Positions 1 to 64,000 of a DNA stretch of 64,000 nucleotides are shown piece by piece. The DNA comes from an uncultured bacterium. GTDB lineage: Bacteria > Desulfobacterota_D > UBA1144 > Nemesobacterales > UBA2774. A model generated the notes under the pieces. The model saw only the letters and a program-made list of their open reading frames with translations. It had not been told where the DNA came from and searched no databases. A program made the translations under genes and the position numbers. The stretch spans positions 64,001-128,000 of the forward strand of contig CAWGRW010000009.1 in the NCBI GenBank assembly GCA_963825135.1. The letters run 5' to 3'. Numbering within the stretch: position 1 is the first letter of the stretch; every line of letters begins with the position of its first letter.

Positions 1-313
1 CTATGGCGGGGTTTCCGTAGGAGCCCGAGAGAATTCCCTTCACCTTCGCGTACTCCCTTACGTACGTGCTCTCCCCGCCGAGCGGCTCGCGGAACGCGTA
101 ACCCGCCTCCACGAGAGAGTCCCCGCGGAAATGGAAGCCCACCACCGCGTCGAGTCCCATTACGCTCTCCCCGTAGGTGACGTAGCCCTCTCCGTGGCTC
201 AGGGGCGGGACGCCTTCCGAGCGCATTACCTCCTTCTTCGACATTCCCCAGGACGCTCTTCTGAAATCATGGGCGGCGTCCGTAAACCCCGAACGAACAT
301 GGTTGAGTTTCAT
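1..313 (-). CDS. Hypothetical protein, partial (runs off window); paralog of 55033-55641
   Basis: Not in the ORF track. Hand translation from ATG at 313 behind GGAGG gives MKLNHVRSGFTDAAHDFRRASWGMSKKEVMRSEG...FHFRGDSLVEAGYAF...EYAKVKGILSGSYGNPAI, which aligns with FNFRKTTWGMSRDQVKASE...YMFEGDKLVRAGY...DYEKVKENLIKEYGAP. Confidence 0.75.
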   Translation of the reverse strand, partial: MKLNHVRSGFTDAAHDFRRASWGMSKKEVMRSEGVPPLSHGEGYVTYGESVMGLDAVVGFHFRGDSLVEAGYAFREPLGGESTYVREYAKVKGILSGSYGNPAI

Positions 314-426
314 CTCGCTTCCTCCTTTCAGCCTCGTTGTGCTCATATTCCTTATTATGTCGTACGACCGTCTGCCGGATACGGTTAGATCCTTAAAATA
401 TCAGTGAATATCGCGGCCGCAGCCCT

Positions 427-840
427 TCACCTGAACACGTTCATCACGCTGCAGAACACCTTCCCCACGACCATGTCGGGGTCGAACTCCTTCCAGCCCA
501 GCAGCGAGACAGGGTAGTTCCTGTTATACGGCCTCAGCAAAAGCCCGTCCGGCTCCGAGAGGCACTCCCTGATAATGCACCCCTCCCCCGGCACGCTGAG
601 CGCGTAGACCGAGCCTGAGACGATCTCCCTCGACGATACGTCTATGACCACGCTCGCCCCGTCCATGATGAGTTTCTCCATGGAGTCCCCCCTGTTCCGG
701 ATCACGATGAAACCGTCCCGGTAAAGCTCGTTCGGAATCACTATCGCCTGATCGGCATCGAATTTCGCAAGCTCCGTCAATGACCCTCTCCTTACGCGCC
801 GCATTGGAAACGGACGGTGACGCCCGTCCTGTCTCCCCAT
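427..840 (-). CDS. Peptidase S24/LexA-like C-terminal domain protein, no clear HTH; start uncertain
   Basis: IRNRGDSMEKLIMDGASVVID...LLLRPYN...VVGKV is the S24 pattern. The expected catalytic Lys position reads CIIRE. Confidence 0.65.
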   Translation of the reverse strand: MGRQDGRHRPFPMRRVRRGSLTELAKFDADQAIVIPNELYRDGFIVIRNRGDSMEKLIMDGASVVIDVSSREIVSGSVYALSVPGEGCIIRECLSEPDGLLLRPYNRNYPVSLLGWKEFDPDMVVGKVFCSVMNVFR

Positions 841-1219
841 ACCCGTTTCCGGATTCCCCGGAGGATAAATGTCCGCGCATCAACGCCCCGGTCCTGCGGG
901 ATTCGAAAGCGCCCCCGCCGTGCGGAAGCCCCACGATTGAAGATGTTTATTTACCGCCGCTGATGCTGGAGAGTCCCCCTCTCGAAATCGCGGTCTTATT
1001 CATATGCTCAATTCCATTATCCGAAATCGGCAGAGCCATTTCAATCGGGTGATACCTGTATTTTATATAGGGTGTTTATGTAGGAACGGCGCGCAAGCGG
1101 CCGTCGTTACGGAACAATACGGTTCGAAAAAAAATTTTTGCGGATGCGCGTGAACTTGAAAAAACAGTGAAATTCGCGGGGAAGAACGAGGCCCTTCGTA
1201 AAGCGCCCGCCGGAAAAGC

Positions 1220-2224
1220 CTATTTTTTCTCTTCCGCTCCGCTCTTTTTGCCCTTCGGATACCCGACCCCGCCGACGCGCGCCCTGACGAGCGTATACGA
1301 GGCGTGACCCTTCGCCGATTTCTGCTCGTGCGATATGAGCCCGACGCCCTTCGCGTAAACGTCCCTGAACCAGAACGCCCCGCCCTCGGGCATCGTGACT
1401 ACCATCACCTTCCCGAACTTCCCGGCCGGGGTTTCGGATCCAGTCTCCGGGAACGCGGTCGATACGTCCGGGCTGTAGAACGTCTCTACCCCGCCCCTCG
1501 AGGCTACGAAAATTTCTCCGCCCGGCGATATCTTCATGCCCACGCCGGGGATTCCGAAGAACGTGTCGAAGACCGACCACCCGTCGGACTCCGAGACTAC
1601 GGAATTCGTGACCTCGGACACGCCCTTGCTCGTTTCCGCCCTGTAAGTCCAGCTGTTCCCCTTGTCGAGCGGAAGGAATTCCGCGAATGAAATTTTCTCG
1701 CCGCCCGAGAGCACGTTCGTGTATTCCTTGAACTGTCCGAGGCCGGTTCCCGAAGCGAGCGCGTTCAGCCTGTCCTCATCGACGAACCTCACCGCGGCGG
1801 GCGCGGGACTCAGCCTGGCAATGAGATATGTATAAGAGGGCTTGCCGGAAGCCCCCGCGACCGGGCCCGGCGCATCCATCCCGTACATCACCTCAAGGGC
1901 TCCCCCCTCCCCGCTCTCGGCGCCCCTGATTTTTAATACTCCGCCCTCGGCGCTGTCCGATACGATGACGGCGAGCGCGTCCTTTCCGAAATCGACCGGG
2001 GGCAGGGGGCCGGATATGCCTAGCGCCTCTTTCGCCTTCCCGAGCTCTTCCGGGCTCCTTACGAGCGCGCTCTTCATATCGGGCTTCCTGTCGAGAGAGC
2101 CGCTGTAGTATGTGCTTAGCGAGACCTCGCCCGCAGCCGCGGAAATCACAAGGAGCGATGCCAGGGCAAGAACGGTCAAGGCGAGCGGAGCGTATTTGCG
2201 GGGCTTTGTCAGGTTATGTCCCAT
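1220..2224 (-). CDS. Secreted hypothetical protein (PrcB-C-like segment plus beta-rich C-terminal domain)
   Basis: Signal peptide ...LALTVLALASLLVISAAAG; LPPVDFGKDALAVIV; FLPLDKGNSWTY...YAKGVGLI. Confidence 0.6.
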   Translation of the reverse strand: MGHNLTKPRKYAPLALTVLALASLLVISAAAGEVSLSTYYSGSLDRKPDMKSALVRSPEELGKAKEALGISGPLPPVDFGKDALAVIVSDSAEGGVLKIRGAESGEGGALEVMYGMDAPGPVAGASGKPSYTYLIARLSPAPAAVRFVDEDRLNALASGTGLGQFKEYTNVLSGGEKISFAEFLPLDKGNSWTYRAETSKGVSEVTNSVVSESDGWSVFDTFFGIPGVGMKISPGGEIFVASRGGVETFYSPDVSTAFPETGSETPAGKFGKVMVVTMPEGGAFWFRDVYAKGVGLISHEQKSAKGHASYTLVRARVGGVGYPKGKKSGAEEKK

Positions 2225-2281
2225 ATAGACATAATTATACTTACAATCACGGAGTGCAGGGGAAGGTCGATGCATCTTGGG

Positions 2282-4507
2282 TCAGGGCCGTTCGAATTCG
2301 TTTATAGCCTCTCTGAACTCGTCGATCTTGAACGGCTTCGCGAGGAACCTGTTGCCGGTGCCGTATATGAAATCGACCGTCTCCGCGCTCGGGTCCCCCG
2401 TCATGAAGAGCATCTTTCCGGCCAGCACGGGGTCAGTCTCCATGACCCGCCTGTAGAACTCTTTCCCGTTCATCTGCGGCATCTTGATGTCGCAAACGAT
2501 GAAGCTGTACCCCCCGGTTTGTATCATCGAGAGCGCTTCCTCTCCGTTCGAGGCGAAATCGACGCTGTATCCGTCGCCCTCGAGTATCCCGCTTATGAGC
2601 ATGGTAACGAGCTCCTCGTCGTCGACTATAAGTACGGTCTTTCCATTCCCGGAAGCGTCCTCGTCCTCGCGCCCGCCGCCCTCTTCCTCTTCGAAGAGGA
2701 GGTAGTCCGTATAATCGCGGACGGGGAGCTTCACGGTGAAGGCCGCCCCTTCTCCGGGCACGCTCTCGACGGAGATTTCCCCGTCGTGCTCCTTTATTAT
2801 CCCGTAAGAGACCGAGAGCCCCAGGCCCGTCCCGACCCCCGTGGGCTTGGTCGTGAAGAACGGGTCGAATATCTTGTGCTTTATATCCTCTCTGATGCCG
2901 GGGCCCGTGTCCGATATAACCGCTTCGATGTCCCCTTTCTCTCCGGTCATCGTCGTAATAGTGACGACTCCGCCTCCAGGCGAGTACCCGTTAATCGCGT
3001 GGCAGGCGTTCAATATGATATTTGTAAATACCTGGTCTATCTGGGTCGAGTCCGCCATGGTCTTCGGCAGACCGCCGTCGAGGCGCATGACGACGTTGAT
3101 GTTATCGAGCTCGAACTGGTATTGCCTGAACTCAACTGCCTTTCTCAGTATCTCGTTTACGTCCACGTATTCCCTTCTGGGCTTGTCCTTCCTCGCGAAC
3201 GACAGGAGGTTCTCCACTATCTTCCTCACCTTGTCCGCCGAATTGTGAATAACCTCGATGTATCTTTGCCTCTTGTCTTCCTCCGTTTCGGGCGCCGCGA
3301 TGAGCATCTGCGAGTAGCCGAGTATCGGCGTGAGGGGGTTATTTATCTCGTGCGCGATGCTCGACACGAGCTGGCCCAGGGAGGCGAGCTTCTCGCTCTG
3401 AATGAGCTGGTCCTGCGCAGTTTTCAGTTCCTGGTAGAGCCTTTCGAGCTCCTTCGCGCGCTCACCCGACTCCTCGAACATCTTCGCCTTGGAGACCGCG
3501 GTCCCGATCTGGTTGCCGAGCGAGTGGAGTATGTCGAGCTGGTATTTCTCGAACGCCCCGCTCTCCGCTCTCGTGAAATGGATGACGCCTATCGTCTGTC
3601 CCCTGTGCTTGAGCGGAAGCGAGAGGACTACCTTGGAGTCAAACGCGATTCCGAGCGGTTCAACCGGGTCAGGCCCGGCCGAAAGCCCGTTGTAATAATA
3701 CGTCTCGCCGGAGTCTATCACCTTCCAGGTAATGCCCCGGGGATAGGGTATCCTCCCTGCCTTTTCGACGCATTCTTCAGGAAGGCCCCTCTGGACACGG
3801 AGGACCGCTTCCCTCGAATCGCCCTCCCCTTCCACGAGGTATACGCAGACAATGTCTATCAGCTTCATTCCCTCGACCATGTCGAGGAACGTCTCGAATA
3901 TCAGCCTCAGGTCGGCGGAGCCGTGGACCTTCTCCACGATCGCGCCCAGTACGGAAAGGTTCTCGTTTCGCTCCTCGAGCTCGCTCGTCTGCTTCGCCCT
4001 CGCGATGGCTATGGCTATCTGGTTCCCTATCGTCGTGAGGAGCTCGACCTCGCTCCTGGTGAATTTTTCCTCCTCGTATCTCGCGAACCAGATTACGCCT
4101 ATGGCCTTGCCTTCGAGGAGTATCGGCACCCCAAGTATGCCGTGGAATCCCGCCTTCCTTCCGGCGGGCCCGATTTCCTTTACCTTGTTTATGTCGTCGA
4201 TGTTGAGGATCTCGCCCGACATTATTACCTTCCAGGTAATCCCGACGGGATAAGGGATAACGGAAGCCTTTTTTATATAGCCGGGCGGGAAATTCCTGTG
4301 CGCCTGCAGCACCGCCGTGCCCGACGCTTCGTCCTCGAGGTATATGGCCGCCATGTCCACTTTTTCGAGCTCCACGACGAGGTCGAGCGCCGTGTCGTAG
4401 ATACTCTTCAGGTCCGAGGACTTGTGCACGGCCTCGACGACCTTGATCAATACCCTGAGATTGTCGGCTATTCTTCGGGGCAGTCTTAGAGACTGTTTAA
4501 TTTCCAT
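2282..4507 (-). CDS. Hybrid sensor histidine kinase GAF-GAF-HisKA-HATPase-REC
   Basis: Two repeated GAF units; SEKLASLGQLVSSIAHEINNPL; NACHA, DTGPG, FFTTK, GTGLGL; receiver LIVDDE...CDIKMP...KPF. Confidence 0.93.
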   Translation of the reverse strand: MEIKQSLRLPRRIADNLRVLIKVVEAVHKSSDLKSIYDTALDLVVELEKVDMAAIYLEDEASGTAVLQAHRNFPPGYIKKASVIPYPVGITWKVIMSGEILNIDDINKVKEIGPAGRKAGFHGILGVPILLEGKAIGVIWFARYEEEKFTRSEVELLTTIGNQIAIAIARAKQTSELEERNENLSVLGAIVEKVHGSADLRLIFETFLDMVEGMKLIDIVCVYLVEGEGDSREAVLRVQRGLPEECVEKAGRIPYPRGITWKVIDSGETYYYNGLSAGPDPVEPLGIAFDSKVVLSLPLKHRGQTIGVIHFTRAESGAFEKYQLDILHSLGNQIGTAVSKAKMFEESGERAKELERLYQELKTAQDQLIQSEKLASLGQLVSSIAHEINNPLTPILGYSQMLIAAPETEEDKRQRYIEVIHNSADKVRKIVENLLSFARKDKPRREYVDVNEILRKAVEFRQYQFELDNINVVMRLDGGLPKTMADSTQIDQVFTNIILNACHAINGYSPGGGVVTITTMTGEKGDIEAVISDTGPGIREDIKHKIFDPFFTTKPTGVGTGLGLSVSYGIIKEHDGEISVESVPGEGAAFTVKLPVRDYTDYLLFEEEEGGGREDEDASGNGKTVLIVDDEELVTMLISGILEGDGYSVDFASNGEEALSMIQTGGYSFIVCDIKMPQMNGKEFYRRVMETDPVLAGKMLFMTGDPSAETVDFIYGTGNRFLAKPFKIDEFREAINEFERP

Positions 4508-4793
4508 TGGCGAGCATTCCGATAGTGCTAATTATATCTACAGTTGATTTGATTGCGCAAGTACCCGGGGAGGAGTTCATTACATCGGCCGGAATCAGGG
4601 AAACGCGCCGCATGACAGTCCGACTGCGCGGGGCTCAGGCACATGGCCATCGAGACCGGGAGCGCCGAGGAGATTACGAGGCTCCGCGACGCGATCATCG
4701 AAAACGGCCGTGGCCTCGCGATGACGGACATAGAGAATTTCACTGCGGGCTGCGGCGGAAGGGCGGGATCGCAGACGAGCGCACAATGCGCCG

Positions 4794-5625
4794 TCACTCA
4801 CGCCCTTTGAGAAGCCCCGGCCTGTCGAGCGTCATCCCGTCGACTCCCTTCCACGAGAGGAACCGGGCGACGTAGTAATTGTCGATATTCCACGCCCAGA
4901 CGGTATGGCCCCCGCGCTTGAGCCTCCACGCGAGAGACGGGTCGAGGACGTAGGCGGGCCAGAACGCGCACACGTATTTCACTTCGACCGGGCGGGGGAG
5001 TGCCGAACGGATATACGTAGAGGGCTCCGAGGGCCGTGCCCGGCATGAGCTTCCCGAACCGCTCCGCCCACGCAGCGTCGAACGATATGACGACGACCCT
5101 CTTCTCCATCCCGTATCTTTTTAAATACTCTGCGAGGGTATCGCCTATCGCGGGGTTCCCGGCCGGGTCCTTGACCTCTATCAGGAGCGTGGAGGACGCC
5201 CCTTTCATGTATTCGAGCACCGTGCCCAGGTGAGGGACGTGCTCGGCTTTGAATTCTTCGGAAAAGCTGCTCCCCGCGTCGAGGGAATTCACGTATTCCC
5301 ACGTGCGCTCCCTCACCCGTCCCGTGCCGTCCGTAGTCCTGTCGAGAGAGGCGTCGTGCATGAGGACGGGCACTCCGTCCGAGGTGAGGCGGATGTCTAT
5401 CTCTATGAACGGCGCGCCCGCGCTGACCCCCGCCCTGACAGCGGCGAGCGTGTTTTCGGGCGCGAGGGCGGCGGCCCCCCTGTGAGAGAGCGCGTACGTC
5501 TCCCCCTTTTCCGTCATCGACGCGAACACAAGCTCAAGCGCGGCGTTGAGTGCGATGAGCGCGGCCAGGATTATCAGGACCCGCTTTCCGGTCGAACGCC
5601 TTTTGTTCTCGGGAATTTCAGCCAC
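4794..5625 (-). CDS. Glycerophosphodiester phosphodiesterase (frameshift near 4985)
   Basis: SHRGAAALAPENTLAA, EIDIRLTSDGVPVLMHD. The C-terminus VWAWNID...GVDGMTLDRP is in another frame (4794-4982). Confidence 0.88.
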
Positions 5626-5666
5626 GGATGAATGATATAAAAGAAGCCGCGTTTAGTAAAGCCGCG

Positions 5667-7628
5667 TCAGAGAGCGCTCCAGACGTTGAACACGACGAAG
5701 GCGAGCACCCACGCGATAACGAAGCTCCCGCCCAGGAATATGAGCGAATATTTCCTCCCCAGCTCCTTTATCATTATCGCGACCGTCGCGACGCAGGAGT
5801 TATACAGCAGGAGCAGTATCATGAACGAGTACGACGAGGCCGGCGTGAAAGACTGCTTGATCGAATTCCTGAGGCCGTTTTCCTCCGCCGTCTGCCCGAC
5901 GTCGAACGAAGAGAACCCGAGGGTGGCGACCGCGAGGAACGAGTCCTTCACGCTCGTGAGAAGCCCTATGCCCTGCTCCTTCGCGAGCACGAGGAGGTCC
6001 GGACTTGCGGCGCCGGGGGCGGGCACCGGCTCGGACGTCTTATAGATTACCGCCATCGAGCTCAGCACCACCTCCCTCGCGAGAAACGCCGGAATGAGTG
6101 AAGTCGTCGCCCTCCAGTCGTCAAGCCCGATGGGCTTGAACACCGGGGTTATGGCCTTGCCTATAGAGGCCGCGAGGCTCTCGTCCGGGCCCTTGATGCC
6201 GGGCGGGAGGTTCAAGAGCCCCCACACGATCATCGATATGATGAATATCACCGTCCCCGCCCTCCAGAGGAACCTCTTCGTGTGCGCCCAGACTATAATC
6301 GCGACGGTGCGGGACGAGGGGAGCCTGTAAGGGGGCATTTCGAGGACGAAATTGGCCTTCTTTCCCTTCAGGTAAGTCCGCCTCAGCACGAGCGCCATAA
6401 GCAGCGCGACGACAATGCCGATTAGATAGAGCGATATGATTATGACGGCCGGGTGGTCAAAGAAAATGAACGAGAAGAACGCGAACACGACGAGCCTCGC
6501 CGGGCAGCTCATGAACGGTATCATCATGCCCACGAGTATCTTGTCCGTCCTGTTTTCGAGGTTCTTCGTCGCCATTATCGCGGGCACGTTGCAGCCGAAG
6601 CTCAGCAAAAGCGGCGTCATCATGTTCCCGTGGAGCCCGAGCCTGTGCATGAACCTGTCCATGAGGAACACGATCCTGGGCAGATAGCCCGACATCTCGA
6701 AGAACGTGATGAAGAAATAGAGTATCGCGACCAGCGGCACGAATGTCACGACGAACCCCACGCCCCCGATGATCGCCTCGTTCACGAACTTGATAAAAAT
6801 CGCGGGCAGGCCGATATTCGTCCCGAGCGCAGTAAAGCCCGCCGAGAGAAAATTGTTCATGAAGCCGTCTATCCAGTCCATGTACGGGCCCGAGAAATCG
6901 AACGAGATCTTGAACATCAGGTAAAAGAGAACGACGTATATGGCGATGCCGATAAACGGATGCAGCAAAACGTTGTCGAGCCTGTGAGTGAGGCTGCTCG
7001 GCTTCCTCTTCGAAAAGTTGGTCGCCTCCTTCTCCACCCTGTCGGCGAGCTTCCACCTCTCCTCCCCCGCCTCCTCCGAATCCCCGCCCGGCAGCCGGAG
7101 ACTCGCGGCGCCCGCCCCCGCGGGGGCGGGCTTGCCGATTCCGTCGCATAATTCCTGTATGTATTTGAGGAGGGTGTCTATGCCCTCGCCCGACTTTCCG
7201 ACCGTAAAACACGCCTTTGAGCCGAGCATGCCCTCGACCCTGGGGATATCCACGTTGATCCCGCTCTTCCTCGACTCGTCCGCCATGTTGAGCGCGAGCA
7301 CGACGGGCTTTCCGATTTCCAGGAGCTCGAGCGTGAGCAGGAGGTTTCTCTTGAAGTTGGAGAGGTCTATCACGTCGACGATGATGTCAATGTCGTCGCT
7401 CTTGACGAAATTCACGGCGACCTTCTCCGCGTCGGTCGATGCCTTGAGGTCGTAAATGCCCGGCAGGTCGATTAAGTGCAGGTTATGTTTGCCGAGCGTG
7501 AAATAGACTTCGGACTTCTCAACGGTAACCCCGGCCCAGTTCCCCACCTTGAGGTTCTTTCCGGCGATCTTGTTGAGGATTGTGGTTTTGCCTACATTCG
7601 GGTTCCCAGCGAGCCCTACGGTAATCAG
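5667..7628 (-). CDS. feoB: Ferrous iron transporter B
   Basis: The frame extends upstream of the track ORF through LITVGLAGNPNVGKTT (G1), VGNWAGVTVE, DLPG, NMAD, plus gate motifs FGCNVPA and FMSCPARL. No ATG/GTG/TTG precedes G1; CTG at 7628 lies 10 nt after GGAGG. Confidence 0.95.
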   Translation of the reverse strand: MITVGLAGNPNVGKTTILNKIAGKNLKVGNWAGVTVEKSEVYFTLGKHNLHLIDLPGIYDLKASTDAEKVAVNFVKSDDIDIIVDVIDLSNFKRNLLLTLELLEIGKPVVLALNMADESRKSGINVDIPRVEGMLGSKACFTVGKSGEGIDTLLKYIQELCDGIGKPAPAGAGAASLRLPGGDSEEAGEERWKLADRVEKEATNFSKRKPSSLTHRLDNVLLHPFIGIAIYVVLFYLMFKISFDFSGPYMDWIDGFMNNFLSAGFTALGTNIGLPAIFIKFVNEAIIGGVGFVVTFVPLVAILYFFITFFEMSGYLPRIVFLMDRFMHRLGLHGNMMTPLLLSFGCNVPAIMATKNLENRTDKILVGMMIPFMSCPARLVVFAFFSFIFFDHPAVIIISLYLIGIVVALLMALVLRRTYLKGKKANFVLEMPPYRLPSSRTVAIIVWAHTKRFLWRAGTVIFIISMIVWGLLNLPPGIKGPDESLAASIGKAITPVFKPIGLDDWRATTSLIPAFLAREVVLSSMAVIYKTSEPVPAPGAASPDLLVLAKEQGIGLLTSVKDSFLAVATLGFSSFDVGQTAEENGLRNSIKQSFTPASSYSFMILLLLYNSCVATVAIMIKELGRKYSLIFLGGSFVIAWVLAFVVFNVWSAL

Positions 7629-7630
7629 AG

Positions 7631-7849
7631 TTAAGAGACCTCCATTACTCCCGCCAGGTCCTTATCGATGACAAGCTCGACACCGAGGTCGAGTATATTG
7701 AGGATGATGTTTCTGCCCTGAATCCTTTTAACCCTTATCCTGGTCCCCTTCTGGAGTCCCATGGAGCGGAGTTTTTTATAGGCGTGATGGTAATCGCGGG
7801 CTCCGGTAAATACCGCTTCCGAGTTATGGTTCAGATCGAGTATGGTCAT
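7631..7849 (-). CDS. feoA: FeoA family protein
   Basis: 72 aa, KLRSMGLQKGTRIRV motif, directly upstream of feoB. Confidence 0.85.
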   Translation of the reverse strand: MTILDLNHNSEAVFTGARDYHHAYKKLRSMGLQKGTRIRVKRIQGRNIILNILDLGVELVIDKDLAGVMEVS

Positions 7850-7894
7850 CTTGCCTTGATTACCCCTTGATATGATTAGGATTCGGCGTTCAAA

Positions 7895-7942
7895 TGAAAT
7901 TCAATGTCAAAATCAATATATACTATTCCGGTGAAGTGTCAA
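7895..7942 (-). promoter_or_regulatory. Sigma70 promoter of feoAB with a downstream Fur-like box
   Basis: TTGACA (7942-7937)-16 nt-TATATT (7920-7915). TGAAATTCAATGTCA (7895-7909) matches the Fur 7-1-7 TGA-N9-TCA pattern. Confidence 0.65.
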
Positions 7943-8063
7943 GGATAATTTTCCGGTTATCGGGGGCCGGGTTATAAGAGTCCCTCAATACATCAGAAAC
8001 CCCGGGCCGATACCGCCTGTATATAATGTATCAGTATATCCGGAAGAGCATGCGGGAGCACTC

Positions 8064-8367
8064 ATGATAGTCACTATATTCCGCCCGCGCCTGAGACCCG
8101 AGCGTGAGCGCGAGTACCGCGAATGGGCGGACAGGATGGAGGCGCTCGCCCGCGCCATGCCCGGGTTCGTGTCCATAAAGACCTTCTACGCGAGAGACGG
8201 CGAACGTGTCTCGATAGTCGAGTTCGAATCGAAGGAGGCCCACGAGGCGTGGAGGAGGACACCCGGAGCACATGGAGGCGCAGCGTCTCGGGCGCGAAAA
8301 ATTCTACTCCGAATTCAAAATCCAGGTGCTCGAAGATCCGAGGGAGTATGAGTTAAAGAAGGGATGA
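8064..8367 (+). CDS. Antibiotic biosynthesis monooxygenase (ABM) family protein (frameshift near 8260)
   Basis: MIVTIFR...MPGFVSIKTF...EFESKEAHEAWR; the shifted frame continues HPEHMEAQRLGREKFYSEFKIQV to TGA at 8367. Confidence 0.8.
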
Positions 8368-8722
8368 AGAGACAAATGATGATATCGTCACGGCCGCAAC
8401 ATGCTTTATCCGTACGTTCCATTGTGCAGGGCTCGATTGCCTTATGTGCAAGGCGTCCCTTCGTTCGCTTGCTCGCAATCGCCGGAGCATCGCGATGACA
8501 GAAAGTGGTGTCATTTCGACCACAGGGAGAAATCTGCCTTTTATCAACTACGCTTAACCATTTGCCCTCCCGGAACTTCAAGTCCTTTAAAACCTGGTCC
8601 CTCGCCCCAATCCTTATAATCCCACCCATTCTACTATGCCCGCCCCGGCTGAAAACACCGGTTGAAAAGTACCTGACTACCGATTATTATACAGATAAAA
8701 TTATTAATTATGAGGTTAACCG

Positions 8723-9145
8723 ATGTCGAATAGACTGGTTGTCGTATGTTTACTGTTAATAATCACGGTCAATTACGGATGCATGAGCGCGGCCGAGCAC
8801 CAGAGCAGCCTGCCCTCCACACAAGCAGAGGAGATGACCGTAGGCGTCGTGCAGAAGGAAATACGCGTCGGGATGTCGGGGGCCGACGTCGCGGAGGCGC
8901 TGGGCTCGCCCAATATAGTCACGAAAGACAGCGCGGGTAACGAGACGTGGGTGTACGACAAGATCGCCTCCGAGGTGTCCTATTCGAAGGACTCCGGAGG
9001 AACGGGATTGATAATCAACCTGTTCGGCGGATACAACAGGGAGGCCGGGGCGACGAGCACCACGCAGAAAACGCTGACCGTCGTCATCAAATACGACGCG
9101 AAGGGACTCGTCGAATCGTTCTCATATCACGCGAGTAAATTTTAA
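8723..9145 (+). CDS. SmpA/OmlA (BamE-like) domain lipoprotein
   Basis: Lipobox-like YGC; IRVGMSGADVAEALGSP...ETWVY. Confidence 0.7.
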   Translation: MSNRLVVVCLLLIITVNYGCMSAAEHQSSLPSTQAEEMTVGVVQKEIRVGMSGADVAEALGSPNIVTKDSAGNETWVYDKIASEVSYSKDSGGTGLIINLFGGYNREAGATSTTQKTLTVVIKYDAKGLVESFSYHASKF

Positions 9146-9189
9146 CACGGACCGGGCATTCTGATTTTCGTTTCACCGAGGGGGATATC

Positions 9190-9693
9190 ATGAGAACCGT
9201 ATTAGCGTCATTATCGCTTCTGTTCGTATTCGCGCTGTCCTGCGCTCCTGCGGCGAACGTCGCGCCTGAAAAAACTCAATTACAGATACGCGAGTTTCAA
9301 ACCAGGACGTTCGACGTCGACAACGAGCTCATGGTGATGAAGACCGTCGCGAGCGTGCTGCTCGACGATGGGTTCATCATCAAGGACGCGGAAACCGAAT
9401 TGGGGATCATAAGCGCCACCAAGGAAGTCGATATCGAAAACGGCAGCGAGAAGTTTTTTTCTATACTCTTCTTCGGCGCGAACGCGAGGTGGGCGAAAAA
9501 CAGCGTCATCGAATCCACCGTCAACGTAAGCAAGTTCGGCAAGCAGGTAAAGGTACGCGTAATCTTTCAGGTGAAGTCCATGAATAACCGCGGCGAGGTA
9601 ATGCTCGTCCAGCAGGTGGACGACGAGCAGTATTACCAGGACTTCTTCTCGAAAGTGGACAAGGGTATATTCATACAGAAAGAAGGGATCTGA
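9190..9693 (+). CDS. Hypothetical lipoprotein
   Basis: ALSC lipobox; QTRTFD...VLLDDGFIIKDAETELGIISATK; RBS GAGGGG. Confidence 0.7.
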   Translation: MRTVLASLSLLFVFALSCAPAANVAPEKTQLQIREFQTRTFDVDNELMVMKTVASVLLDDGFIIKDAETELGIISATKEVDIENGSEKFFSILFFGANARWAKNSVIESTVNVSKFGKQVKVRVIFQVKSMNNRGEVMLVQQVDDEQYYQDFFSKVDKGIFIQKEGI

Positions 9694-9887
9694 GACTGGC
9701 GGCTCCGGAACTCGCCGGGAACTGACGGCGTCTACCGAACCGTAACTCCCACGTTCCCGAAACCCGGGCCCCCTCGGGCGAAAGACCTGCTTCCGGCCCG
9801 CGATACCTGTTACATTTTTTATTCTGTGCGTATTGACCATACAGCTGTAATTATGCTATAATTCCGAGGTTTAAAGGAGGATCGGAA

Positions 9888-10710
9888 ATGAAAAAAATTA
9901 TTCTGAGTTTGTTTCTGTTTGCTGTTACTCTTATCCGTATCCGGCCCGTCATACGCCATCGATTTCATTAAATTCGGGACCGGTCACGACAGCGGTTTCT
10001 GGGGCACGCCGGATATCGCATTCGGCACTTTCCCCAGCACGGTTCAGTATCTTGCGGAACATGGAAAGAACGAGATAACGTCCATCGATCTTAATGATGT
10101 AAACGTGCAGAACGTTTTCAACGGGGATTTCGGCCATTTTGACGCTATCGTCGTATCCGAAACTATTGTGCCCCTATCGCCCGAATCTTACGAATTGTTC
10201 AGTCGATACGTGAGCGAGGGCGGATGCTTTGTTTTAACTGCCAGTCACGGGGATGAAGACGATTTCCTCAATAACGCGTTCGGATTTAGCGTAATTTCTA
10301 CAGACGCAAGTGACGGGGTAGATACATATCCGCTTCAATCATCCGCGAACGGCACCGCGTTTGCCGGCGGTCCCGGCGGCTTGATCGCGGCTGATCATAC
10401 ATTAGCCTTCAGTAACATTCCGGGTACGGAAATATATAGCGGTCCTACCGGTACGGCAGTATTTACGGATCAATTTGGCATAGGTACGATTAGCGCTCTG
10501 GGTTGGGACTATTGCTGCACGCCCCCGAGTGATCCTAACGCGATCCTCGACTGGTACGAAGCAGTCAACAGGGCGTTTGATCAGTGCGGGCCGCTGCCGT
10601 CGCCGTCTCGTCCTATACCCACAATGTCCGAATGGGGACTCATAGCCATGGCGGGGGTTCTGGGCCTGTTCGGATTGCTGGCGGCGAGAAGAAGAAGGGC
10701 GGCTGCGTAA
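9888..10710 (+). CDS. IPTL-CTERM sorting-domain surface protein (indel within signal peptide)
   Basis: AGGAGG then ATG at 9888 (MKKIILSLFL), out of frame by one base with the 9919 ORF; C-terminus PIPTMSEWGLIAMAGVLGLFGLLAARRRR. Confidence 0.85.
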
Positions 10711-10740
10711 GATTGGACTAATACAACAACGACGATAAGA

Positions 10741-10766
10741 AAAAGGGAGCTTCGGCTCCCTTTTTT
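10741..10766 (+). terminator. Intrinsic terminator (possibly bidirectional)
   Basis: AAAA-GGGAGC-TTCG-GCTCCC-TTTTTT. Confidence 0.85.
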
Positions 10767-10984
10767 GTTTATACATGAGACCTGAGAGGAAATATCCTCT
10801 CCTTGCGCGCCCATGTGCGCATCCCCTTCAATCCGCAGCATCAGTACAGCAACGGCCGGGAATGCGTTCTGCAGGGAATTAATTCAATGTGTGCATCGCG
10901 GATGCGGTTTGACTTGGAAACAATACGCCCGCAAGCGGCATAATTCGCGCCGTTCATAACCACGGTAACAGTCGCGGGATGCCC

Positions 10985-11410
10985 TCAGCCGTTTCTGTTG
11001 GGCGTGCCCAGGATGTGTGACTTGGGCGGCATCATCACGTTGTCGAAGTCCTGTGTGAACATAGCGGCCGCGAAGAACGCCACTGCCCGGAGCGTTTCCT
11101 TGCCGACGTTGGCGAGGTCATGCTTTATGCCCGTAGGAAGAACGAAGACGCTTCCCGGACCCACCGGGTATGTGGCGCCGTCTTCCATGAAGAGCTTGCC
11201 GCTGCCGGCCAGAATGTACTGAGTCTCCTCCGTCGCGTCGGTATGCCAGCCGAGTCTATGACCGGGCTCGATCTCGTACACGATCGTGGAGGACTGCGTC
11301 GTACCGTGGCCTCCGTAGACCGCGAACGCGCCTGCCCAGCGGACTGTCGGATCGTCTTCGGCCCATACCTCGCCGCGCTCTAGTTTGTTTGATGGAACGA
11401 CTGGATTCAT
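10985..11410 (-). CDS. Cupin domain protein
   Basis: WHTDATEETQYILAGSG...GSVFVLPTGIKHDLAN; RBS AAGGAG. Confidence 0.85.
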   Translation of the reverse strand: MNPVVPSNKLERGEVWAEDDPTVRWAGAFAVYGGHGTTQSSTIVYEIEPGHRLGWHTDATEETQYILAGSGKLFMEDGATYPVGPGSVFVLPTGIKHDLANVGKETLRAVAFFAAAMFTQDFDNVMMPPKSHILGTPNRNG

Positions 11411-11695
11411 GAGCTTCTCCTTTGCGGACGCCCGGCGCCCGGCTTTGTTGGAAACTGATCCTGCCTTCGAATGTGATGCGGAATAACCCCTGTGCCTTCT
11501 CCCGAAATATATGGTCGACGGCCGCGCAAGTCAACAGGTTTTCTTGTATACGCAAATGTCTTTGGCGTCAGGGAAATAACGATTGTTACGGGAGGCATCC
11601 CGGGGCCCCGCGGTACATGCTAAGAATCACACGCGGGTCTATCCCGCATACGCACGTCGGATGCGAAGAATCCACGCGCGGCTTCCGACGTCGGG

Positions 11696-12352
11696 TTAAT
11701 AAATCCCCTTCTCGAATTTTTCTATGAACTCTTCCTCGCGCCCGCCGTCATTAATCCATTCGCAGACGTATTCGTCCGAGAGGACTGTTTCCATGTACCC
11801 CTTCGAGAGACCCCCGGCCTCTATCCCGTAGGTGTTGAACCTCAGCGTGACGGGGGCGTACATCGCGTCCGCGGCGGTGAACCGCCCGAAGAGCCACGGG
11901 CCGTCCTTCCCGTACTCGCTCCTGCAGGCCTCCCATATATCGAGGACCCTCTCCGCGTCGGCCACGGCGTCCCCGCCGAGCTCGACCCACCTGTCCCCCG
12001 CCCTCGCGTTCATGGGGAGCGTCGATCTCAAGGCCCCGAACCCGGAGTGCATCTCGGCCGAGACGGACCGCGCGCGAGCCCTGGCCGCGGCGTCCGCGGG
12101 CCAGAGCGAGGGGTGCTTCTCCGCGAGGTATTCGAGTATAGAGAGCGTGTCCCATACCCTGACGACGCCGTCGATATAGACGGGCACCTTACCCGAGGGA
12201 GAGTACTTCCTTATCTCCTCGGAAGAGCCCTCGACGTAGAGCGGTATGCGCACCTCGTCGAAATCGATCCCGAGATGCCTTAACGCGAGCCACGCCCTCA
12301 TCGACCAGCTAGAATAGTTCTTGTTCCCGATTACAAGCACGGGCTTCGCCAT
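11696..12352 (-). CDS. Glutathione S-transferase family protein
   Basis: GNKNYSSWSMRAW, SPSGKVP, SAEMHSGF, FTAADAMYAPV. Confidence 0.92.
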   Translation of the reverse strand: MAKPVLVIGNKNYSSWSMRAWLALRHLGIDFDEVRIPLYVEGSSEEIRKYSPSGKVPVYIDGVVRVWDTLSILEYLAEKHPSLWPADAAARARARSVSAEMHSGFGALRSTLPMNARAGDRWVELGGDAVADAERVLDIWEACRSEYGKDGPWLFGRFTAADAMYAPVTLRFNTYGIEAGGLSKGYMETVLSDEYVCEWINDGGREEEFIEKFEKGIY

Positions 12353-12486
12353 GGTTGTATCTCCTTGCTAATCGCTCACAATGTGCGATTCCGCGATTCT
12401 GCGATACTCGCCAATTTCCTCAGCCAAAACCGGCAACCTCGGCGCCTGCGCCCGTCGCGGCGCCGAAGCAGGCCGAGGGCCCGCCT

Positions 12487-12897
12487 CTAGAGCTGCTCCA
12501 CGGTCATCGTGTGGAAATAGTGAATATTGTACACATCGTTGTGCCTCAGTATCCCGAGCGCGCTCTCCTTCATCTCTTCGGTCTCCGCGAGCACCGTGAC
12601 GAAGAAGCTGCCCCTGCGCAAATTCTTTTCTATCGTCTTTACGCCTTCCACCGCCTCTCTCGGAAGGTCCTTCCGCAGCGCCCGCAGGATTTTGATGAGC
12701 AGTCCGTGCCTGCCCCCGTCGAGGTCGAGTATCCTGAGTCCCTTCTTTCCGTGAAAATAGTAAACACGCTCGTTGTCGAACCCGGCCTCTTCGAGCTCGG
12801 CCAGCGCGGCTTCGAGGTCGGATTCACTGTCTATTAAGCCTATGAGTTTTTCATACGGATATAATTCGAAACATCCGTCAGGATTTTTTCTTGCCAT
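12487..12897 (-). CDS. Hypothetical protein
   Basis: AGAGAGG RBS then MARKNPDG...; protein-like composition. Confidence 0.6.
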   Translation of the reverse strand: MARKNPDGCFELYPYEKLIGLIDSESDLEAALAELEEAGFDNERVYYFHGKKGLRILDLDGGRHGLLIKILRALRKDLPREAVEGVKTIEKNLRRGSFFVTVLAETEEMKESALGILRHNDVYNIHYFHTMTVEQL

Positions 12898-13259
12898 ATT
12901 GTACCTCTCTCTAATGATTTTGTTTAGGAAATAAAAGCAGGTTGTCAAAGAAACGGCTCCGCCCCCGGCGGCCGCTTGAGAGAATCAGGCGGGGCGATAA
13001 CCGCGGCCGGGGCTGATAGCGTCAGAACGCATTAGGGGTCCCGGTTAAGTAAAAGTCTAACGATGAATCCCGCGTGTCAAAGTAAAATTTTCCGAAGAGT
13101 TATACTCCCGGAATTTATTTTTTGAATTTGAGAGGGTTATGCGAAAAAAAAATTGAAAAATTTTTCATCCTCCGCCCGCTCGGCAGGTCCCGGGGCGAAA
13201 GCACTCAAAAAACGGTTTACGGCTGCCGGAGCATTCGGCCCGTTTTAACCATCCCCCCC

Positions 13260-13287
13260 GAAGGGTTTTCCCCCGCCCGCACGTATA
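13260..13287 (+). promoter_or_regulatory. Possible ECF-type promoter
   Basis: GAAGGG-16 nt-CGTATA just upstream of the ECF operon; a CGT-containing -10 is typical of ECF promoters. Confidence 0.35.
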
Positions 13288-13335
13288 TACATGCAAAGCA
13301 TGCTTGAACACAAAATTTCACACAGGAGGCTTTAA

Positions 13336-13761
13336 ATGAAAAGGAATTTCGTACTTACTGCTGTACTGGGATTGTTAATGACCGGAGCGTTGGCGGCGGT
13401 TGCATTCGCCCATGGCGGCGGCCCGTTCGGGATAGAAAGGCTCGAGGCCTTCTCGAAGCTCCCGCCTGACAAACAGGCGCTCGTTATCAGCACCCTTAAC
13501 GCGGCGAAGGAAGAGAACAAGGGGCTCAGGGACGAGATGGAAGCGACCCACGACAAATTGAAAGAGATACTCACGGCGGAGCAGTTCGACGCGCAGGCGT
13601 TTAAGGAGAACGCGGAGAAGCTCCAGACGCTGATGGCCCGGGGCTTTACTTCGTTTACGAACGCGATAGCAGAGCTCGCCCCTCAGCTCACTCAGGAAGA
13701 AAGGGGGATACTCGCCGAGCTCGGCCCCGGCGGACATCACGGGAAGCACGAGGCGGATTAA
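13336..13761 (+). CDS. Spy/CpxP/ZraP-like periplasmic heavy-metal sensor
   Basis: Signal peptide ending AFA-HGG, helical core, LTQEER motif, His-rich tail. Confidence 0.75.
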   Translation: MKRNFVLTAVLGLLMTGALAAVAFAHGGGPFGIERLEAFSKLPPDKQALVISTLNAAKEENKGLRDEMEATHDKLKEILTAEQFDAQAFKENAEKLQTLMARGFTSFTNAIAELAPQLTQEERGILAELGPGGHHGKHEAD

Positions 13762-13781
13762 GGGCAATCAACATCCTCTCT

Positions 13782-13829
13782 AACCTGAGCGGGCGGATTA
13801 TTCACTTTACTAATCCGCCCGCTCAGGTT
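13782..13829 (+). terminator. Perfect 19-bp stem hairpin between sensor and sigma genes
   Basis: AACCTGAGCGGGCGGATTA-10 nt-TAATCCGCCCGCTCAGGTT followed by T-rich sequence. Confidence 0.7.
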
Positions 13830-13849
13830 TTAATATTTTAAGGTATACG

Positions 13850-14461
13850 ATGGACACGACTGCCGCACTTCCGCTCGGACAAATGGGCATAGAGACGAAA
13901 GAATTCACCGACGAGGAGCTTATGGGGCTGATAAGGAACGGGGACAGGGACGCGTTCTCATTGCTCGTAACGCGCCACATGAAGAGGTATTACGGCCTCG
14001 CCTACAGGATGCTGTCGAGCAGGGAGGAGGCGGAGGACATAGTGCAGGAATCGTTCCTTACCGTATGGACCAGTCCCGCGAGCTGGGACGGAGGGAGGAA
14101 TACGAAATTCACGACCTGGTTTTACAGGGTTGTAGCCAACGCGTGCATAGACAGGAAGAGGAAGCATGCGCCGCTCCCGATGGAAGACGGCTTCGACCCT
14201 CCCGACGAGTCGCGAGGGGCCGAGGAAACGCTCGAAATGAAAAGGAAAAAGGAAAGCATGGACGCGTATATCGGGGAGCTGCCGGCCTCGCAGCGGACGG
14301 CGCTCGAGCTATGCTTCTTCGAGGGAGTGAGCAACAGGGAGGCCGCGGAGATAATGGGCGTGAGCGTGAAGGCGGTCGAGTCGCTTCTCATGCGCGCGAA
14401 AGCTTCTCTAAGGAGCAGGCTCTCGGGAGATAATGGGACGGAGGACGCCGAAAATGGATAG
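13850..14461 (+). CDS. ECF RNA polymerase sigma factor
   Basis: EAEDIVQESF, FTTWFYRVVANACID, region 4 SNREAAEIMGVSVKAVESLLMRA. Confidence 0.93.
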   Translation: MDTTAALPLGQMGIETKEFTDEELMGLIRNGDRDAFSLLVTRHMKRYYGLAYRMLSSREEAEDIVQESFLTVWTSPASWDGGRNTKFTTWFYRVVANACIDRKRKHAPLPMEDGFDPPDESRGAEETLEMKRKKESMDAYIGELPASQRTALELCFFEGVSNREAAEIMGVSVKAVESLLMRAKASLRSRLSGDNGTEDAENG

Positions 14462-14888
14462 AAACGCATTCCTGAAGTATCTGGAGCTATACGGCGGGGA
14501 CCTCGGCAGGTGGCCCTCGGGCCTCGGGGAAGAGGCGGAGGCCGCGTGCGCGGAATCCCCCGAGCTGAGAGAGGCGCTCGAAAATGAGAGACGGTTCGAG
14601 GAGGCCCTCATGGAGAGGGCGTTCGAAGAGCCCTCGCCCGGACTCGAAGCCAGGATAATAAGCGCGGCCGCCGGGGTCAAGCGGCCCGAGGCCCGCGGAA
14701 GTTCGATGCCCGGTCTCCTGGGCGCCCTGTTCTCGGCCATACCGCTCCCGCGCCCGGCGATAGCGCTCCCGCTGCTGCTCGTCATGGGGATGGCCGCGGG
14801 TTACCTCTATGCCAATTACGCGGAGCAGGACACGGACAATTCGCAGTACGCCGAAGCGCTCTATTTCGGGGAGGGATACTATGAGTAA
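14454..14888 (+). CDS. Putative membrane-anchored anti-sigma factor
   Basis: YGGDLGRWP motif, single TM helix, overlaps the sigma stop codon. Confidence 0.7.
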   Translation: MDRNAFLKYLELYGGDLGRWPSGLGEEAEAACAESPELREALENERRFEEALMERAFEEPSPGLEARIISAAAGVKRPEARGSSMPGLLGALFSAIPLPRPAIALPLLLVMGMAAGYLYANYAEQDTDNSQYAEALYFGEGYYE

Positions 14889-15423
14889 GGGTCTTAAAAT
14901 TTTTCTGACTGTATCCGTGCTCCTGAACGTGCTCCTCGTCGGGATAGTGATAGGGACGTTCTCGCACACATTCGTCGGACGCATGGAGAGGGGGAAGCGG
15001 GCGCTCATGCTCCTGAAAGACCTGCCTCCCGAGAAACGCGAGATGGTCCTCGAAACCATGAAAGACATGAGAAAGCATTCCCGTGAAACGAAGAAGAAGA
15101 TCTGGAAAATGAGGGACGAGATCATAGACGTATTTGCCGCCCCCGAGTTCGACGCCGGGCTTTTCGACCAAAAAGTCGCCGAGTTGCACGCGCTCATGGG
15201 CGAGATCACGGGCGAAATGGCCGACGAGACCAAAAAGATCGCCGCTGAGCTCAATTACGAAGAGAGAAAAGCCATAGCGGAGATGATAAGGAGAGGGCCG
15301 GGGCCGCCTTTCCCCCGCTTCCTCATGGAAGGGTTCCCGGGCCCGGACGGTCCCCCGCCGCACCACCCCGGCATGGATGACTGGCACGACGGGCCGGGAG
15401 GAGAGCCGCGTGAAGAGAATTAA
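14881..15423 (+). CDS. Periplasmic heavy-metal sensor (CnrX/ZraP-like)
   Basis: SVLLNVLLVG TM anchor, Met-rich helices, LNYEER. Confidence 0.75.
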   Translation: MSKGLKIFLTVSVLLNVLLVGIVIGTFSHTFVGRMERGKRALMLLKDLPPEKREMVLETMKDMRKHSRETKKKIWKMRDEIIDVFAAPEFDAGLFDQKVAELHALMGEITGEMADETKKIAAELNYEERKAIAEMIRRGPGPPFPRFLMEGFPGPDGPPPHHPGMDDWHDGPGGEPREEN

Positions 15424-15904
15424 GAGGGTCCGCAAGGTAATTCCGGCCGGCGACTACCCCAAAGTTTTAACGCCCCCGCCGGTTATAGTCCTGATCGTTA
15501 TCGCCGCGGGCAGCGCCGTCGGACTGATACAGCCTCTCCGCTTCATAGACGGCCCCGCGAGATACATAGCGGGCGGGGCGCTCGTGCTGGTCACGGCGGT
15601 CATCACGTTAACCGCATACTTTAAAATGAGGGGCGCGGGTACGAACGTCGATGTGAGGAAGCCCGCAACGACTGTGGTCACGGACGGTATTTACTCATAC
15701 ACGAGGAACCCCATGTACGTATCCATGGTCGTTTTTCTCGTCGCCATGTCGGTGCTCCTCAACAACCTCTGGATAATGATCCTCATTCCGGCCTTTATAT
15801 TTATATTGCGGAAGGGAGTGATAGAGAGGGAAGAGCTCTACCTCGAAGGAAAGTTCGGAGACGAATACAGGGAGTACAAAAACCGCGTCCGCAGATGGCT
15901 CTAG
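15410..15904 (+). CDS. Isoprenylcysteine carboxyl methyltransferase/PEMT family membrane protein
   Basis: VVTDGIYSYTRNPMY...IEREELYLEGKFGDEYREYKNRVRRWL. Confidence 0.9.
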   Translation: MKRIKRVRKVIPAGDYPKVLTPPPVIVLIVIAAGSAVGLIQPLRFIDGPARYIAGGALVLVTAVITLTAYFKMRGAGTNVDVRKPATTVVTDGIYSYTRNPMYVSMVVFLVAMSVLLNNLWIMILIPAFIFILRKGVIEREELYLEGKFGDEYREYKNRVRRWL

Positions 15905-16109
15905 CACACAATGTGTGTATATACGAATCCTTCGTAACTCCTCTGCCACGCCATGGAATTTGCCCATCACGTTCACCCTGAGCTTGCCGAAGGGTATCAC
16001 TTCGCCCGCGGGCATAGCTATCTCTAACATCCGCCTCTGCTCAATCAACTCCCGAAGCCAAACCCGTTCGTGCTGAGCGGCACACGAAGTGTGCCGTCGA
16101 AGCACGTTA

Positions 16110-16340
16110 CCGACATTACAGAATTTGCGTTAAGAAAATCGCGTGTTTAAGCGTAAAGAAATCTTTGAGCAGTCCAATTGAAAGATTTTAGCTTAAACAC
16201 AAGATTTTTAGCGTAATTCTGTAGTCGGATGATTTTTGCTTCTTTTCATCAAGGAAAAGAAGGATAAAAAAACAGTCTTTCACCTTATCTTTTGTCTTTT
16301 CGAAAGACCACACTACGTGTGTTCATCAAGGAAAAGAAGG
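16110..16340. repeat. Dispersed composite repeat, copy 1
   Basis: CCGACATTACAGAATTTGCGTTAAGAAAATCG...GAAAGATTTTAGC...TTCATCAAGGAAAAGAAG; recurs at 17653 and 18259. Confidence 0.85.
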
Positions 16341-16679
16341 AATTAAATTAGCCTTTGTTTTTGTCTTTCCGAAAAGCGGAAAGCAATGCATTGCTTAAAA
16401 TCCTCCCTAACCCTCCTTTACGAAATGAGGGAATTAAAATCTCTACGGCAATCCCGCCATTACTTTTAATACCGCCATCCCGGAAAATACGGAATACAGG
16501 CCGGATCCCGCATGGAAAATCGAACGTTTCCCGGACAGACCCCGAACGCGTCCCGAATGTACACCAAAAACAAGGCCCTGACGCACCCGTAGCAATCCCG
16601 TGCTCTCGCCCTAACCCACTGTGAAGACGTGAGATTAGTGTTATCCGGCAGTATTTTTCCCGCTTAATAAAATACCATA

Positions 16680-16708
16680 TTGACATCATTACGTAATGAT
16701 GTAATAAT
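16680..16708 (+). promoter_or_regulatory. Promoter with perfect 20-bp palindromic operator
   Basis: TTGACA (16680-16685)-17 nt-AATAAT with extended TG; ACATCATTACGTAATGATGT (16683-16702) is a perfect palindrome. Confidence 0.75.
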
Positions 16709-16714
16709 GAGTGC

Positions 16715-16936
16715 ATGACAGCGGCAACCATACAGCAGCGGGCAAATCCGGAGAAGATGCACAGAGGTTCGCTATACATCCCGGCGATCCTCTACGAGAG
16801 ACTGAGGCTCTTCTCGTTCGTCTCCAGAACAAGCCAGTCCAAGATAATCGAGGAGGCCATCGCCGAGTACCTCGAGAACCGCATGACCGGCAAGGAGTTC
16901 GATAACGTGCTGATGTACAGGAAGGAAGAACAATAA
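16715..16936 (+). CDS. Ribbon-helix-helix (CopG-like) protein
   Basis: RGSLYIPAILYERLRLFS...SQSKIIEEAIAEYL; alternative ATG at 16757. Confidence 0.75.
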   Translation: MTAATIQQRANPEKMHRGSLYIPAILYERLRLFSFVSRTSQSKIIEEAIAEYLENRMTGKEFDNVLMYRKEEQ

Positions 16937-16964
16937 GGCGTCGCAAAAAATACCTAGCGAGAGG

Positions 16965-17396
16965 ATGGGTGAGATGAAAGTGAGAGAAGTGATAAAGTTT
17001 CTGGTGGAAAACAACGGATGGTATCTCGTGAGGATTTGCGGAAGTCACCGTCAGTTCAAGCTCAGAAGCAAGAAGTCGAGGCTCACTATAAACTGCAAGA
17101 TGGATAAGGAGCTTCCGGAAGGCGCTCTCTACTACTCACTCAAGCACTGTTTCGATTCGCAGGAAGTAATACATAAAGAACACTATGAAATTACAATAGA
17201 GCAGTCCAATGACTGTTATTCGGCTTACTGCCCGGACCTCCCCGGCTGCGTCGCCGTAGGGGACACGCTCGAAGAGACGAAAGAGCTCATGCTCGACTCC
17301 GTACGCCTTCACCTGGAAGGGCTCAAGCAGGACGGCGTACTGGTATCGGAACCGGGTAATACATCGGCATTTTTCGAAATCAGGCAAGCCTCCTGA
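16965..17396 (+). CDS. HicA-HicB fusion protein
   Basis: N-terminus MKVREVIKFLVENNGWYLVRICGSHRQFK (HicA); C-terminus YSAYCPDLPGCVAVGDTLEETKE...LHLEGLKQDG (HicB); one frame. Confidence 0.8.
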   Translation: MGEMKVREVIKFLVENNGWYLVRICGSHRQFKLRSKKSRLTINCKMDKELPEGALYYSLKHCFDSQEVIHKEHYEITIEQSNDCYSAYCPDLPGCVAVGDTLEETKELMLDSVRLHLEGLKQDGVLVSEPGNTSAFFEIRQAS

Positions 17397-17508
17397 TGTC
17401 GGCAGCTTAACCGAATTAAACGGGCTGCCGACATCAGGGCCGTAAAACCCTGACAAGAGAAGCAGGCATTACGGCATCAATAACGACATAACCCCATACC
17501 CCCCCTTA

Positions 17509-17560
17509 GAGCGTCAGGAATCGGTTCTCACGAGAACAAGATTCCTGGCGCTCCCTTTTT
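17509..17560 (+). terminator. Intrinsic terminator after hicAB fusion
   Basis: GAGCGTCAGGAATC...GATTCCTGGCGCTC then CCTTTTT. Confidence 0.7.
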
Positions 17561-17652
17561 GCACACAATGTGTGATTCTATGATCCTTCCCTACTTCTTC
17601 CGCCCACCTATTTTGCATTTCGAACGAACGTGAGAAATCTATCTTTTTCTTC

Positions 17653-17795
17653 CCGACATTACAGAATTTGCGTCAAGAAAATCGAGTGTCGAAGCGTATA
17701 AAAATCTTTCAGCTTTCTAATTGAAAGATTTTAGCTTCAACATTTGCCGTTCCAAAAAACACACTATGTGTGTCTTTTCATCAAGGAAAAGAAGA
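17653..17795. repeat. Dispersed composite repeat, copy 2
   Basis: CCGACATTACAGAATTTGCGTCAAGAAAATCG...TTTTCATCAAGGAAAAGAAG. Confidence 0.85.
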
Positions 17796-17851
17796 AAACC
17801 ATCTTTGTCTTGTCTTTGTCATCCCGAAGGGCGCCGTCCCCCTCCGTTTCG

Positions 17852-17880
17852 TTGACACCGCACCCCCCTTTGGTTACTTT
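17852..17880 (+). promoter_or_regulatory. Sigma70 promoter of tRNA-Ser
   Basis: TTGACA-17 nt-TACTTT. Confidence 0.65.
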
Positions 17881-17928
17881 ATATGTTCTCAATAAAGAAG
17901 CGATGTTACTTCATCGGATATGCAACGA

Positions 17929-18022
17929 GGAGAGGTGGCCGAGTGGTCGAAGGCGCTCGCCTGCTAAGCGAGTAAGGGGGCATAAACCTCCTTCGAGGGT
18001 TCAAATCCCTCCCTCTCCGCCA
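17929..18022 (+). tRNA. tRNA-Ser(GCT)
   Basis: GGAGAGG/CCTCTCC acceptor stem, CTCGC-CT-GCT-AA-GCGAG anticodon arm, long variable arm, GTTCAAATC, encoded CCA. Confidence 0.97.
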
Positions 18023-18258
18023 CACACACATAGTGTGTTTTTACGATTCCTCCCTAACCATCGCTCATTACCCACAATTGAGGCCCACCCGTTCACTCTG
18101 GTTTGTCGAAGCATGTATTTACATTCTTCCCGAATTACAGAACTTGCGGCGGGTGAGCCCCGCACGTTTAAATCTCCCTCCCTCCTTTTTCAAAGTGAGG
18201 GAGGATATGAGTCGGGGGTCAGCATTTCATTCCAATCAATCGAGAATCTTCTCTTCCC

Positions 18259-18445
18259 CCGACATTACAGAATTTGCGTCAAGAAAATCGATTGTACGAG
18301 CGTTAAGAATCTTCCACGGGGTGGGGTTGAATTGGAAGATTTAGCGAGTACATGAGATTTTTAGCAAATTATGTAGAGTCTTTTCGGAAACCACACTACG
18401 TGTGTGATTTTTGCTTCTTTTCATCAAGGAAAAGAAGGATAAGAA
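18259..18445. repeat. Dispersed composite repeat, copy 3
   Basis: CCGACATTACAGAATTTGCGTCAAGAAAATCG...GATTTTTGCTTCTTTTCATCAAGGAAAAGAAGGATAA (latter part identical to copy 1). Confidence 0.85.
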
Positions 18446-18603
18446 GCAGCCTTTCTCCCTTCTTTGTCTTTTCATAGCAGTGCGTGGCAATCCATCACTA
18501 ATAGGTGTGTCACGACTGGAAGCTCGCTCCTACAGATATAGGACTATCACTAACCGCAAATTCTTATTGCCTTTCCCCGCCTCTGTGGGTATAAATCTCA
18601 GGT

Positions 18604-19041
18604 ATGGCAAAAGAGCTCGTCGTAAAAAGGTCCTTGAATATAAAAGCCCCGGCGTCGAGGGTCTGGGAAATACTCACCGATCCCGGGCATACGACGAAAT
18701 ACATGTTCGGATGCGAGGTCGTCTCGGACTGGAAGATCGGAAGCCCCCTCTTATGGAAAGGCGCGGCCGACGGGGTAATTTACGTAAAGGGGAACCTGCT
18801 CGCGCTCGACAGGGAGAAGCTCTTTGAGTTTACCACGTTCGATCCGAACTCGGGCATGGAGGACGTACCGTCCAATTACTCGACGGTGACGATAGAACTG
18901 ACCCCCGTGGACGGCGGGGCGGCGCTCTCGGTAACACAGGGCGATTTCGCGGGAATGGCGGACGGAAAAAACCGTTTCATGAGCGCCGAGGCGGGCTGGG
19001 ATATGGTGCTGCCGAAAGTAAAAGAGATGGCTGAGCTGTAA
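18604..19041 (+). CDS. SRPBCC/AHSA1 domain protein
   Basis: IKAPASRVWEILTDP...YMFG...SDWKIGSP...GWDMVL. Confidence 0.88.
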   Translation: MAKELVVKRSLNIKAPASRVWEILTDPGHTTKYMFGCEVVSDWKIGSPLLWKGAADGVIYVKGNLLALDREKLFEFTTFDPNSGMEDVPSNYSTVTIELTPVDGGAALSVTQGDFAGMADGKNRFMSAEAGWDMVLPKVKEMAEL

Positions 19042-19080
19042 ATTTAACCGTTTGAAGTTTGTATGGAGCTAGCGGAATTA

Positions 19081-19726
19081 TCACGGAACCGAATAAATCT
19101 TCAACTCCCCAAACTCTCGGAACACTCTCAAAAATAACACTCCGCTCGCGCGCAGCGAACCCGACGATCTCGTGTTTCTGATTCCCGTCGAGCTCGGGCT
19201 CGATCTTCCGCACGGTCTTTTTTATCGCGATAGAATGCCCCGGGTCCTCCTTCGCATGCACCTCGATGAACCCGGACGGGTAAGGCGGCTTCACGTATCC
19301 CGGGAACATTATCCCGGACGCGTTCTCGAACAGGTACGAATGCCCCAGGATACCGAGCGGGTGTCTCTCGGCCTCGTCGAGAAGGAATTTGTCGTATTCC
19401 CCGGCTAGCGGCAGCCGGGAAATATCCACTCCCCCGGCGTCCATTCCCGCGAGGTCGTCGAGCGCGATCTCTGCGTGCCCTTCTTCCCCGCGTGCGCACG
19501 AAATGAACCGCGAGGACAGATAAGGGTTCGTTTCCTCCATACGTTCGGCCGCCCTCAGCACGGCCTTACGGCTGATATATTCGATAATGTAGAAGGACGT
19601 GAGAAACTTTATATAGTCCTCCCGCGAAATCCCGCCCGAGAGTAGCGCCTTCACCTCTTCCATCCCCCGCACCTTTCCCAGGTATTCGCCGACCTCTTGA
19701 TCCAGCATCTCTTCGAGCTTTTCCAT
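19081..19726 (-). CDS. Heme-oxygenase-like/TenA-PqqC superfamily iron redox enzyme (frameshift near 19155)
   Basis: EEGH, YLFE, HAKEDPGH ligand-like motifs; the corrected frame ends ...LKIYSVP at 19081. Confidence 0.7.
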
Positions 19727-20045
19727 GGCAGGAGAATATCATATCCGACTTTCCCGGAATTTCACGCGCGGCGTAGTAGTGTCCTTTTACTGTTTCTTCC
19801 TCTCGGCACCGCATCTTACTGATCCCTCCCCTTCGAGGGTTCCAAACAACGGTCCCGTTCTCACCGCATAAAATCCGGACCAGGATGGGATGATATCGTC
19901 ATTTCGAAAACAAGAAAGTATTACGATAGTCCGAATAGCTTATCAATAAATTGGGACTTTTTATGGCCTTTATTTTGACCACTCTCCATGATATTGAACT
20001 TAGTATAAATACCGTTTAACGCCGAATCAGGAGATCGAAATTTAA

Positions 20046-20963
20046 ATGAGAATAGGAAACAAACAATACGGCATGGGATGGCTGCCGGACTATCCGGATT
20101 TTAGAGACTATTCGATTAACTATGACCGAGTATCCAAATTTAAAAAGTCATTGGGGCAGGAGAAGTCAATAAAGCAAATGCTTAAGGAAGTGGGCATCTT
20201 AAATAAATCCGGCAAAAAATTAGCTAGTTCAGCCGACCTTCGCCCGTGGTGCCCGCCAATCGAGGATCAGGAAAACCTCGGCTCATGTACCGCCCACGCG
20301 GGGGTGGGTATTGTTGAATATTTCGAAAGACGCGCATTCGGGAGGCACATCGACGCATCGAGATTGTTTCTCTACAAAGTTACGAGAAGGCTCGCAAATT
20401 TGTCAGGCGACAGCGGGGCATTTTTACGGTCCACGATGGGCGCTCTTGCACTATTCGGAGTACCGCCCGAGGAATATTGGCCATACAATATATCCGATTT
20501 TGAAGTCGAGCCCACCGCATTCTGCTACTCATTCGCTCAGAACTATCAAGCTGTAAGTTACTATCGCCTCGACAGCCGTGATGTAAGTACGGACGATCTG
20601 CTGAAAAGGATTAAATTATTCTTATCCGCAGGTCTTCCATCCATGTTTGGTTTCACGGTCTATCGATCCATAGATCAGGGCTATATCTCGGGGAAAATCC
20701 CCTATCCGTCTGAAAATGATATTGAAGATGGGGGGCACGCCGTTATTGCTGTCGGATACGACGACGCCATGAAGATCAAAAATAACAATCCGGGCTCGAA
20801 AGAAACAACCGGCGCCATATTGATAAGGAATTCCTGGGGAACCGGATGGGGCGAGAACGGATACGGCTGGATGCCATATGATTATATCCTGAACGGATTA
20901 GCAGACGATTGGTGGTCGCTTCTGAAAAACGAATGGGTAGATACGGGGAATTTCCAAGTTTGA
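20046..20963 (+). CDS. Papain-family C1 cysteine peptidase
   Basis: DQENLGSCTA (Gln/Cys), GGHAV (His), IRNSWGTGWGENGY (Asn); no signal peptide; AT-rich. Confidence 0.93.
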   Translation: MRIGNKQYGMGWLPDYPDFRDYSINYDRVSKFKKSLGQEKSIKQMLKEVGILNKSGKKLASSADLRPWCPPIEDQENLGSCTAHAGVGIVEYFERRAFGRHIDASRLFLYKVTRRLANLSGDSGAFLRSTMGALALFGVPPEEYWPYNISDFEVEPTAFCYSFAQNYQAVSYYRLDSRDVSTDDLLKRIKLFLSAGLPSMFGFTVYRSIDQGYISGKIPYPSENDIEDGGHAVIAVGYDDAMKIKNNNPGSKETTGAILIRNSWGTGWGENGYGWMPYDYILNGLADDWWSLLKNEWVDTGNFQV

Positions 20964-21088
20964 TGATTCTCGCTATTTCATGGCCGAATTTCTTTAGCAA
21001 AGCGCAAGGTCAATTGGAGAACATTTACAATTCAGATCCAACAAGAACAAGATATGTAAAACAATCCTAAACAATGGAGGTAAGCAAA

Positions 21089-21775
21089 ATGGTCTATATT
21101 CCAGAACCCGATATCATATACCGTCCCTCAGCGGATATTGAAAACCTGCGCATGTTCAATGCTATGCCAAAAAGAGCCGCAATGGCTTTAGAAGCAATAA
21201 AAGTGGACCCGAACATCACGGATATAGAAATGCGTTTGAAAAATGTATTCATTATCGATAATCGTGATCCGGGGAAGGGAGATATTTACATTGTTACTTT
21301 GGTAACTGACAATGTATCAAAAGAGCCTTTTTCTTTGAATATTAAGACATTCGAAGATATCCATGATAACGAAGCACTTCAGATTGCACCAGGTGGACTT
21401 ACGATATACAGAAATCCGGCCAACACTCTTCCTAGGTACCTGGATTTTAGAATTCTAGTTATGGAATCCGACCAGGAAATGAGGGATGCAGGAAGTCTTA
21501 TTTCAGAAATCACGAGCAGTGAACAATTTAAATCAGTTAGAGATGGGATTATCGGAATGGTGGTCAGTACCAACCCCGCAACTGCTCTTATAACAGCAGG
21601 AGCGGATATTGTGATAGGTTTGATAAGTACCATATTAAAAATGAATAGGGATGATCAAATAATATATATTGTCGGATCCTTCAATGATAAGATCGACCAT
21701 TGGGGGGTAGATTACGGACCGATCAACCAAAAGAATACCTATTCTAAGGTATCGTATCAAGTTCTTGTTGTTTAA
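21089..21775 (+). CDS. Hypothetical protein, AT-rich
   Basis: GGAGG RBS, long ORF; hydrophobic segment ALITAGADIVIGLISTIL. Confidence 0.7.
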   Translation: MVYIPEPDIIYRPSADIENLRMFNAMPKRAAMALEAIKVDPNITDIEMRLKNVFIIDNRDPGKGDIYIVTLVTDNVSKEPFSLNIKTFEDIHDNEALQIAPGGLTIYRNPANTLPRYLDFRILVMESDQEMRDAGSLISEITSSEQFKSVRDGIIGMVVSTNPATALITAGADIVIGLISTILKMNRDDQIIYIVGSFNDKIDHWGVDYGPINQKNTYSKVSYQVLVV

Positions 21776-22261
21776 GATATATATCTATCGAACTTTAATA
21801 CTTAAGAATGAAGGAGTCGTATGCTTTCGGTGACTTTGTCCAACATCTTCCGATATCGCAAATTCTCGGCAGGCGCATAACGCATAATAAGCACACGGAC
21901 CCCCCTTTTTAAACCAAGAGGTTGGGTGATACGATTGCGAACAAGTAACGTTTTCGACCAACAGTTCTGAGCAAGCGCAAGAACTGGTCGCTGACGGCTG
22001 ATTGCTATTAGATAACTGTATTATGTACTAAGCATATCAAAACAAATTAGAGAAATCGGACTCCCCCGGCTGACTGCAATATTGAAAGTATATCTCGCCG
22101 ACCATCCGAAACCAAAATGAATCGGTCGCCCTAGCTGACCTGGCTCGTCATAAATTAACCTCGGCAAAGAACCTCCCCTCGTCAGGCGCGCAATGAGCGC
22201 ACCCTCCCCTATTGATGAACCCGGCAATTTCGGTAAACTAATCTACTCTTTAAATAAATAC

Positions 22262-22338
22262 GCGCCCGTAGCTCAATTGGACAGAGTGCTTGACTACGGA
22301 TCAAGAGGTTGGGGGTTCAACTCCCTCCGGGCGCGCCA
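22262..22338 (+). tRNA. tRNA-Arg(ACG)
   Basis: GCGCCCG/CGGGCGC acceptor stem, CTTGA-CT-ACG-GA-TCAAG anticodon arm, GGTTCAACTCC, encoded CCA. Confidence 0.97.
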
Positions 22339-22755
22339 CTTTCCCGAAGAATAGTGACAGGGTTGCCATTTACCACCAGCGACCGGTTCTTGCGCACGCT
22401 CAGAACCGTTCCTCCGGGCGCGCCACTTTCCCGAAGAATAGTAACTATCTTGCACTTAGCCACTAGTGACCGGTTCCTTTGGTTTCATTGGATTTCCCAG
22501 AAACATCCGCATTCTCGCACTCATCCAAGGGCGTCCGAATTCTCTTATCCATCGATTCCTCCTATTCGTCGAAACCGTTTCCGGGCGCGCACTTCTTTCC
22601 CGAAGCACAGCGGCAGTGTTGCCATTTACCACCAGTGACCGATTCCTCCTGTTCGCGAAACCGTTCCTCCGGGCGCGCCACACTTTCCCGAAGCATAGTT
22701 ACAAGGTTGCCATTTGCCGCCAGCGACCGATTCCTCTTATTCATCGGAAAACGGT
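22324..22755 (+). repeat. Four ~87-bp repeats each starting with the tRNA-Arg 3' end
   Basis: CCTCCGGGCGCGCCA-CTTTCCCGAAG...TTGCCATTT...GACCG...AACCGTT units at 22324, 22411, ~22579, 22666. Confidence 0.9.
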
Positions 22756-22934
22756 GACGGCGTGCTCGACGATTCCCTCGACACGGACGGGGACGGGCTC
22801 GCGGACATCGTTCAATCGAGCTCCGGGGGCCGTGTCTGATTCGGGATATCGAGTCCCTCCGGGCCGACGGAGCTCAGGGGAATTTCCGTTGGCGAATGCC
22901 GTGAATGCGGTATAAACTCTTCCTGAGCATCCAT

Positions 22935-23669
22935 ATGGAAATCGAGAACAAAATCGCTCTCGTAACGGGCGCGTCTTCGGGGATAGGCCGCGCCCTCGCA
23001 AGGCTCCTTTCCGAAAAGGGCGCCAGGGTCGCTCTCGTGGCCAGGTCCGGGGAGAAGCTCGAAGCCCTCTCGAAAGAACTCCCGCAGTCGCTCGCCATCC
23101 CGGCCGATATGACCGTCAGGGCCGACATAGAAAGGGCCGTCAATAAAACGATGGATCGTTTCGGGGGAATCGACATACTCGTCAATAACGCCGGCAGGGG
23201 GTACGACTCGCCCATCGAAAAAATAGACCTCGGCACGTTCCGGAGCATACTGGAATTAAACGTGCTCGGCCCCGTAACCGCCATGCAGCTCGTCATCCCG
23301 GTCATGAGAAGCCGCGGCGGCGGGATGATCGTCAACGTGACCTCGGGCACGGCGTTAATGTATCTGCCTAACATGAGCCCCTACTCTTCCTCGAAACGGG
23401 CCCTGGCCGGCATCACCCTTACGGCGCGGGAAGAGCTGAAAAAGGACAATATCAGGGTCTCGGTCGTTTACCCGTTTATCACGGACACGGAGTTCGAAAA
23501 AAATACGATCAGGGAAATTGTCGAGGAAGAGGACGCGGCGGCAGATGAGCGGCTCAGGCCCGATACGGCCGAATACATAGCGCAAAGAATATGCGAAGGC
23601 ATCGAGAAAGAAGAGGCCGAAATCTTCGCACACGACTGGATGAAGAACCTTCCGGTCAGGCCGGAATAG
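22935..23669 (+). CDS. SDR family oxidoreductase
   Basis: TGASSGIG, NNAG, YSSSK. Confidence 0.93.
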   Translation: MEIENKIALVTGASSGIGRALARLLSEKGARVALVARSGEKLEALSKELPQSLAIPADMTVRADIERAVNKTMDRFGGIDILVNNAGRGYDSPIEKIDLGTFRSILELNVLGPVTAMQLVIPVMRSRGGGMIVNVTSGTALMYLPNMSPYSSSKRALAGITLTAREELKKDNIRVSVVYPFITDTEFEKNTIREIVEEEDAAADERLRPDTAEYIAQRICEGIEKEEAEIFAHDWMKNLPVRPE

Positions 23670-23762
23670 AACCGCCCGCCGTCCGGCGCCGCTTCCGTTT
23701 CCCCTCATCAAATTGTAGACTTGTATGCCGGCGCGTTTAACCGGAGGGAAGGAGAGAGCGGA

Positions 23763-24450
23763 GTGACGACGTCCGAGCCATCGAGAACGAGCAGGGAATC
23801 GCTTGCAGTCTGCCTCGCCGCCGTTGCGGGGTACGTGGACGCCTACGGATTCCTCACGTTCAGCACGTTCGTATCTTTCATGAGCGGGAACACGACGCAC
23901 GCGGGCATTAAGCTCGGGCTCGGGACGTATGACGCCGCGCTCCCGGCCGCGGCGGCGATACTGTCCTTCGTCGCGGGCGTATTCGCCGGGACGCTCCTGA
24001 CCTTCTCCCGCTCGCGCCAATCGCGCCGCCTGCTCTACCTGTGTATCGCCGCCCTACTCGCGCTCAATATCGACGCCTCGCGCCTGGCCTCATCATTTAT
24101 ATACCTCGGCATCGCGATGCTCAGCTTTACGATGGGGATGATGAACACGGCGCTCTCACGCGTGGGGAATATCATGGTGAACCTCACATTCGTGACGGGC
24201 ACTCTGAGCCAGATAGGGAGTTACCTTGCCCTAGCCGCAAACCGCGCGCCTGTTCAGGACGGAGAGGGCGTATGGGACACGCACCTGCGCCGCGCTGTAA
24301 TACTCATACTCGTATGGCTGGGGTTCATCGCGGGCGCGATACTCGGGGGGATCGCCACGCCGCGCTTCGGAGTGCGGCTGCTCCTGCTCCCGCTCGTGAT
24401 AATGCTCAGCGCTCGCCGTATTGAGCCCGGCCCGGGACGCGGGCGACTGA
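23763..24450 (+). CDS. YoaK/DUF1275 membrane protein (likely indel near 24408)
   Basis: AGYVDAYGF...FVSFMSGNTT, TFVTGTL. Confidence 0.85.
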
Positions 24451-24626
24451 TCCCGGTTGCGGATGCGGCCGGCCCTCCGTCGACGGATGCGCGGACGAGG
24501 GGAAGAAATCTCTTTTCTCCTATCGATTAGAAATTGCATCCGTCGTAAAGATAATAGACTCTAATTGCAATATTAAACAGGAAGGCGGTTTGCGGCCCGG
24601 TTATCAACCGGGGCAAGGAGACAACG

Positions 24627-25424
24627 ATGGCCGACACGATTATCGATGAGTTTTTTGCCGCGCTCGTCTCTGGAGGAGCGGAGGCGGCCCTGAAGCTTGT
24701 TACGCCCGACGCAACATTCGAGGCGCAGGGGCCTGCGAGCGTTCCGATCTACGGGCGGTTTGAAGGACACGACGGCGTCCGCCGCTTCATCGCCACACTG
24801 GGCGAATTGTTCGACACCGAGCGGTTCGAGATCCGCCAATCCACCCAGAGCGGCGAAATCGCATTCGCGTACGGGTACATGCAGCACCGCGTGCGGAGGG
24901 CCGGCCAGGTGTTCCGTTCGGAGTGGGCGCTCTACTGTGAAGTGCGCGGCGGCCGCATCCGTACCTACAAGATGTTCGAGGACACCGCCGCGCTGACCGC
25001 GGCTTACGGCGGAACGACTGAGGTCACAGAAAGCGACAGGTTTACGAGCGGGCTCGCGAAGTTAAAGGAAATCGACGGCGAAGCCGGCGAGCAGGTCATC
25101 GACGCACTCAAAGACATAGCACCCGACCTCGCCCGATACACCGTCGAGTTTCCGTTCGGCGACATTTACCGGCGGCCCGGTTTGGACCTGCGGTCGAGAG
25201 AGATTGCAACAGTTGCCGCCCTTACCACGCTTGGCACCGCACAGCCTCAGCTCAAAGTGCATATTCACGGTGCCCTCAACGTCGGATGCACGCGCACCGA
25301 AATCGTCGAGGTCATCATTCAGATGGCCGTATACGCGGGGTTTCCAGCCGCGCTCAACGGCATGTTCACCGCCAGGGAGGTTTTTGCGGAGCGCGACGCC
25401 GGAGGGAATACGGACAAGCCTTGA
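24627..25424 (+). CDS. SnoaL/NTF2-like plus carboxymuconolactone decarboxylase (CMD) fusion
   Basis: N-terminus [12 protein letters not shown]...FEDTAAL; C-terminus [25 protein letters not shown]...[10 protein letters not shown]. Confidence 0.85.
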
Positions 25425-25505
25425 CGGCTGCCGCGGCTCAATCACCCGGCGACTGATCCGGATTAGAGATCGACAAAGGGCGAGGGCCCGGCAAGCGCCC
25501 CGGCC

Positions 25506-26610
25506 CTAGCGCCCGTGTTCAGGACGTTCAGCGGCGATGACCCCGTCATATGCCGCGCGGGCGTACGCGTTATACCCCGCTTCGAGCGGATGGCCGTCGT
25601 CGGTCGTCGAATAGACGCTTGAAGAGCCCGCGAGCTCCCTCTCGACGTACGGACGGGCGTCCGCGAACCTGATGTCCTGCTCTTTGAAGAACCGCGACAA
25701 CGCCGCCGTGACCTCGTTTTCATTCTCGACGAGCCCCGCGTAATCGGCCGGGAGCTTGTAGTCCCGCTTCTTCAGATAGTCGAAGAACACCGCCTCTTTC
25801 GAGGGGATGAGCACGACGCTGAACTCTATGCCCAGGGCGTCGGCTTTCTTCTTCATCTCGCGCAGGAGGTCTTCCGTCACCGCGAGGCCGAGCGATATGC
25901 GCTTGCGCGAGAGGTCCATCTTCTTCATGTGAGAATTTATCGTCGCGTATTTGATTATGGTCGGGTTCTTCGCGTCCCTGACCTCGAGCGCGTCCCCGAA
26001 ATTGACGCTCTCGTTCACGCGCTTTACCGCCGAGGCCGCCATCCAGTACACGTGGAGCCCGGACAGGGTCCGGTTAACGCGGCCGAGCCAGTCAGAGGAA
26101 CCGGCGCAGACACCTGCGTCGTAGCCGCGCGCCTGTGCCCACTCCCTCCAGTACTCCGACTCGTCGATCATCTTGCATACGTCGCTCAGGTCGTTGGCCG
26201 GGTATAGACCCAGAATTATGCGTTTCGGTTTTAACGCGGTCGCTCTGTCGAAGAGATAATAATATTGAAGAGGGCCGTACCCGCCGACGCCGAGGTTGTA
26301 AACGGTCATGCCGGACATGACCGCGAGCTGCCGGGGCCACGACTTCTCCGACTTCACGTTCACGCCGTACGTCTGCGAATCCCCGAGAACGGCTATATCC
26401 GCCGTCTCCGGGAACCTCGGGGTTCCTGAACCCGTTCTCGTCTATCCCGGGCAGGGACGGGTCGATCCTCCGCCCGAGCCTTTCGTCATAGACCTGGCTG
26501 TTTTTGGGCGAATATATGAGGAAGGTCGAAAGTACTCTCAGCCCGAGCTCGAGAATTATGAGCGAAAACACAATGGCGCCCGCGAGGACGACTATTTTTT
26601 TTGCATTCAT
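25506..26610 (-). CDS. SGNH/GDSL-like hydrolase, membrane anchored (frameshift near 26410)
   Basis: ELGLR...IDENGFR, then shifted frame LGDSQTYG, NLGVGGYGP, ND, DGHP. Confidence 0.8.
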
Positions 26611-26865
26611 GGGGCCGTGCTCCTGCGCAGGGTTGAAAGATAGCATTATATTCGGCCGCTTTCCAATCGGGCGGGATACGGGCGGACCCGCTCATAAAGC
26701 CGCTGTCTCTCCGTTGACTCGCGAGAGCGGTTAGCGTATAATTCGGGAGACTTAATTATTTACCACGGTATGCACATAACTAGCTGAGAACACTAATACG
26801 AGCAGGCCTCGCATCGCATAAACCGACGCGGTGACGGCAGACTGAATCTCTTACAGGAGGCGGAT

Positions 26866-28683
26866 ATGGGACGGAGCAGCAGGCGGGAATTCTTAAGGCG
26901 GGTGGGACAGGCCGGTATTGCGCTTGGCATCGGATCGAACCTGGGATCGCTCGCAGGGTGCGACAGCGTGAACAGCGCGTCGGGCCGGTACGATGTAATC
27001 ATAATCGGCGGCGGGACTGCGGGGACTATTGTGGCCGCAAAGCTCCAGGCTGCGAGCGGCGGGCGTAAGCGCATCCTGATAATCGAAGCGGGCGGCCCTA
27101 CCGCGGCCTCCATAGGCGGGACCGACTATCCCGTGTGGCTGCCGCCCGACAGAAACGACCTCACCATCTTCGACGTGCCGGGGCAATACTCGCAGATCCC
27201 TTTCACGCCGGCGGGCGCACCGTATCAGCTGACAGAAACGCCGTTCACGTATCAGGGCATCGGGCTCGGGGGCAATTCCCAGTTCAACGGGATGCTCTTC
27301 CAGACTAACCCTCCGCTCGTGTTCAACCGCTCATGGCCCGGGGGATGGGGCTGGAAAGACATGGCCCCATACTTCAAACGCATCCGGCAGAATATTCCCA
27401 TAACCAATACACCGTCCACGAACGGGATACCGCAAAATACCGGCCCTGCAGAGATCGTGCATCCGCTCTACGAAAGCATGGGCTGGGTGCAGGGCGATAC
27501 GAGCAGGCCTTTCCCTGAGGATGGCGTGTACAGCAGACCCTACGTCGCGGCCGAGGACGGGAGGCGCGCGGGCCCGGTCAGCGCGTATTTCGAGGAGGTC
27601 GATCCGGGGGGCGTTCCCGTCGAGGGTCTCGAGATACTGGAATTCACGAAAGCGGACCTTATAGAATTCGACGACAACGGCAGGGCCGCGGCCGTGCACT
27701 ACACGAGCCGCGGCGCGCTCGACCAGAAGCTGCCCGGAGAGCCCGGAACGGCGAGGCTGAAAAAGAACGGGCTCCTCATTATGGCCGCCGGGGGGCTCGT
27801 AACCCCGAGGCTGTTATTGCTGAGCGGCGTCGGCCCCAGGGGGCGCGAGGCGGAGATATTCCCCGGACAGTCGCCCGCTCCTTTCACCATAGATAATCAG
27901 CATGTGGGCGTGGGGCTGTTCGACCACGTTCTGACAATGGTCACTTACGGCTACGACGGTCCCGTCCCGTATCAGGCGTACAACTACGGCGACTACGCCG
28001 GGAACGAGGCCGACCTCGAGGCTTACCTGGAAAACGGCCGCGGGCCATACGCGCAGTACCAGCCCGTGTCCATACTCAATTACAGGTACAACTCCGATGT
28101 GCCGAACGTCGAGGTGTTCCTGAACCCGAACGGGGCGGGAACGCCAGGAGGCCCTTATTACGGGCCGAATACGTTCTCCGCGTTCATGATGCTGTTAAAT
28201 CCCAAGTCGCGCGGGCTCGTCACGCTCGATGAAAACGGGAACGTGAGGTTCCCGAACATCTACATGCCTCCCGACACCCCCGAAGGACAGGAGGACATAG
28301 AGATCATGACGCAGGCGACGTTCGATATCATACAGCTTTTCAAGGAAGACAAGGGGCTGGGCATCGTATTCGGACCCGGAAGCGCGGGCTTTCCCGACCT
28401 CGACCCCGATATTATTGACGACATACGCACGTATGTGACGAGCCCGTCTCCCGTGGACGGCGTGTATTTCAGCAGGCTCACGGTCAATCACTGGGGCGGC
28501 ACGGCGCGTCTTACGGACGGCCCGGGAGGCGTCGATCCCGGGACCCTCATACTCAGGGGCACGGAGAACGTGGCGGTGGTGGACGCGTCGCTGATACCGA
28601 CGGTAGTCCCGGCGCATCCGGTCGGCACGATAATGGCCGTCGCCGACAGGGCGGGCGATATCCTCGCCGCCCGCATCGGTTGA
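26866..28683 (+). CDS. Tat-exported GMC oxidoreductase lipoprotein (cellobiose-dehydrogenase-like flavin domain)
   Basis: SRREFL...LAGC; IGGGTAG; GLGGNSQFNG; NHWGGT; VVDAS...AHPVGT. Confidence 0.88.
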   Translation: MGRSSRREFLRRVGQAGIALGIGSNLGSLAGCDSVNSASGRYDVIIIGGGTAGTIVAAKLQAASGGRKRILIIEAGGPTAASIGGTDYPVWLPPDRNDLTIFDVPGQYSQIPFTPAGAPYQLTETPFTYQGIGLGGNSQFNGMLFQTNPPLVFNRSWPGGWGWKDMAPYFKRIRQNIPITNTPSTNGIPQNTGPAEIVHPLYESMGWVQGDTSRPFPEDGVYSRPYVAAEDGRRAGPVSAYFEEVDPGGVPVEGLEILEFTKADLIEFDDNGRAAAVHYTSRGALDQKLPGEPGTARLKKNGLLIMAAGGLVTPRLLLLSGVGPRGREAEIFPGQSPAPFTIDNQHVGVGLFDHVLTMVTYGYDGPVPYQAYNYGDYAGNEADLEAYLENGRGPYAQYQPVSILNYRYNSDVPNVEVFLNPNGAGTPGGPYYGPNTFSAFMMLLNPKSRGLVTLDENGNVRFPNIYMPPDTPEGQEDIEIMTQATFDIIQLFKEDKGLGIVFGPGSAGFPDLDPDIIDDIRTYVTSPSPVDGVYFSRLTVNHWGGTARLTDGPGGVDPGTLILRGTENVAVVDASLIPTVVPAHPVGTIMAVADRAGDILAARIG

Positions 28684-28762
28684 GGGAGACACATTCGTTC
28701 ACTGACTATTTCGTCACATTATATGGTAAACGTACTACGTGCAAACATATTGACGACGTTCT

Positions 28763-30002
28763 TCACCCCGGCAACACATCATCCGCGGTCTCGCCCTTTC
28801 TTATTATCCTCGCCTTGCCTTCTTCTATAATTACTATCGGCGGGCGGGGGAATATGAACGCGGTCGATTGCGGGATGTTGTAGGCGCCGACGTTTTTTAC
28901 CACGAGCCTGTCGCCGGCTTTTAATTCGGGGAGCTCACATTTTCCGATTATGTCCGTCTGAAGACAGAGCGGCCCGTAAACCGTCGCCTCTCGCAAACCC
29001 CCTCCCCTTTCGTCAACGCACTCAACATCCTGAAACCTCCAGAAAGAAGTGGGAAGGATGTTTATGCCGCTATCGACGACTACGGCCCTGACCCCGCCCG
29101 CAAGCTCCTTCACGGCGACGACAGTAGTGACCAGGTGCACGGCGTCGCTTACGATCGCCCTCCCCGGCTCTAGTATCAGGAGCGGCGGGTCCTCTTTCCC
29201 GAATCCCTCCAATATAGGCCCGGTCACGGCTTCGACGTAGGGCGCGATCGAGCCGACCGTCGGGAACCCGCCTCCCATGTCGATGTACTTCATCACGGAC
29301 GCCGAACCGCTCCCTCATCTCGATCGAGAAGCGCGTCATCTCTTCTGCAGCCTTACGGTACGCGCGCGGGTCTTTCGGCCATATGAGTCTCACGTGCCTA
29401 GCCGGCATGCCCCCTTCCCCGTGGGGCTCGACTATGTAGCTCGTCAGGTGGACGTGTAGCCCGGCGATCCTGATCAGCTTATTCCGTGAAGCGCTCTCCA
29501 CGGCGCGCTCCGCCTCCCCCGATTCGATATTGAAGCCGAACCTGTCGGGCATCTGGTCTATGCCCGTCTCCATGCTCACTCTTAAGCCTATATCGACAGG
29601 GCCGCCATCTTCACGGGCGATCTCTTCGAGAAGTTCTATTTCCACCATATGGTCGGCGTTTATAAGGGCGCCTTCTTTTACGGACTTCCTCAGCTCTTCC
29701 TTCTTCTTATACGGCCCGTTCAAAACGATAGAGCTCCCGGGCACGCCCATCCTCCGCGCGATCTCGTATTCGAATCCCGAGGCGGCCTCCGCCCATAGGC
29801 CCTCGCAGTGTATGATCCCGAGTATGGCGGGGACGGAGTTTACCTTGTACGAGTATGCGGTTTCGATATGGGGATAGACGGAAGAAAACGCGGCCGTGAA
29901 CGCCCGGCAGTTATTGATTATCACCGAAGCCGAAGCGATGAAAATGGGCGAGCCGAATTCGCTTGCCAGATCGTCGATCGAAACACCGTCTATTTTATTC
30001 AT
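28763..30002 (-). CDS. Fold-type III PLP decarboxylase (LysA/ODC family; frameshift near 29297)
   Basis: YSYKVN, EAASGFE, NGPYK, RFG; after shift IDMGGGFP, EPGRA, GPLCLQTD, GAY. Confidence 0.88.
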
Positions 30003-30008
30003 CGCGTA

Positions 30009-30953
30009 TCAGGCAAACGTCATGAATTTCGATAAATATTTGAGACCCGAATCGGGGAGTATAACGACTATGCGCTCGCCCCTCCCGCGTGTGCGCGCAT
30101 ACTCTATCGCGCCCGCCATCACCGCGCCGCTCGAATCGCCCGCGAGTATGCCTTCTGACTTCACGAGGGCTTCAACCATTTTTAACGCCTCGTCCTCGTA
30201 AACCTGAATCACGTCGTCGATGTAATTGAAGTCGATAACGCCCGGAATGAAGTTCTTCCCTATGCCCTCTATGCTGAACTCCCCACCCTCGACCAGCACG
30301 CGCTTTTCGAGATAGTCCTTGAACACCGAGCCTCGCGGCTCGACGCCGATGATCCTCACGCCCCTGTTCATTTCCTTCAGATACCTGCCTATGCCCGTAA
30401 TCGTCCCCCCGGTCCCTATGCCGCAGACGACGGCGTCCACTTTCCCTTCCGTGTCCCTCCATATCTCCGGGCCCGTGGTCTTGTAATGGGCTTCGGGGTT
30501 GAGCGTGTTGAAATACTGGTTCACGTAGAACCCGCCCCTCTCGCGCGCTATCTTTTGAGCCACCTTGTAGCAGCTCCTCTCGTCGGAGGGCGGCAGCCCC
30601 CTCGGCGTAAGCACGACCTCCGCCCCGAAGAGCTTTATCGCGAGTATCTTCTCCTTGCTTATCGTCTCGGGCAGGGTGAATATGCACCTGTAACCCCTCA
30701 CCGCGCCCACGAGCGCGAACGCGACGCCCATGTTGCCCGACGTGGCCTCGACGATGAGGTCGCCCGGCTTTATGAGCCCCCTCGCCTCCGCGTCGTCGAT
30801 TATGTATTTCGCCACCCTGTCCTTGAAGCTCCCGCTCGGGTTATAGAACTCGAGCTTCGCGTAAACTTCGCTTCCGAGACCGCGGGCGAGCTTGTTCACC
30901 CGGACGAGCGGCGTGTTGCCGATGAGGCTTAAGACGTCCTCTGTTACGTTCAT
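30009..30953 (-). CDS. Cysteine synthase/cystathionine beta-synthase family PLP enzyme
   Basis: IGNTPLV, NPSGSFKDR, ATSGN, GIGTGGT, IEGIG. Confidence 0.93.
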   Translation of the reverse strand: MNVTEDVLSLIGNTPLVRVNKLARGLGSEVYAKLEFYNPSGSFKDRVAKYIIDDAEARGLIKPGDLIVEATSGNMGVAFALVGAVRGYRCIFTLPETISKEKILAIKLFGAEVVLTPRGLPPSDERSCYKVAQKIARERGGFYVNQYFNTLNPEAHYKTTGPEIWRDTEGKVDAVVCGIGTGGTITGIGRYLKEMNRGVRIIGVEPRGSVFKDYLEKRVLVEGGEFSIEGIGKNFIPGVIDFNYIDDVIQVYEDEALKMVEALVKSEGILAGDSSGAVMAGAIEYARTRGRGERIVVILPDSGLKYLSKFMTFA

Positions 30954-32338
30954 CCTTTCCCCTTTATCCTCCGCACTATGTCGCGCGCGCGGTCGTTATT
31001 CCTGCTCTCGAAAAACTTTACGACTGCCTCCCTGTACATGCCCGACCGCGCCTCGGCAATCGCCTTCGGCAGAGAGTCCCCGAGGTGCTCGAACGCCCAC
31101 GTGTCGGGCCTCGATATGTTGAGCCTTATGTAGCCGGTCGCCCCCACGTCGCCCAGCCCGTCGCCCGGATAAACGGCGACCCTCCGCTTGAAGAGCGCGA
31201 CGGTCAGCTCCTGCGCCGTGACCCCCGCGCCCGAGACGTCCAGCACCATCGAGAAACCGTAGTCGGGCCCGACCGGGATAGACACGCCGGGGTTCCCGGC
31301 GGCTATCTTTTTTACGAGTCCGTAATTGCGCCTGATTATGGCTTCCGACTCTCTGGCGTACGCCGTGTCTTTTATCGCCGCAAGCGCGCCGTGCTGAGCG
31401 ATGAGGTTCGTGTTTATACGCGTTAGCGCGACCTTCGACACGAGGCATGCCCTCATCACTTCCGGGTGTCCGGCGAGAAACCCTATCCTCACCCCGGCCA
31501 TGCCGTACCCGTGCGAGACGCTGAACGTCGAGACGACGTTGTCAGTATTCGTCTCCCCGTAAAGGGAGCTCATCGGGATGTGCAGGGAATCGGGGTTCAC
31601 CCTGTGCGTGCCGTGCGTGATGTCGTTTATTATCACTATCCCTTTAGCGCGCGCGGTCTCGATGAGCGCCAGGAGCTCTTCCTTCTTCTGCACCGTGCCG
31701 AAAGGGTTCAAGGGATCGCAGACGATCACCGCCTTCGTCCGCGCCGTGATTTGTTTCTCCACTTCATCAGGCATCATCCTGTAGCCGTTTCCGGGCCCTA
31801 GCGGAATCCTCACGGGCACGCCGCCCGCCATGAGTATCGACGAGGTGAAGTGAAAGTATCCGGGGTCGGTGATTATCACCTCGTCGCCGGGATTGATAAA
31901 AGTCTCGAGTGTGTAGGATATCGCGGCCTGGCTTCCCTCGACCCCTATCACCTCGAAAGAGCCCCCTCTCGGCCGTCCGAACTTTATTCCCGCGGCGGCT
32001 TCTCTCAGGGGATTTATCAGGTCGGGGGAATAGGGGTTAATGTTTTCACTGTTGGTGTTATTGCGCATCGCCTCGACCGCGCTCTCCGGGGGCCCCGCGA
32101 AGCAGGTCATCCATCCGAAGTCGGCCCACGTCCGGGGATCGAGGTCTATGCGGCCGTTAGCGTATATCTCCCCCGCGTCTAACCCGAGGATGTTTATCGC
32201 GTCCCTGTAGGACATGTAGTTCCACATCCCGTGCGGGCTCTCCATTACGGACCTCACCCTCGCGGACAACGCGCGCGGGAGGAATTCAGGACCCGATTCC
32301 CCGCCTTCCCATCCCAGTATGAACCTTTCTTTTCCCAT
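30950..32338 (-). CDS. Class I/II aminotransferase-fold protein with Lys-to-His substitution
   Basis: INPGDEVIITDPGY, PLNPFG, NDITH, FSVSHGYGMAGVRIG, YIRLN. Confidence 0.85.
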   Translation of the reverse strand: MGKERFILGWEGGESGPEFLPRALSARVRSVMESPHGMWNYMSYRDAINILGLDAGEIYANGRIDLDPRTWADFGWMTCFAGPPESAVEAMRNNTNSENINPYSPDLINPLREAAAGIKFGRPRGGSFEVIGVEGSQAAISYTLETFINPGDEVIITDPGYFHFTSSILMAGGVPVRIPLGPGNGYRMMPDEVEKQITARTKAVIVCDPLNPFGTVQKKEELLALIETARAKGIVIINDITHGTHRVNPDSLHIPMSSLYGETNTDNVVSTFSVSHGYGMAGVRIGFLAGHPEVMRACLVSKVALTRINTNLIAQHGALAAIKDTAYARESEAIIRRNYGLVKKIAAGNPGVSIPVGPDYGFSMVLDVSGAGVTAQELTVALFKRRVAVYPGDGLGDVGATGYIRLNISRPDTWAFEHLGDSLPKAIAEARSGMYREAVVKFFESRNNDRARDIVRRIKGKG

Positions 32339-32363
32339 GCCCGGTATCCGGCCCTGCTCCTTT

Positions 32364-33212
32364 TCAATTCCTCATCATCACTACCGCGTAAATACCGTAG
32401 GGGTCGAACGTGATTTTCGGGTCCCTGAAACCCGCCTCTACCGCCCACCCGATTACCTGCTCGACCGGGCGGAGATGCCATACGCACCTCTCCCCGTTCT
32501 GGTTACGGAGCGCTCTCGCTATTAGCTCGATCTGGGGGTTCTTCGTCTGCACGTTAAACAGCAGCGCGTCCGGGTTGAGTACGTCCCTGAGCTGGGAAAA
32601 GTGTTTCCGTATGAGCGCGTCGTCGTGGATTATCCCGTAGAGCCCGACCTCTATCACAAGGTCGGGCTTTTCGGCGATCGCCTTCAGGCTTTCCGTATCG
32701 AGCGCGTCCCCGAGCCCGAAAGAAACCCTGTCCGTAAGCCCGAGACGCCTGGCCGTCCTCCCGCTTCCGGCGAGCGCGGTCTCGCTTATGTCCCTGAGGA
32801 GCGCCCTCACCTCCGGGCCCGTCTGCCGGAGCACGTCGTAGAGGTAGTCGGCGTCCCCCGAGGCCAGGTCCGCTATGAACGCCCCCCCGCCGTCCCTCTC
32901 CGCCAGGTAGCTGAGTATCATGTTTTTCTGTATCTCTTTGACAGCTCTCCACGCCCTGCACGTAACTTGATTGAGGAACGCCTCGTCGAGTTTCCTGCCG
33001 ATGTAGAACCTCCCGCGCGGGGAGTTTTTATAGACGTAATTCATTATCATCCCCGAGTCGAAACCGTGCCTGCAGCCCGTCCTTATGCCGTCCGACAATT
33101 GTCCGACCGTTCCGAGGAAGAAAGAGACGAGCGCGAAGTACCAGCCCCGGGGCGAATACCGGGGAAGCGGTTTTTGCAATTCCTCGAAGCCCGGCATTTG
33201 GTTACGAAGCAT
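32364..33212 (-). CDS. Class I SAM methyltransferase (YnbC C-terminal/Methyltransf_20-like)
   Basis: LSDGIRTG...GFDSG...YVYKNSPRG, DLASG, GDAL, GLY, NPQIELIAR. Confidence 0.8.
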   Translation of the reverse strand: MLRNQMPGFEELQKPLPRYSPRGWYFALVSFFLGTVGQLSDGIRTGCRHGFDSGMIMNYVYKNSPRGRFYIGRKLDEAFLNQVTCRAWRAVKEIQKNMILSYLAERDGGGAFIADLASGDADYLYDVLRQTGPEVRALLRDISETALAGSGRTARRLGLTDRVSFGLGDALDTESLKAIAEKPDLVIEVGLYGIIHDDALIRKHFSQLRDVLNPDALLFNVQTKNPQIELIARALRNQNGERCVWHLRPVEQVIGWAVEAGFRDPKITFDPYGIYAVVMMRN

Positions 33213-33768
33213 ACCACTCTATCTCCACGTCTTCTCTGTCGGCGTATATTTTATCGGCGACCGATTTTATCTCCCGGGCCCTCTTCTTTTTCGCAGCGGT
33301 ATCGGCGTTACGCTCGAAGTATTTCCTGAGCTGGCGGAGGTGTCTCCTCACGTCTTTCTGCACCTTCTCTACTACGAGGCGGCTCTTTTCGTCGGCTGCG
33401 TCGCGGTACACATCGAGGAGCGCCGAGAAATGAATGAGCGATCCCCAGGCGTACGCGAGCTCGTCGAACGTATCGTTGTAGGTCTCGAGTATGTCGTAGA
33501 TCTCCCGGCCTATCCGCGGGGGCGTGTACGTCTCGGGGGTCTCTCCGAGCTCGCGCGCCCTGTCCGAGAAGAGCTTCGCGTGCCTGGCGTTGTCCGCGAT
33601 GATCCCGGCCGCGACCAGCTTGACGCCGGGGTCCCTTATCGACTTGAGCTTCGCCCCGAAGAGGTCGACCCACGCGAGCATCCCGTACGTATGCCTGCTG
33701 AACGCCCTCGCCAGGCGCCTCGGGTCCGACAACACCTCTCTCAGTCTATCGGGATTGCGTATGCTCAT
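33202..33768 (-). CDS. Ferritin-like four-helix protein
   Basis: Paired DNARH and DVRRH motifs, RARELG. Confidence 0.6.
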   Translation of the reverse strand: MSIRNPDRLREVLSDPRRLARAFSRHTYGMLAWVDLFGAKLKSIRDPGVKLVAAGIIADNARHAKLFSDRARELGETPETYTPPRIGREIYDILETYNDTFDELAYAWGSLIHFSALLDVYRDAADEKSRLVVEKVQKDVRRHLRQLRKYFERNADTAAKKKRAREIKSVADKIYADREDVEIEWYAS

Positions 33769-33828
33769 AACCTTTACCCTCTCTAACTTATGCAAACAGG
33801 GATAGTCCGTCCCGGCGCCGGGGCGGAC

Positions 33829-34284
33829 TCAGTACATCTTTTTCAATATATCTATGATTTTTTCATCGCCCCCTGCGGGCGCTTCCCATTCCACCTGAAC
33901 GACCTCTACGCCCTGAGCCTCGAGAGCGTCCCTGAATATGTCGAGCCCGATGTTTACGGCCAGTATCTCCCGGTTGAATATGTCCCGCGATTCGCCCCCT
34001 GCACCCGTAGAGCCCGCTGAGATCATCTCCTCCATTGCGTCAAGCGCCTTTTCCGCCGCCTCATCCGAATCGGCTTCGACGACCATCACGAGGTCGCCGC
34101 CCCCGGCGCCCTTTATCCCGGGCGTCAGGAGCCCGGCGGATTCGAGCGCGAACCTGGCCTTGTCCGTAGCCATTACGGCGGTCGCCTTCTTCACCCCTTC
34201 CATCCCGCCCGCGGTCTTCGATATGCGCATCAAGCGGAGCGCGTCCTGAAAGTAATTCTTTTTGATCCTGAATTTAAGCGGCAA
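33829..34284 (-). CDS. Mini-FdrA: FdrA N-terminal domain fused to FdrA C-terminal tail
   Basis: TTG after AGGAG; IKKNYFQDALRLMRIS...AVMAT...DLVMVVEA, then VNIGLDIFRDALEAQGVEVVQVEWEAPAGGD. Confidence 0.8.
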   Translation of the reverse strand: MPLKFRIKKNYFQDALRLMRISKTAGGMEGVKKATAVMATDKARFALESAGLLTPGIKGAGGGDLVMVVEADSDEAAEKALDAMEEMISAGSTGAGGESRDIFNREILAVNIGLDIFRDALEAQGVEVVQVEWEAPAGGDEKIIDILKKMY

Positions 34285-34313
34285 TGCCCCTCTCCTTGAT
34301 CCTCCCGTCCGCC

Positions 34314-34700
34314 CTATGCGATTACGTATTCGATAGGGCACGGGTTCATAATGGTCCTGCTCACAAAACAGTATTTTTTCGCCTCGTCGATGAGCCCTTC
34401 CAGGGTCCGGGTCGGGACCGTGCTCATGACTTTAACGACGATCTTCGTAAATAGAAAGTTCTTCGTGTCCTTCTCCCCCTCGACCTCGACCTCCATATCC
34501 TCGACCTCTATCTGCCTCTTGCCGGCGGCGTATATGAGCGCCATGCAGAAGCAGGAAGCGAGCGACGCGAGGAAAAGCTCTGTCGGCATCATGCCCGTAT
34601 CGTCGCCGCTGAAATCCACAGGCTCGTCCGTCAGCACCCTGAACTGCCGGGCTCTCACGTCCACCTGATACCTCATCTTCCAGAATGCCTTTACGCTCAT
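34314..34700 (-). CDS. OsmC family protein
   Basis: TDEP...GDDTGMMPTELFLASLASC...KYCFVSRTI. Confidence 0.9.
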   Translation of the reverse strand: MSVKAFWKMRYQVDVRARQFRVLTDEPVDFSGDDTGMMPTELFLASLASCFCMALIYAAGKRQIEVEDMEVEVEGEKDTKNFLFTKIVVKVMSTVPTRTLEGLIDEAKKYCFVSRTIMNPCPIEYVIA

Positions 34701-34701
34701 A

Positions 34702-35907
34702 TCATCTCCTCACCACAACCGTCTCTTTTTCGCCGATGCCGGTACCGTTCAGTATGCCTGTGTAGAACACGACGTGCCCGCGGGCGGCGTTCTCCCAGCT
34801 GTATTCCTCCGCTGTCTCTCTCCCCTTAGAAGCGAGCGCGAGCCCGAGCTCTCCGTTCTCCGCGAGCTCGATGATCAGGGACGCGATACGATCAGAGTCC
34901 ATCGGGGACACGAGGAGCGAATTCTCCCCGTCCCTCAGATACTCGGTCATGGGCTCTATGCCCGAAGCGATAACGGGCACGCCCGAGGCGAGGGCCTCCA
35001 AAACGACCAACCCCCACCCTTCCCTGACCGACGGGAAAACGAAGACGTCCGCCGCGTGATAGAGTCGGGCGACCTCGTCCTCCGATACGCTGCCCGGTAT
35101 GAATATATCCTTCCCGACGGCGAGCCCGAGCCTCTCCGCCCCGGAGAAGAACTCTTCCCTGTACGCCCTGTAATCGAAAAGCGTCTCACCGCCCCCGATG
35201 ACCCAGACGAGCCTCTCGCCTTTCTCTTGAAAATGAGACCTGGCAGCGTGAAATGCCGTGAGAGACGTCAGCGTGTTTTTCCTCGGCTCTATGCCGCCTA
35301 TGCTCAGCATCACCCTCGCGCCCCCGAGCGAGAATTTCTCCTTATACGTTTCTTTAGAGCCCTCGTCCGGGAGCGGGCGGAACCTCAGCGTGTCCACTCC
35401 GTTCCTGATGACGGTCGAGCGGAGAGAGTACGCCGACAACAGCTCTCTCTCCCATGCCTCGCTTACGGTGATTAAATAATCGGGCTCGATAATGCTTTTT
35501 AGCTGGCATTCGATTAAGGCCTCGGAAGTGAAGTCGTCTATATGGTGGACGGTCCTCGCGAAGGACCCGATCAGGCCCCCTTGTCTCAGGTTCAACAGCG
35601 CGTTTGCCGAAATGCAGTCCTCGGCGTGGAATATATCGTGCGCGAGGGCGTGCGAGGAGAGGTATTCGGTGTATATATTTATGTAGTCCCTGATTTTTTC
35701 GTCCATGCCCGCGTATTCCTTTTTCGGACACGGGATGAGCGTATGGGGGACCGATACGTCCCTGAAAAAATTTCCCCCCGAGGATAGCGAGTACACGCGG
35801 ACGGCGTGTCCCAGGCGCGCGAGGCTTTCGGCGAGGCAGAGTGTGTGCACCACGCCGCCCCTGGGCTTGGTAGAATATGTGAGGAGCGCCACGTCAAGCG
35901 ATTTCAT
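34702..35907 (-). CDS. MSMEG_0565-family glycosyltransferase (GT4 fold)
   Basis: YSTKPRGGVVHTL, HAEDCISANAL, RTVHHIDDF, GGIEPRKN, ETLFDY, EGWGLVVLEA. Confidence 0.9.
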   Translation of the reverse strand: MKSLDVALLTYSTKPRGGVVHTLCLAESLARLGHAVRVYSLSSGGNFFRDVSVPHTLIPCPKKEYAGMDEKIRDYINIYTEYLSSHALAHDIFHAEDCISANALLNLRQGGLIGSFARTVHHIDDFTSEALIECQLKSIIEPDYLITVSEAWERELLSAYSLRSTVIRNGVDTLRFRPLPDEGSKETYKEKFSLGGARVMLSIGGIEPRKNTLTSLTAFHAARSHFQEKGERLVWVIGGGETLFDYRAYREEFFSGAERLGLAVGKDIFIPGSVSEDEVARLYHAADVFVFPSVREGWGLVVLEALASGVPVIASGIEPMTEYLRDGENSLLVSPMDSDRIASLIIELAENGELGLALASKGRETAEEYSWENAARGHVVFYTGILNGTGIGEKETVVVRR

Positions 35908-36889
35908 TGAGCGCCTCCGTTTCGAGCATAGACCCGAGATACCTCACCCCGTAATAAATACCGACAGCCATGTCGGCCCCCGTGGTCGCCCCCATGGCGA
36001 GGAGCTTCTTCGCGGAGGCGGCCGTATCTTCGGGCCCTCCCGCGACGAGGCTCACGATCAGGCCGGTCGCCGCAAGAGGCCCCTCTCCGCGCCGGGCGTC
36101 GTCTATCAGTCCCCGGCTGTATATGGTGGTCTTCACTTTCGAGAGTCTGAAAATTTCATTTCCGACTTTCTTAAAAAACCGGGCGGCGCTCCCGTCCGTG
36201 GAAAATGCCTTTCCCGCGAAGCAGAGGCTCATGAGCAGGCCCGCGAGGAAATCGTCGCACGAGGGGGTGAGCCCCGGCCCGAGCCCGAGTATCGCCCCTG
36301 CCTTTTCGGAGACGGCGGCGAGATCGCCCGAGTAGAGGCCCCACATTAGCTGCTCTATGTGAGGACGCGCCCTTTCGGCCACGCTCTCCCCCCGAGGCTC
36401 GAGGAACACCTTCATCGGCCCCCGGAGGTCCACGTCCTCGAGAAGCGGGACGAGCCCTTCCCGTCCGGGGAACGTATAGATCACGTCCCGCAGTATCCTC
36501 AGGTTAAACGCGACCTCGTCCGGGTTTATAGGCCGGCTCCGCTTCGGAAGCCCCTGCTTTTTCAGTACGCGCGCATTTGAAATATTTACAGCCACAGCGC
36601 CCGAGGTGAGCGTCTTTCCATCGAAGAGCACGCGCTCCCCCGTCTCAAAGCCGAGGGATTTCATTGACGCGCTCTCGTGATTTTTTATCAGGATTGAATA
36701 GGGGCTTACGAAATCTTTATTCAGTATTAATTTCAGCAGCTCGTTCTTTCCGCCCGATATATAGACCGCGTGATCGAAAACGCCGTGAATCTCGCTTCCA
36801 TCGCCTGATTTCCCGAGGGCTTTTAACGCCTTCTGCCCCACCGACTCCGCTTCGAGCGAAATTCTGTTGACGCCGCCTGACTTTCTCAT
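35894..36889 (-). CDS. DUF2877 / YlbF (AllH)-like protein
   Basis: LGLGPGLTPSCDDFLAG and MGATTGAD motifs. Confidence 0.85.
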   Translation of the reverse strand: MRKSGGVNRISLEAESVGQKALKALGKSGDGSEIHGVFDHAVYISGGKNELLKLILNKDFVSPYSILIKNHESASMKSLGFETGERVLFDGKTLTSGAVAVNISNARVLKKQGLPKRSRPINPDEVAFNLRILRDVIYTFPGREGLVPLLEDVDLRGPMKVFLEPRGESVAERARPHIEQLMWGLYSGDLAAVSEKAGAILGLGPGLTPSCDDFLAGLLMSLCFAGKAFSTDGSAARFFKKVGNEIFRLSKVKTTIYSRGLIDDARRGEGPLAATGLIVSLVAGGPEDTAASAKKLLAMGATTGADMAVGIYYGVRYLGSMLETEALNEIA

Positions 36890-36978
36890 TATATAAAGCT
36901 CTATCGGGTCCCGTAACCGCGCGGGTATACCGTCCGCCCGCGGCTCGAATAACAAATCAGAACGCGGACGCACGCCGG

Positions 36979-37227
36979 TCAATTAAACTTCTTCCAGCTC
37001 GGGCGCTTCCCCCCGGGATAAGACGTAAAAAGAATAATTTTTCTCCTCACCTGCCAGGGTATGGCGAGGTAAACGGGGACGAATATGTTCATCCACAGAA
37101 AAGGTATGAGCCCCTTCTCCCTGTAGGGTTTCGCGCAGTACTCCGGATAGCGGGAGGCGACGCTGTCTCTCGCGGCCTCCATCAGATATTTTTCAGCGTT
37201 TTTCCTGAGCCATAATCCGAAAGCCAT
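36979..37227 (-). CDS. Small basic hypothetical protein with hydrophobic segment
   Basis: GAGGGG RBS, 82 aa, FLWMNIFVPVYLAIPW; co-directional within the cluster. Confidence 0.6.
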   Translation of the reverse strand: MAFGLWLRKNAEKYLMEAARDSVASRYPEYCAKPYREKGLIPFLWMNIFVPVYLAIPWQVRRKIILFTSYPGGKRPSWKKFN

Positions 37228-37331
37228 TAGAACCCCTCACATTATTTCTATAAGCTTATTATTTCGTAATATTTTGCACCCTGCGCGTATCCCCGGCTCT
37301 TGCCGGTCCCCCGCCCTGCGTATGCCCCCGG

Positions 37332-38681
37332 CTATTTCTTTTTCGCGAGCTCCGCGAGCCCCGCCTGGGCCGCCAGAGCTATGGGCTCCATGAGCGCCCC
37401 TATCGGAGGGGAGTATACGTTTTCCATCCACGCGAAGTCCTCTATGCGCGCCCCGCGCTTAATCGAGAACGCGAGGAAATCGGCCCTCTCCTTGATGCCT
37501 TCCCCGCCGGACATCTGCGCCCCGAGCACCCTGTGCGTGTCGGGGTCCACTATGAGCTTCACCCTTATCCTGGTGACGCCCGGATAGTACCTCGCCCTCG
37601 ATATGCCTGTCGCCGCTGCGACGAAATGCGGTATGCCGAGCGCCTTGTGGAGGGTCTCGCCCAGGGACACCCCGCCTATCTGCACCTGCCCGCCCACCAT
37701 GCCCCAGGGCACGAACACCGGGTCGTAAGAGCGCTCCACCCCTCCGGCGTTTGCTCCCGCCACGCGTCCCTGCGAGTAGGCGTGGCTCCCGGAAAGCCCC
37801 TGGATCGGTATGTCGGTCACGCCGTGGACGACCTCGGCGCAGTCCCCTGCCGCGTAAACGTCTTTCACGGAGGTACGCATGTGGTCGTCTACAATTATTC
37901 CGCCCGTCGAGCCTATCTCCACGCCTGCCTCGCGCGATATGCGGTTATTCGGTTTCTTGTGCGTCGCTATTACCGCCACGTCGCACTCTATCTCGCCGCC
38001 CGTCGTGACGACGGACCGGAGCTTTCCGCCCTCGCCCCTGAACTCGAGCACCTTCACGCCGAAGTGGATCACGGCGCCCTCTTCTTCGAGCGACTTTTGA
38101 ACGGGCTCCATGATGTCGGGGTCGGCGACTTCAGACATGAGCCACGCGCCTTCGTCGACGAGGTGGGTCTCGAGGCCCCTGTGCGCGAGGTTGCCGGTGA
38201 TCTCTATCCCGAGCGGGGTCGCGGCCATGACGACTACCTTCTTCACGGTGTCGAGCACCTTGTCGAACTCCATCGCGCGCCTTATGTTCTTCACGTAATG
38301 TATCCCTTCGAGATCGACGCCCGGCATCTCGGGCTTCTCGTACTCGAACCCCGTCGCGATAATCAGACGGTCCCAGGGGAATTTGTCCGGGCCCACGCTC
38401 ACCGTGCGCCCCTTGAGGTCAATAGCCGTCACGGCGGTCTTGAGCCTCAAGTCTATGCCGATAGAGGCGTAGTGCTCGGACGTCTGGAGGAAAAGGCGCT
38501 CGAAATCCGGTATCTCCTTTCCGAGCACGAACGGTATGCCGCACGGGCTGTAGGCCACGTCCTCGTATTCCGTGAATACGGTGACGGACGCGCCCGGGGC
38601 TACAGACTTCGACGTGGAAGCGGCCGATATGCCGCCCGCGCCCCCGCCTATTACGATTATCCGCAAATTATCACTGCTCAT
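37332..38681 (-). CDS. FAD-dependent NADH oxidase/CoA-disulfide reductase-like flavoprotein
   Basis: IGGGAGG, YSPCGIP (redox Cys), ATG, VYAAGDC, YSPP. Confidence 0.9.
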   Translation of the reverse strand: MSSDNLRIIVIGGGAGGISAASTSKSVAPGASVTVFTEYEDVAYSPCGIPFVLGKEIPDFERLFLQTSEHYASIGIDLRLKTAVTAIDLKGRTVSVGPDKFPWDRLIIATGFEYEKPEMPGVDLEGIHYVKNIRRAMEFDKVLDTVKKVVVMAATPLGIEITGNLAHRGLETHLVDEGAWLMSEVADPDIMEPVQKSLEEEGAVIHFGVKVLEFRGEGGKLRSVVTTGGEIECDVAVIATHKKPNNRISREAGVEIGSTGGIIVDDHMRTSVKDVYAAGDCAEVVHGVTDIPIQGLSGSHAYSQGRVAGANAGGVERSYDPVFVPWGMVGGQVQIGGVSLGETLHKALGIPHFVAAATGISRARYYPGVTRIRVKLIVDPDTHRVLGAQMSGGEGIKERADFLAFSIKRGARIEDFAWMENVYSPPIGALMEPIALAAQAGLAELAKKK

Positions 38682-38784
38682 CCGGTTTCACCCCTTAACG
38701 TCGTAAATTTGTCCCGTCCGGAGCGCAAAGCCTCGCGCCCGGCGGTATGTCCCGCCGTGTCCGCGGCTCCGGGCACAGGGCCTT

Positions 38785-39918
38785 TTAACTCACGCCCAGC
38801 TGCTTCGTAAACTTTTTAAACCTGACCCCGCCCGCTCCCGCAGACTTTTCGAAATCGTGGAGCGCGGAGCATTCCCCGCAGCTGACGCAGCCTGCCTTGC
38901 TGTTCTTCGCGATCCCGTCGTACTCCGCGAGTATCTTCGCCGCCTCGGTGTACACGCGCTCCATTATCTCCGGCCCGGGCGGCGAGTTCCGCTCCATCGG
39001 CGTGCCGGCTATGGGCCTGAACGGGACTATGAACGGGTAAACCCCGATCCCGGCGCAGAGCGCCGCGCCTTCGATCACGGTCTCTATCCTCTCGCCTAAC
39101 CCGACCAGTATGTACGTGCTGACCTGCCACCTCCCGAACACCCTCACCGCTTCCTTCCAGGTCGCGATATATTTGTCGAGCCCGATCGCGGCCTTCCCCG
39201 GCGTGACGGTCCTGAACACGTCGGGGTCGAATGTCTCTATGTGCACGCCTAACGAATCGACGCCCGCCTCTTTTAACCTTTCAAGCCACGCAAGGTCCTC
39301 AGGCGGTATTATTTGAAGCTGTATCGGGAGGCCCGTCGCGTTCTTCACCTCGCGGCATATCTCCGCGTACTTCGCGAGCGCCTTCTCCTCGTCAGGGGCT
39401 ACCCCCGAGGTGAACACGACGTTCGTTATCCCGTCGAGCTCCTTTGCGAGCGTAAGGGTCTCGACGAGGCTCTTCGCGTTCTTGAACCCGACGGTGCTCC
39501 TGTCCTTCAGGGTGAGCTCGATGCCGCAGAACTTGCACCTCCTCTCGTCTTCCCAGAAGTCGCACGTCTGAAGGAGAGTGGTCGCGAAGGTCGTGGGACA
39601 GTGGAGGAGCCCTATGCGCTGCATCGGGATGCCTGAAGACGTCTTGTGCTCCTGGAACCTGGCGCTCTTCTCCATCAGCTCCACCTGTGCGACCGCGACC
39701 CCGTCCTTGAATATCCAGTGCTCCCCGTTTATCAGGTCCAGATGATAGGGGGATGCGCTGACGAAATCGCCGACTACCGGAATGTTCGCCTCGCCGCCCG
39801 AAAGAATTTTCAGGTGGAGCCCGCCGGTAGGCCCGGCGCCCCCGCTCCTGATGTCTTTCGTATCGGGAATCCTTAACCCGTAACTCTGCAACTCCACCTT
39901 AAGGGTTCTTGAATCCAT
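38785..39918 (-). CDS. MSMEG_0568-family (NitD-like) radical SAM protein
   Basis: ELQSYG, GGAGP, ATTLLQTC-x8-CKFC, QVSTY, YPFIVPFRPIAGTP, C-terminal AGCVSCGECS. Confidence 0.9.
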   Translation of the reverse strand: MDSRTLKVELQSYGLRIPDTKDIRSGGAGPTGGLHLKILSGGEANIPVVGDFVSASPYHLDLINGEHWIFKDGVAVAQVELMEKSARFQEHKTSSGIPMQRIGLLHCPTTFATTLLQTCDFWEDERRCKFCGIELTLKDRSTVGFKNAKSLVETLTLAKELDGITNVVFTSGVAPDEEKALAKYAEICREVKNATGLPIQLQIIPPEDLAWLERLKEAGVDSLGVHIETFDPDVFRTVTPGKAAIGLDKYIATWKEAVRVFGRWQVSTYILVGLGERIETVIEGAALCAGIGVYPFIVPFRPIAGTPMERNSPPGPEIMERVYTEAAKILAEYDGIAKNSKAGCVSCGECSALHDFEKSAGAGGVRFKKFTKQLGVS

Positions 39919-40051
39919 AACGTGCCCCCTTATTATTGGTTAAACAAAAAACCGCTCGCAGGCTCACCCTAACAAACCCGTAAAATTATCCGCCTGTACG
40001 GATATAAAATAACGCCTTACAGCCAAATGGAAAGTATAAGGTACGAAAACC

Positions 40052-40543
40052 CTATACAGTCCAGGTGCTGAACATCATAGCCCCGGCTCTGTGGTGCTCG
40101 ATAACGATGTCGAGTATATCCGTCGGGTGGATCGGTATTACGCCCTCGAGGAAGTTCGACTCGTTCTGACCGAGGAGAGCCGCTGCCGAGAAACGGCACG
40201 CGAGGACCTTAATGCCTTCGCTAATCATCCTGTTGACGAGGTTCGGGTAGAGCTGTATGCCGGCGCCGTAGCCGTCGTCGCCTACGTTCGGCCAGCCCCT
40301 GTATACCGGGATGCCCGACGCAGGGCCGTAGAACAGCACGGTCGTTTCGTACCCCTTCTTCTTCGTCCTTATCGCCGTCAGCATGTTGATGCCCGCGACC
40401 GAGCCCTCGTAAGGGACCGAGTGAATGAGGAATAACGCCTTCTCGCCCGGTTTCGCCTGGTGGTCCGGATAGAGCTTCTCCTCGTAATTAACTAATGCTT
40501 TACCCTTCTCGGGCCTGTCCGCTTTAACTCTGTTTACAGCCAT
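40052..40543 (-). CDS. MSMEG_0572/Sll0783-family DsrE-like protein (NitB-like)
   Basis: YEEK...PGEKAL...EGS...KGYET...YGP...RGWP...ACRF...TWTV. Confidence 0.88.
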   Translation of the reverse strand: MAVNRVKADRPEKGKALVNYEEKLYPDHQAKPGEKALFLIHSVPYEGSVAGINMLTAIRTKKKGYETTVLFYGPASGIPVYRGWPNVGDDGYGAGIQLYPNLVNRMISEGIKVLACRFSAAALLGQNESNFLEGVIPIHPTDILDIVIEHHRAGAMMFSTWTV

Positions 40544-40734
40544 TGTAAATTACCTCCTGTAATTTATTTAGAATCAGACCCCGGAGCTCGCGCCCCGGGC
40601 TTTTTTCTCTATGTTGTGGTCAGATTTACTCCCAACTCCCTTATCCTCATCATATTATAAAACATCAAACTTAATCAATCGAATCGGCATATCTCCCGCC
40701 GGCGGGCCGCTTCCGAAACACGCCCGCGTAAAGC

Positions 40735-41673
40735 TCACTGCGTTATCTCCGTCCCGCCCTTTCCGTTGATGGCCGCGTCCATCTTCTCGGCCGAGGTGAT
40801 GACAGCCTTCTTCCCGCCCGCGCGGAGGAAGCTTATGGCGGCTTCGATCTTGGGCCCCATGCTCCCCGGGGGGAAATGCCCTTCGGCGTGATACCGCTCG
40901 GCTTCTTCGAGCGTGATCCTGGAAAGGAGCTTCTCCTCGGGCTTCCCGAAATTTATCGCGACCTTCTCGACCGGAGTAATGAGGACGAGTATCTCCGCCC
41001 CTATGAGCGTCGCCAGCTTCTGCGCGGCGAAATCTTTGTCGATTACGGCGGCTACTCCCTTGAGCTTCCCCTTCTTGTCCTTTAACACGGGTATGCCGCC
41101 CCCGCCGCAGGCGATCACGACGTACCCCCTGTCGGCCATTTCCGAGATCTCCCTCTTCTCCACTATATCTATGGGCCTGGGCGAGGGCACGACGCGCCTG
41201 TATCCGCGCCCCGAGTCCTCCTTCATCACCCAGCCCTCCCTCTTCCGGAGGTTCCTGCTCTCCTCCTCGGTGAAGAACGGGCCTATGAACTTCGTCGGGT
41301 TCTGAAACGCCGGGTCGTCTTCGGAGACCACGACCTGCGTCACGAATGCGACGGTCGGGTTCGACATCTTCTTTTCCGTGAACAGGTTCCGTAGCCTCTG
41401 CTCTATCATGTACCCGATCTGCCCCTGGGTCATGGCGTTACAGACATCGAGTGGCATGGGCGGTATCGACGAGGACAGGCTCTCCTGCTGCATGAGGAAA
41501 TTCCCCACCTGCGGGCCGTTGCCGTGCGTTATCACGACCCTGTATCCCATATCGAAAAGGCCCATGAGCTTCCTGCACATCTTATCGGTCTTCATTATCT
41601 GCTCTACGTAAGTGCTCTTGCCTTTATGGTCCATCAGGGCGTTACCCCCGAAGGCTACTACCGCTGTCTTCAT
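40735..41673 (-). CDS. arcC: Carbamate kinase
   Basis: AFGGNAL, THGNGPQVG, QGQIGY, PTKFIG, RRVVPSP, VIDKD, GSMGPK. Confidence 0.95.
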   Translation of the reverse strand: MKTAVVAFGGNALMDHKGKSTYVEQIMKTDKMCRKLMGLFDMGYRVVITHGNGPQVGNFLMQQESLSSSIPPMPLDVCNAMTQGQIGYMIEQRLRNLFTEKKMSNPTVAFVTQVVVSEDDPAFQNPTKFIGPFFTEEESRNLRKREGWVMKEDSGRGYRRVVPSPRPIDIVEKREISEMADRGYVVIACGGGGIPVLKDKKGKLKGVAAVIDKDFAAQKLATLIGAEILVLITPVEKVAINFGKPEEKLLSRITLEEAERYHAEGHFPPGSMGPKIEAAISFLRAGGKKAVITSAEKMDAAINGKGGTEITQ

Positions 41674-43246
41674 AATATCCCCCTGTCTGTTTCTCCCTCT
41701 CCCCCGGCCGTTATCCAGCCCGCCACCCTCGACGCGAGGGCATTGGTCGGAAAGACCATCACGCCTTCTTTCCTGAGCTTCTCTTCCTGGTCACGGAGTC
41801 CCTGGGGGTCCCGCTCCGTGCCGCACACGTGAGCGACGTACGCGACAGAGCGCCCCTTTTTCCGGGCGGCCGCCTTCGCCGCCCTTATCGCCGGCAGGAG
41901 GTCCCCCGCCGGGTCGGGGCTCGCGACGTGGCCGAGCACGACGTCGAAGAGTATCACCGCGACTTCGGGCTTCGCGGCTTCGCTCAGGAGCCTTTCGCTC
42001 CGGAGCGTCGCGTCTATCATCGGGTGCGGGCGTCCGACCGTGAACTCCTCCTCCCCCAGATCGACGCACGTGTTGCCTACGCTGACGTTTGAGTCCTTCA
42101 GCTTGTTTTTCTTGTTTAGAGGCGCGTTCGAATATACGTCCCCGAGCGACAGGGTGAGTATCTGCTGCGCCTCGTAGCAGAGCGTACCTCCCGAGAATAG
42201 CCCCCTCAGGTAACGCTGATTGCGCTTCCGCGAGCGGACGTATTTCCCGGCCTGCCTCTTCCAGCTCTTTCCAGCGCCGGGGGCGTGCTTCTTAATGCCC
42301 CCGTTTACGAGGGCGAGCGCCGAGAAAGCGGCTTCTTCGAGAGTCGATACGAGCTTTATATTCTCGTCTTCCGGCAGGCGCAGACCGTGCCCCAGGAAGC
42401 ATACGACGGCGGGCTTTCCGGTCTCGCCTATCGCGGCGAGTATCTTTTCCGCCACATTTTTCGAAGGCGGCTTCGAGACGACGAGCAGCGCCTTCGTATT
42501 ATTATCGCTACCCAGTATCCTGAGCGCTGCGAGCGTCATTATCCCGCCCACTTCCCCCGACAGGTCCCTTCCCCCGACCCCTATAGCGTGCGTGATGCCG
42601 GAGCCCAAGTTGCTAATGAGGCTCGTCACCTCCTGCATGCCCGTGCCGGCGGCGGCTATCACACCTATCGGGCCCCTCTCCACGACGTTTGCGAACCCGA
42701 GCCCCGTGCCGTTTATTATCGCCGTGCCGCAGCCCGGGCCCATGACCAGGAGCCCGCGCCCGGACGCCCTTCTTTTTAGCTCTATTTCTTCTTCTACCGT
42801 TACGTTGTCGCTGAATAAAAATGTGTGAAGCCCCTTTTCTATGGCCTTCGAGACCTCGAGCTTCGCGTACTCCCCCGGCACCGAAATGAGCGCGATATTC
42901 GCCGCCGGAAGGACGTTCAACGCGGTATCGAGCCCCTTCACCGCCTCGGCCGTCCCCGCCCGCCGGGCGCCCTGAGGGGCAAGGAGCGAATCGAGCATGC
43001 CCATCGCTTCGCTGCGCCTTTGACTCCGTCTCGGCCTCGACCGCGACGATGAGGTCGTTCGCGCTCGCCTGCTCCGGGGCCTCCGTGATGAGCCCGGCTT
43101 CCCTGAGCATTTTCAGATTGGCTTCGGTCGCCATTATCGCCGAGGCCTTTTTTATACCGGGCAGAGCCGGAGAGCTTCCGGCTGAGCTGCATGAGCTTTA
43201 GCGAGTCCTGGTAATGATTCTTTTTAATTATGCTGGCTATCGCCAT
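41670..43246 (-). CDS. fdrA: FdrA (AllF)-like acyl-CoA synthetase-fold protein (frameshifts near 43165 and 43010)
   Basis: MAIASIIKKNHYQDSLKLM / MATEANL...NDLIVAVEA / ISVPGEYA, FSDNV, MGPGCGT, GLFSGGTLCYEA, GRPHPMID, GTERDPQ across three frames. Confidence 0.88.
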
Positions 43247-43308
43247 AATAGTTCCTTTACCGACTTCCAACCCGTCCCGCGAACCCGGCGCCGCCTGCGT
43301 CCGCAATC

Positions 43309-44604
43309 TCAGGCCGCGAGCTTATGTCTCTGCCCATACGCCGTGACCGCCTTTACGAAACATTCGTAAGGCGCCCTCACTATCCCCGCTCCTATCTGCC
43401 CCGCGCCCGAGCTCTTATGCACGACGGCGCTGTTGATGCTGGGCAGTATCCCCGTCTCGACCACTTTCCTGAGGTCTATGCCCGTGGGCGTGCCCTCGAA
43501 GTCGAGTGCCGGTATTCCGAACTTCGGGTTTTTAAGAGTCGTTATGAGCTGCATTCTCTTCGTGATGCTTATAGATTCCCGGACGCCCCCGCCCGCGAAC
43601 GCGGCCATTGAAGGCGCGGCCGCTATGGCGAACCCGCCTAATCCCATGGTCTCGATTATGGAGCTGTCCCCTATATCGGGCGCGCCGTCCTCCGCGCTGT
43701 ATCCCGGATTGTAGAGCGCGTCGAGGAGATATGGCGCCGGGGCGGTGAACCACGCGTCGCCGAGCCCGCTGACTTTTATGCCGAAGTCGGTCCCGTTCCG
43801 GGACATGGCCGTAACTATGGTCGAATCCTCTATCCCGTGCGCGGCGTCCATGGCGAGCTTGCACGCGGTCATAGTGATGTTGAGGAAGAAGTGGCTGTTC
43901 CCCGCTATGAACCTGTAGACCTCGAGCGCCCTCTCGCGGGGCAGGTCGAGCTTGAAGAGCGTCTCGGCGATTATCTTGAGGAATATGTTCGTCGACGCGG
44001 CGTGCCTGTTGTGGCACTCGTCCCCCATCTGTATGCCCTGGGCGAGTATGCTCCACACGGGTATTCCGCCCGTCATGCCGAGGGCCTTTTTCATTACGGG
44101 GGCGAGCACGTCCCTCATCCACCTGAGCCGCTTTATCGTCTCTTCCCCCACGGAGCCGAACCAGAGGACCTTGCCTCCGCCCTCGTTGAACGTCGAATAG
44201 ACGGTCCTGCCGTGAGTTATGTCCTTCGTCACTATGACGGGCATCGAGGGGGAGATTATCCCCGTCATCGGGCCCACGGCGTCGTGATAGTGATTGGGAG
44301 AAAATTTTATTTTTTTCGATTTGATCAGCGCCTCCGCGCCCTTGTCGTCATGGGCGAGGCCCTCGAATATGAGCGCGCCCCTGACGGCCCTCTTCATCGC
44401 GTCGCACATCCTCTGCCATGTGACGGGAGGCCCCGCGTGGAGTATCGTGTCCGGGGTCATCCCCGGAACGGACGAGAGCGCGGTATCTACGCCCGACAGC
44501 ACGGGCTCCGTCGAGAGGAGCCTCTCTAACGCGCGCGCGTTTGACTCCCTTATGCGGTCGCCCATGTATCTCTCTACGGGCTTTTCGGCCCCTTTAATAG
44601 ACAT
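43309..44604 (-). CDS. DUF1116 / YlbE (AllG)-like protein
   Basis: ILHAGPP, AVGPMTGIISPSMP, MGDECHNR, HFFLN, RNGTDFGI, DIGDS, GQIGAG. Confidence 0.92.
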   Translation of the reverse strand: MSIKGAEKPVERYMGDRIRESNARALERLLSTEPVLSGVDTALSSVPGMTPDTILHAGPPVTWQRMCDAMKRAVRGALIFEGLAHDDKGAEALIKSKKIKFSPNHYHDAVGPMTGIISPSMPVIVTKDITHGRTVYSTFNEGGGKVLWFGSVGEETIKRLRWMRDVLAPVMKKALGMTGGIPVWSILAQGIQMGDECHNRHAASTNIFLKIIAETLFKLDLPRERALEVYRFIAGNSHFFLNITMTACKLAMDAAHGIEDSTIVTAMSRNGTDFGIKVSGLGDAWFTAPAPYLLDALYNPGYSAEDGAPDIGDSSIIETMGLGGFAIAAAPSMAAFAGGGVRESISITKRMQLITTLKNPKFGIPALDFEGTPTGIDLRKVVETGILPSINSAVVHKSSGAGQIGAGIVRAPYECFVKAVTAYGQRHKLAA

Positions 44605-44628
44605 TCTACCGTTTTCTCCCCCCGCCCG

Positions 44629-45216
44629 TTATGATGGCGGGACTGCCAGTATCCAAAGTAATTTGGCCTTGCTCTGTCCCACGTTTCTCCATTTGTGTTC
44701 GAGGAGCGTCCTGAAGTGGATGCTGTCTCCGGGGGCGAGCGTGTACGTTTTATCGTACACCTGGAACTCCACTTTCCCGTTGATGCAGTAAACCAGCTCC
44801 TCTCCCCTGTGCTTCATCGGCGTCTTGCCGCTCGACGCCCCGACCTCGAGCACCGAGTACGCGGCGGTCATGATGAAATCCCCGTACTTCGTGGCCGATA
44901 TGCCCTGGAGCTCGAGCCCTTTTTTAAACGTGAGTATCGGCTCGCGCTCATTCGCCGAAACAAAAACCACGTCGCTGTCCTCTTTTTTTTCTTCTATGAA
45001 ATGGCTCACCTTTTTTCCGAGCGCGTCCGAGATCTTCATCATCGTCGTGATGGTGGGGGTTATGCCGTTTGACTCGATCTTGTGAATCGCCGCGGCCGAG
45101 ACGCCCGATTTATTCGCGAGATCCTTGAGCGAGAGACCCCTCTCGGTACGCATGTTTTTTATCTTCTCGCCGAGCCTCGATACTATGTGATCTATCCGAT
45201 ATTTCTCAGCCGCCAT
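44629..45216 (-). CDS. XRE-family HTH plus cupin transcriptional regulator
   Basis: LSLKDLANKSGVSAAAIHKIE...HRGEE...GDSIHF...HKWRN. Confidence 0.92.
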   Translation of the reverse strand: MAAEKYRIDHIVSRLGEKIKNMRTERGLSLKDLANKSGVSAAAIHKIESNGITPTITTMMKISDALGKKVSHFIEEKKEDSDVVFVSANEREPILTFKKGLELQGISATKYGDFIMTAAYSVLEVGASSGKTPMKHRGEELVYCINGKVEFQVYDKTYTLAPGDSIHFRTLLEHKWRNVGQSKAKLLWILAVPPS

Positions 45217-46192
45217 TTTTCACCTGTGGGGTATTTACGGGATTCACGCCTATTAGAGGCTCTTCGTCAAAATTCCAGAACATCGCTTTTTCGCCGCCGT
45301 CCGTGAAGTAAACCCTGCTGTCGTTTATGACCCGGCCTATCGTTTCGCATACGAGGCCCCCGTCCCTGAACCTGTCCTTTATATATTGCGTCTTATCCGG
45401 CCGGGACGAGATGATGAACCCGTAACTCGGGAATGTCAGGAGCCACTTTTGGAGCGGCACGTCCCCGGGCGCAGGGATGCGGTCGAGATAGATTTCGGCC
45501 CCGGCCTTCGAGCCCTCGAGCAGCATGAGCGCTGAGCCTATGAGCCCGGCCATGCTCACGTCCTTTGCGGCGTCGGCGAGCCCCTCTTCCGCGAGCCGCG
45601 GAAGTATTTCGAGCTGCCGCCTGAGCTCGTCTTCGGCGAGCGCGCTCGAGGAGTCCCAGAAATTAAACGCCGGGTAGAACCTGCCTTCGAGGTCGGCGGC
45701 GAGAATAATGTCGTCGCCTTCGAGTGCGCCGAAGCCCGAGAGCAGGCGCTCGGCCTTTCCCAATATAAAAACAGACAGGGAGCCGGATTCGGCGTCTAAC
45801 GTCGTGTGCCCGCCCACTACAGGGACGCCGTAACGCCCGGCGTTGTCCCTTATGCCGCGCAGCACCTCTCCGGCGCTCTCCAGGTCTTTAGAGAAGAGCA
45901 CGTCCACTAGCGCGACGGGCCTCCCGCCCATCGCGTATATATCGTTCACGTTCGTGAGCACGGAAGTCCTGCCCGCGAGGTACGGATTCGAATCGAGGAG
46001 CGGCTGGTACACGCCTTCAGCGGCGAGCAGCAGATATCCGTCCCCGGATTTTATGGCCGCCGCGTCGTCGCCCAGAAGTATGTCGTTCCCGTCTATGCGG
46101 GGCGCGAGCGGGAAGTACCGCCAGAGGCCCGCGAGGTACTGCTTCTGAACGAGCCTGGTTGAGGATTTGAGTGTCCGGATCAGATTCTGCAA
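45206..46192 (-). CDS. sll0787-family AIR-synthase-related protein (NitF-like)
   Basis: GDDAAAI, LLAAEG, NVNDIYAMGGRP, VGGHT, AKDVSMAG, FPSYGF. Confidence 0.9.
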   Translation of the reverse strand: MQNLIRTLKSSTRLVQKQYLAGLWRYFPLAPRIDGNDILLGDDAAAIKSGDGYLLLAAEGVYQPLLDSNPYLAGRTSVLTNVNDIYAMGGRPVALVDVLFSKDLESAGEVLRGIRDNAGRYGVPVVGGHTTLDAESGSLSVFILGKAERLLSGFGALEGDDIILAADLEGRFYPAFNFWDSSSALAEDELRRQLEILPRLAEEGLADAAKDVSMAGLIGSALMLLEGSKAGAEIYLDRIPAPGDVPLQKWLLTFPSYGFIISSRPDKTQYIKDRFRDGGLVCETIGRVINDSRVYFTDGGEKAMFWNFDEEPLIGVNPVNTPQVKNGG

Positions 46193-46211
46193 ACGCGCTT
46201 CCTTTACTCTT

Positions 46212-46703
46212 TTATGCGGAGTGGAGGTCCGCTTCCATCAGCTGGTGCGTGACGCCTTCGTATTCGACCGGGTCGCCCGCGGGCTTCCAGTCGAGCCTCT
46301 TGAAAAAATTCACGTTCTGAGGCTGCACGTACGCGAGGAATTTTTTGCATCCCCTCGATTTGACCGTCTCTACGGCGAACCTGACGAGTCCCGAGCCCAC
46401 GCGGCCGTTCCTGTAGCCGTTGGCCGCCGTGAGTCTCCCGCCGTACCACGTGTCGTTACCCGTCGTATAGCACCTCACTCCCCCTACCATGACTCCGTCC
46501 GGGCCCTTGAGCGCGATTATGTGTATCGCCCCCCGGTCGCGCTCGTCCACGTCCGTGCCGCTGAATATCTTCTGCTCTTCGACGAATACCGCGTGACGGA
46601 GCCTGAAATAATTACCGAGCTCTTCCCCGTTCTCCGCGATCTTGAATGTGTATTCCCCGGATTTTCGAATGTGCGCTTCCCCAACCTGTTTGAATGTGTT
46701 CAT
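46212..46703 (-). CDS. MSMEG_0567 N-terminal-type GNAT protein (NitE-like)
   Basis: LRHAVFVEEQKIF...DERD...WYGGRL...GCKKFLAYVQPQNVNFF...HQLMEADL. Start placed at ATG 46703 because GTG 46748 overlaps the -10. Confidence 0.88.
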   Translation of the reverse strand: MNTFKQVGEAHIRKSGEYTFKIAENGEELGNYFRLRHAVFVEEQKIFSGTDVDERDRGAIHIIALKGPDGVMVGGVRCYTTGNDTWYGGRLTAANGYRNGRVGSGLVRFAVETVKSRGCKKFLAYVQPQNVNFFKRLDWKPAGDPVEYEGVTHQLMEADLHSA

Positions 46704-46746
46704 CCGCGGTCCCGGAACACCTGCCGGCCCGTCCACTATATTGGAC

Positions 46747-46775
46747 ACTATATCAACTTTAGTAAATCAAGTCAA
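46747..46775 (-). promoter_or_regulatory. Sigma70 promoter of the 19-gene cluster
   Basis: TTGACT (46775-46770)-17 nt-TATAGT (46752-46747). Confidence 0.75.
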
Positions 46776-46858
46776 GAATATTCCGGGCGCGGAAGAACGC
46801 GGTGCGCCCGTCATTCGGAGCCCCGTGTTTAATGAGGATCAAGCGGTTTGCGGACGCC

Positions 46859-46887
46859 TTGACTAGCGGGTATTAATTTCCTATAAT
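46859..46887 (+). promoter_or_regulatory. Divergent sigma70 promoter
   Basis: TTGACT-17 nt-TATAAT. Confidence 0.8.
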
Positions 46888-46916
46888 GTACGGAGCATAT
46901 ACTATAGGAAAACAAC

Positions 46917-47291
46917 ATGCCCATCTATGAATACCACTGTCCCAAGTGCCGGAAGGAAGTAAGTATTTTTTTCCTGACCGTGTCGGAGGCCCTGGAAAGA
47001 AAGCCGGCGTGCCCCGAATGCGGGAGTAAAAAGCTCGCGCGGGTCATCTCGAATATCTCTACGGTATCGAAAGCGGACAGCGCCAAAGAGACAGGCGTCC
47101 CGAAGGCCGGAGCCCCGGGTGAAGACACCGCTTCCCTCGCCCGCATCATGCGCGAGTCGAGCCGGAAGTCGAAGACCGGCTACGGGGAGCAGTTCAGCGA
47201 GGTAGCGGCCCGTCTCGAAAAAGGGGAGCCGTCGAAATCGATAGAGAAGAAGCTCAGGAAAAGGGTCGGCGAGACAATGGAAACTCATTGA
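46917..47291 (+). CDS. FmdB-family zinc-ribbon protein
   Basis: MPIYEYHCPKC...CPECGS. Confidence 0.88.
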   Translation: MPIYEYHCPKCRKEVSIFFLTVSEALERKPACPECGSKKLARVISNISTVSKADSAKETGVPKAGAPGEDTASLARIMRESSRKSKTGYGEQFSEVAARLEKGEPSKSIEKKLRKRVGETMETH

Positions 47292-47292
47292 C

Positions 47293-47399
47293 GGGGGGCA
47301 GTCCACGGGGCGGATAAGGGGGACAGACGAGCGGGGGCAAACAGGGGGCGGATAAGAGGAACAGGCGGGCGGGGGCAAACAGGGGGCGGACAATGGGGG
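47293..47399 (+). repeat. G-run tract with an exact 22-bp direct repeat
   Basis: Eight G4-G6 runs; GCGGGGGCAAACAGGGGGCGGA at 47331 and 47369. Confidence 0.85.
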
Positions 47400-47499
47400 A
47401 GAATGACCGGCGATAATTAAGCGGGACAGATAGACAAAGACCCGGGGCGGTTAGATAAAGACAATGGGTCAAAAAACAAAGACAAAAGGAGACAGTCCG

Positions 47500-48357
47500 A
47501 TGAGCAGCATAGTAAAAAGAAAGAAGATTTTCGATAACCATAGTCACATAGGGCCTGTGCCCGGCTTCGCTTACTACGGCCTGCCTCAGGCGGTGAAACC
47601 CACGACGGATTACGATAAGACAGAGGACTATATAAAAGGTATGGACAAGCACGGTGTCGACCGCGCCCTGGTCATGTCGAATTACGGCTACCCGGATTCG
47701 GCGCAGCCGTTCACGCTGAACCCGCTAGTCGCGGACAGCGCGCAGAAAACGGACAGGCTCATGGGGGCCATATGGGTCTCGGCGCTTCCCAAGGACAAGG
47801 AGCGCACGACCGAGGCGCTCAAGCTCATAGGCGAAAAGGGGCTCGTAGCGTTAAAGACGACCTGCCTCCTCGGAGGGACGTTTAACCCCGAGCAGTGGGA
47901 CAAGGAATCGGAAGAGCTCTGGACGATGATCCTCGACGCGGCCGCGGCTCACGACATGCCGTTCCACATACACACGAGCCCGGGCGGGGGGTCGGACATC
48001 GACGGCGCGCTCGCTCTTATCAGGAAATTCGGAAAGAAGGCAAAGATACACGTCGTCCACATGGGCGGCGGGGTGAGCGGCCATATCAAGTTCGTCCCCA
48101 GGTTCTTCGAGCTCGTGGAAGAGGGCTATCAGGTCTATACGGACTCGTCCTGGGCCGTAGGGTTCGGCTCGACGTGGCTCCTCGAGGAGATAGAGCGGAG
48201 AGGCGTCGGAGGCGACCGCTTCCTGTTCGGCTCCGATATACCGTGGAGCGATTTCGCGTCCGAGTACTGGAAGATAGAAGGCGCCGACGTATCGGAAAAA
48301 CTGAAAGCGGATATATTCTGGAACAACGCCGAGAAGCTCTACGGCAAGTTCTGGTGA
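47500..48357 (+). CDS. Amidohydrolase_2 family metal-dependent hydrolase
   Basis: DNHSH, HIHT, VHMGG, YTDSS, FGSDIPW, NAEKLY; AAGGAG RBS. Confidence 0.9.
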   Translation: MSSIVKRKKIFDNHSHIGPVPGFAYYGLPQAVKPTTDYDKTEDYIKGMDKHGVDRALVMSNYGYPDSAQPFTLNPLVADSAQKTDRLMGAIWVSALPKDKERTTEALKLIGEKGLVALKTTCLLGGTFNPEQWDKESEELWTMILDAAAAHDMPFHIHTSPGGGSDIDGALALIRKFGKKAKIHVVHMGGGVSGHIKFVPRFFELVEEGYQVYTDSSWAVGFGSTWLLEEIERRGVGGDRFLFGSDIPWSDFASEYWKIEGADVSEKLKADIFWNNAEKLYGKFW

Positions 48358-48497
48358 TCAATCCGGCCGATTGCAAATAATCCGGCGGCTCTTGCGTCTC
48401 CCGCGGCGAAAGTCAGCGCAGCACCGCGCGCTTCGGGGTTGAATTCACCGCCTCCGGCCGGTTAATATTAAATACGCTCTATCCACGGCGTCAATTA

Positions 48498-49100
48498 ATG
48501 AACACGGTCGCTAATTCTTCATTCGGTCTATTCCTCAAGAAGGACTTTCTCGATGCGGAGCTGTGCAGCGCAGTCCGGTCGGAGATGTCCTCGTCCGCAG
48601 GGGACCCGGCGTCAATCGTAAAAACAGGCATGCGCCTGATCGACGAAGACACGCGGCGCACCGTGAGAAAAACGGTGTCGGACGAGACGATTTCTCTCCT
48701 CCGCGGCAGGCTGACCTGCGTCAAAAGCGAGCTCGAATCCTATTTCGGCATAGAGCTCTCGCATCCGCAGGAGCCTCAATTCCTTTTTTACAGGCCCGGA
48801 GATTTCTTTCAAGTTCACACCGACTGGAACGCCAACCCGAAAAACCCGGAGACGGTCAGGGAGCGCAAGGTTTCGGCGGTCGTGTTCCTGAACGACGAAT
48901 CGGACGAGCCCGGGGACGATACCTACGCCGGGGGCTCGCTTGTTTTATACGGGATACTGAAGGACCCGCGGTTCGAGTCGAGGGGCTTCAAGGTGCCGGG
49001 CGCCGCCGGAATGCTGCTCGCATTTCGTTCGGACCTCTTTCACGAGGTCACGCCCGTGACGCGCGGGTCGAGATATACCGTGGTTACCTGGTTCGCCTGA
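48498..49100 (+). CDS. 2OG-Fe(II) oxygenase (prolyl-4-hydroxylase-like)
   Basis: HTD, RKVSAVVFLN, GGSL, HEVTPVTRGSRY. Confidence 0.9.
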   Translation: MNTVANSSFGLFLKKDFLDAELCSAVRSEMSSSAGDPASIVKTGMRLIDEDTRRTVRKTVSDETISLLRGRLTCVKSELESYFGIELSHPQEPQFLFYRPGDFFQVHTDWNANPKNPETVRERKVSAVVFLNDESDEPGDDTYAGGSLVLYGILKDPRFESRGFKVPGAAGMLLAFRSDLFHEVTPVTRGSRYTVVTWFA

Positions 49101-49264
49101 CTGCGGTTCAGGCCCGAAATATCTTCATCATTGAAGTGGGCCGGGCGCCGGACATAACATCAACAGGCCTTCACCTCTGCCGTCCGGGAGATGAAAGAAA
49201 CGCGGGGATATCCGCGGGCGGAAGTCCGGGGTATATACGTCCGGGATTCCTTCTTGCCTTATTC

Positions 49265-49711
49265 TCACCCCCTCTTCCCCGGAAGCCTCCTGAAGCTGAT
49301 AGCGATCCTGTTCCAGAAGTTCATGTCCGCAATCACCAGCGTGAGGTCGATGAGCTCCTTTTCCGGGAACTGTTCGGCAACATATTCATAAATCGAATCG
49401 GGGGCGTGAGTATCTTCAACACGCGTCACGGCCTCCGCCCATTCGAGTGCCGCGCGCTCGCGCTCGTCGTAAAAGGGGACCTCCCTCCATACGACGAGGC
49501 AGTCTATACGCTGGGGCGTCTCCCCCTCTTTTCTAAGCTGGTTGGTATGCAGGTCCACGCAGTAGGCGCAGCCGTTTATCTGCGAGACGCGGAGCTGCAC
49601 CAGATACCGAAGCTTGCGCTCGATCGACGAATTCTCCAGATAATTGGCCCCCGAGGAAAAGGCCTTGACCGCCTCGGGCGCGACTTTGATGTAAGATGCC
49701 CGTTTTATCAT
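49265..49711 (-). CDS. AhpD-like/CMD family protein
   Basis: LRVSQINGCAYCVDLH, ERAALEWAEAVT, NFWNR. Confidence 0.9.
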   Translation of the reverse strand: MIKRASYIKVAPEAVKAFSSGANYLENSSIERKLRYLVQLRVSQINGCAYCVDLHTNQLRKEGETPQRIDCLVVWREVPFYDERERAALEWAEAVTRVEDTHAPDSIYEYVAEQFPEKELIDLTLVIADMNFWNRIAISFRRLPGKRG

Positions 49712-49968
49712 GCTGCACCTCTCTTTTGCTTTTTTCTCCATATAAATATCAACGGAATAGGCACGTTTGACAAGGAATTTTTGAGGGCAGTGGGGAAGCC
49801 GTATAAAGAACCAGGACAAGCCCTTTTCACAACTCATCCCGGGAGCAATGCATCATCAGTCTATCAGGGCAAATGACATACAAAAGTGATCATTGACAAT
49901 CATTCATGAGGTATAATATGATTTATTTGCAATATCACATAGATCCCTGCGGGGGGAGGTTTCAGACG

Positions 49969-50151
49969 ATGGGCGAGAGAAAGGTAATGGACTGCAGTAA
50001 GCATCCGAGCGACAACAACTGCACGCTCAGGATCAGCGGGAAAGAGGAAGAGGTCATGCCGGTTGCGGTATATCACGCTACGACGGCGCACGGCCACAAG
50101 GACAGTCCCGAACTCAGAAAACAGCTGAAATCCATGCTCGAAAACGAGTAG
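49969..50151 (+). CDS. DUF1059-like small protein
   Basis: GGAGG RBS; DCSKHPSDNNCTLRISG...HATTAHG. Confidence 0.75.
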   Translation: MGERKVMDCSKHPSDNNCTLRISGKEEEVMPVAVYHATTAHGHKDSPELRKQLKSMLENE

Positions 50152-50488
50152 GCGGATTGATCTGAAATAGAAATTGCGCGCGGAAGATTCAGAAGCGGAC
50201 GAAATGTTCGAAGGATTCGTTTACATTAAATTGGTATACCCTCCGCATCAATAACACGTATAATTTTATTCCCATTCTCACGATTTTACTTATATCGTTA
50301 TTATTTATCAGCACTTGACTCCTGACTCCCGGCATTTCCCGACCGAATCGATAAAATATTTAATCCGAAGGGCATAAAAGTGACGTAGAATTAATGTAAT
50401 TTGAAAAGCCGGAATGAACGATTTTATCGAACGTTAATTACACGCGTCCGTATTTTATAGATTGTTCATTCGAAGAAGGAGGATTTCG

Positions 50489-52042
50489 ATGAAACGCACT
50501 GCCGTAATTGGAAGTTTGTTACTGATTGCTGGAATTTTATCCATCTTTATGGCCGCCGGATGTGACGACAATGGCGGAGGCGGCGATGACCCGTTCCCTC
50601 CGCCGAACTCGATCGCGACCAGGCTCGCCCAGAGGGGACAGACGGCGCCCGACGGGCAGGCGACTTTTACCGGCTTCATTCGACTTGGCGGGTCCGAGCA
50701 GCGGCGGTTTGGTGTCCTTCGTATCGCTCGAGAACATTGCAGAGGACACTAGAAGGCTGGTCCTGTACTATAGCCGACACGGGCGGGCTCATGGAAGTAG
50801 TGAAGACCGGGGACACCGCCCCGGATGGAGGAGGTATATTCAGGAGCTTTCTTCAGCTTATCGGAGTGAACGACCAGGCGCAGGTCGCGTTCGTCGGAAG
50901 GACGGCGGAATCCCCTCACGACGAGTTCGGCGATACGGAAGGATATTATCTCGGCAGCGAAGAAGGAATAGAAGTCCTCGTCCGCGAAGGGGACGCGGTA
51001 CCCGGCGGAGGTACGGTATTCAAGCTCTGCATACCCGGCTTCCTCGCCTGCTCGTACAGGTACGGCGGGCTAAACGAGAGCGGGCAGATCGTGTTCGTCG
51101 CGGCCCTTACAGACACGAACGACAACAGAGCGTTATTCCTCGCCGATACGGACGGTATAACGGAGCTTGCGCGAAAAGGCGACCCGGTGCCCGGCGGGAA
51201 CGGCGCGTTCGAGGATTTCTTCGACCCGGCCGGGCCTAACGAGAGCGGCCAGGTCGCGTTCGTCGGACGCATATCGGGGACTTCGGACGGAGAAAACGAC
51301 AACGAGGGCATCTACCTCGCGACCGAAGGCGGCGTCATAGAGCTCGCGCGCGAAGGCGACACAGTGCCGGGCGGAAACGGCACATTCGGGGATTTCCTGT
51401 TGCTATCGGGAATAAACGACGAGCGGCCAGGCCGCATTCAGCGCACAGCTCGTCGGCACGTCGGGAGGCGAGACCGATAACGAAGCGATCTTCCTCGCGA
51501 GCGAAGACGGAATTAGAGAGCTCGTGCGTAAAGGAGATTTAGTTCCCGGAGGCGGAGGCGGGATCATAGACAGCGAATTCTATCCCAGGGGTCCGAACGA
51601 AAACGGCGAGGTCGCGTTCGGCGCGGCAATCAGAAACGGCGACGAGGACGTTCCCATCGACTCGGCCATATTCCTCGCTGGTCCTTCCGGTATTACTACG
51701 CTCATCCGTCACGGCGATCCCGGCCCCGGGGGAGTCGGCCAGTTCGCACAGTTCGGGCTCGCGGGGTTAAACGATTCGGGGCAGGTGATATTCAGGTCGA
51801 GGCTGTTTGAGGGCAAGAAATCAGCCCAGGGCCTCTACCGCGTAGGTCCCGGGGAAAAAGTAACCGCGCTCGCGCAGGCGTTTCAGCCTGCCCCGCCCGG
51901 ACGGCTCGAAGCTCTACCGTACAATCGAGGACAACAGGTACCCGGGCCGAGCGACAGCGGACTCGCGTTTTTCGTAGCCGGCCTCATGAACGCGGACCGC
52001 ACATATTCGATCCAGGACACGGGCATCTTTTTAGCGCAGTGA
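50489..52042 (+). CDS. Lipoprotein with NxxGxxAF tandem repeats (frameshifts near 50700-50750 and 51425)
   Basis: AAGC lipobox; repeated units GD-x-VPGG...NESGQVAF...GIYL across three frames. Confidence 0.8.
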
Positions 52043-52102
52043 GGTTTTAAATATCGGGGCTTTCGGGTTTGAATCTACTAAGCGCCGCAATCGAAGAGGA
52101 TG

Positions 52103-52342
52103 TTAAAACAGATCCCTCTGGGCGTCTTCGAGAAGCACTTTCTTGAGGAGGCTCTTGGCGTGGACAATGGCCTTCTCTTTAATCTCTTCGAGGTCGGAAG
52201 ACTCGTTCGCGAGCGGAAATGAAAGGGAGATAAAAACCGAATCCGAGTCCGCCTCGTAATCCTCGAGCTCTATTGTCAGGTCTATAAGGAACGACTGCTC
52301 GTCGTCGGTTAGTGTGATGTTCTCGACTTTATACTGGATCAT
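52103..52342 (-). CDS. Small acidic hypothetical protein
   Basis: 79-aa ORF with protein-like composition. Confidence 0.55.
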   Translation of the reverse strand: MIQYKVENITLTDDEQSFLIDLTIELEDYEADSDSVFISLSFPLANESSDLEEIKEKAIVHAKSLLKKVLLEDAQRDLF

Positions 52343-52691
52343 ATCAGAATCTCTTCCGTTCCATTGTTATCGTCAGGCACCAGAGCGCATGGTTCGTCAT
52401 ATACGGTCACTCCGGCAATTAAAACACGAAGCCCGAAACGAAGGTCGGCCCGGCGTATCGTCACGCATGGCGGCCGGGAATTAGGTTGATTATATAAGGT
52501 ACGCCGCGAATTATCAATTCACCGGAAGAAATAACGGGGCCTTCGTCCCTCGCGCGGGACAAAACGCCTCCGTTTTTTTTACTCGCTAATCAAGGTGGTG
52601 TATCATTCACTGGAGGCAGGCCGAAAGTCGGCTCCGGCGTGATAATAACCTGAAAATATAATCACATCCGGTCGGGACCTGCCAATTGCAC

Positions 52692-55016
52692 ATGCGCGAT
52701 CCCCGTTATCTTAACCGTATAATTCTGGCCCTGACGCTTGCCGGTATCTCAGCGGGCGGAGCCGGGTATCTCCTGCGAATCCCCGGCGTCGCGGACATCG
52801 CCTGGGCCGCCGCCACAGTGGCGGCTCTCATACCTCTCGTGTTCATGACCGCGCGCACGCTCATGTCGGGCAAGCTCGGCGTGGACATCATCGCGCTTAT
52901 AGCCATGGCGGGGTCTCTATATCTCGGGCAGTACCTGGCGGGGGCGGTCATCGCGCTCATGCTCTCGGGCGGACAGGTGCTCGAGGAGTACGCGGAAGCG
53001 AGGGCCAGGAGAGAGCTCTCGGCGCTCATCGGACGGACCCCGCGCACGGTCAACAGGATAGACGGCGACAACGTAACCACTGCGGCAATAGAAGAGGTAA
53101 AGCCCGGGGACTTCCTCATGGTAAAGCCGGGCGAGATCGTCCCCGTAGACGGCGTCGTGATCGGTCCCTCCGCAGTGCTCGACGAATCCGCCCTCACGGG
53201 GGAGCCGAAGCCGGTCGAGCACATGGACAGGGACCAGGTTTCGAGCGGCACGGTGAACGCGTCCAAAACGCCCTTCAAGATGAGGGCGACCGTGAACGCG
53301 GACGAAAGCACGTACGCGGGAATAATAAGGCTGGTCGAGCAGGCTCAGGCCTCGAAGGCCCCGCTCGTAAGGATGGCCGACAGGTACGCGATATTCTTCC
53401 TCCCCGCGACTCTCGCAGTCTCCGCATTGGCCTGGATCATCTCGGGCGACCCGGTACGCGCCCTGGCGGTGCTCGTGGTCGCAACGCCCTGCCCCCTCAT
53501 ACTCGCGGTCCCCGTGGCCATCGTCTCAGGGCTTTCCAGGGCGGCCCGCCGGGGGATAATCATAAAGGGCGGCGGCGCTCTCGAAACGCTCGCCCGCGGC
53601 AAGATCCTCGTCCTCGACAAAACAGGGACCATAACGAAGGGCGAGCCCTTACTCACCGGGGTCGAAAGCCTCGGGGCATACGATCCGGACGAGCTTCTCA
53701 GGCTCGCCGCGTCCCTCGATCAGGCTTCTCCCCACGTGCTCGCAAGGCCCATAGTGAAATCGGCGGTAGAGCGGGGGTTCGCCCTGGCCTTCCCCGAGGG
53801 TGTCTCCGAGGAATTCGGCTCGGGAATCAGCGGAAAAGTAAACGGCAGGACTGTGAAGCTCGGCAGGATGAACTGGGTATTCGGCTCGATTCCCGAGGAC
53901 CCGGCCGCGCACCGCATACACAACAGGTCCCTCTTGGACGGCTCCTCGTGCGTATTCATATCGGTCGACGGAGTTCCGGCCGGGGCTCTGATACTCGAGG
54001 ACCCGGTCAGACCGGACGCGCCTCTCACTATACGCGCGCTAAAGCGCGTCGGGTTTCAAAAAATAGTCATGCTTACCGGGGACCACAAGGACGTGGCGGT
54101 TTCCGTGGGCGCGGCCATAGGCATAGACAAAGTCCTCGCAGAGCGCACGCCCCGGGAAAAAGTGGACGCGGTGCTCACGGAATGCGCGGAAGGCACGACG
54201 GTAATGGTGGGGGACGGCATAAACGACGCGGCAGCCCTCGCGTCGGCCCACGTGGGCGTTGCTATGGGCGCACGGGGCGCGACGGCCTCTTCGGAAGCGG
54301 CCGACGTCGTGCTGCTCGTCGACAGGCTCGACCGCCTCATAGAAGCCGTGCGCATAGCACGGAGGTCGAGGTCCATAGCGTTTGAGAGCATCGCCGTCGG
54401 CATGGGGCTTTCGATAATAGCCATGCTCGCGGCGGCCGCGGGGTTCCTCGTGCCGGTCGCGGGGGCCCTCCTGCAGGAAGTGATAGACACCATTGTCATT
54501 CTCAACGCGCTTCGCGCGCTCAGGGACGGCCAGCACAAGAGCCAGATAGACCCGGATGCCGCCCGGATAGGTCTCCAGTTCCGGGACGAGCACGAGAAGC
54601 TGATGCCCGAGGTCAGGCGCATCCGCTACGTTACGGACAGGCTCGACACCATGCCCCCGGAAACGGCGGTCAGGGAGCTGAGGGAGATACACAGATTCCT
54701 CTCGGAGCGCCTCCTCCCCCACGAGAAGGCCGAAGACGCCGTCGTCTACCCGCTCGTGGCCGACATCATAGGCGGTGAAGACCCGACGGCCACCATGAGC
54801 AGGGCGCATATCGAGATCAGCCATCTGATAAAGGTGTTCGGCCGTCTTTTGGAAGAGATGCCGGGCGAGGGGCCCGGCCCCGAGGATATGCGCGAGCTAA
54901 GAAGGGTGCTTTACGGGCTGTACGCGATACTCACGCTCCATTTCGCACAGGAGGAGGAGTCCTACCTGGCTCTGATAGAAGAACGCATGAAATCGGACAA
55001 GGACAGGCAGGGTTGA
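52692..55016 (+). CDS. P1B-5 heavy-metal P-type ATPase with C-terminal hemerythrin domain
   Basis: TGE, TPCPL, DKTGT, GDGINDA, QEVID; tail EHEKL, HEKAED, RAHIEI, HFAQEE. Confidence 0.92.
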   Translation: MRDPRYLNRIILALTLAGISAGGAGYLLRIPGVADIAWAAATVAALIPLVFMTARTLMSGKLGVDIIALIAMAGSLYLGQYLAGAVIALMLSGGQVLEEYAEARARRELSALIGRTPRTVNRIDGDNVTTAAIEEVKPGDFLMVKPGEIVPVDGVVIGPSAVLDESALTGEPKPVEHMDRDQVSSGTVNASKTPFKMRATVNADESTYAGIIRLVEQAQASKAPLVRMADRYAIFFLPATLAVSALAWIISGDPVRALAVLVVATPCPLILAVPVAIVSGLSRAARRGIIIKGGGALETLARGKILVLDKTGTITKGEPLLTGVESLGAYDPDELLRLAASLDQASPHVLARPIVKSAVERGFALAFPEGVSEEFGSGISGKVNGRTVKLGRMNWVFGSIPEDPAAHRIHNRSLLDGSSCVFISVDGVPAGALILEDPVRPDAPLTIRALKRVGFQKIVMLTGDHKDVAVSVGAAIGIDKVLAERTPREKVDAVLTECAEGTTVMVGDGINDAAALASAHVGVAMGARGATASSEAADVVLLVDRLDRLIEAVRIARRSRSIAFESIAVGMGLSIIAMLAAAAGFLVPVAGALLQEVIDTIVILNALRALRDGQHKSQIDPDAARIGLQFRDEHEKLMPEVRRIRYVTDRLDTMPPETAVRELREIHRFLSERLLPHEKAEDAVVYPLVADIIGGEDPTATMSRAHIEISHLIKVFGRLLEEMPGEGPGPEDMRELRRVLYGLYAILTLHFAQEEESYLALIEERMKSDKDRQG

Positions 55017-55032
55017 ACTGATCCGCGGACAA

Positions 55033-55641
55033 TTATCGGATCAGTGCGTCGTCCTGGCTATTCTGTTGAATATTTTTTTCGAGTTTCGGCTTTAAATAAA
55101 GCTCGATGCTTTCGAACATCACGCCGTGCCTGCACTTCCCTTCCACGCCTCCGAGAGTCTCTTTAATAACGGTTCCGTCTTTCACCCAGGAGGCGGAATA
55201 CGCGAGCTTGCCGCCGCAGACCGCGGCGCCCGGCTTATCTTTGTACTGAAGCTCCTCACCCTCGCCCCAGTCTACTTTGTCCTCGGCCGGAGCCCCGTAT
55301 TCCTTTATCAGATTTTCCTTTACCTTCTCATAGTCGCCGACGTACGATTCCGGGTCCTCGGACGTACTCCGCATCAGGTACCCCGCCCTTACGAGCTTAT
55401 CGCCCTCGAACATGTATCCGATGATCGACGGTATGCCGCCGTACTCGCCCGTATACGTAACCACTTCCGGTCTGTCCTCGGTCGGCGTATCGCTCTCGGA
55501 GGCTTTCACCTGATCCCGGCTCATCCCCCATGTCGTTTTCCTGAAATTAAACTCCCCTTCATCTATCTTCCTCACGTCCCTGCAGGACAGAGCCGCAATC
55601 CCAATGGCCCCGATAAACGCCAGCAGCAATACCTTTTTCAT
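55033..55641 (-). CDS. Hypothetical lipoprotein
   Basis: MKKVLLLAFIGAIGIAALSC lipobox; FRKTTWGMS. Confidence 0.75.
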   Translation of the reverse strand: MKKVLLLAFIGAIGIAALSCRDVRKIDEGEFNFRKTTWGMSRDQVKASESDTPTEDRPEVVTYTGEYGGIPSIIGYMFEGDKLVRAGYLMRSTSEDPESYVGDYEKVKENLIKEYGAPAEDKVDWGEGEELQYKDKPGAAVCGGKLAYSASWVKDGTVIKETLGGVEGKCRHGVMFESIELYLKPKLEKNIQQNSQDDALIR

Positions 55642-55907
55642 GCTTCGAGTCTCCTCCCTGCGGATTGTCGGGAATGAATACCGCGTCCTGCGCCGCCTGC
55701 CCGTCGCCGGGACGCGGTCAGACGCCCGAGCGTAACGTGCGGAAATCCCGGTCACGCTATTTGACGGTAACTATTTTACACGATTATTATGCGCGGGTAT
55801 CCGGCGTAGTCATTCAGCCGAATTGCGCCTGGTTGTAGTGAGAGGACGCCCGGCGTATCCGGTACGATCCCCGCATGCCCGTTTCCGCGGTATCCGCCGC
55901 CCGCCCG

Positions 55908-56162
55908 TCAGTCATCCGAATTCCCCCTGCCGAACTCCTGCAGCACCTCGTTTATCACATCATCCGAGGCATCCCTGAGCAGCTCGTCGTAACGCTCCAG
56001 AAGCTCCTCACGGCTAATGACGCCTTTATCGGTCAACAGCCTCTCAAGAGCCGAGATCTTTATCCTGTCGGTAACGATTGCCCTGACAAGGTCCAGGATC
56101 AGTCTCCACTGAGTATCGCTTCCGAGCAGCTCGTAAAGAGGCTTTGTTTCGGCCTTCTCCAA
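55908..56162 (-). CDS. Small hypothetical protein
   Basis: GGAGG then TTG; ALERLLTDKGVISREEL. Confidence 0.55.
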   Translation of the reverse strand: MEKAETKPLYELLGSDTQWRLILDLVRAIVTDRIKISALERLLTDKGVISREELLERYDELLRDASDDVINEVLQEFGRGNSDD

Positions 56163-56434
56163 GTCCTTTCCTCCCTTATCTTCCCGTCGGCGCCGGGGCC
56201 CTCGGGGTTTAATATTAATGTCGGCGTACGAATAGAGCAAATATACCGGGGAACTTCAGCCGCCCCTTAAATTCCGGCCCGAAAGAATTATATATACATT
56301 CTGCCGCGGGGGAAAGTGGGCCGGACAACAACGGGCCGCACCCTTCATAAGGGCTTATCGTTGCCGTGAATTAAGAAATTGCGGATCGAAAAAACCGCCC
56401 GGTTCCGGGGCAAACGGTGAGCAATCGTCTTAGG

Positions 56435-56791
56435 TTATGAGTGCTTCCAGGCGGCAAGGCCCTGGCAGACCACGGTGAACCAGTTCTGCGGGTATTCCCT
56501 TTCGAGCTTCCAGGTCGTGTTCAGCACGGAATTGGCTCCGACGAGTATGGCCTGGTCCTTAAGCGCGTTTATGCACTGGCCCACGTACATCTCCTCGTTA
56601 TACTCGAACTCCCACGCCTCTTTGAAGTGCCTCTGGCTCTTGCCGGTCACGTACTCGACGGAATCGTACTGCTCGATCTCGTCAGGCGCGCCCTTCTGCT
56701 CAATGAATATGAACTCGCGGAGATTCTCCCAGGCGCCCGATACGCTGGCGCTAACGGATAGAATCAGCAACGCTGCAAAGAATGTCCTCAT
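56435..56791 (-). CDS. Secreted hypothetical protein (possibly YbjQ-like fold)
   Basis: AGGAGG RBS, signal peptide, ALKDQAILVGANSVL. Confidence 0.6.
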   Translation of the reverse strand: MRTFFAALLILSVSASVSGAWENLREFIFIEQKGAPDEIEQYDSVEYVTGKSQRHFKEAWEFEYNEEMYVGQCINALKDQAILVGANSVLNTTWKLEREYPQNWFTVVCQGLAAWKHS

Positions 56792-56922
56792 ATCATCCTC
56801 CTTCCGGATATAGACACGGCAGACCCGCAGGCGGGAGACTCCTTGCCTCCGGTGCCCGCGCCAATATTATATACCCGATATAAGGGATTGAGAATACCGC
56901 CCTTAAAAATTATCGATGCCGG

Positions 56923-58389
56923 TTACGCCGGGACTGCGGGCTTCCTTATCAGCCGGACGATGTAGGCCCCGCCCAGCGCCAGAACGGCGTAAAGCGGGAT
57001 AAGGGCGGCGTGCCCCGCGGAGTAAACCCTCAGGGAGTCGGCCAGGAAAACCTTGAACGCGGAGAATTGATGCAAGTCTCCCTCCAGAAAACCCGGGATA
57101 ATATACTCCGTGAGTATGTTGACGTTCCGGTCGTACTCGTTCGTCATCGTGAACGAGACGCATGCGAGGGATATAAGAAAACTGAGCGCGAAAAGCCCGA
57201 GCATGCCCGCGCGGAGCCTCCTGCCCGCCCCCGCCCACATCACCGCGAGCGGCGGGCAGAGGAACGGCAGCATCGGGGTCAGGAAGCGGGGCCCGGTCGA
57301 TCCCCCTCCCGTCCAGTACTCATACGACGAGTTCAGGAGCAGGTAATAGAGCGGCACGGCGGCGAGCGCAATTGTAACGGCTTTGGCGCCGGGCGTCTTC
57401 CACAGCCTGTAGAACGCATACGGGGTCATCAGCAGGATCGGCGAGAGCCAGAAAAGACCGTGCCCTCCGGCGAAGAGGAGCTTCGCCATCAGCAGAGGAT
57501 GCGGGTACGTAAGCCCGTAATACCCGAGCCTCATGCCGGTGTAATATACCGTGTAGCTGTAAAGCGAGCCGAAGAGAGACCCGGTAATGCTGTAATTATA
57601 GATTAACAGGGGAGATATGAAGACGAGCGAGCCCGCCGCCACGGAAAGGAGCACGCGCGCGAGCCTCCGCCTCTCCCAGCCCCTCGCGCAGAATATGCCG
57701 TAAACGGCGATAACGGCGGTAGCCGGAGCGGACGTAAGCTCTATCACTACCGCCCAGGATAGAAGAGCCCCTGCTGCAAACCCTAGCAGGATATCCTTCC
57801 TCGCGCTCCCCGGCGAAACGGCGAGATAATATACGGCCGCGAACCCCATCATGAGACACCCGCCCGCGGGGTTGTGCCCGAAGAACGCCGTCGCCCACCC
57901 CCATGCAGGCGTGGCGAGCCCGTAGGCAAGAGCGCCCAACACGGCCCCCGGGAGACCGGCCCCGAGCCTCATCGAGAGGAAATATATTGTCAACGCGGTA
58001 AACACGGTAAAAATAGCCGTCGTAAAAATGTTCGCCACTTGCTCGAGAAGAACAAAATAAATCGTTATATATCCCCTGGGGCCGAGCCACCTGACATCTC
58101 CGAGATACGATTTCATAAACAGCCGCGCCAGGGCTACGCCGGGTATGGCCATCAAAGACATCCCGGGCGCCTTATCGGAGTAAAACCTGCCTTTATACCG
58201 GGCTATATCATGTGTTGTATTTTTGTATTTATCGATCGCCGGCGTCCCGTCTTCGATAATCGACAGGGCAAGCGCTATCCGCGGCACCGAGTTCCAGTTG
58301 TCGGGGTTCTGGAGGAAATAGCAATAGGAGAAATACAGCATTATGGAAAGGACCGCTGCGATTCTGATTATTTTTTTCCTTTCCGTCAT
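56923..58389 (-). CDS. Polytopic membrane protein, GT-C/PMT-like
   Basis: Many TM segments; YSDKAPG, GLFWLSP, WTGGGSTGPRFL. Confidence 0.7.
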   Translation of the reverse strand: MTERKKIIRIAAVLSIMLYFSYCYFLQNPDNWNSVPRIALALSIIEDGTPAIDKYKNTTHDIARYKGRFYSDKAPGMSLMAIPGVALARLFMKSYLGDVRWLGPRGYITIYFVLLEQVANIFTTAIFTVFTALTIYFLSMRLGAGLPGAVLGALAYGLATPAWGWATAFFGHNPAGGCLMMGFAAVYYLAVSPGSARKDILLGFAAGALLSWAVVIELTSAPATAVIAVYGIFCARGWERRRLARVLLSVAAGSLVFISPLLIYNYSITGSLFGSLYSYTVYYTGMRLGYYGLTYPHPLLMAKLLFAGGHGLFWLSPILLMTPYAFYRLWKTPGAKAVTIALAAVPLYYLLLNSSYEYWTGGGSTGPRFLTPMLPFLCPPLAVMWAGAGRRLRAGMLGLFALSFLISLACVSFTMTNEYDRNVNILTEYIIPGFLEGDLHQFSAFKVFLADSLRVYSAGHAALIPLYAVLALGGAYIVRLIRKPAVPA

Positions 58390-58611
58390 CCGTATGGCTC
58401 CGTTCAGCTGTTTGAAACGGCAATAACAAGAGGATTGTACTTGAAATGTATCGTCCGCGCCCGGCCGACATGCGCGATTATGCTGATTTCATTTGCTCTC
58501 TCTTTCAATGTCCCTGTATAATTTAAATAATTTTTTGACAGAAAAACACCGCTAAGGCGTATTCACCCACAGTACGCGCGGAATCAAATACCAGTCAGGG
58601 TCCGGGTCCCT

Positions 58612-60681
58612 ATGACAGAGAATTGTGAATTCAGCGAATATTTCAGCGAATTTATTAACGATACCGGAATCCGTATCAGGCCCCGGGGCGGGGAGAGGAC
58701 CGCGCTCGGGGATATATTCGTATTCCCGGACCTCGAAATTCTGACGCCTGACCGGCACACGGGCGCGGGGCCGTCAGGCGGGATTGTGAACTCTTCCGGT
58801 CTCGCCGCAGCCGCTGCCGCCGGGGGCGGCATATTGATATACGGCCCTGTAGATTCGGGAAAGACGTCCCTTCTCAAAACCCTGGCCCTGCGGCTCTCGG
58901 GCTCGGGTTTCCATCCCGTCTACATGGACGGCAAGACGCTCCGCATCCCGCGCTCGGGAGACAAGGCCCGATTTTTTCTCAGGAAATACGAAGAGCAGTA
59001 TACGCCCGGGAGTTACGAGCGAATTAAAGCCGGACCCGCCGGAAAGAGGATACTGCTTCTCGATAACGCCGACAGGATTCCCGCGGGCTCTGCCGAGCTC
59101 GGCTCCTTCCTCGGCGGCCTTACGGACCATTTCGGCTCAGTCCTGGTTACGGCGGCAAACACGCCCGAGTTCAAGGGCCTCCCCGAGGGGCTGAGCGTCT
59201 TCGGCGTACCCGCCGGGTTCTCCGTTTACGAAATAAAGGAATTCGGACGGGCCCTCAGGGAGGAGCTGATATCGAAATGGATTGACGCAGGCGCGCGCGG
59301 GAGCGAAGAAGATGCCGCCCGAACGAAGGCCAGGCTCACGGGCGCGGTCGACACCGTGCTCGGCAGGAGCCTTGTCCCCTCATACCCCGTCTTCATACTG
59401 ACCATATTGCAGATGGCCGATTCGGAGGATCCGGCCGCGCCCGGCGCGGGCTCCTACGGACAGTACTACGAATACATCATAACCAAATCGCTTAAGGACG
59501 TGACGCGAAGGGAGGATTTCCCGTTCTTTCAGAGCCTCCTCGCCCGTACCGCATACAGGATGTTCTCCAAGAGGAGCAGGTGGATATCGGAGGAGGACAT
59601 CGAGAACCTCGCGGCGGAGGTCTCTGCCGGGTTCCCGAGCCCCCCGGAGGACACCGGGTCCGTGATGACGGCCCTCCTCGAATCGGACACCCTCACACGC
59701 AGGGAGTCCGGGTTCGAATTCAGGTACGGCTACTCGTACCACTACTTCGCCGCCCTTCACTTTTCCCGCAGCCTCCTTGACGAGAGCGCGAGAGAAGAGG
59801 TGAGGAGGCTATGCGGCAGCCTCGAAGACGAGGAGCACGCGAACATCGTTCTGTTCCTTACCCACCTGTCGGGCGACCCCTTCCTGCTGGAGCTGATTGC
59901 GCGCAGCGTCGTGTACGCCGCGTCCTCGGAGGAGCAATACGCGGCCGGGGAAGAGGAAGCCTATCTGGACGATCTGGTCACCGAGCTCCAGAGGCTTATA
60001 GACAAGGACAGGAAGCTCAGAGAGATAAGGGCCGAGTACCGCTCCTCCATGGAAGAGAGGCCGAAGCCTCCGATCGGGTTCCGTACGGACGGCCCGGACA
60101 TACGCGTCAGCAGAAGGAGGGAGAGAGAGCTCTACGACGCTATGCGCAAGTCCCGGTCCGTAAGCGCCCTCCTGAGAATATCCTCTGAGGCGCTTCACGG
60201 GCAGACGCCGGAGGGGCCGTACGACATTCCGGACGGCTTCGAAGAAAATATGCACCTGCTCTGGTCGTCGTCTCTCAGGAGAAAGAAAAGAGACGCGGAC
60301 AGGATGAAGGAGGCGGCCTCCGGCAGTAAGGGATACGGATTTGAAGGCGGCGGCGAAGGGGAGACGCTCGGCTATCTGACCCTGCTCTACGGTTTCTATA
60401 TGAGAATCTACATGAACTGCGTCAGGGAATTTTCCCTACTTGCCGAAGCGGGTATTGCCGGGCGTACGGACGCAGTGCCGGACGATCTGACAAATATCTG
60501 CGCGAGCCTCTTCCGTAAAGACCGGCCGCCCGACCCGGGCACGATCAGCCGGTTTCTCTCGGAGAACGAAAAGAGGAGATTCGCGAAGGCTCTCATAAGA
60601 GAATGCGCGTCGCTCCGCATCTACCTCTACGGCGGGGAAGACGAATATTCGCGCGGGCTCGGGAAGCTCCTCGGATTTTAG
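58612..60681 (+). CDS. STAND/NACHT-type P-loop NTPase
   Basis: DIFVFPDL, GPVDSGKT, LLLDNAD, PSYPVFILTILQ, YGQYYEYII, FRYGYSYHYFAA. Confidence 0.75.
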   Translation: MTENCEFSEYFSEFINDTGIRIRPRGGERTALGDIFVFPDLEILTPDRHTGAGPSGGIVNSSGLAAAAAAGGGILIYGPVDSGKTSLLKTLALRLSGSGFHPVYMDGKTLRIPRSGDKARFFLRKYEEQYTPGSYERIKAGPAGKRILLLDNADRIPAGSAELGSFLGGLTDHFGSVLVTAANTPEFKGLPEGLSVFGVPAGFSVYEIKEFGRALREELISKWIDAGARGSEEDAARTKARLTGAVDTVLGRSLVPSYPVFILTILQMADSEDPAAPGAGSYGQYYEYIITKSLKDVTRREDFPFFQSLLARTAYRMFSKRSRWISEEDIENLAAEVSAGFPSPPEDTGSVMTALLESDTLTRRESGFEFRYGYSYHYFAALHFSRSLLDESAREEVRRLCGSLEDEEHANIVLFLTHLSGDPFLLELIARSVVYAASSEEQYAAGEEEAYLDDLVTELQRLIDKDRKLREIRAEYRSSMEERPKPPIGFRTDGPDIRVSRRRERELYDAMRKSRSVSALLRISSEALHGQTPEGPYDIPDGFEENMHLLWSSSLRRKKRDADRMKEAASGSKGYGFEGGGEGETLGYLTLLYGFYMRIYMNCVREFSLLAEAGIAGRTDAVPDDLTNICASLFRKDRPPDPGTISRFLSENEKRRFAKALIRECASLRIYLYGGEDEYSRGLGKLLGF

Positions 60682-60736
60682 TATGGAAAAAATGCGATCG
60701 TTGGATAAAGTATTAAACGGGAGGGGGAAAGAAATC

Positions 60737-61489
60737 ATGACGATAAATCGACCGATGATAAAACTGGTCCTCACATTATTCATATGCGCCGGCAGCATCG
60801 CCGCCTGTGCGTCCGCAATAGCCGATACCGCCGGGCAGCCCGTCGTCCTTGAGCTGTTCACGTCCCAGGGCTGTTCTTCATGCCCGCCCGCTGACGAGCT
60901 CATGGGCGCATTGGCCGCGAATCCGAAGGTCCTGCCGCTGTCGTTCCATATCGATTACTGGGACAGGCTGGGATGGAAAGACCCTTATTCCTCCCGCGAG
61001 AATACAGAGCGTCAGGGTAACTATGCAAAGGCGATGGGACTCGATTCCGTTTTCACCCCGCAGCTGATCGTCGACGGCGCCGTATCGGTAGTCGGGTCGA
61101 ACGAGAGCGATGTGCGCGAGGCGATTGTAACGGCCGGCAAGAGCCCGCGCCCCTATAATATCGGAATCCGGCCGGAGAAGACCGGCGGAGGAATGGATAT
61201 CACTGTTTCAGCCGAAAAGACGCCTGCCTCTCCAGGCGGATTAGATATAGTGGAAATCCGCTTCGTGAGCCAGGCCAGAACGGACGTTACCGCCGGCGAA
61301 AACACGGGACGTAATCTGGAGAGTGTCAACAACGTCACATCGATTAATTTTCTCGGCAAATGCCGGGATGAAAAATGCAGTTACAAGTCATCCCCGCTCC
61401 GTTCTCCTGACGACGGAATCGCAGTCATCGCGCAGTCGCCCGACTACGGTCACATCCTGGGCTCGGCCGCGTACAAAACGCCGCGATAG
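60737..61489 (+). CDS. DUF1223 thioredoxin-like secreted protein
   Basis: ELFTSQGCSSCPPAD, HIDYWD-x-LGWKD, FTPQ, GEN. Confidence 0.9.
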   Translation: MTINRPMIKLVLTLFICAGSIAACASAIADTAGQPVVLELFTSQGCSSCPPADELMGALAANPKVLPLSFHIDYWDRLGWKDPYSSRENTERQGNYAKAMGLDSVFTPQLIVDGAVSVVGSNESDVREAIVTAGKSPRPYNIGIRPEKTGGGMDITVSAEKTPASPGGLDIVEIRFVSQARTDVTAGENTGRNLESVNNVTSINFLGKCRDEKCSYKSSPLRSPDDGIAVIAQSPDYGHILGSAAYKTPR

Positions 61490-61548
61490 AACCGAAGCCG
61501 CTGCCGGATAATTTCAAATTGCGGTATTGAGCAGGGCGGAAGAGCTCC

Positions 61549-62857
61549 TCACCCGAACGTCGTAACGAAGTCGTATTCTATTTCGTGGGGGATGTCCGTG
61601 TCGGCGATCACCTTCCTCAGCTCCTCCGGGCAGCCCCGCGGGAGGTCGTCCGTGTCCTCCACCCCGAGCCACCCCCAGCTGTTGACGAAACCCCTGGCCC
61701 TCGTTTCGTTCCCGTCCGCGAAAAGCCTGACGAGGTCCCATGCGAACTCGTCCACCACGGCCTCGAGCGTCTTCACGTCGACGATGAATTTCCCGCCCCA
61801 GGGGTCGTGCCTGATAGCCCCCCTGTCCCTGAAATGCCTGTATGCGAGATAGGCGGAGCCGGTGTCGGGGTGCTTTACGAACCCTTCCCTCCTCATGTAC
61901 CTCAGCATCTCGGCGACCGTGAGGAGATACGCCTTGTGGAGCAGCCCGCCGCTCAATAGACCCCCGGAGAGGTGTTTCATGTTGTAGAGCGCGATCATGT
62001 CCGACTTCAGCTCGTGGAGCACCATATAATTACTGTCGAACTCGGACATCACACGGCCGAGCCTGTCGGCCCCGATGAAATGCCCCGCGTCATGCCCCCT
62101 CAGCCATATGAGCAGGAGCCTCGCGGCCTCGCCCTCGCGAAAGCTCCGCGAGCCCTTCCGCCCCCGCGAGGTAACGGAGCGCGATCTTCTCCGTAAGCGC
62201 CTTGAACCTGGCCGCGTACAGGTTGATGAATACGGTCATACGGGAAAGGGAAGACACGTTCTCCTTCGTCCCTCCCGAGAAGAAAACGCAAATGGGCTTG
62301 TGCCTCACGTCGAGACCGCCAGCGAGGGAGAACACGTCTAGGCATTTTACCCTGGGAAGCTCCCCGTTGAAGACCTTCCCCTTGTACCCGCGCGACGTCA
62401 TGAGCGCCTCGGTGAACCTGCCCATGTTGCTGTCGTATTCCTCGAGCAGTTGGGCGTATTCCCCGTTCTCGATCCCCGCAGCCCCCGCGTAATAGCTCTC
62501 GCCGTCCCCTTCCGAGGAAAACACCTTCCCGATTATCAGCTCCATTGCGCCTTTCACGCGGGCGCTTCCGGCGGCGAGGGGAAAGAGGTCGAATATGCCT
62601 TTTTCGAGTACGGCCACGCCGGATTCGTATCCGGCGCGAGCGTCCCCGGACAGGGAGTCCGCGCCCGCCCGCAGCTTAGCGGTTATTTCGTTCCAGAGAC
62701 CTTTTTCGAGAGAAAGAGTGAGCTCGTTCGAGAGCTGCCTCCTGTAGAGGCCGTCAATAAGCCCGAGCGATTCCGCAAAGGCGCCGGCAGCGCCCTTGAA
62801 CGCACCGGGCAGCGTGACGTGAATATCTTGTTTTAGCGTCTTCCTTGCCGGAGGCAT
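61549..62857 (-). CDS. Hypothetical protein, peptidase M49-like (frameshifted near 62060-62140)
   Basis: Joined frames give WLRGHDAGHF followed by LHELKSD; HExxH-like motif with Asp. Confidence 0.45.
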
Positions 62858-62915
62858 GACCCGGTATTTTAACCGGGAATAAAGGTAGATTTAAACAGGG
62901 AATTTTCAGGCTGAT

Positions 62916-63248
62916 TCAGTCGAGCATTTCTCTTTTTCCGGAGACGACCTCGACTACCGACAGGTATTCGTCGAGCATTTCGAGCGCCTTCTCAATCTCG
63001 GCAGTGTTGCCCGACTTCGCGGCCTCCTCGATGACCTTCCCGATCCTGCCTATCTCCCGGAAACCGTATCCGCCGCCCGCGCCCTTCATACCGTGTCCCA
63101 GTCTCTGCGCTTCTTTAAGGTTCGAGTCCCTGAGGCATTCCCTGATGTTCACGATATCTTTATGCCTGCATTCGAGAAAGAACGGTATGAGGTCCATGAA
63201 ATCAGGGTCCACGTAAACTATCTCTTTCTGGTAACGTTTGCCCGGCAT
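62916..63248 (-). CDS. Hpt domain protein
   Basis: GHGMKGAGGGYGF. Confidence 0.9.
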   Translation of the reverse strand: MPGKRYQKEIVYVDPDFMDLIPFFLECRHKDIVNIRECLRDSNLKEAQRLGHGMKGAGGGYGFREIGRIGKVIEEAAKSGNTAEIEKALEMLDEYLSVVEVVSGKREMLD

Positions 63249-63352
63249 TCGAAGTGCTCCTCCTTAGGCGCGCGCGCGCGCGGTCGTCGCCGATAATAAT
63301 ACACCCGATAGGTTCTCCCGGTAAACTGCAAACAGCCGGTATTTTCCCGGCA

Positions 63353-64000
63353 TTAGAGCTTGGGCTGGTGTTCGGGCTTGAGAAGGTCGAAAACGGTCTT
63401 TACCGGGTTGAAAGTCACGAGCGGCACCTCGACGAAAACGGTATTCCAGAAGGCCATCGTTCCGTTCCAGAGCCCCGGGAGCTCGAGCGCCTTGAGCTCC
63501 CTTCCGTCCTTCGATTTCACGGAAATGAACCCCGCTTCGGGGTCCGTGAACCCGGACAAGTCGAAAGGCTCTCCCCTATGGTCTCTCAGGGCGCATACCA
63601 GGTCCACGGGGTTAAAGTGGGTCGAGGACTCCCACGCGGCCTTTTGACCGGGCGCGGTCATATCCACCTGAGCCGATTCCACAATCTGCTTCGACACGCG
63701 GCCGTCCTTCCCCCTCACCCAGAAAGGCCCTCCCCCGGGCTCTCCCTCGTTCCTCACGACGCCGCACACCCTTAGCGGGCGGGCGAGCGCCGAAACGAGA
63801 GCGGCCGGGTCTTCGCCCCCCGGGCATTCTATGGCGAGCCCCATCCTTCCGAGCTCTCCCAGCTCCGCCGAAACGTCCCCGCGCGAGGCTCCCCCGCCGA
63901 GCTTGCCGAGCGCCGAGAACACGAGGCTCTCGAGCTTCAGCAGATATCCGCCGAGCGCCTTCTTCCAGAGATAAGTCTCGTCCTTGAGCCTGTCCGGCAG
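63353..64000 (-). CDS. DUF4301 family protein, partial
   Basis: RPLRVCGVVRNEGEPGGGPFWV, THFNPVDLVC, ELPGLWNG, TFNPVKTV. Confidence 0.9.
   Translation of the reverse strand: MPDRLKDETYLWKKALGGYLLKLESLVFSALGKLGGGASRGDVSAELGELGRMGLAIECPGGEDPAALVSALARPLRVCGVVRNEGEPGGGPFWVRGKDGRVSKQIVESAQVDMTAPGQKAAWESSTHFNPVDLVCALRDHRGEPFDLSGFTDPEAGFISVKSKDGRELKALELPGLWNGTMAFWNTVFVEVPLVTFNPVKTVFDLLKPEHQPKL

Follow-up and report, generated by a model that had tools for sequence, protein, structure and literature searches.

The Nit1C cluster (Podar et al. 2005, PMC1199592), which corresponds to nitBCDEFGH of Pseudomonas, sll0783-0787 of Synechocystis and the gpr genes MSMEG_0565-0572 of M. smegmatis (PMC6039565, PMC7815647), is a bacterial nitrogen-starvation gene set long without explanation, and the question raised by the present locus is what its core may do where carbamoyl enzymes are interleaved with it. 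In the window, i.e. the whole stretch of 64,000 nucleotides that was analysed, the ORF list and profile searches confirmed all 19 co-directional minus-strand genes of a preliminary description, with FdrA, DUF1116, DUF2877 and carbamate kinase among Nit1C families, and the five stop/start overlaps given there (45206/45216, 41670/41673, 35894/35907, 33202/33212, 30950/30953) agree with the ORF list. The range 28763..48357 had been taken to hold co-directional genes only, which is incorrect, as two plus-strand genes, for an FmdB-type zinc ribbon and an amidohydrolase, also lie inside it and belong to the system. Together the 21 genes form a real and widely conserved cluster, in which a metal hydrolase and enzymes that would convert a carbamoyl group to NH3 and ATP replace the nitrilase of the Nit1C set; a literature search found no published description of a cluster combining Nit1C and carbamoyl genes. 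Its features are as follows, the minus-strand genes in their order:

47500..48357, plus strand: amidohydrolase-2 family metal hydrolase (PF04909)
46917..47291, plus strand: FmdB-type zinc-ribbon protein (TIGR02605)
46859..46887, plus strand: divergent promoter-like site of these two genes (11/12)
46747..46775, minus strand: sigma-70-type promoter of the main operon (TTGACT-17-TATAGT, TG-extended; 10/12)
46212..46703, minus strand: GNAT acetyltransferase, NitE/MSMEG_0567 N-terminal family (TIGR04045, 143 > 68)
45206..46192, minus strand: AIR-synthase-like (AIRS-like) ATP-binding protein, NitF/sll0787 family (TIGR04049, 357 > 321)
44629..45216, minus strand: XRE-HTH and cupin regulator (PF01381, PF07883)
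43309..44604, minus strand: AllG/YahG (DUF1116) homolog (PF06545, 288 bits; 45% to E. coli AllG, 47% to YahG)
41670..43246, minus strand: FdrA/AllF homolog, succinyl-CoA-synthetase-alpha-like (two +1 frameshifts; relatives have an intact form of ~520 aa)
40735..41673, minus strand: carbamate kinase (TIGR00746, 404 > 358)
40649..40678, minus strand: second promoter-like site, in a conserved gap ahead of the DsrE gene
40052..40543, minus strand: DsrE-like protein, NitB/MSMEG_0572/Sll0783 family (TIGR04044, 170 > 110; invariant Cys116)
38785..39918, minus strand: radical SAM protein, NitD/MSMEG_0568 family (TIGR04043, 337 > 304)
37332..38681, minus strand: CoA-disulfide-reductase (CoADR)/NADH-oxidase-like flavoprotein (redox Cys kept, NAD(P)H motif GxGxxG lost)
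36979..37227, minus strand: 82-aa protein with a hydrophobic stretch (no match in Pfam/NCBIfam)
35894..36982, minus strand: AllH/YahE (DUF2877) homolog (PF11392, 65.6 > 25)
34702..35907, minus strand: GT4 glycosyltransferase, MSMEG_0565 family (TIGR04047, 396 > 260)
34314..34700, minus strand: OsmC-like protein (PF02566; two near-invariant cysteines)
33829..34284, minus strand: 151-aa protein (second FdrA N-terminal domain plus a ~45-aa segment)
33202..33768, minus strand: 188-aa ferritin-like four-helix protein (Atlas match and alignment; putative ligands non-standard, His-rich)
32364..33212, minus strand: SAM-dependent methyltransferase (PF12147, 171 > 21)
30950..32338, minus strand: class I PLP-fold protein with His for the PLP lysine (family match and alignment)
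30009..30953, minus strand: CBS/CysK-like PLP enzyme (profile match)
28763..30002, minus strand: LysA-like PLP decarboxylase (one +1 frameshift; ~412 aa in relatives)

The five Nit1C/MSMEG_0565-72 families of this list exceeded their cut-offs, as did TIGR00746, PF06545 and PF11392, and the FdrA model NF004760 reached 419 of 433 on the frameshifted C-terminal piece. Two single-base insertions in fdrA (+1, near 43166 and 43011) and one in the LysA-like gene (+1, near 29298) are missing from 3/3 congeners, and those in fdrA also from contigs of related populations; they are therefore probably assembly errors. The GNAT protein probably starts at the ATG at 46703, the alternative GTG at 46748 overlapping the -10 box. 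The radical SAM protein carries Cx8Cx2C and a C-terminal GCxxCGxCS, and alignment of the AIRS-like protein revealed no conserved cysteine. His replaces the PLP lysine in 25/25 rows of the class I protein and in all 18 readable rows from metagenome loci, the CBS/CysK-like gene occurs only in the Dadabacteria version (0/80 metagenome loci), and PF00210 matches P0261, a distant relative of the ferritin-like protein. Two CMD/AhpD-like genes flank the locus.

The single sigma70 promoter proposed earlier is real and conserved, being kept with a conserved box in its spacer in 12/12 aligned loci, where the opposite-end AGTCAA hexamer is also invariant. A single promoter and co-transcription of all 19 genes do not follow from this, because the second conserved promoter-like site, with an invariant GGAGGT ribosome-binding site downstream, precedes the DsrE gene. 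This site divides the gene run, as might be expected if two or three independent modules were merely adjacent under nitrogen or redox control; the tail also stands apart from the core in some genomes of family f7, and AllG and DsrE are 15-17 kb apart in three sulfate-reducer-type genomes. Such independence is nevertheless largely refuted and highly improbable, as the interleaved genes occur in four or more different arrangements and the two halves are present or absent together genome by genome. Among 120 Dadabacteria genomes, DsrE was found in 51 and AllG in 53 (both in 50, one only in 4, neither in 66), and among 36 genomes of one genus, DsrE, AllG and the ferritin-like gene are found in the same 9; the counts here and below take in close kin and repeated loci. 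AllG was over cut-off, and on the DsrE contig, in 18/18 of the non-Dadabacteria genomes tested; the co-occurrence in other genomes that had been suggested as a check thus extends to many genomes and phyla. In the AllG tree a 100/99 branch separates 40 cluster-linked rows from 6 others, AllG and YahG of E. coli among them, and the radical SAM tree has the same main groups.

As described earlier, nitrilase, MSMEG_0570 and MSMEG_0569 are absent: the window has no Nit1C nitrilase over cut-off, no TIGR04042 match and no TIGR04046 match over cut-off, and profile searches of the host genome (94% complete) gave the same result for the latter two models. The Nit1C nitrilase, which might have lain elsewhere in the genome, was over cut-off neither there nor in any of the 120 Dadabacteria genomes. 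Two nitrilase-like genes outside the cluster were rejected, as their scores of 233 and 205 fall well short of the cut-off, 502.6, and such relatives occur in 94/120 genomes, with or without the cluster. The amidohydrolase adjoins NitB (DsrE) and NitD (radical SAM), occupying or bordering the nitrilase slot, in 40 of 42 non-Dadabacteria loci (0/42 for the nitrilase), and lies within the operon in 12 Dadabacteria loci, as the zinc ribbon does in other phyla. Its location indicates that it is the positional replacement of the nitrilase.

FdrA, AllG and carbamate kinase have intact catalytic motifs, the HPM histidine of FdrA being kept in 103/103 alignment rows, and from these genes we infer, soundly in our opinion, a C1-N unit passing through carbamoyl phosphate. 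The kinase is the only copy found by tblastn in the host genome, which also encodes CarB, so that the kinase is not needed for carbamoyl phosphate supply. No allantoinase over cut-off, AllD family, urease or cyanase was found in the host genome, in agreement with the reported lack of allantoin genes. The direction, left open in the preliminary description, leans towards catabolism, because CarB is present, urease, cyanase and AllD were not found, AllFGH and AllK of E. coli are catabolic (PMC11326118), and sigma-54 GAF activators flank several variants of the cluster, as NitA does Nit1C. The interpretation offered there is partly supported; the amidohydrolase had not been recognised as a nitrilase replacement and a thiol/disulfide theme had been missed.

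This theme appears in related loci, where every cluster variant examined holds a thiol/disulfide oxidoreductase candidate and relatives carry additional genes, namely a coenzyme M operon or a CCG oxidoreductase together with a sulfonate-type importer. XcbA, ComA and XcbD linked to the cluster exceeded their cut-offs, XcbC and XcbE being just or well below. Of 18 genomes, 10 have ComA over cut-off, in 8 cases no more than ~12 kb from the DsrE gene, and of the 8 genomes without it, 5 have an SsuA-family ABC importer in the cluster; both importer binding proteins scanned pass TIGR01728. The anaerobe version has an FAD protein and a CCG protein; the latter matches TfrB, the CoM/CoB thiol:fumarate reductase subunit, better than any other model, at a score below cut-off (258 of 385). 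XcbA of sister locus L099 comes after the GT and FdrA-N genes, a position taken in the window by the ferritin-like gene. In the flavoprotein, YSPCG is kept in 96/96 rows and GxGxxG in 2/96, and the 82-aa protein is predicted to bind it: the complex model scored 0.84 against 0.35 for the best control, a mark reached by 116/157 solved pairs and 2/215 mismatched pairs, with at least 80% of contacts agreeing between runs, partner pLDDT of at least 81 and an interface at residues 177-192 of the nucleotide domain.

The favoured reading, a tentative one, is that the cluster is one inherited pathway by which nitrogen and energy would be recovered from a C1 unit of cyano or carbamoyl type attached to a small thiol. 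In this scheme the Nit1C core (DsrE-like sulfur carrier, radical SAM, GNAT, AIRS-like) with OsmC would put the unit on sulfur, e.g. as R-S-CN, and the amidohydrolase would add water or take off NH3, halting at the S-carbamoyl thiol R-S-CO-NH2, whereas a classical nitrilase would proceed to NH3 and CO2. AllF/G/H, whose succinyl-CoA-synthetase-alpha fold suits thioester phosphorolysis, would then release carbamoyl phosphate and free thiol, carbamate kinase would yield ATP, NH3 and CO2, and the flavoprotein with its small hydrophobic partner would re-oxidise the thiol without NAD(P)H. Where there are xcb genes or a sulfonate importer, this thiol would be coenzyme M, and in Dadabacteria the ferritin-like, methyltransferase and His-PLP genes, with the GT, might make or modify a substitute; relatives that make or import a thiol give testable chemistry.

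Several observations count against this scheme. ComA is over cut-off in 4/120 Dadabacteria genomes, where it is 25-29% like the linked type and does not adjoin the cluster, the locus in two anammox genomes lacks both ComA and a recognised SsuA-type importer, and the amidohydrolase, for which the solved relatives all share 20% identity or less, has its nearest folds among uncharacterised proteins, decarboxylases and hydratases. GT, methyltransferase, GNAT and radical SAM enzymes are usually biosynthetic, and the scheme gives them no defined step. In the published Pseudomonas route (PMC11049912), NitC hydrolyses a 2-hydroxynitrile and no thiol is involved; gpr of M. smegmatis increases NADPH (PMC6039565), an effect not expected of a flavoprotein that lacks an NAD(P)H site; and the sole characterised AllFGH substrate is an N-acylurea (oxalurate), not a thioester (PMC11326118).

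Biosynthesis, which we consider only slightly less likely, would run carbamate kinase in reverse, with AllF/G/H handing carbamoyl to an acceptor that the AIRS-like protein activates or dehydrates (HypE-like), while the product of the radical SAM, GNAT, GT, methyltransferase and PLP enzymes would be a small molecule with sulfur and a sugar, for example a redox-buffer thiol or cofactor, held in its working redox state by the flavoprotein. The mostly biosynthetic enzyme classes would suit this, as would the similarity of GT4 to MshA/BshA-type families (below cut-off), the second cysteine motif and weak LipS2 match of the radical SAM protein, and the two flanking CMD/AhpD-like genes; His-for-Lys PLP enzymes are ColD/E1-type dehydratases (PMC8987622), and gpr confers peroxide resistance and works as a unit (PMC6039565). 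However, the GT is absent from anaerobe variant loci and one canonical record, the tail varies while the hydrolase-AllFGH-kinase set is constant, CarB already supplies carbamoyl phosphate, and HypE is the weakest AIRS model match (18.6 bits), in a protein without conserved cysteine.

The invariant H-x-H, Lys, His, His and Asp of the amidohydrolase fit the binuclear ligand set of cyclic amidohydrolases, and a GlcD-like FAD protein follows FdrA in anaerobes. These points would agree with thiol-independent catabolism, in which ring opening of a ureide or thioureide by the amidohydrolase would be followed by oxidation to an oxalurate-like N-acylurea, through FAD/CCG or the flavoprotein, AllF/G/H and the kinase would act as in E. 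coli, a chemistry already known (PMC11326118), and the Nit1C core would remove sulfur or make a cofactor. In nitrifiers, allFGHK also adjoins a biuret hydrolase without allantoin genes (PMC12625717). This route is unlikely, as it leaves the linked coenzyme M operons, the sulfonate-type importers and the conserved single-cysteine flavoprotein unexplained, the cluster AllG branch is separate from allantoin AllG, and annotated Dadabacteria loci lack a ureide transporter.

The thiol-carried C1-N scheme can finally be set beside known systems. Chloroflexota, Marinimicrobia and two deltaproteobacterial sister loci carry the bacterial coenzyme M pathway XcbA-E (PMC9457059) inside the cluster; CoM genes are absent from the window and from its family, which have ferritin-like, methyltransferase and His-PLP genes in that place. 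All three subunits and the kinase of E. coli AllFGH and AllK (PMC11326118), or of the paralogous yahDEFG-yahI, are present in the window, with identities to the two sets of 41%/42% for the intact FdrA of genome G003, 39%/45% for the kinase and 29% over 133 aa for AllH. Unlike the E. coli set, the cluster lacks the allB/allC/allD context, its AllG is on a separate branch, its subunit genes are scattered among Nit1C genes, and an extra gene encodes the second FdrA N-domain with a linker segment that corresponds to the AllF C-terminus and YahG N-terminus of E. coli. NitB, NitD, NitE, NitF and the optional GT pass the Nit1C family cut-offs, with 38-43% identity to an Agrobacterium copy, and in both systems NitB/D/E/F are accompanied by a hydrolase, a small protein and a flavoprotein; the canonical order NitB-nitrilase-NitD is found in 3/3 plasmid records. 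In contrast to Nit1C, the window has the amidohydrolase, the 82-aa protein and the CoADR-like flavoprotein in the places of NitC, NitG and NitH, and adds AllF/G/H, carbamate kinase, OsmC and the ferritin-like/methyltransferase/PLP tail. The flavoprotein itself shares its fold family and single redox cysteine with CoADR/NADH oxidase flavoproteins (PDB 6ruz, 6pfz, 3cgb), from which it differs in having a sequence of the A-T-P-L-G type instead of the NAD(P)H-binding GxGxxG and in being predicted to bind a small partner of its own at that domain.

The cluster is made up of a co-directional run of 19 minus-strand genes and of two plus-strand genes, for a zinc ribbon and an amidohydrolase, that start from a divergent promoter-like site.

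24627-25424 and 49265-49837, two CMD/AhpD-like genes flanking the cluster, one of them fused to SnoaL
26866-28683, flanking GMC oxidoreductase
46703 down to 28763, minus strand, run of 19 genes
30950-32338, minus strand, class I PLP-fold protein within the run
46753-46769, CTAAAGTTGATA-like spacer box of the main promoter, almost unchanged across 12 loci
46917-47291, plus strand, zinc ribbon
47300-47400, G-rich short direct repeats between zinc ribbon and amidohydrolase, skipped by one related contig
47500-48357, plus strand, amidohydrolase
48498-49100, flanking 2OG-Fe(II) oxygenase
50737-52042, two adjacent DUF7453 ORFs, possibly a single split gene
52686-55016, hemerythrin domain fused to a P-type ATPase

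The length and direction of the run, described earlier from the sequence alone, were borne out, and so were the stop/start overlaps, which match the ORF coordinates, and the interleaving of four AllF/G/H and carbamate kinase genes among genes of Nit1C families. Five genes of the Nit1C/MSMEG_0565-0572 set pass the curated family cut-offs, all in one cluster: the DsrE-like NitB (TIGR04044), the radical SAM protein NitD (TIGR04043), the GNAT protein NitE (TIGR04045), the AIRS-like NitF (TIGR04049) and the optional GT4 glycosyltransferase MSMEG_0565 (TIGR04047, 396 against a cut-off of 260). The carbamoyl module is likewise complete, with homologs of AllF (FdrA), AllG, AllH and carbamate kinase. 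The main-operon promoter is kept in all 12 aligned loci, in most of which another promoter-like site stands before the DsrE gene; the spacer box may be the operator of the cluster's XRE-cupin regulator. The flanking CMD/AhpD-like, GMC and 2OG-Fe(II) genes are mostly not kept beside the cluster in relatives.

Single-base insertions shift the frame of fdrA (two) and of the LysA-like gene (one), and none of them occurs in the three congeners compared. Related contigs from four public runs leave out the bases inserted in fdrA; the LysA-like insertion is not among the rows shown. Since the fdrA bases are missing from related contigs and the insertions from congeners, they are probably assembly errors. 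Pseudogene decay was rejected, as the relatives are without frameshifts and, in a small sample of 40 genes from elsewhere in the genome, only one is split.

The names carried by close protein hits suggest that the window comes from Candidatus Dadabacteria. The arrangement FdrA-kinase-DsrE-radical SAM is alike in all 20 of the relatives' loci fetched first, as far as the contigs extend, and in 9 and 5 further loci. Twelve loci, 11 from family f7 and one from f4, have the amidohydrolase inside the operon, 3' of the kinase. One Dadabacteria cluster (locus L047, 6686-7747) carries a second, divergent carbamate-kinase-like gene. The preliminary description had proposed looking for both modules in other genomes, and they were found together in 50 of 120 genomes of the phylum: DsrE occurs in 51 and AllG in 53, neither in 66, and the 4 genomes with only one of them are fragmented assemblies. 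Within one genus, DsrE, AllG and the ferritin-like tail gene are present in the same 9 of 36 genomes. This pattern is that of a unit gained or lost as a whole, though kin are not independent. That the genes are mere chance neighbours appears highly improbable.

The cluster is not confined to Dadabacteria. An alignment search of a genome collection with the amidohydrolase confirmed at least 574 of 600 rows and returned 79 loci, of which the 42 not labelled Dadabacteria were annotated. Among these listed matches, DsrE and radical SAM genes adjoin the amidohydrolase in 40 of 42 loci, an AllF, G or H gene lies within the fetched flank in 33, and NitC, NitG and NitH occur in none. In all 18 of these genomes that were scanned, DsrE and AllG pass their cut-offs on one contig. 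The order NitB-nitrilase-NitD of canonical clusters (three of three records opened) is replaced in the anaerobe loci by NitB-amidohydrolase-NitD. A model of a relative's amidohydrolase (P0235, pLDDT 90) is a barrel without a close solved relative; the best fold match is 3cjp (Z 22.0, rmsd 3.0, 231 residues aligned), tied with 3irs, and fold searches returned the general amidohydrolase barrel and nothing more specific. Binuclear amidohydrolases bind their metals through His-x-His, Lys, His, His and Asp ending strands 1, 4, 5, 6 and 8. Candidate counterparts of these residues are invariant in 16 rows, on the matching predicted strands. No match to the amidohydrolase was found in a plasmid collection; the canonical Nit1C radical SAM protein has matches in 514 plasmid records, of which Klebsiella accounts for 373.

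Several loci are rearranged. Identical DsrE-like genes stand on either side of the amidohydrolase in L082 (9420-9908 and 10861-11349). The AIRS-like gene is reversed inside the operon in L077 (13883-15490), L115 (14273-15325), L119 (14138-15127), L124, L127, L172, L184, L195, L207, L209 and L224, tail-to-tail with GNAT and head-to-head with the gene that follows, and the gaps measure between a few and 23 bases; this may be a non-contiguous operon. Near one anammox cluster lies a second divergent radical SAM gene of the same superfamily (L129, 8441-9562; 200 bits, below the cut-off), and another anammox locus has a formate/nitrite-type channel between OsmC and AllG (L068, 13741-14583).

The nitrilase, MSMEG_0570 and the MSMEG_0569 flavoprotein had not been recognised in the sequence, and family-profile scans of the genome confirmed this. 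The Nit6803-family nitrilase NitC (TIGR04048) passes its cut-off in none of the 120 phylum genomes and none of the 18 others, with Synechococcus elongatus passing as positive control. In the window genome (94% complete), NitG (MSMEG_0570, TIGR04042) has no match and NitH (MSMEG_0569, TIGR04046) reaches at best 20 bits against a cut-off of 498. Five carbon-nitrogen hydrolases are encoded elsewhere in it; of three that were scanned, two are nitrilase-like, with scores of 233 and 205 where the cut-off is 502.6. Nitrilase-like genes occur in 94 of the 120 phylum genomes, with or without the cluster, none above the Nit1C nitrilase cut-off. Allantoinase falls short in the window genome (TIGR03178, 229 against 358), the ureidoglycolate dehydrogenase/AllD family (PF02615) has no match, urease, cyanase and SelA were not found, and CarB is present. 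A nitrilase or allantoin genes elsewhere, each accounting for one half of the cluster, which the preliminary description had named as a possible refutation, were rejected by the genome-wide searches and the 120-genome nitrilase scan: no Nit1C nitrilase and no allantoinase passed its cut-off.

Four variants of the cluster can be distinguished.

Variant A: Dadabacteria
Variant B: Chloroflexota, Marinimicrobia and deltaproteobacterial loci, with a CoADR-like flavoprotein, an 82-aa homolog, a glycosyltransferase and xcbA-E
Variant C: Desulfovibrio-type, anammox and some other loci, with a radical SAM protein often fused to GNAT, and FAD and CCG proteins; an SsuA-family importer is often present and a glycosyltransferase was not seen
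Variant D: metagenome loci carrying distant ferritin-like proteins, the best 80 of 172 confirmed

Among the best 80 of 172 variant D loci, many of them short, other cluster genes were found in all 26 of at least 4 kb. Methyltransferase occurs in 64, OsmC in 61, PLP protein in 38, glycosyltransferase in 38, FdrA in 26, kinase in 16, flavoprotein in 15, LysA-like gene in 11 and amidohydrolase in 10; CBS, Xcb and nitrilase occur in none. A protein of about 200 aa in variants B and D matched no named family.

The variants differ in their apparent thiol supply. The coenzyme M (CoM) gene comA passes the cut-off in 10 of 18 non-Dadabacteria genomes, and in 8 of these 10 it lies no farther than about 12 kb from DsrE. 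The 8 genomes without it divide into five with the importer, two from anammox bacteria with neither comA nor importer, and a small one whose only xcb genes are xcbA, D and E. The tail methyltransferase is in none of the 18 clusters, and in the sister locus L099 XcbA occupies the place of the window's tail. The window genome has no match to PF02679, nor to XcbA or ComA by tblastn at 1e-10. From this distribution of ComA, importer and tail, it appears that CoM synthesis, uptake of the sulfonate type and the ferritin-like/methyltransferase/PLP tail stand in for one another.

Active-site motifs are well conserved, in rows that include repeated loci: the HPM histidine of FdrA in 103 of 103, along with the motifs of AllG and the kinase. 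The DsrE-like protein has one invariant cysteine and the radical SAM protein a second cysteine motif. YSPCG is intact in all 96 rows of the flavoprotein, which scores 266 against a cut-off of 579 for CoA-disulfide reductase (TIGR03385); unlike that enzyme, the flavoprotein has mostly lost the hallmark NAD(P)H-binding GxGxxG, kept in 2 of 96 rows. The 82-aa protein matched no named family (Atlas recognition 1681, weak). A complex model supports its binding to the flavoprotein: the score is 0.84 against 0.35 for the best control, on a scale whose mark 116 of 157 solved pairs attain, as do 2 of 215 mismatched ones; at least 80% of contacts recur between runs, the pLDDT of the partner is at least 81, and the interface comprises residues 177-192.

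HypE carries its substrate on a C-terminal cysteine. A HypE-type carbamoyl dehydratase was rejected, since the AIRS-like protein has no conserved cysteine (15 rows) and scores 18.6 against 252 (TIGR02124); a selenium pathway with this protein as SelD was not supported either, given the lack of a conserved cysteine and no SelA being found in the genome. All 25 rows of the class I PLP-fold protein have histidine at the position of the PLP lysine, as in the dehydratases ColD and E1 (PMC8987622, in the part available). Its family numbers 982 proteins at E <= 1e-60 among 8000 scored, the histidine being checked in part of them, and may be a new family of elimination enzymes. A lanthionine-to-cysteamine route through the tail (CBS, LysA-like protein, PLP lyase) is weakened by the finding of CBS in 0 and LysA-like genes in 11 of the 80 metagenome loci, which are the best of 172 with a ferritin-like gene and often short.

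Thioester phosphorolysis on a succinyl-CoA synthetase alpha fold and disulfide cyanolysis are the chemistry behind the favoured, though tentative, catabolic proposal. A thiol-carried C1-N unit would be converted to an S-carbamoyl thiol, then to carbamoyl phosphate, which would yield NH3 and ATP. Against this thiol catabolism count the CoM genes missing from the window, the oxalurate that is the only AllFGH substrate given in the available part of PMC11326118, the Pseudomonas route via a hydroxynitrile (PMC11049912, in part) and the raising of NADPH by gpr (PMC6039565, in part). Several cluster enzymes also look biosynthetic, which counts against catabolism; the rival reading, that the cluster makes a sulfur metabolite, is somewhat doubtful. 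Thiol-free catabolism of ureides draws on the adjacency of allFGHK to a biuret hydrolase in nitrifiers (PMC12625717, in part), and seems quite unlikely.

The AllG tree (46 rows, unrooted, after removal of the second copy of L159 and of rows below 75% coverage or with stops) separates 40 cluster-linked rows from E. coli AllG, YahG and four second copies by a 100/99 branch, with just 6 rows outside and the E. coli rows on long branches. Orthology with E. coli AllG is not borne out on this unrooted tree. The radical SAM tree (39 rows) has the same main groups and joins three canonical NitD to variants B and C at 95/82; an ancestral nitrilase-free form is only hinted at, because the root hangs on a single very long branch. 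A more inclusive reading would have an ancient, multi-phylum oxidation of cyanide or a related C1-N compound on CoM or a substitute thiol. Energy would come from phosphorolytic cleavage of an S-carbamoyl thioester, a thiol oxidase independent of NAD(P)H would work with a small subunit of its own, and classical Nit1C would be a simplified descendant discarding the energy via nitrilase. This is unlikely; if true, CoM would act beyond the metabolism of methane and alkenes, and Dadabacteria would have a low-molecular-weight thiol that is new.

No paper joining Nit1C genes with fdrA or carbamate kinase was found in a full-text search to which subscription journals were largely closed and which excluded supplements, although loci of this kind could stand in the supplements of PMC11049912, PMC12625717 and PMC11326118; as far as was searched, the combined cluster is real and unpublished. 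New here are an apparent alternation among three ways of supplying the thiol, a flavoprotein that has lost its NAD(P)H motif and has a predicted small subunit, a PLP enzyme with His for Lys, a branch of AllG set apart from the E. coli proteins, and a proposed intermediate specific enough to be assayed. The Nit1C cluster, known since 2005, is marked by induction under nitrogen starvation; Pseudomonas requires it to grow on cyanide, and M. smegmatis to keep its redox balance. Its chemistry is still called obscure (PMC7815647, in part). The swap of nitrilase for an amidohydrolase, with a carbamoyl-phosphate module and CoM synthesis or uptake, narrows the intermediate to a few compounds open to assay with single purified enzymes. 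It would also widen AllFGH function past oxalurate and suggest that Dadabacteria, sulfate reducers, anammox bacteria, Chloroflexota and Marinimicrobia have a route to nitrogen and energy that had gone unrecognised.

Among known systems, the bacterial CoM pathway, in the available part of PMC9457059, is followed by the xcb genes of the relatives' loci, whereas the window genome is without them. In E. coli, AllFGH splits oxalurate with Pi into oxamate and carbamoyl phosphate, the oxalurate being supplied through allantoinase and ureidoglycolate dehydrogenase. Homologs of E. coli AllFGH and AllK are present in the window cluster, but their allantoin context is not. With Nit1C, as covered in the available parts of PMC1199592 and PMC7815647, the cluster has the core in common, whereas NitC, NitG and NitH are missing from the window. 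Since three features that define Nit1C failed, the cluster is, by its gene content, a sister system rather than a member of Nit1C.

Follow-up and report, generated by a model that had tools for sequence, protein, structure and literature searches.

Canonical Nit1C clusters, according to the cited accounts, are induced by nitrogen starvation and required by Pseudomonas for growth on cyanide (PMC6039565, PMC11049912, PMC7815647), and their gene order is given as hypothetical protein, nitrilase, radical SAM, GNAT, and AIRS (PMC1199592). The E. coli AllF, AllG, AllH, and AllK proteins are reported as biochemically characterized (PMC11326118, PMC9843812); allFGHK is also described, in the absence of allantoin genes, next to other amidohydrolase pathways, those for biuret/triuret (PMC12625717), and thus acts as a portable module for turning ureides into ammonia. 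The locus analyzed here lay in a 64,000-nucleotide window (the whole stretch of DNA analyzed) of a Dadabacteria-like genome and differed from canonical Nit1C in having oxamate-carbamoyltransferase/carbamate-kinase genes in place of the nitrilase; our literature search found no paper describing such a combination of Nit1C core and All module. It was compared with 48 Dadabacteria-clade loci (31 of them at least 15 kb long) and 27 distant loci (radical SAM identity 37–44%).

Gene layout and Nit1C core families

The locus displayed 19 co-directional genes on the minus strand, spanning 46748 to 28763, which together with a divergent Zn-ribbon/Amidohydro_2 pair make up a 21-gene system (Table 1). 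The original prediction had likewise counted 19 genes, but this figure takes in two interrupted ones, since FdrA and the decarboxylase gene were frameshifted; its co-directional range ended at 48357, a position belonging to the plus-strand Amidohydro_2 gene. Every one of the five proposed stop/start overlaps was verified (45206/45216, 41670/41673, 35894/35907, 33202/33212, and 30950/30953). Of the single sigma70 promoter proposed, the good site at 46775–46747 stood, but exclusive control from it is unproven: there were four internal intergenic gaps of 103–191 bp, one of them containing a weaker promoter-like site (40678–40649), and a terminator-like hairpin at 40057–40034. Promoter-like sites were not enriched in the region (11 versus 7.3 ± 3.3 in shuffles). 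Operon control would come from the cupin–HTH regulator, which was present in 29 of the 31 long Dadabacteria-clade loci.

Table 1. Features of the locus (ORF coordinates in the window)
Feature	Coordinates	Strand	Evidence
Amidohydro_2 metal-dependent hydrolase-fold protein	47464..48357	+	PF04909, 69 bits
Zn-ribbon protein (FmdB-type Zn_ribbon_8), 124 aa	46917..47291	+	PF09723, 46 bits
Divergent sigma70-like promoter site	46859..46887	+	TTGACT-17-TATAAT; 11/12 matches
Sigma70-like promoter site upstream of GNAT gene	46747..46775	-	TTGACT-17-TATAGT (TG-extended); 10/12 matches
MSMEG_0567/Sll0786-family GNAT	46212..46748	-	TIGR04045, 143.3 bits (cut-off 68.45)
sll0787-family AIR-synthase-like protein (PurM superfamily)	45206..46192	-	TIGR04049, 357 bits (cut-off 321.3); AIRS and AIRS_C domains
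HTH_3 + cupin regulator (PuuR-like)	44629..45216	-	PF01381, PF07883; NF007408, 65 bits (below cut-off)
AllG (DUF1116) homologue	43309..44604	-	PF06545, 288.5 bits; 45% identity over 411 aa to E. coli YlbE/AllG
FdrA/AllF homologue, three frames	41670..43246	-	NF004760, 419 bits (cut-off 433) for 444-aa ORF
Carbamate kinase	40735..41673	-	TIGR00746, 404.2 bits (cut-off 358.25); 39% identity to E. coli YbcF/AllK
MSMEG_0572/Sll0783-family protein	40052..40543	-	TIGR04044, 170.2 bits (cut-off 109.85)
MSMEG_0568-family radical SAM protein	38785..39918	-	TIGR04043, 336.9 bits (cut-off 303.7)
Pyridine-nucleotide-disulfide oxidoreductase, CoA-disulfide reductase/NADH oxidase type	37332..38681	-	Cys47 within stretch SPCG
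82-aa protein	36979..37227	-	Single hydrophobic segment; no family match
AllH (DUF2877) homologue	35894..36982	-	PF11392, 65.6 bits on residues 231–345
MSMEG_0565-family GT4 glycosyltransferase	34702..35907	-	TIGR04047, 396 bits (cut-off 259.85)
OsmC-like peroxiredoxin-type protein	34314..34700	-	PF02566, 84 bits
Stand-alone paralogue of FdrA N-terminal domain	33829..34341	-	NF004760 profile positions 6–99, 68 bits
197-aa protein with heme-oxygenase-like helical bundle	33202..33795	-	AlphaFold2 pLDDT 91.7
Methyltransf_20 methyltransferase	32364..33212	-	PF12147, 170.6 bits; weakly similar to MppJ
Class I/II PLP aminotransferase-fold enzyme	30950..32338	-	PF00155
PALP-fold beta-replacement enzyme (CysK/CBS/cysteate-synthase-like)	30009..30953	-	PF00291, 286 bits
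Diaminopimelate/ornithine-decarboxylase-like gene	28763..30002	-	One frameshift; intact relatives 405–410 aa

NCBIfam and Pfam profile searches upheld the predicted family assignments, and five Nit1C/MSMEG_0565-0572 core families among the window ORFs exceeded NCBI's curated cut-offs. The ATG at 46703 is the likely true start of the GNAT gene; the TIGR04045 match begins at ORF residue 32, and the GTG at 46748 sits immediately next to the -10 hexamer. The MSMEG_0572/Sll0783-family protein (NitB, DsrE/YchN-like in the literature) showed the strongest conservation in the cluster, with Cys116 invariant in an alignment of 23 sequences, and the radical SAM protein had invariant Cys residues at 119, 128, and 131 and at 344, 347, and 350. 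GT4 also matched the MshA, BshA, and SenB models weakly. MSMEG_0569 and MSMEG_0570 had been called absent, and indeed the flavoprotein best matched CoA-disulfide reductase and NADH oxidase rather than the MSMEG_0569 family, while the 82-aa protein had no NCBIfam match at E ≤ 10; this call nevertheless overlooked a flavoprotein/small-protein pair immediately after the radical SAM gene, the 82-aa protein being kept after the flavoprotein in 45/48 Dadabacteria-clade and 4 distant loci.

The 197-aa protein (likely start at 33768) had no Pfam or NCBIfam match; Foldseek neighbors of its model were TenA, CADD, BesC, PqqC, and UndA (TM 0.66–0.74), residues H35, D44, H72, H122, D148, E188, and E191 were invariant, and a di-metal site (candidate 3-His/4-carboxylate) is possible. 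The aminotransferase-fold enzyme gave PRK06225 and GntC as top NCBIfam matches, both below cut-off, and aspartate aminotransferases as PDB matches; every NCBIfam match of the PALP-fold enzyme was below cut-off. The tail genes were not found everywhere: 23–27 of 48 Dadabacteria-clade loci had them, as did about 10 of the 27 distant ones, and in five loci the tail was a different one that included ComA, DUF7714, and lyase-fold genes.

All-type genes and their recurrence in other genomes

FdrA/AllF, AllG, AllH, and carbamate kinase were interleaved among the Nit1C core genes, and they corresponded, as predicted, to the E. coli fdrA–ylbE–ylbF–ybcF set with identities of 44%, 45%, 29% (over 133 aa to YlbF, AllH having ~215 additional N-terminal residues), and 39%, respectively. 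The predicted lack of a nitrilase and of allantoin genes was also borne out for this stretch: among the 79 window ORFs scanned there was no CN_hydrolase/nitrilase match and no allantoinase, allantoate, or ureidoglycolate gene, and CN_hydrolase was likewise missing from 80 representative Dadabacteria-clade ORFs and from 46 + 33 ORFs of the distant loci.

At least two All-module genes were present in 38/48 Dadabacteria-clade loci, and at least three in every one of the 31 that span 15 kb or more. Seventeen of the 27 distant loci (Actinomycetota and one Bacillota) also harbored at least two, in a different two-operon arrangement: FdrA and carbamate kinase in the glycosyltransferase operon, and AllG–AllH beside the AIRS-like gene, with AllG followed by AllH in 11/11 actinobacterial loci tested. 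The combination was thus not a local accident. Co-occurrence of the two modules elsewhere had been set beforehand as the test of the central claim, that a nitrilase-less Nit1C-like cluster is linked, both physically and in evolution, to an AllFGH/carbamate-kinase module; it was found even in distant phyla, and the claim holds.

The Zn-ribbon/Amidohydro_2 pair and nitrile hydratase

The divergent Zn-ribbon and Amidohydro_2 genes are part of the system. An antisense 163-aa ORF was rejected as the gene at the Zn-ribbon position; the PF09723 match and conservation favored the plus strand. The Zn-ribbon protein adjoined Amidohydro_2 in 22 related loci (44–92% identity). Amidohydro_2, with a likely start at 47500, was found in 33/48 Dadabacteria-clade and 12/27 distant loci, in many within the operon beside MSMEG_0572: (i) with the carbamate kinase gene on one side and MSMEG_0572 on the other in at least 11 Dadabacteria-clade loci, (ii) after MSMEG_0572 in L039 and L041, and (iii) between MSMEG_0572 and radical SAM in 12 actinobacterial-type loci. 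Its place just upstream of radical SAM in other genomes resembles the nitrilase site of canonical Nit1C, a purely positional likeness. Residues H26, H28, K131, H168, H170, H199, and D258 were invariant, and the AlphaFold2 model (pLDDT 88.4) had LigI, gamma-resorcylate decarboxylase, ACMSD, LigJ, and IDCase as neighbors (TM 0.6–0.67), with lactonase, non-oxidative decarboxylase, and C=C hydratase functions; no amide, ureide, or nitrile hydrolase was among these structural neighbors, which counts against the reading preferred below.

In four actinobacterial loci (L059, L064, L069, and L072), genes for a cobalt-type nitrile hydratase (beta, alpha, and accessory) adjoined MSMEG_0572 or radical SAM; these loci had no Amidohydro_2 match within their 10-kb flanks, beyond which it may lie. 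L054 and L066 had the All module, but their available sequence contained no Amidohydro_2 or nitrile hydratase gene.

Possible functions of the combined locus

The cluster is best explained as a branch of the Nit1C/gpr (MSMEG_0565-0572, sll0783-0787) nitrogen-starvation cluster, forming one conserved system. Tentatively (probability roughly 0.4), a cyano or ureido intermediate would be opened and phosphorolysed to carbamoyl phosphate and then converted to NH3, CO2, and ATP, in the nitrilase's stead; we infer substrate, flux direction, and each chemical step, and passage of a C1–N unit through carbamoyl phosphate is suggested by a single line of evidence, homology to AllG, AllF, AllH, and AllK (45%, 44%, 29%, and 39%). 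The core (radical SAM, GNAT, PurM-superfamily ATP-dependent enzyme, Cys-bearing MSMEG_0572-family protein, and GT4) would make or process a small intermediate with a cyano or ureido (C1–N) group, whose nitrogen would be released by nitrilase in canonical clusters. Here, (i) a metal hydrolase or hydratase (Amidohydro_2 in this locus, cobalt-type nitrile hydratase in four sister loci) would open or hydrate the group to an N-carbamoyl compound, (ii) the AllF/AllG/AllH-type enzyme would phosphorolyse this compound to carbamoyl phosphate, and (iii) carbamate kinase would yield NH3, CO2, and ATP, or carbamoyl phosphate would feed directly into biosynthesis; the CoA-disulfide-reductase-like flavoprotein, the OsmC-like protein, and the amino-acid-modifying tail enzymes would handle the remainder of the molecule. 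Catabolism alone leaves the glycosyltransferase, methyltransferase, aminotransferase, decarboxylase, and heme-oxygenase-like protein unexplained, and the recurrent sulfur/redox parts (invariant MSMEG_0572 Cys, CoADR-like reductase, OsmC, and CysK-like enzyme) point to other chemistry.

A biosynthetic direction appears somewhat unlikely: carbamate kinase would make carbamoyl phosphate, and the AllFGH-like enzyme would carbamoylate an amino-acid- or sugar-derived intermediate on the way to a glycosylated, methylated product, possibly sulfur-containing and with a redox/stress role. In HypF/HypE logic a carbamoyl group is dehydrated to a cyano group, a step that the PurM-superfamily enzyme may perform here. 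However, arcC-type carbamate kinases normally run towards ATP, the canonical cluster has the same core without a carbamoyl donor enzyme, the tail is variable (see above), and the presence in sister clusters of a nitrilase or nitrile hydratase suits C–N breakdown better than installation. Favoring biosynthesis are the conservation with the cluster of GT4, Methyltransf_20, aminotransferase, PALP enzyme, decarboxylase, and heme-oxygenase-like protein, the weak GT4 matches to the MshA, BshA, and SenB models, the active-site-type Cys of the CoADR-like reductase, OsmC, the invariant MSMEG_0572 Cys, and, as far as the cited sources describe them, the peroxide resistance and higher NADPH/NADP from the M. 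smegmatis cluster (PMC6039565) and the carbamoyl-transfer direction of the E. coli OXTCase assay (PMC11326118).

FdrA was interrupted by two +1 frameshifts, one at a seven-A run near 43170 and the other near 43015; its frame changed twice in tblastn with intact relatives as queries, and its 5′ ORF (42938-43306) aligned to NF004760 profile positions 2–27. The decarboxylase gene was shifted near 29296. The original prediction had recognized neither these frameshifts nor the Amidohydro_2/Zn-ribbon pair. Because both genes are frameshifted, this genome may lack a working pathway. That they are true pseudogenes of a decaying cluster, a relic here even if functional in relatives, is improbable: three frameshifts over two genes and signs of truncation or splitting in other window genes (FeoB starting at profile position 28, HicA and HicB in one ORF, and DUF7453 in two ORFs) would fit decay, but the remaining 17 minus-strand genes were intact and well conserved, the seven-A run is a typical sequencing-error site, and closest-relative DNA alignments opened 25–80 gaps per 7.7–10.9-kb aligned block while these relatives likewise had broken genes, which suggests indel-prone assemblies. 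Least credible by far is a side-by-side pair of independent operons, in which the All genes and carbamate kinase would serve ordinary oxalurate/allantoin catabolism and have nothing to do with the Nit1C-like genes. All four are clear E. coli allFGHK homologues, and in the window AllG, FdrA, and carbamate kinase directly follow one another. However, AllH lies 4.7 kb from AllG, flanked by the 82-aa gene and the glycosyltransferase, the 79 window ORFs scanned include none of the allantoin genes sought, and the comparative data already contradict this reading, the association holding in 31/31 long Dadabacteria-clade loci and, despite rearranged order, in 17/27 distant loci.

The recurrence of Nit1C together with the All module in distant phyla provides new clues to the role of an unsolved nitrogen-starvation system.

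Organization of the cluster

The minus-strand part of the cluster (46748-28763 in the ORF map of the window) was composed of 19 consecutive genes, and a Zn-ribbon gene and an Amidohydro_2 gene were arranged divergently to it. The five Nit1C core families named in the original prediction (radical SAM, GNAT, AIR-synthase-like, MSMEG_0572/NitB, and GT4 glycosyltransferase) all scored above NCBI curated cut-offs, and AllG and AllH, proposed at the same time, were both detected by Pfam. The five stop/start overlaps initially reported were all correct, and the remaining intergenic distances were ≤191 bp. An antisense 163-aa ORF (46902-47393) was discarded in favor of the plus-strand Zn-ribbon ORF.

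Genes of the cluster: the 19 minus-strand genes in transcription order, followed by the divergent pair
Gene	Product	Coordinates	Strand	Family model and score
1	MSMEG_0567/Sll0786 GNAT		minus	TIGR04045, 143.3 bits (cut-off 68.45)
2	sll0787 AIR-synthase-like protein		minus	TIGR04049, 357 bits (cut-off 321.3)
3	HTH-cupin regulator		minus	
4	AllG (DUF1116)		minus	PF06545, 288 bits
5	FdrA/AllF (N-terminus lost to frameshifts)		minus	NF004760, 419 bits (cut-off 433)
6	Carbamate kinase		minus	TIGR00746, 404 bits (exceeds NCBI curated cut-off)
7	MSMEG_0572/Sll0783 (NitB) protein	40052-40543	minus	TIGR04044, 170.2 bits (cut-off 109.85)
8	MSMEG_0568 radical SAM protein		minus	TIGR04043, 336.9 bits (cut-off 303.7)
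9	CoA-disulfide-reductase-like flavoprotein		minus	
10	82-aa protein		minus	
11	AllH (DUF2877)		minus	PF11392, 66 bits
12	MSMEG_0565 GT4 glycosyltransferase		minus	TIGR04047, 396 bits (cut-off 259.85)
13	OsmC-like protein		minus	
14	Free-standing FdrA N-domain paralogue		minus	
15	197-aa protein, no family match	33202-33795	minus	
16	Methyltransf_20 methyltransferase		minus	
17	Class I/II aminotransferase-fold enzyme		minus	
18	CysK/CBS-like PALP enzyme		minus	
19	Diaminopimelate-decarboxylase-like gene	28763-30002	minus	
Divergent, 1st	124-aa FmdB-type Zn-ribbon protein	46917-47291	plus	
Divergent, 2nd	Amidohydro_2 protein	47464-48357	plus	PF04909, 69 bits

A single promoter had been proposed for the whole run: a strong promoter-like site was present 5' of the GNAT gene (46775-46747), but the run may be read as one transcript or as several, as it was interrupted by four gaps (103-191 bp) and contained a weaker promoter-like site as well as a hairpin 3' of the MSMEG_0572 gene. 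A second strong promoter-like site (46859-46887) faced the divergent direction; promoter-like sites were not enriched in this region (11 observed versus 7.3 ± 3.3). The two longest intergenic gaps lay on either side of the MSMEG_0572 gene, whose product might be expressed separately and at high level. Rfam gave no match in 28000-49000 at E≤1 and only two tRNAs in the whole window, with no riboswitch that would hint at a ligand.

FdrA (41670-43306) was encoded across three frames, with the start (43246) and profile positions 2-27 within ORF 42938-43306 and, as judged by tblastn with intact 515-551-aa relatives, frame changes near 43170 (a run of seven A) and near 43015; the decarboxylase gene (405-410 aa in relatives) changed frame near 29296. 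Alignments with the nearest relatives (about 89% DNA identity) opened 25-80 gaps per 7.7-10.9-kb aligned block, and broken genes were also present in these relatives; sequencing indels were at least as likely as decay to account for the frameshifts. Given frameshifted or fragmentary genes in and beyond the cluster, the assembly may be indel-prone.

Several other features of the window were recorded: FeoB (5667-7547) with a match beginning at profile position 28, HicA and HicB domains within one ORF (16965-17396), DUF7453 split over two ORFs (50737-52042), a P-type ATPase with a C-terminal hemerythrin domain (52686-55016), a protein with a terminal IPTL-CTERM sorting motif (9919-10710), and the C-terminal part of DUF4301 (63353-63922) in an ORF that lay 78 bases from the window end, for which truncation may be the simple explanation. 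The stretch 16000-22400 had a GC content of 0.43-0.51 versus about 0.58, contained tRNA-Ser (17929-18022), tRNA-Arg (22262-22338), the HicAB-like ORF, and a papain-family protease gene, and looked like an inserted island.

Distribution of the core and All genes in related genomes

The radical SAM protein had about 100 cluster representatives at 72-92% identity (the next ones at ≤46%), which, where named, came from Candidatus Dadabacteria or Thermodesulfobacteriota MAGs. Complete chromosomes of the Dadabacteria clade carrying the cluster included OZ240231.1, OX638332.1, OZ244197.1, OY729416.1, and OZ245933.1. One genome per species was scanned with the clade alignment, giving 75 loci with ≤10 kb of flank on each side: 48 from the Dadabacteria clade (L001-L048) and 27 distant ones (L049 onward). 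A total of 24 window proteins were placed on all loci by tblastn, which was also the basis of mapping in high-GC actinobacterial loci, where ORF calls were unreliable; pieces of L040, L039, and L064 containing a stop codon were left out of three reference-based comparisons.

The predicted joint occurrence of the core and the All module (AllG, FdrA/AllF, AllH, and carbamate kinase) in other genomes was borne out in both groups. At least two of the four All genes were found in 38/48 Dadabacteria-clade loci and at least three in all 31 of those measuring ≥15 kb, with a gene order nearly identical to that of the window; nine of the other ten loci were cut off (2.9-12.8 kb long, or with a radical SAM gene no more than about 1.7 kb from the locus start), and the tenth (L038) was a second radical SAM copy in a different context. 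Among the distant loci, 17/27 carried at least two All genes, and these came from Thermoleophilia-type genomes, Acidimicrobiia, Nanopelagicales, one Pseudonocardia MAG, and one Bacillota MAG. The genes of these distant loci were split into two divergent operons: (i) decarboxylase, aminotransferase, methyltransferase, 197-aa protein, OsmC, glycosyltransferase, FdrA, carbamate kinase, and regulator and (ii) MSMEG_0572, Amidohydro_2, radical SAM, and GNAT, followed by AIRS on the opposite strand, AllG, and AllH. The retention of this gene set in at least three phyla, despite a fully reshuffled order, was the strongest evidence that the two modules made up one system, and side-by-side placement by chance was practically excluded. 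AllH, as detected by Pfam, was immediately 3' of AllG in 11/11 distant loci tested, and the two formed one open reading frame in a Solirubrobacterales MAG (L067, 12578-15052), which agreed with both being subunits of one enzyme.

The remaining 10/27 distant loci had no All module, and two further types were found among them. L049, L052, and L073 constituted a third cluster type, with radical SAM, GNAT, and AIRS genes (the first two fused in L073) next to those for an SsuA/TauC-type ABC transporter and a TfrB-like CCG-domain Fe-S protein, and had no MSMEG_0572, glycosyltransferase, All module, or nitrilase; several archaeal loci had the radical SAM gene alone. Tail genes were patchy, and five distant loci (L054, L057, L059, L063, and L066), as well as L039 and L041, carried a different tail composed of ComA (phosphosulfolactate-synthase-like), DUF7714, a lyase-fold/PALP protein (adenylosuccinate-lyase fold fused to or adjoining the PALP enzyme), and an argininosuccinate-lyase-like gene. 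This tail presumably resembled the bacterial coenzyme M pathway and hinted at sulfonate chemistry.

Comparison with Nit1C clusters and allFGHK loci

Nit1C clusters, known as nitBCDEFGH (Pseudomonas), sll0783-sll0787 (Synechocystis), and gpr MSMEG_0565-0572 (M. smegmatis), occur in many phyla, are strongly induced by nitrogen starvation, and are linked to peroxide resistance, PHB accumulation, and the assimilation of cyanide. The window shared their five core families, including the GT4 gene that is present in some canonical clusters (actinobacterial and betaproteobacterial ones), and also had a flavoprotein and a small protein. It differed in about 12 additional conserved genes, accounting for AllF/G/H, carbamate kinase, Amidohydro_2, Zn ribbon, OsmC, an extra FdrA N-domain, a heme-oxygenase-like protein, methyltransferase, aminotransferase, PALP enzyme, and decarboxylase, and in having no sll0784-type nitrilase. 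According to excerpts of PMC6039565, the M. smegmatis cluster is induced >100-fold by nitrogen starvation and confers peroxide resistance; excerpts of PMC11049912 and PMC7815647 tie the Pseudomonas cluster to growth on cyanide and describe its nitrilase as a poor cyanide enzyme.

As excerpted from PMC1199592, a gene for a hypothetical protein (NitB/MSMEG_0572 type) is followed in canonical clusters by those for nitrilase, radical SAM, GNAT, AIRS, and a protein of about 100 aa, with the flavoprotein gene at either end. The canonical ORF6/ORF7 position was occupied here by the 82-aa protein and the flavoprotein, which the MSMEG_0570 (ORF6, about 100 aa) and MSMEG_0569 models, respectively, did not match. 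MSMEG_0570 was not recognizable, as predicted, the 82-aa ORF having no NCBIfam match at E≤10 and being analogous in position only; this protein had one hydrophobic stretch and was encoded 3' of the flavoprotein gene in 45/48 Dadabacteria-clade and four distant loci. The predicted lack of the MSMEG_0569 flavoprotein stood in that its model was not among the best 25 of 47 families, but a Pyr_redox-superfamily flavoprotein was present. Rather than the COG2072 FMO-like canonical type, the latter was CoADR/NADH-oxidase-like: it was nearest to NADH oxidases, CoA-disulfide reductases, and a CoA-persulfide reductase, scored 266 bits with the CoA-disulfide reductase model (below the cut-off), and retained the Cys at the expected N-terminal position. 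The MSMEG_0572 protein was the best-conserved member across L001-L048 (up to 93-98% identity where radical SAM had 79-92%, e.g., 93-96% against 79-82%), with an invariant Cys116, and the NitB-type protein is likewise the most conserved member in Pseudomonas, as far as excerpts of PMC11049912 state.

The nitrilase, already reported missing, was indeed not found: no CN_hydrolase was detected among the 79 window ORFs scanned, in 80 representatives of 98 unlabelled ORFs of ≥150 aa from Dadabacteria-clade loci, or in 46 and 33 ORFs of distant loci, and no sll0784-family nitrilase adjoined the radical SAM gene in the window or the related loci sampled. The canonical nitrilase, MSMEG_0569, and MSMEG_0570 were all lacking in the distant loci L049-L053, L070, L073, and L074. 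The Amidohydro_2 gene was found at three main positions: (i) in the window and 22 relatives, on the divergent side together with the Zn-ribbon gene; (ii) in at least 11 Dadabacteria-clade loci, flanked by carbamate kinase and MSMEG_0572; and (iii) in 12 actinobacterial-type loci, flanked by MSMEG_0572 and radical SAM; it was 3' of MSMEG_0572 in L039 and L041. The sister variants L059, L064, L069, and L072 shared the same radical SAM, GNAT, and AIRS core but had nitrile hydratase in place of Amidohydro_2, with beta, alpha, and accessory genes adjoining MSMEG_0572 or radical SAM and no Amidohydro_2 match within flanks of ≤10 kb; their alpha subunits had a metal-site motif that we take to be typical of cobalt-type nitrile hydratase. 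Neither gene was found within flanks of ≤10 kb in L054 and L066. By position, three C-N-directed or hydrolytic enzymes occupied the same cluster region in different lineages.

The Amidohydro_2 model (pLDDT 88.4) was nearest by Foldseek to a lactonase, decarboxylases, and a hydratase (E about 1e-11) and not to amide/nitrile hydrolases, and sequence matches to the PDB were marginal (E about 1e-3). The residues expected of this TIM-barrel, metal-dependent hydrolase/decarboxylase fold as candidate metal ligands were invariant in an alignment of 27 sequences, namely the HxH motif (H26 and H28), three more His (H168/H170 and H199), and one Asp (D258), together with one Lys.

The 197-aa protein, matched by no Pfam or NCBIfam model, had a predicted heme-oxygenase-like bundle (pLDDT 91.7) nearest to TenA, CADD, BesC, PqqC, and UndA (TM 0.66-0.74, E about 3e-3), with three His and four acidic residues invariant. 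This was a rare family, with 80 representatives (E≤0.001) in a set of 1.84 billion proteins; its longer members included OsmC, Methyltransf_20, glycosyltransferase, or aminotransferase pieces, indicating the same neighborhood, and these partial domain matches looked like read-through gene calls and were rejected as true fusions. A likeness of the methyltransferase to MppJ/2-ketoarginine methyltransferase was weak, limited to the SAM-binding region, and likewise rejected.

The comparison was also applied to the E. coli allFGHK genes. Homologues of all three subunits and the carbamate kinase were present in the window, with BLASTP identities of 45% (AllG), 44% (AllF), 29% (AllH, C-terminal domain only), and 39% (AllK). 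Compared to E. coli, the window genes did not form one contiguous operon (AllH was 4.7 kb from AllG-FdrA-carbamate kinase), AllH had about 215 additional N-terminal residues, and a second, free-standing FdrA N-domain was present. Allantoin genes, also reported missing, were not found in the window ORFs by Pfam. In excerpts of PMC11326118 and PMC9843812, E. coli AllFGH converts oxalurate to oxamate plus carbamoyl phosphate, with AllK serving as a catabolic carbamate kinase; the substrate of the AllFGH-like enzyme of the window probably differs from oxalurate. Excerpts of PMC12625717 describe allFGHK beside biuret/triuret hydrolase genes in ammonia oxidizers, without allantoin genes, and read it as nitrogen scavenging. 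These loci likewise join the All module to a non-allantoin amidohydrolase pathway, but the partners in those excerpts are biuH, trtA, and atzF, and the radical SAM, GNAT, and AIRS core is not involved. In the main texts covered by full-text searches, no paper was found to describe the core alongside Amidohydro_2, nitrile hydratase, or the All module.

Proposed chemistry and its meaning

The most economical reading of these gene contents, with a probability of roughly 0.4, is that a hydrolase or hydratase, an AllFGH-like phosphorolytic carbamoyltransferase, and carbamate kinase would together have taken over from the nitrilase: the nitrogen of a cyano or ureido intermediate would be released in carbamoyl phosphate, which would be converted to NH3, CO2, and ATP. 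The opposite, biosynthetic direction, in which the carbamoyl group would be transferred to a redox metabolite that is glycosylated and possibly contains sulfur, accounts better for the tailoring and redox genes but less well for the nitrilase and nitrile hydratase variants, and appears rather unlikely. A broader proposal, which we consider improbable, is that the core (radical SAM, GNAT, PurM-like, and Cys-bearing MSMEG_0572 proteins) would build a cyano- or (thio)carbamoyl-type C1-N intermediate, e.g., from cyanide or an amide, with three interchangeable exits: (i) nitrilase; (ii) cobalt nitrile hydratase; and (iii) metal hydrolase together with phosphorolytic carbamoyltransferase and carbamate kinase.

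Natural variants in which the core is retained and the nitrogen-releasing enzyme exchanged narrow what the intermediate can be, and they supply assayable enzymes (the AllFGH-like complex, carbamate kinase, and nitrile hydratase). The recently discovered AllFGH transcarbamylase family is extended to a new, non-allantoin context, and two uncharacterized families are added, one rare and heme-oxygenase-like, the other a separate clade of Amidohydro_2. If the proposal of interchangeable exits is true, it would reveal the chemistry of Nit1C clusters, unexplained since 2005, and the third exit would be the first nitrile- or cyanide-nitrogen assimilation to conserve energy as ATP via carbamoyl phosphate.
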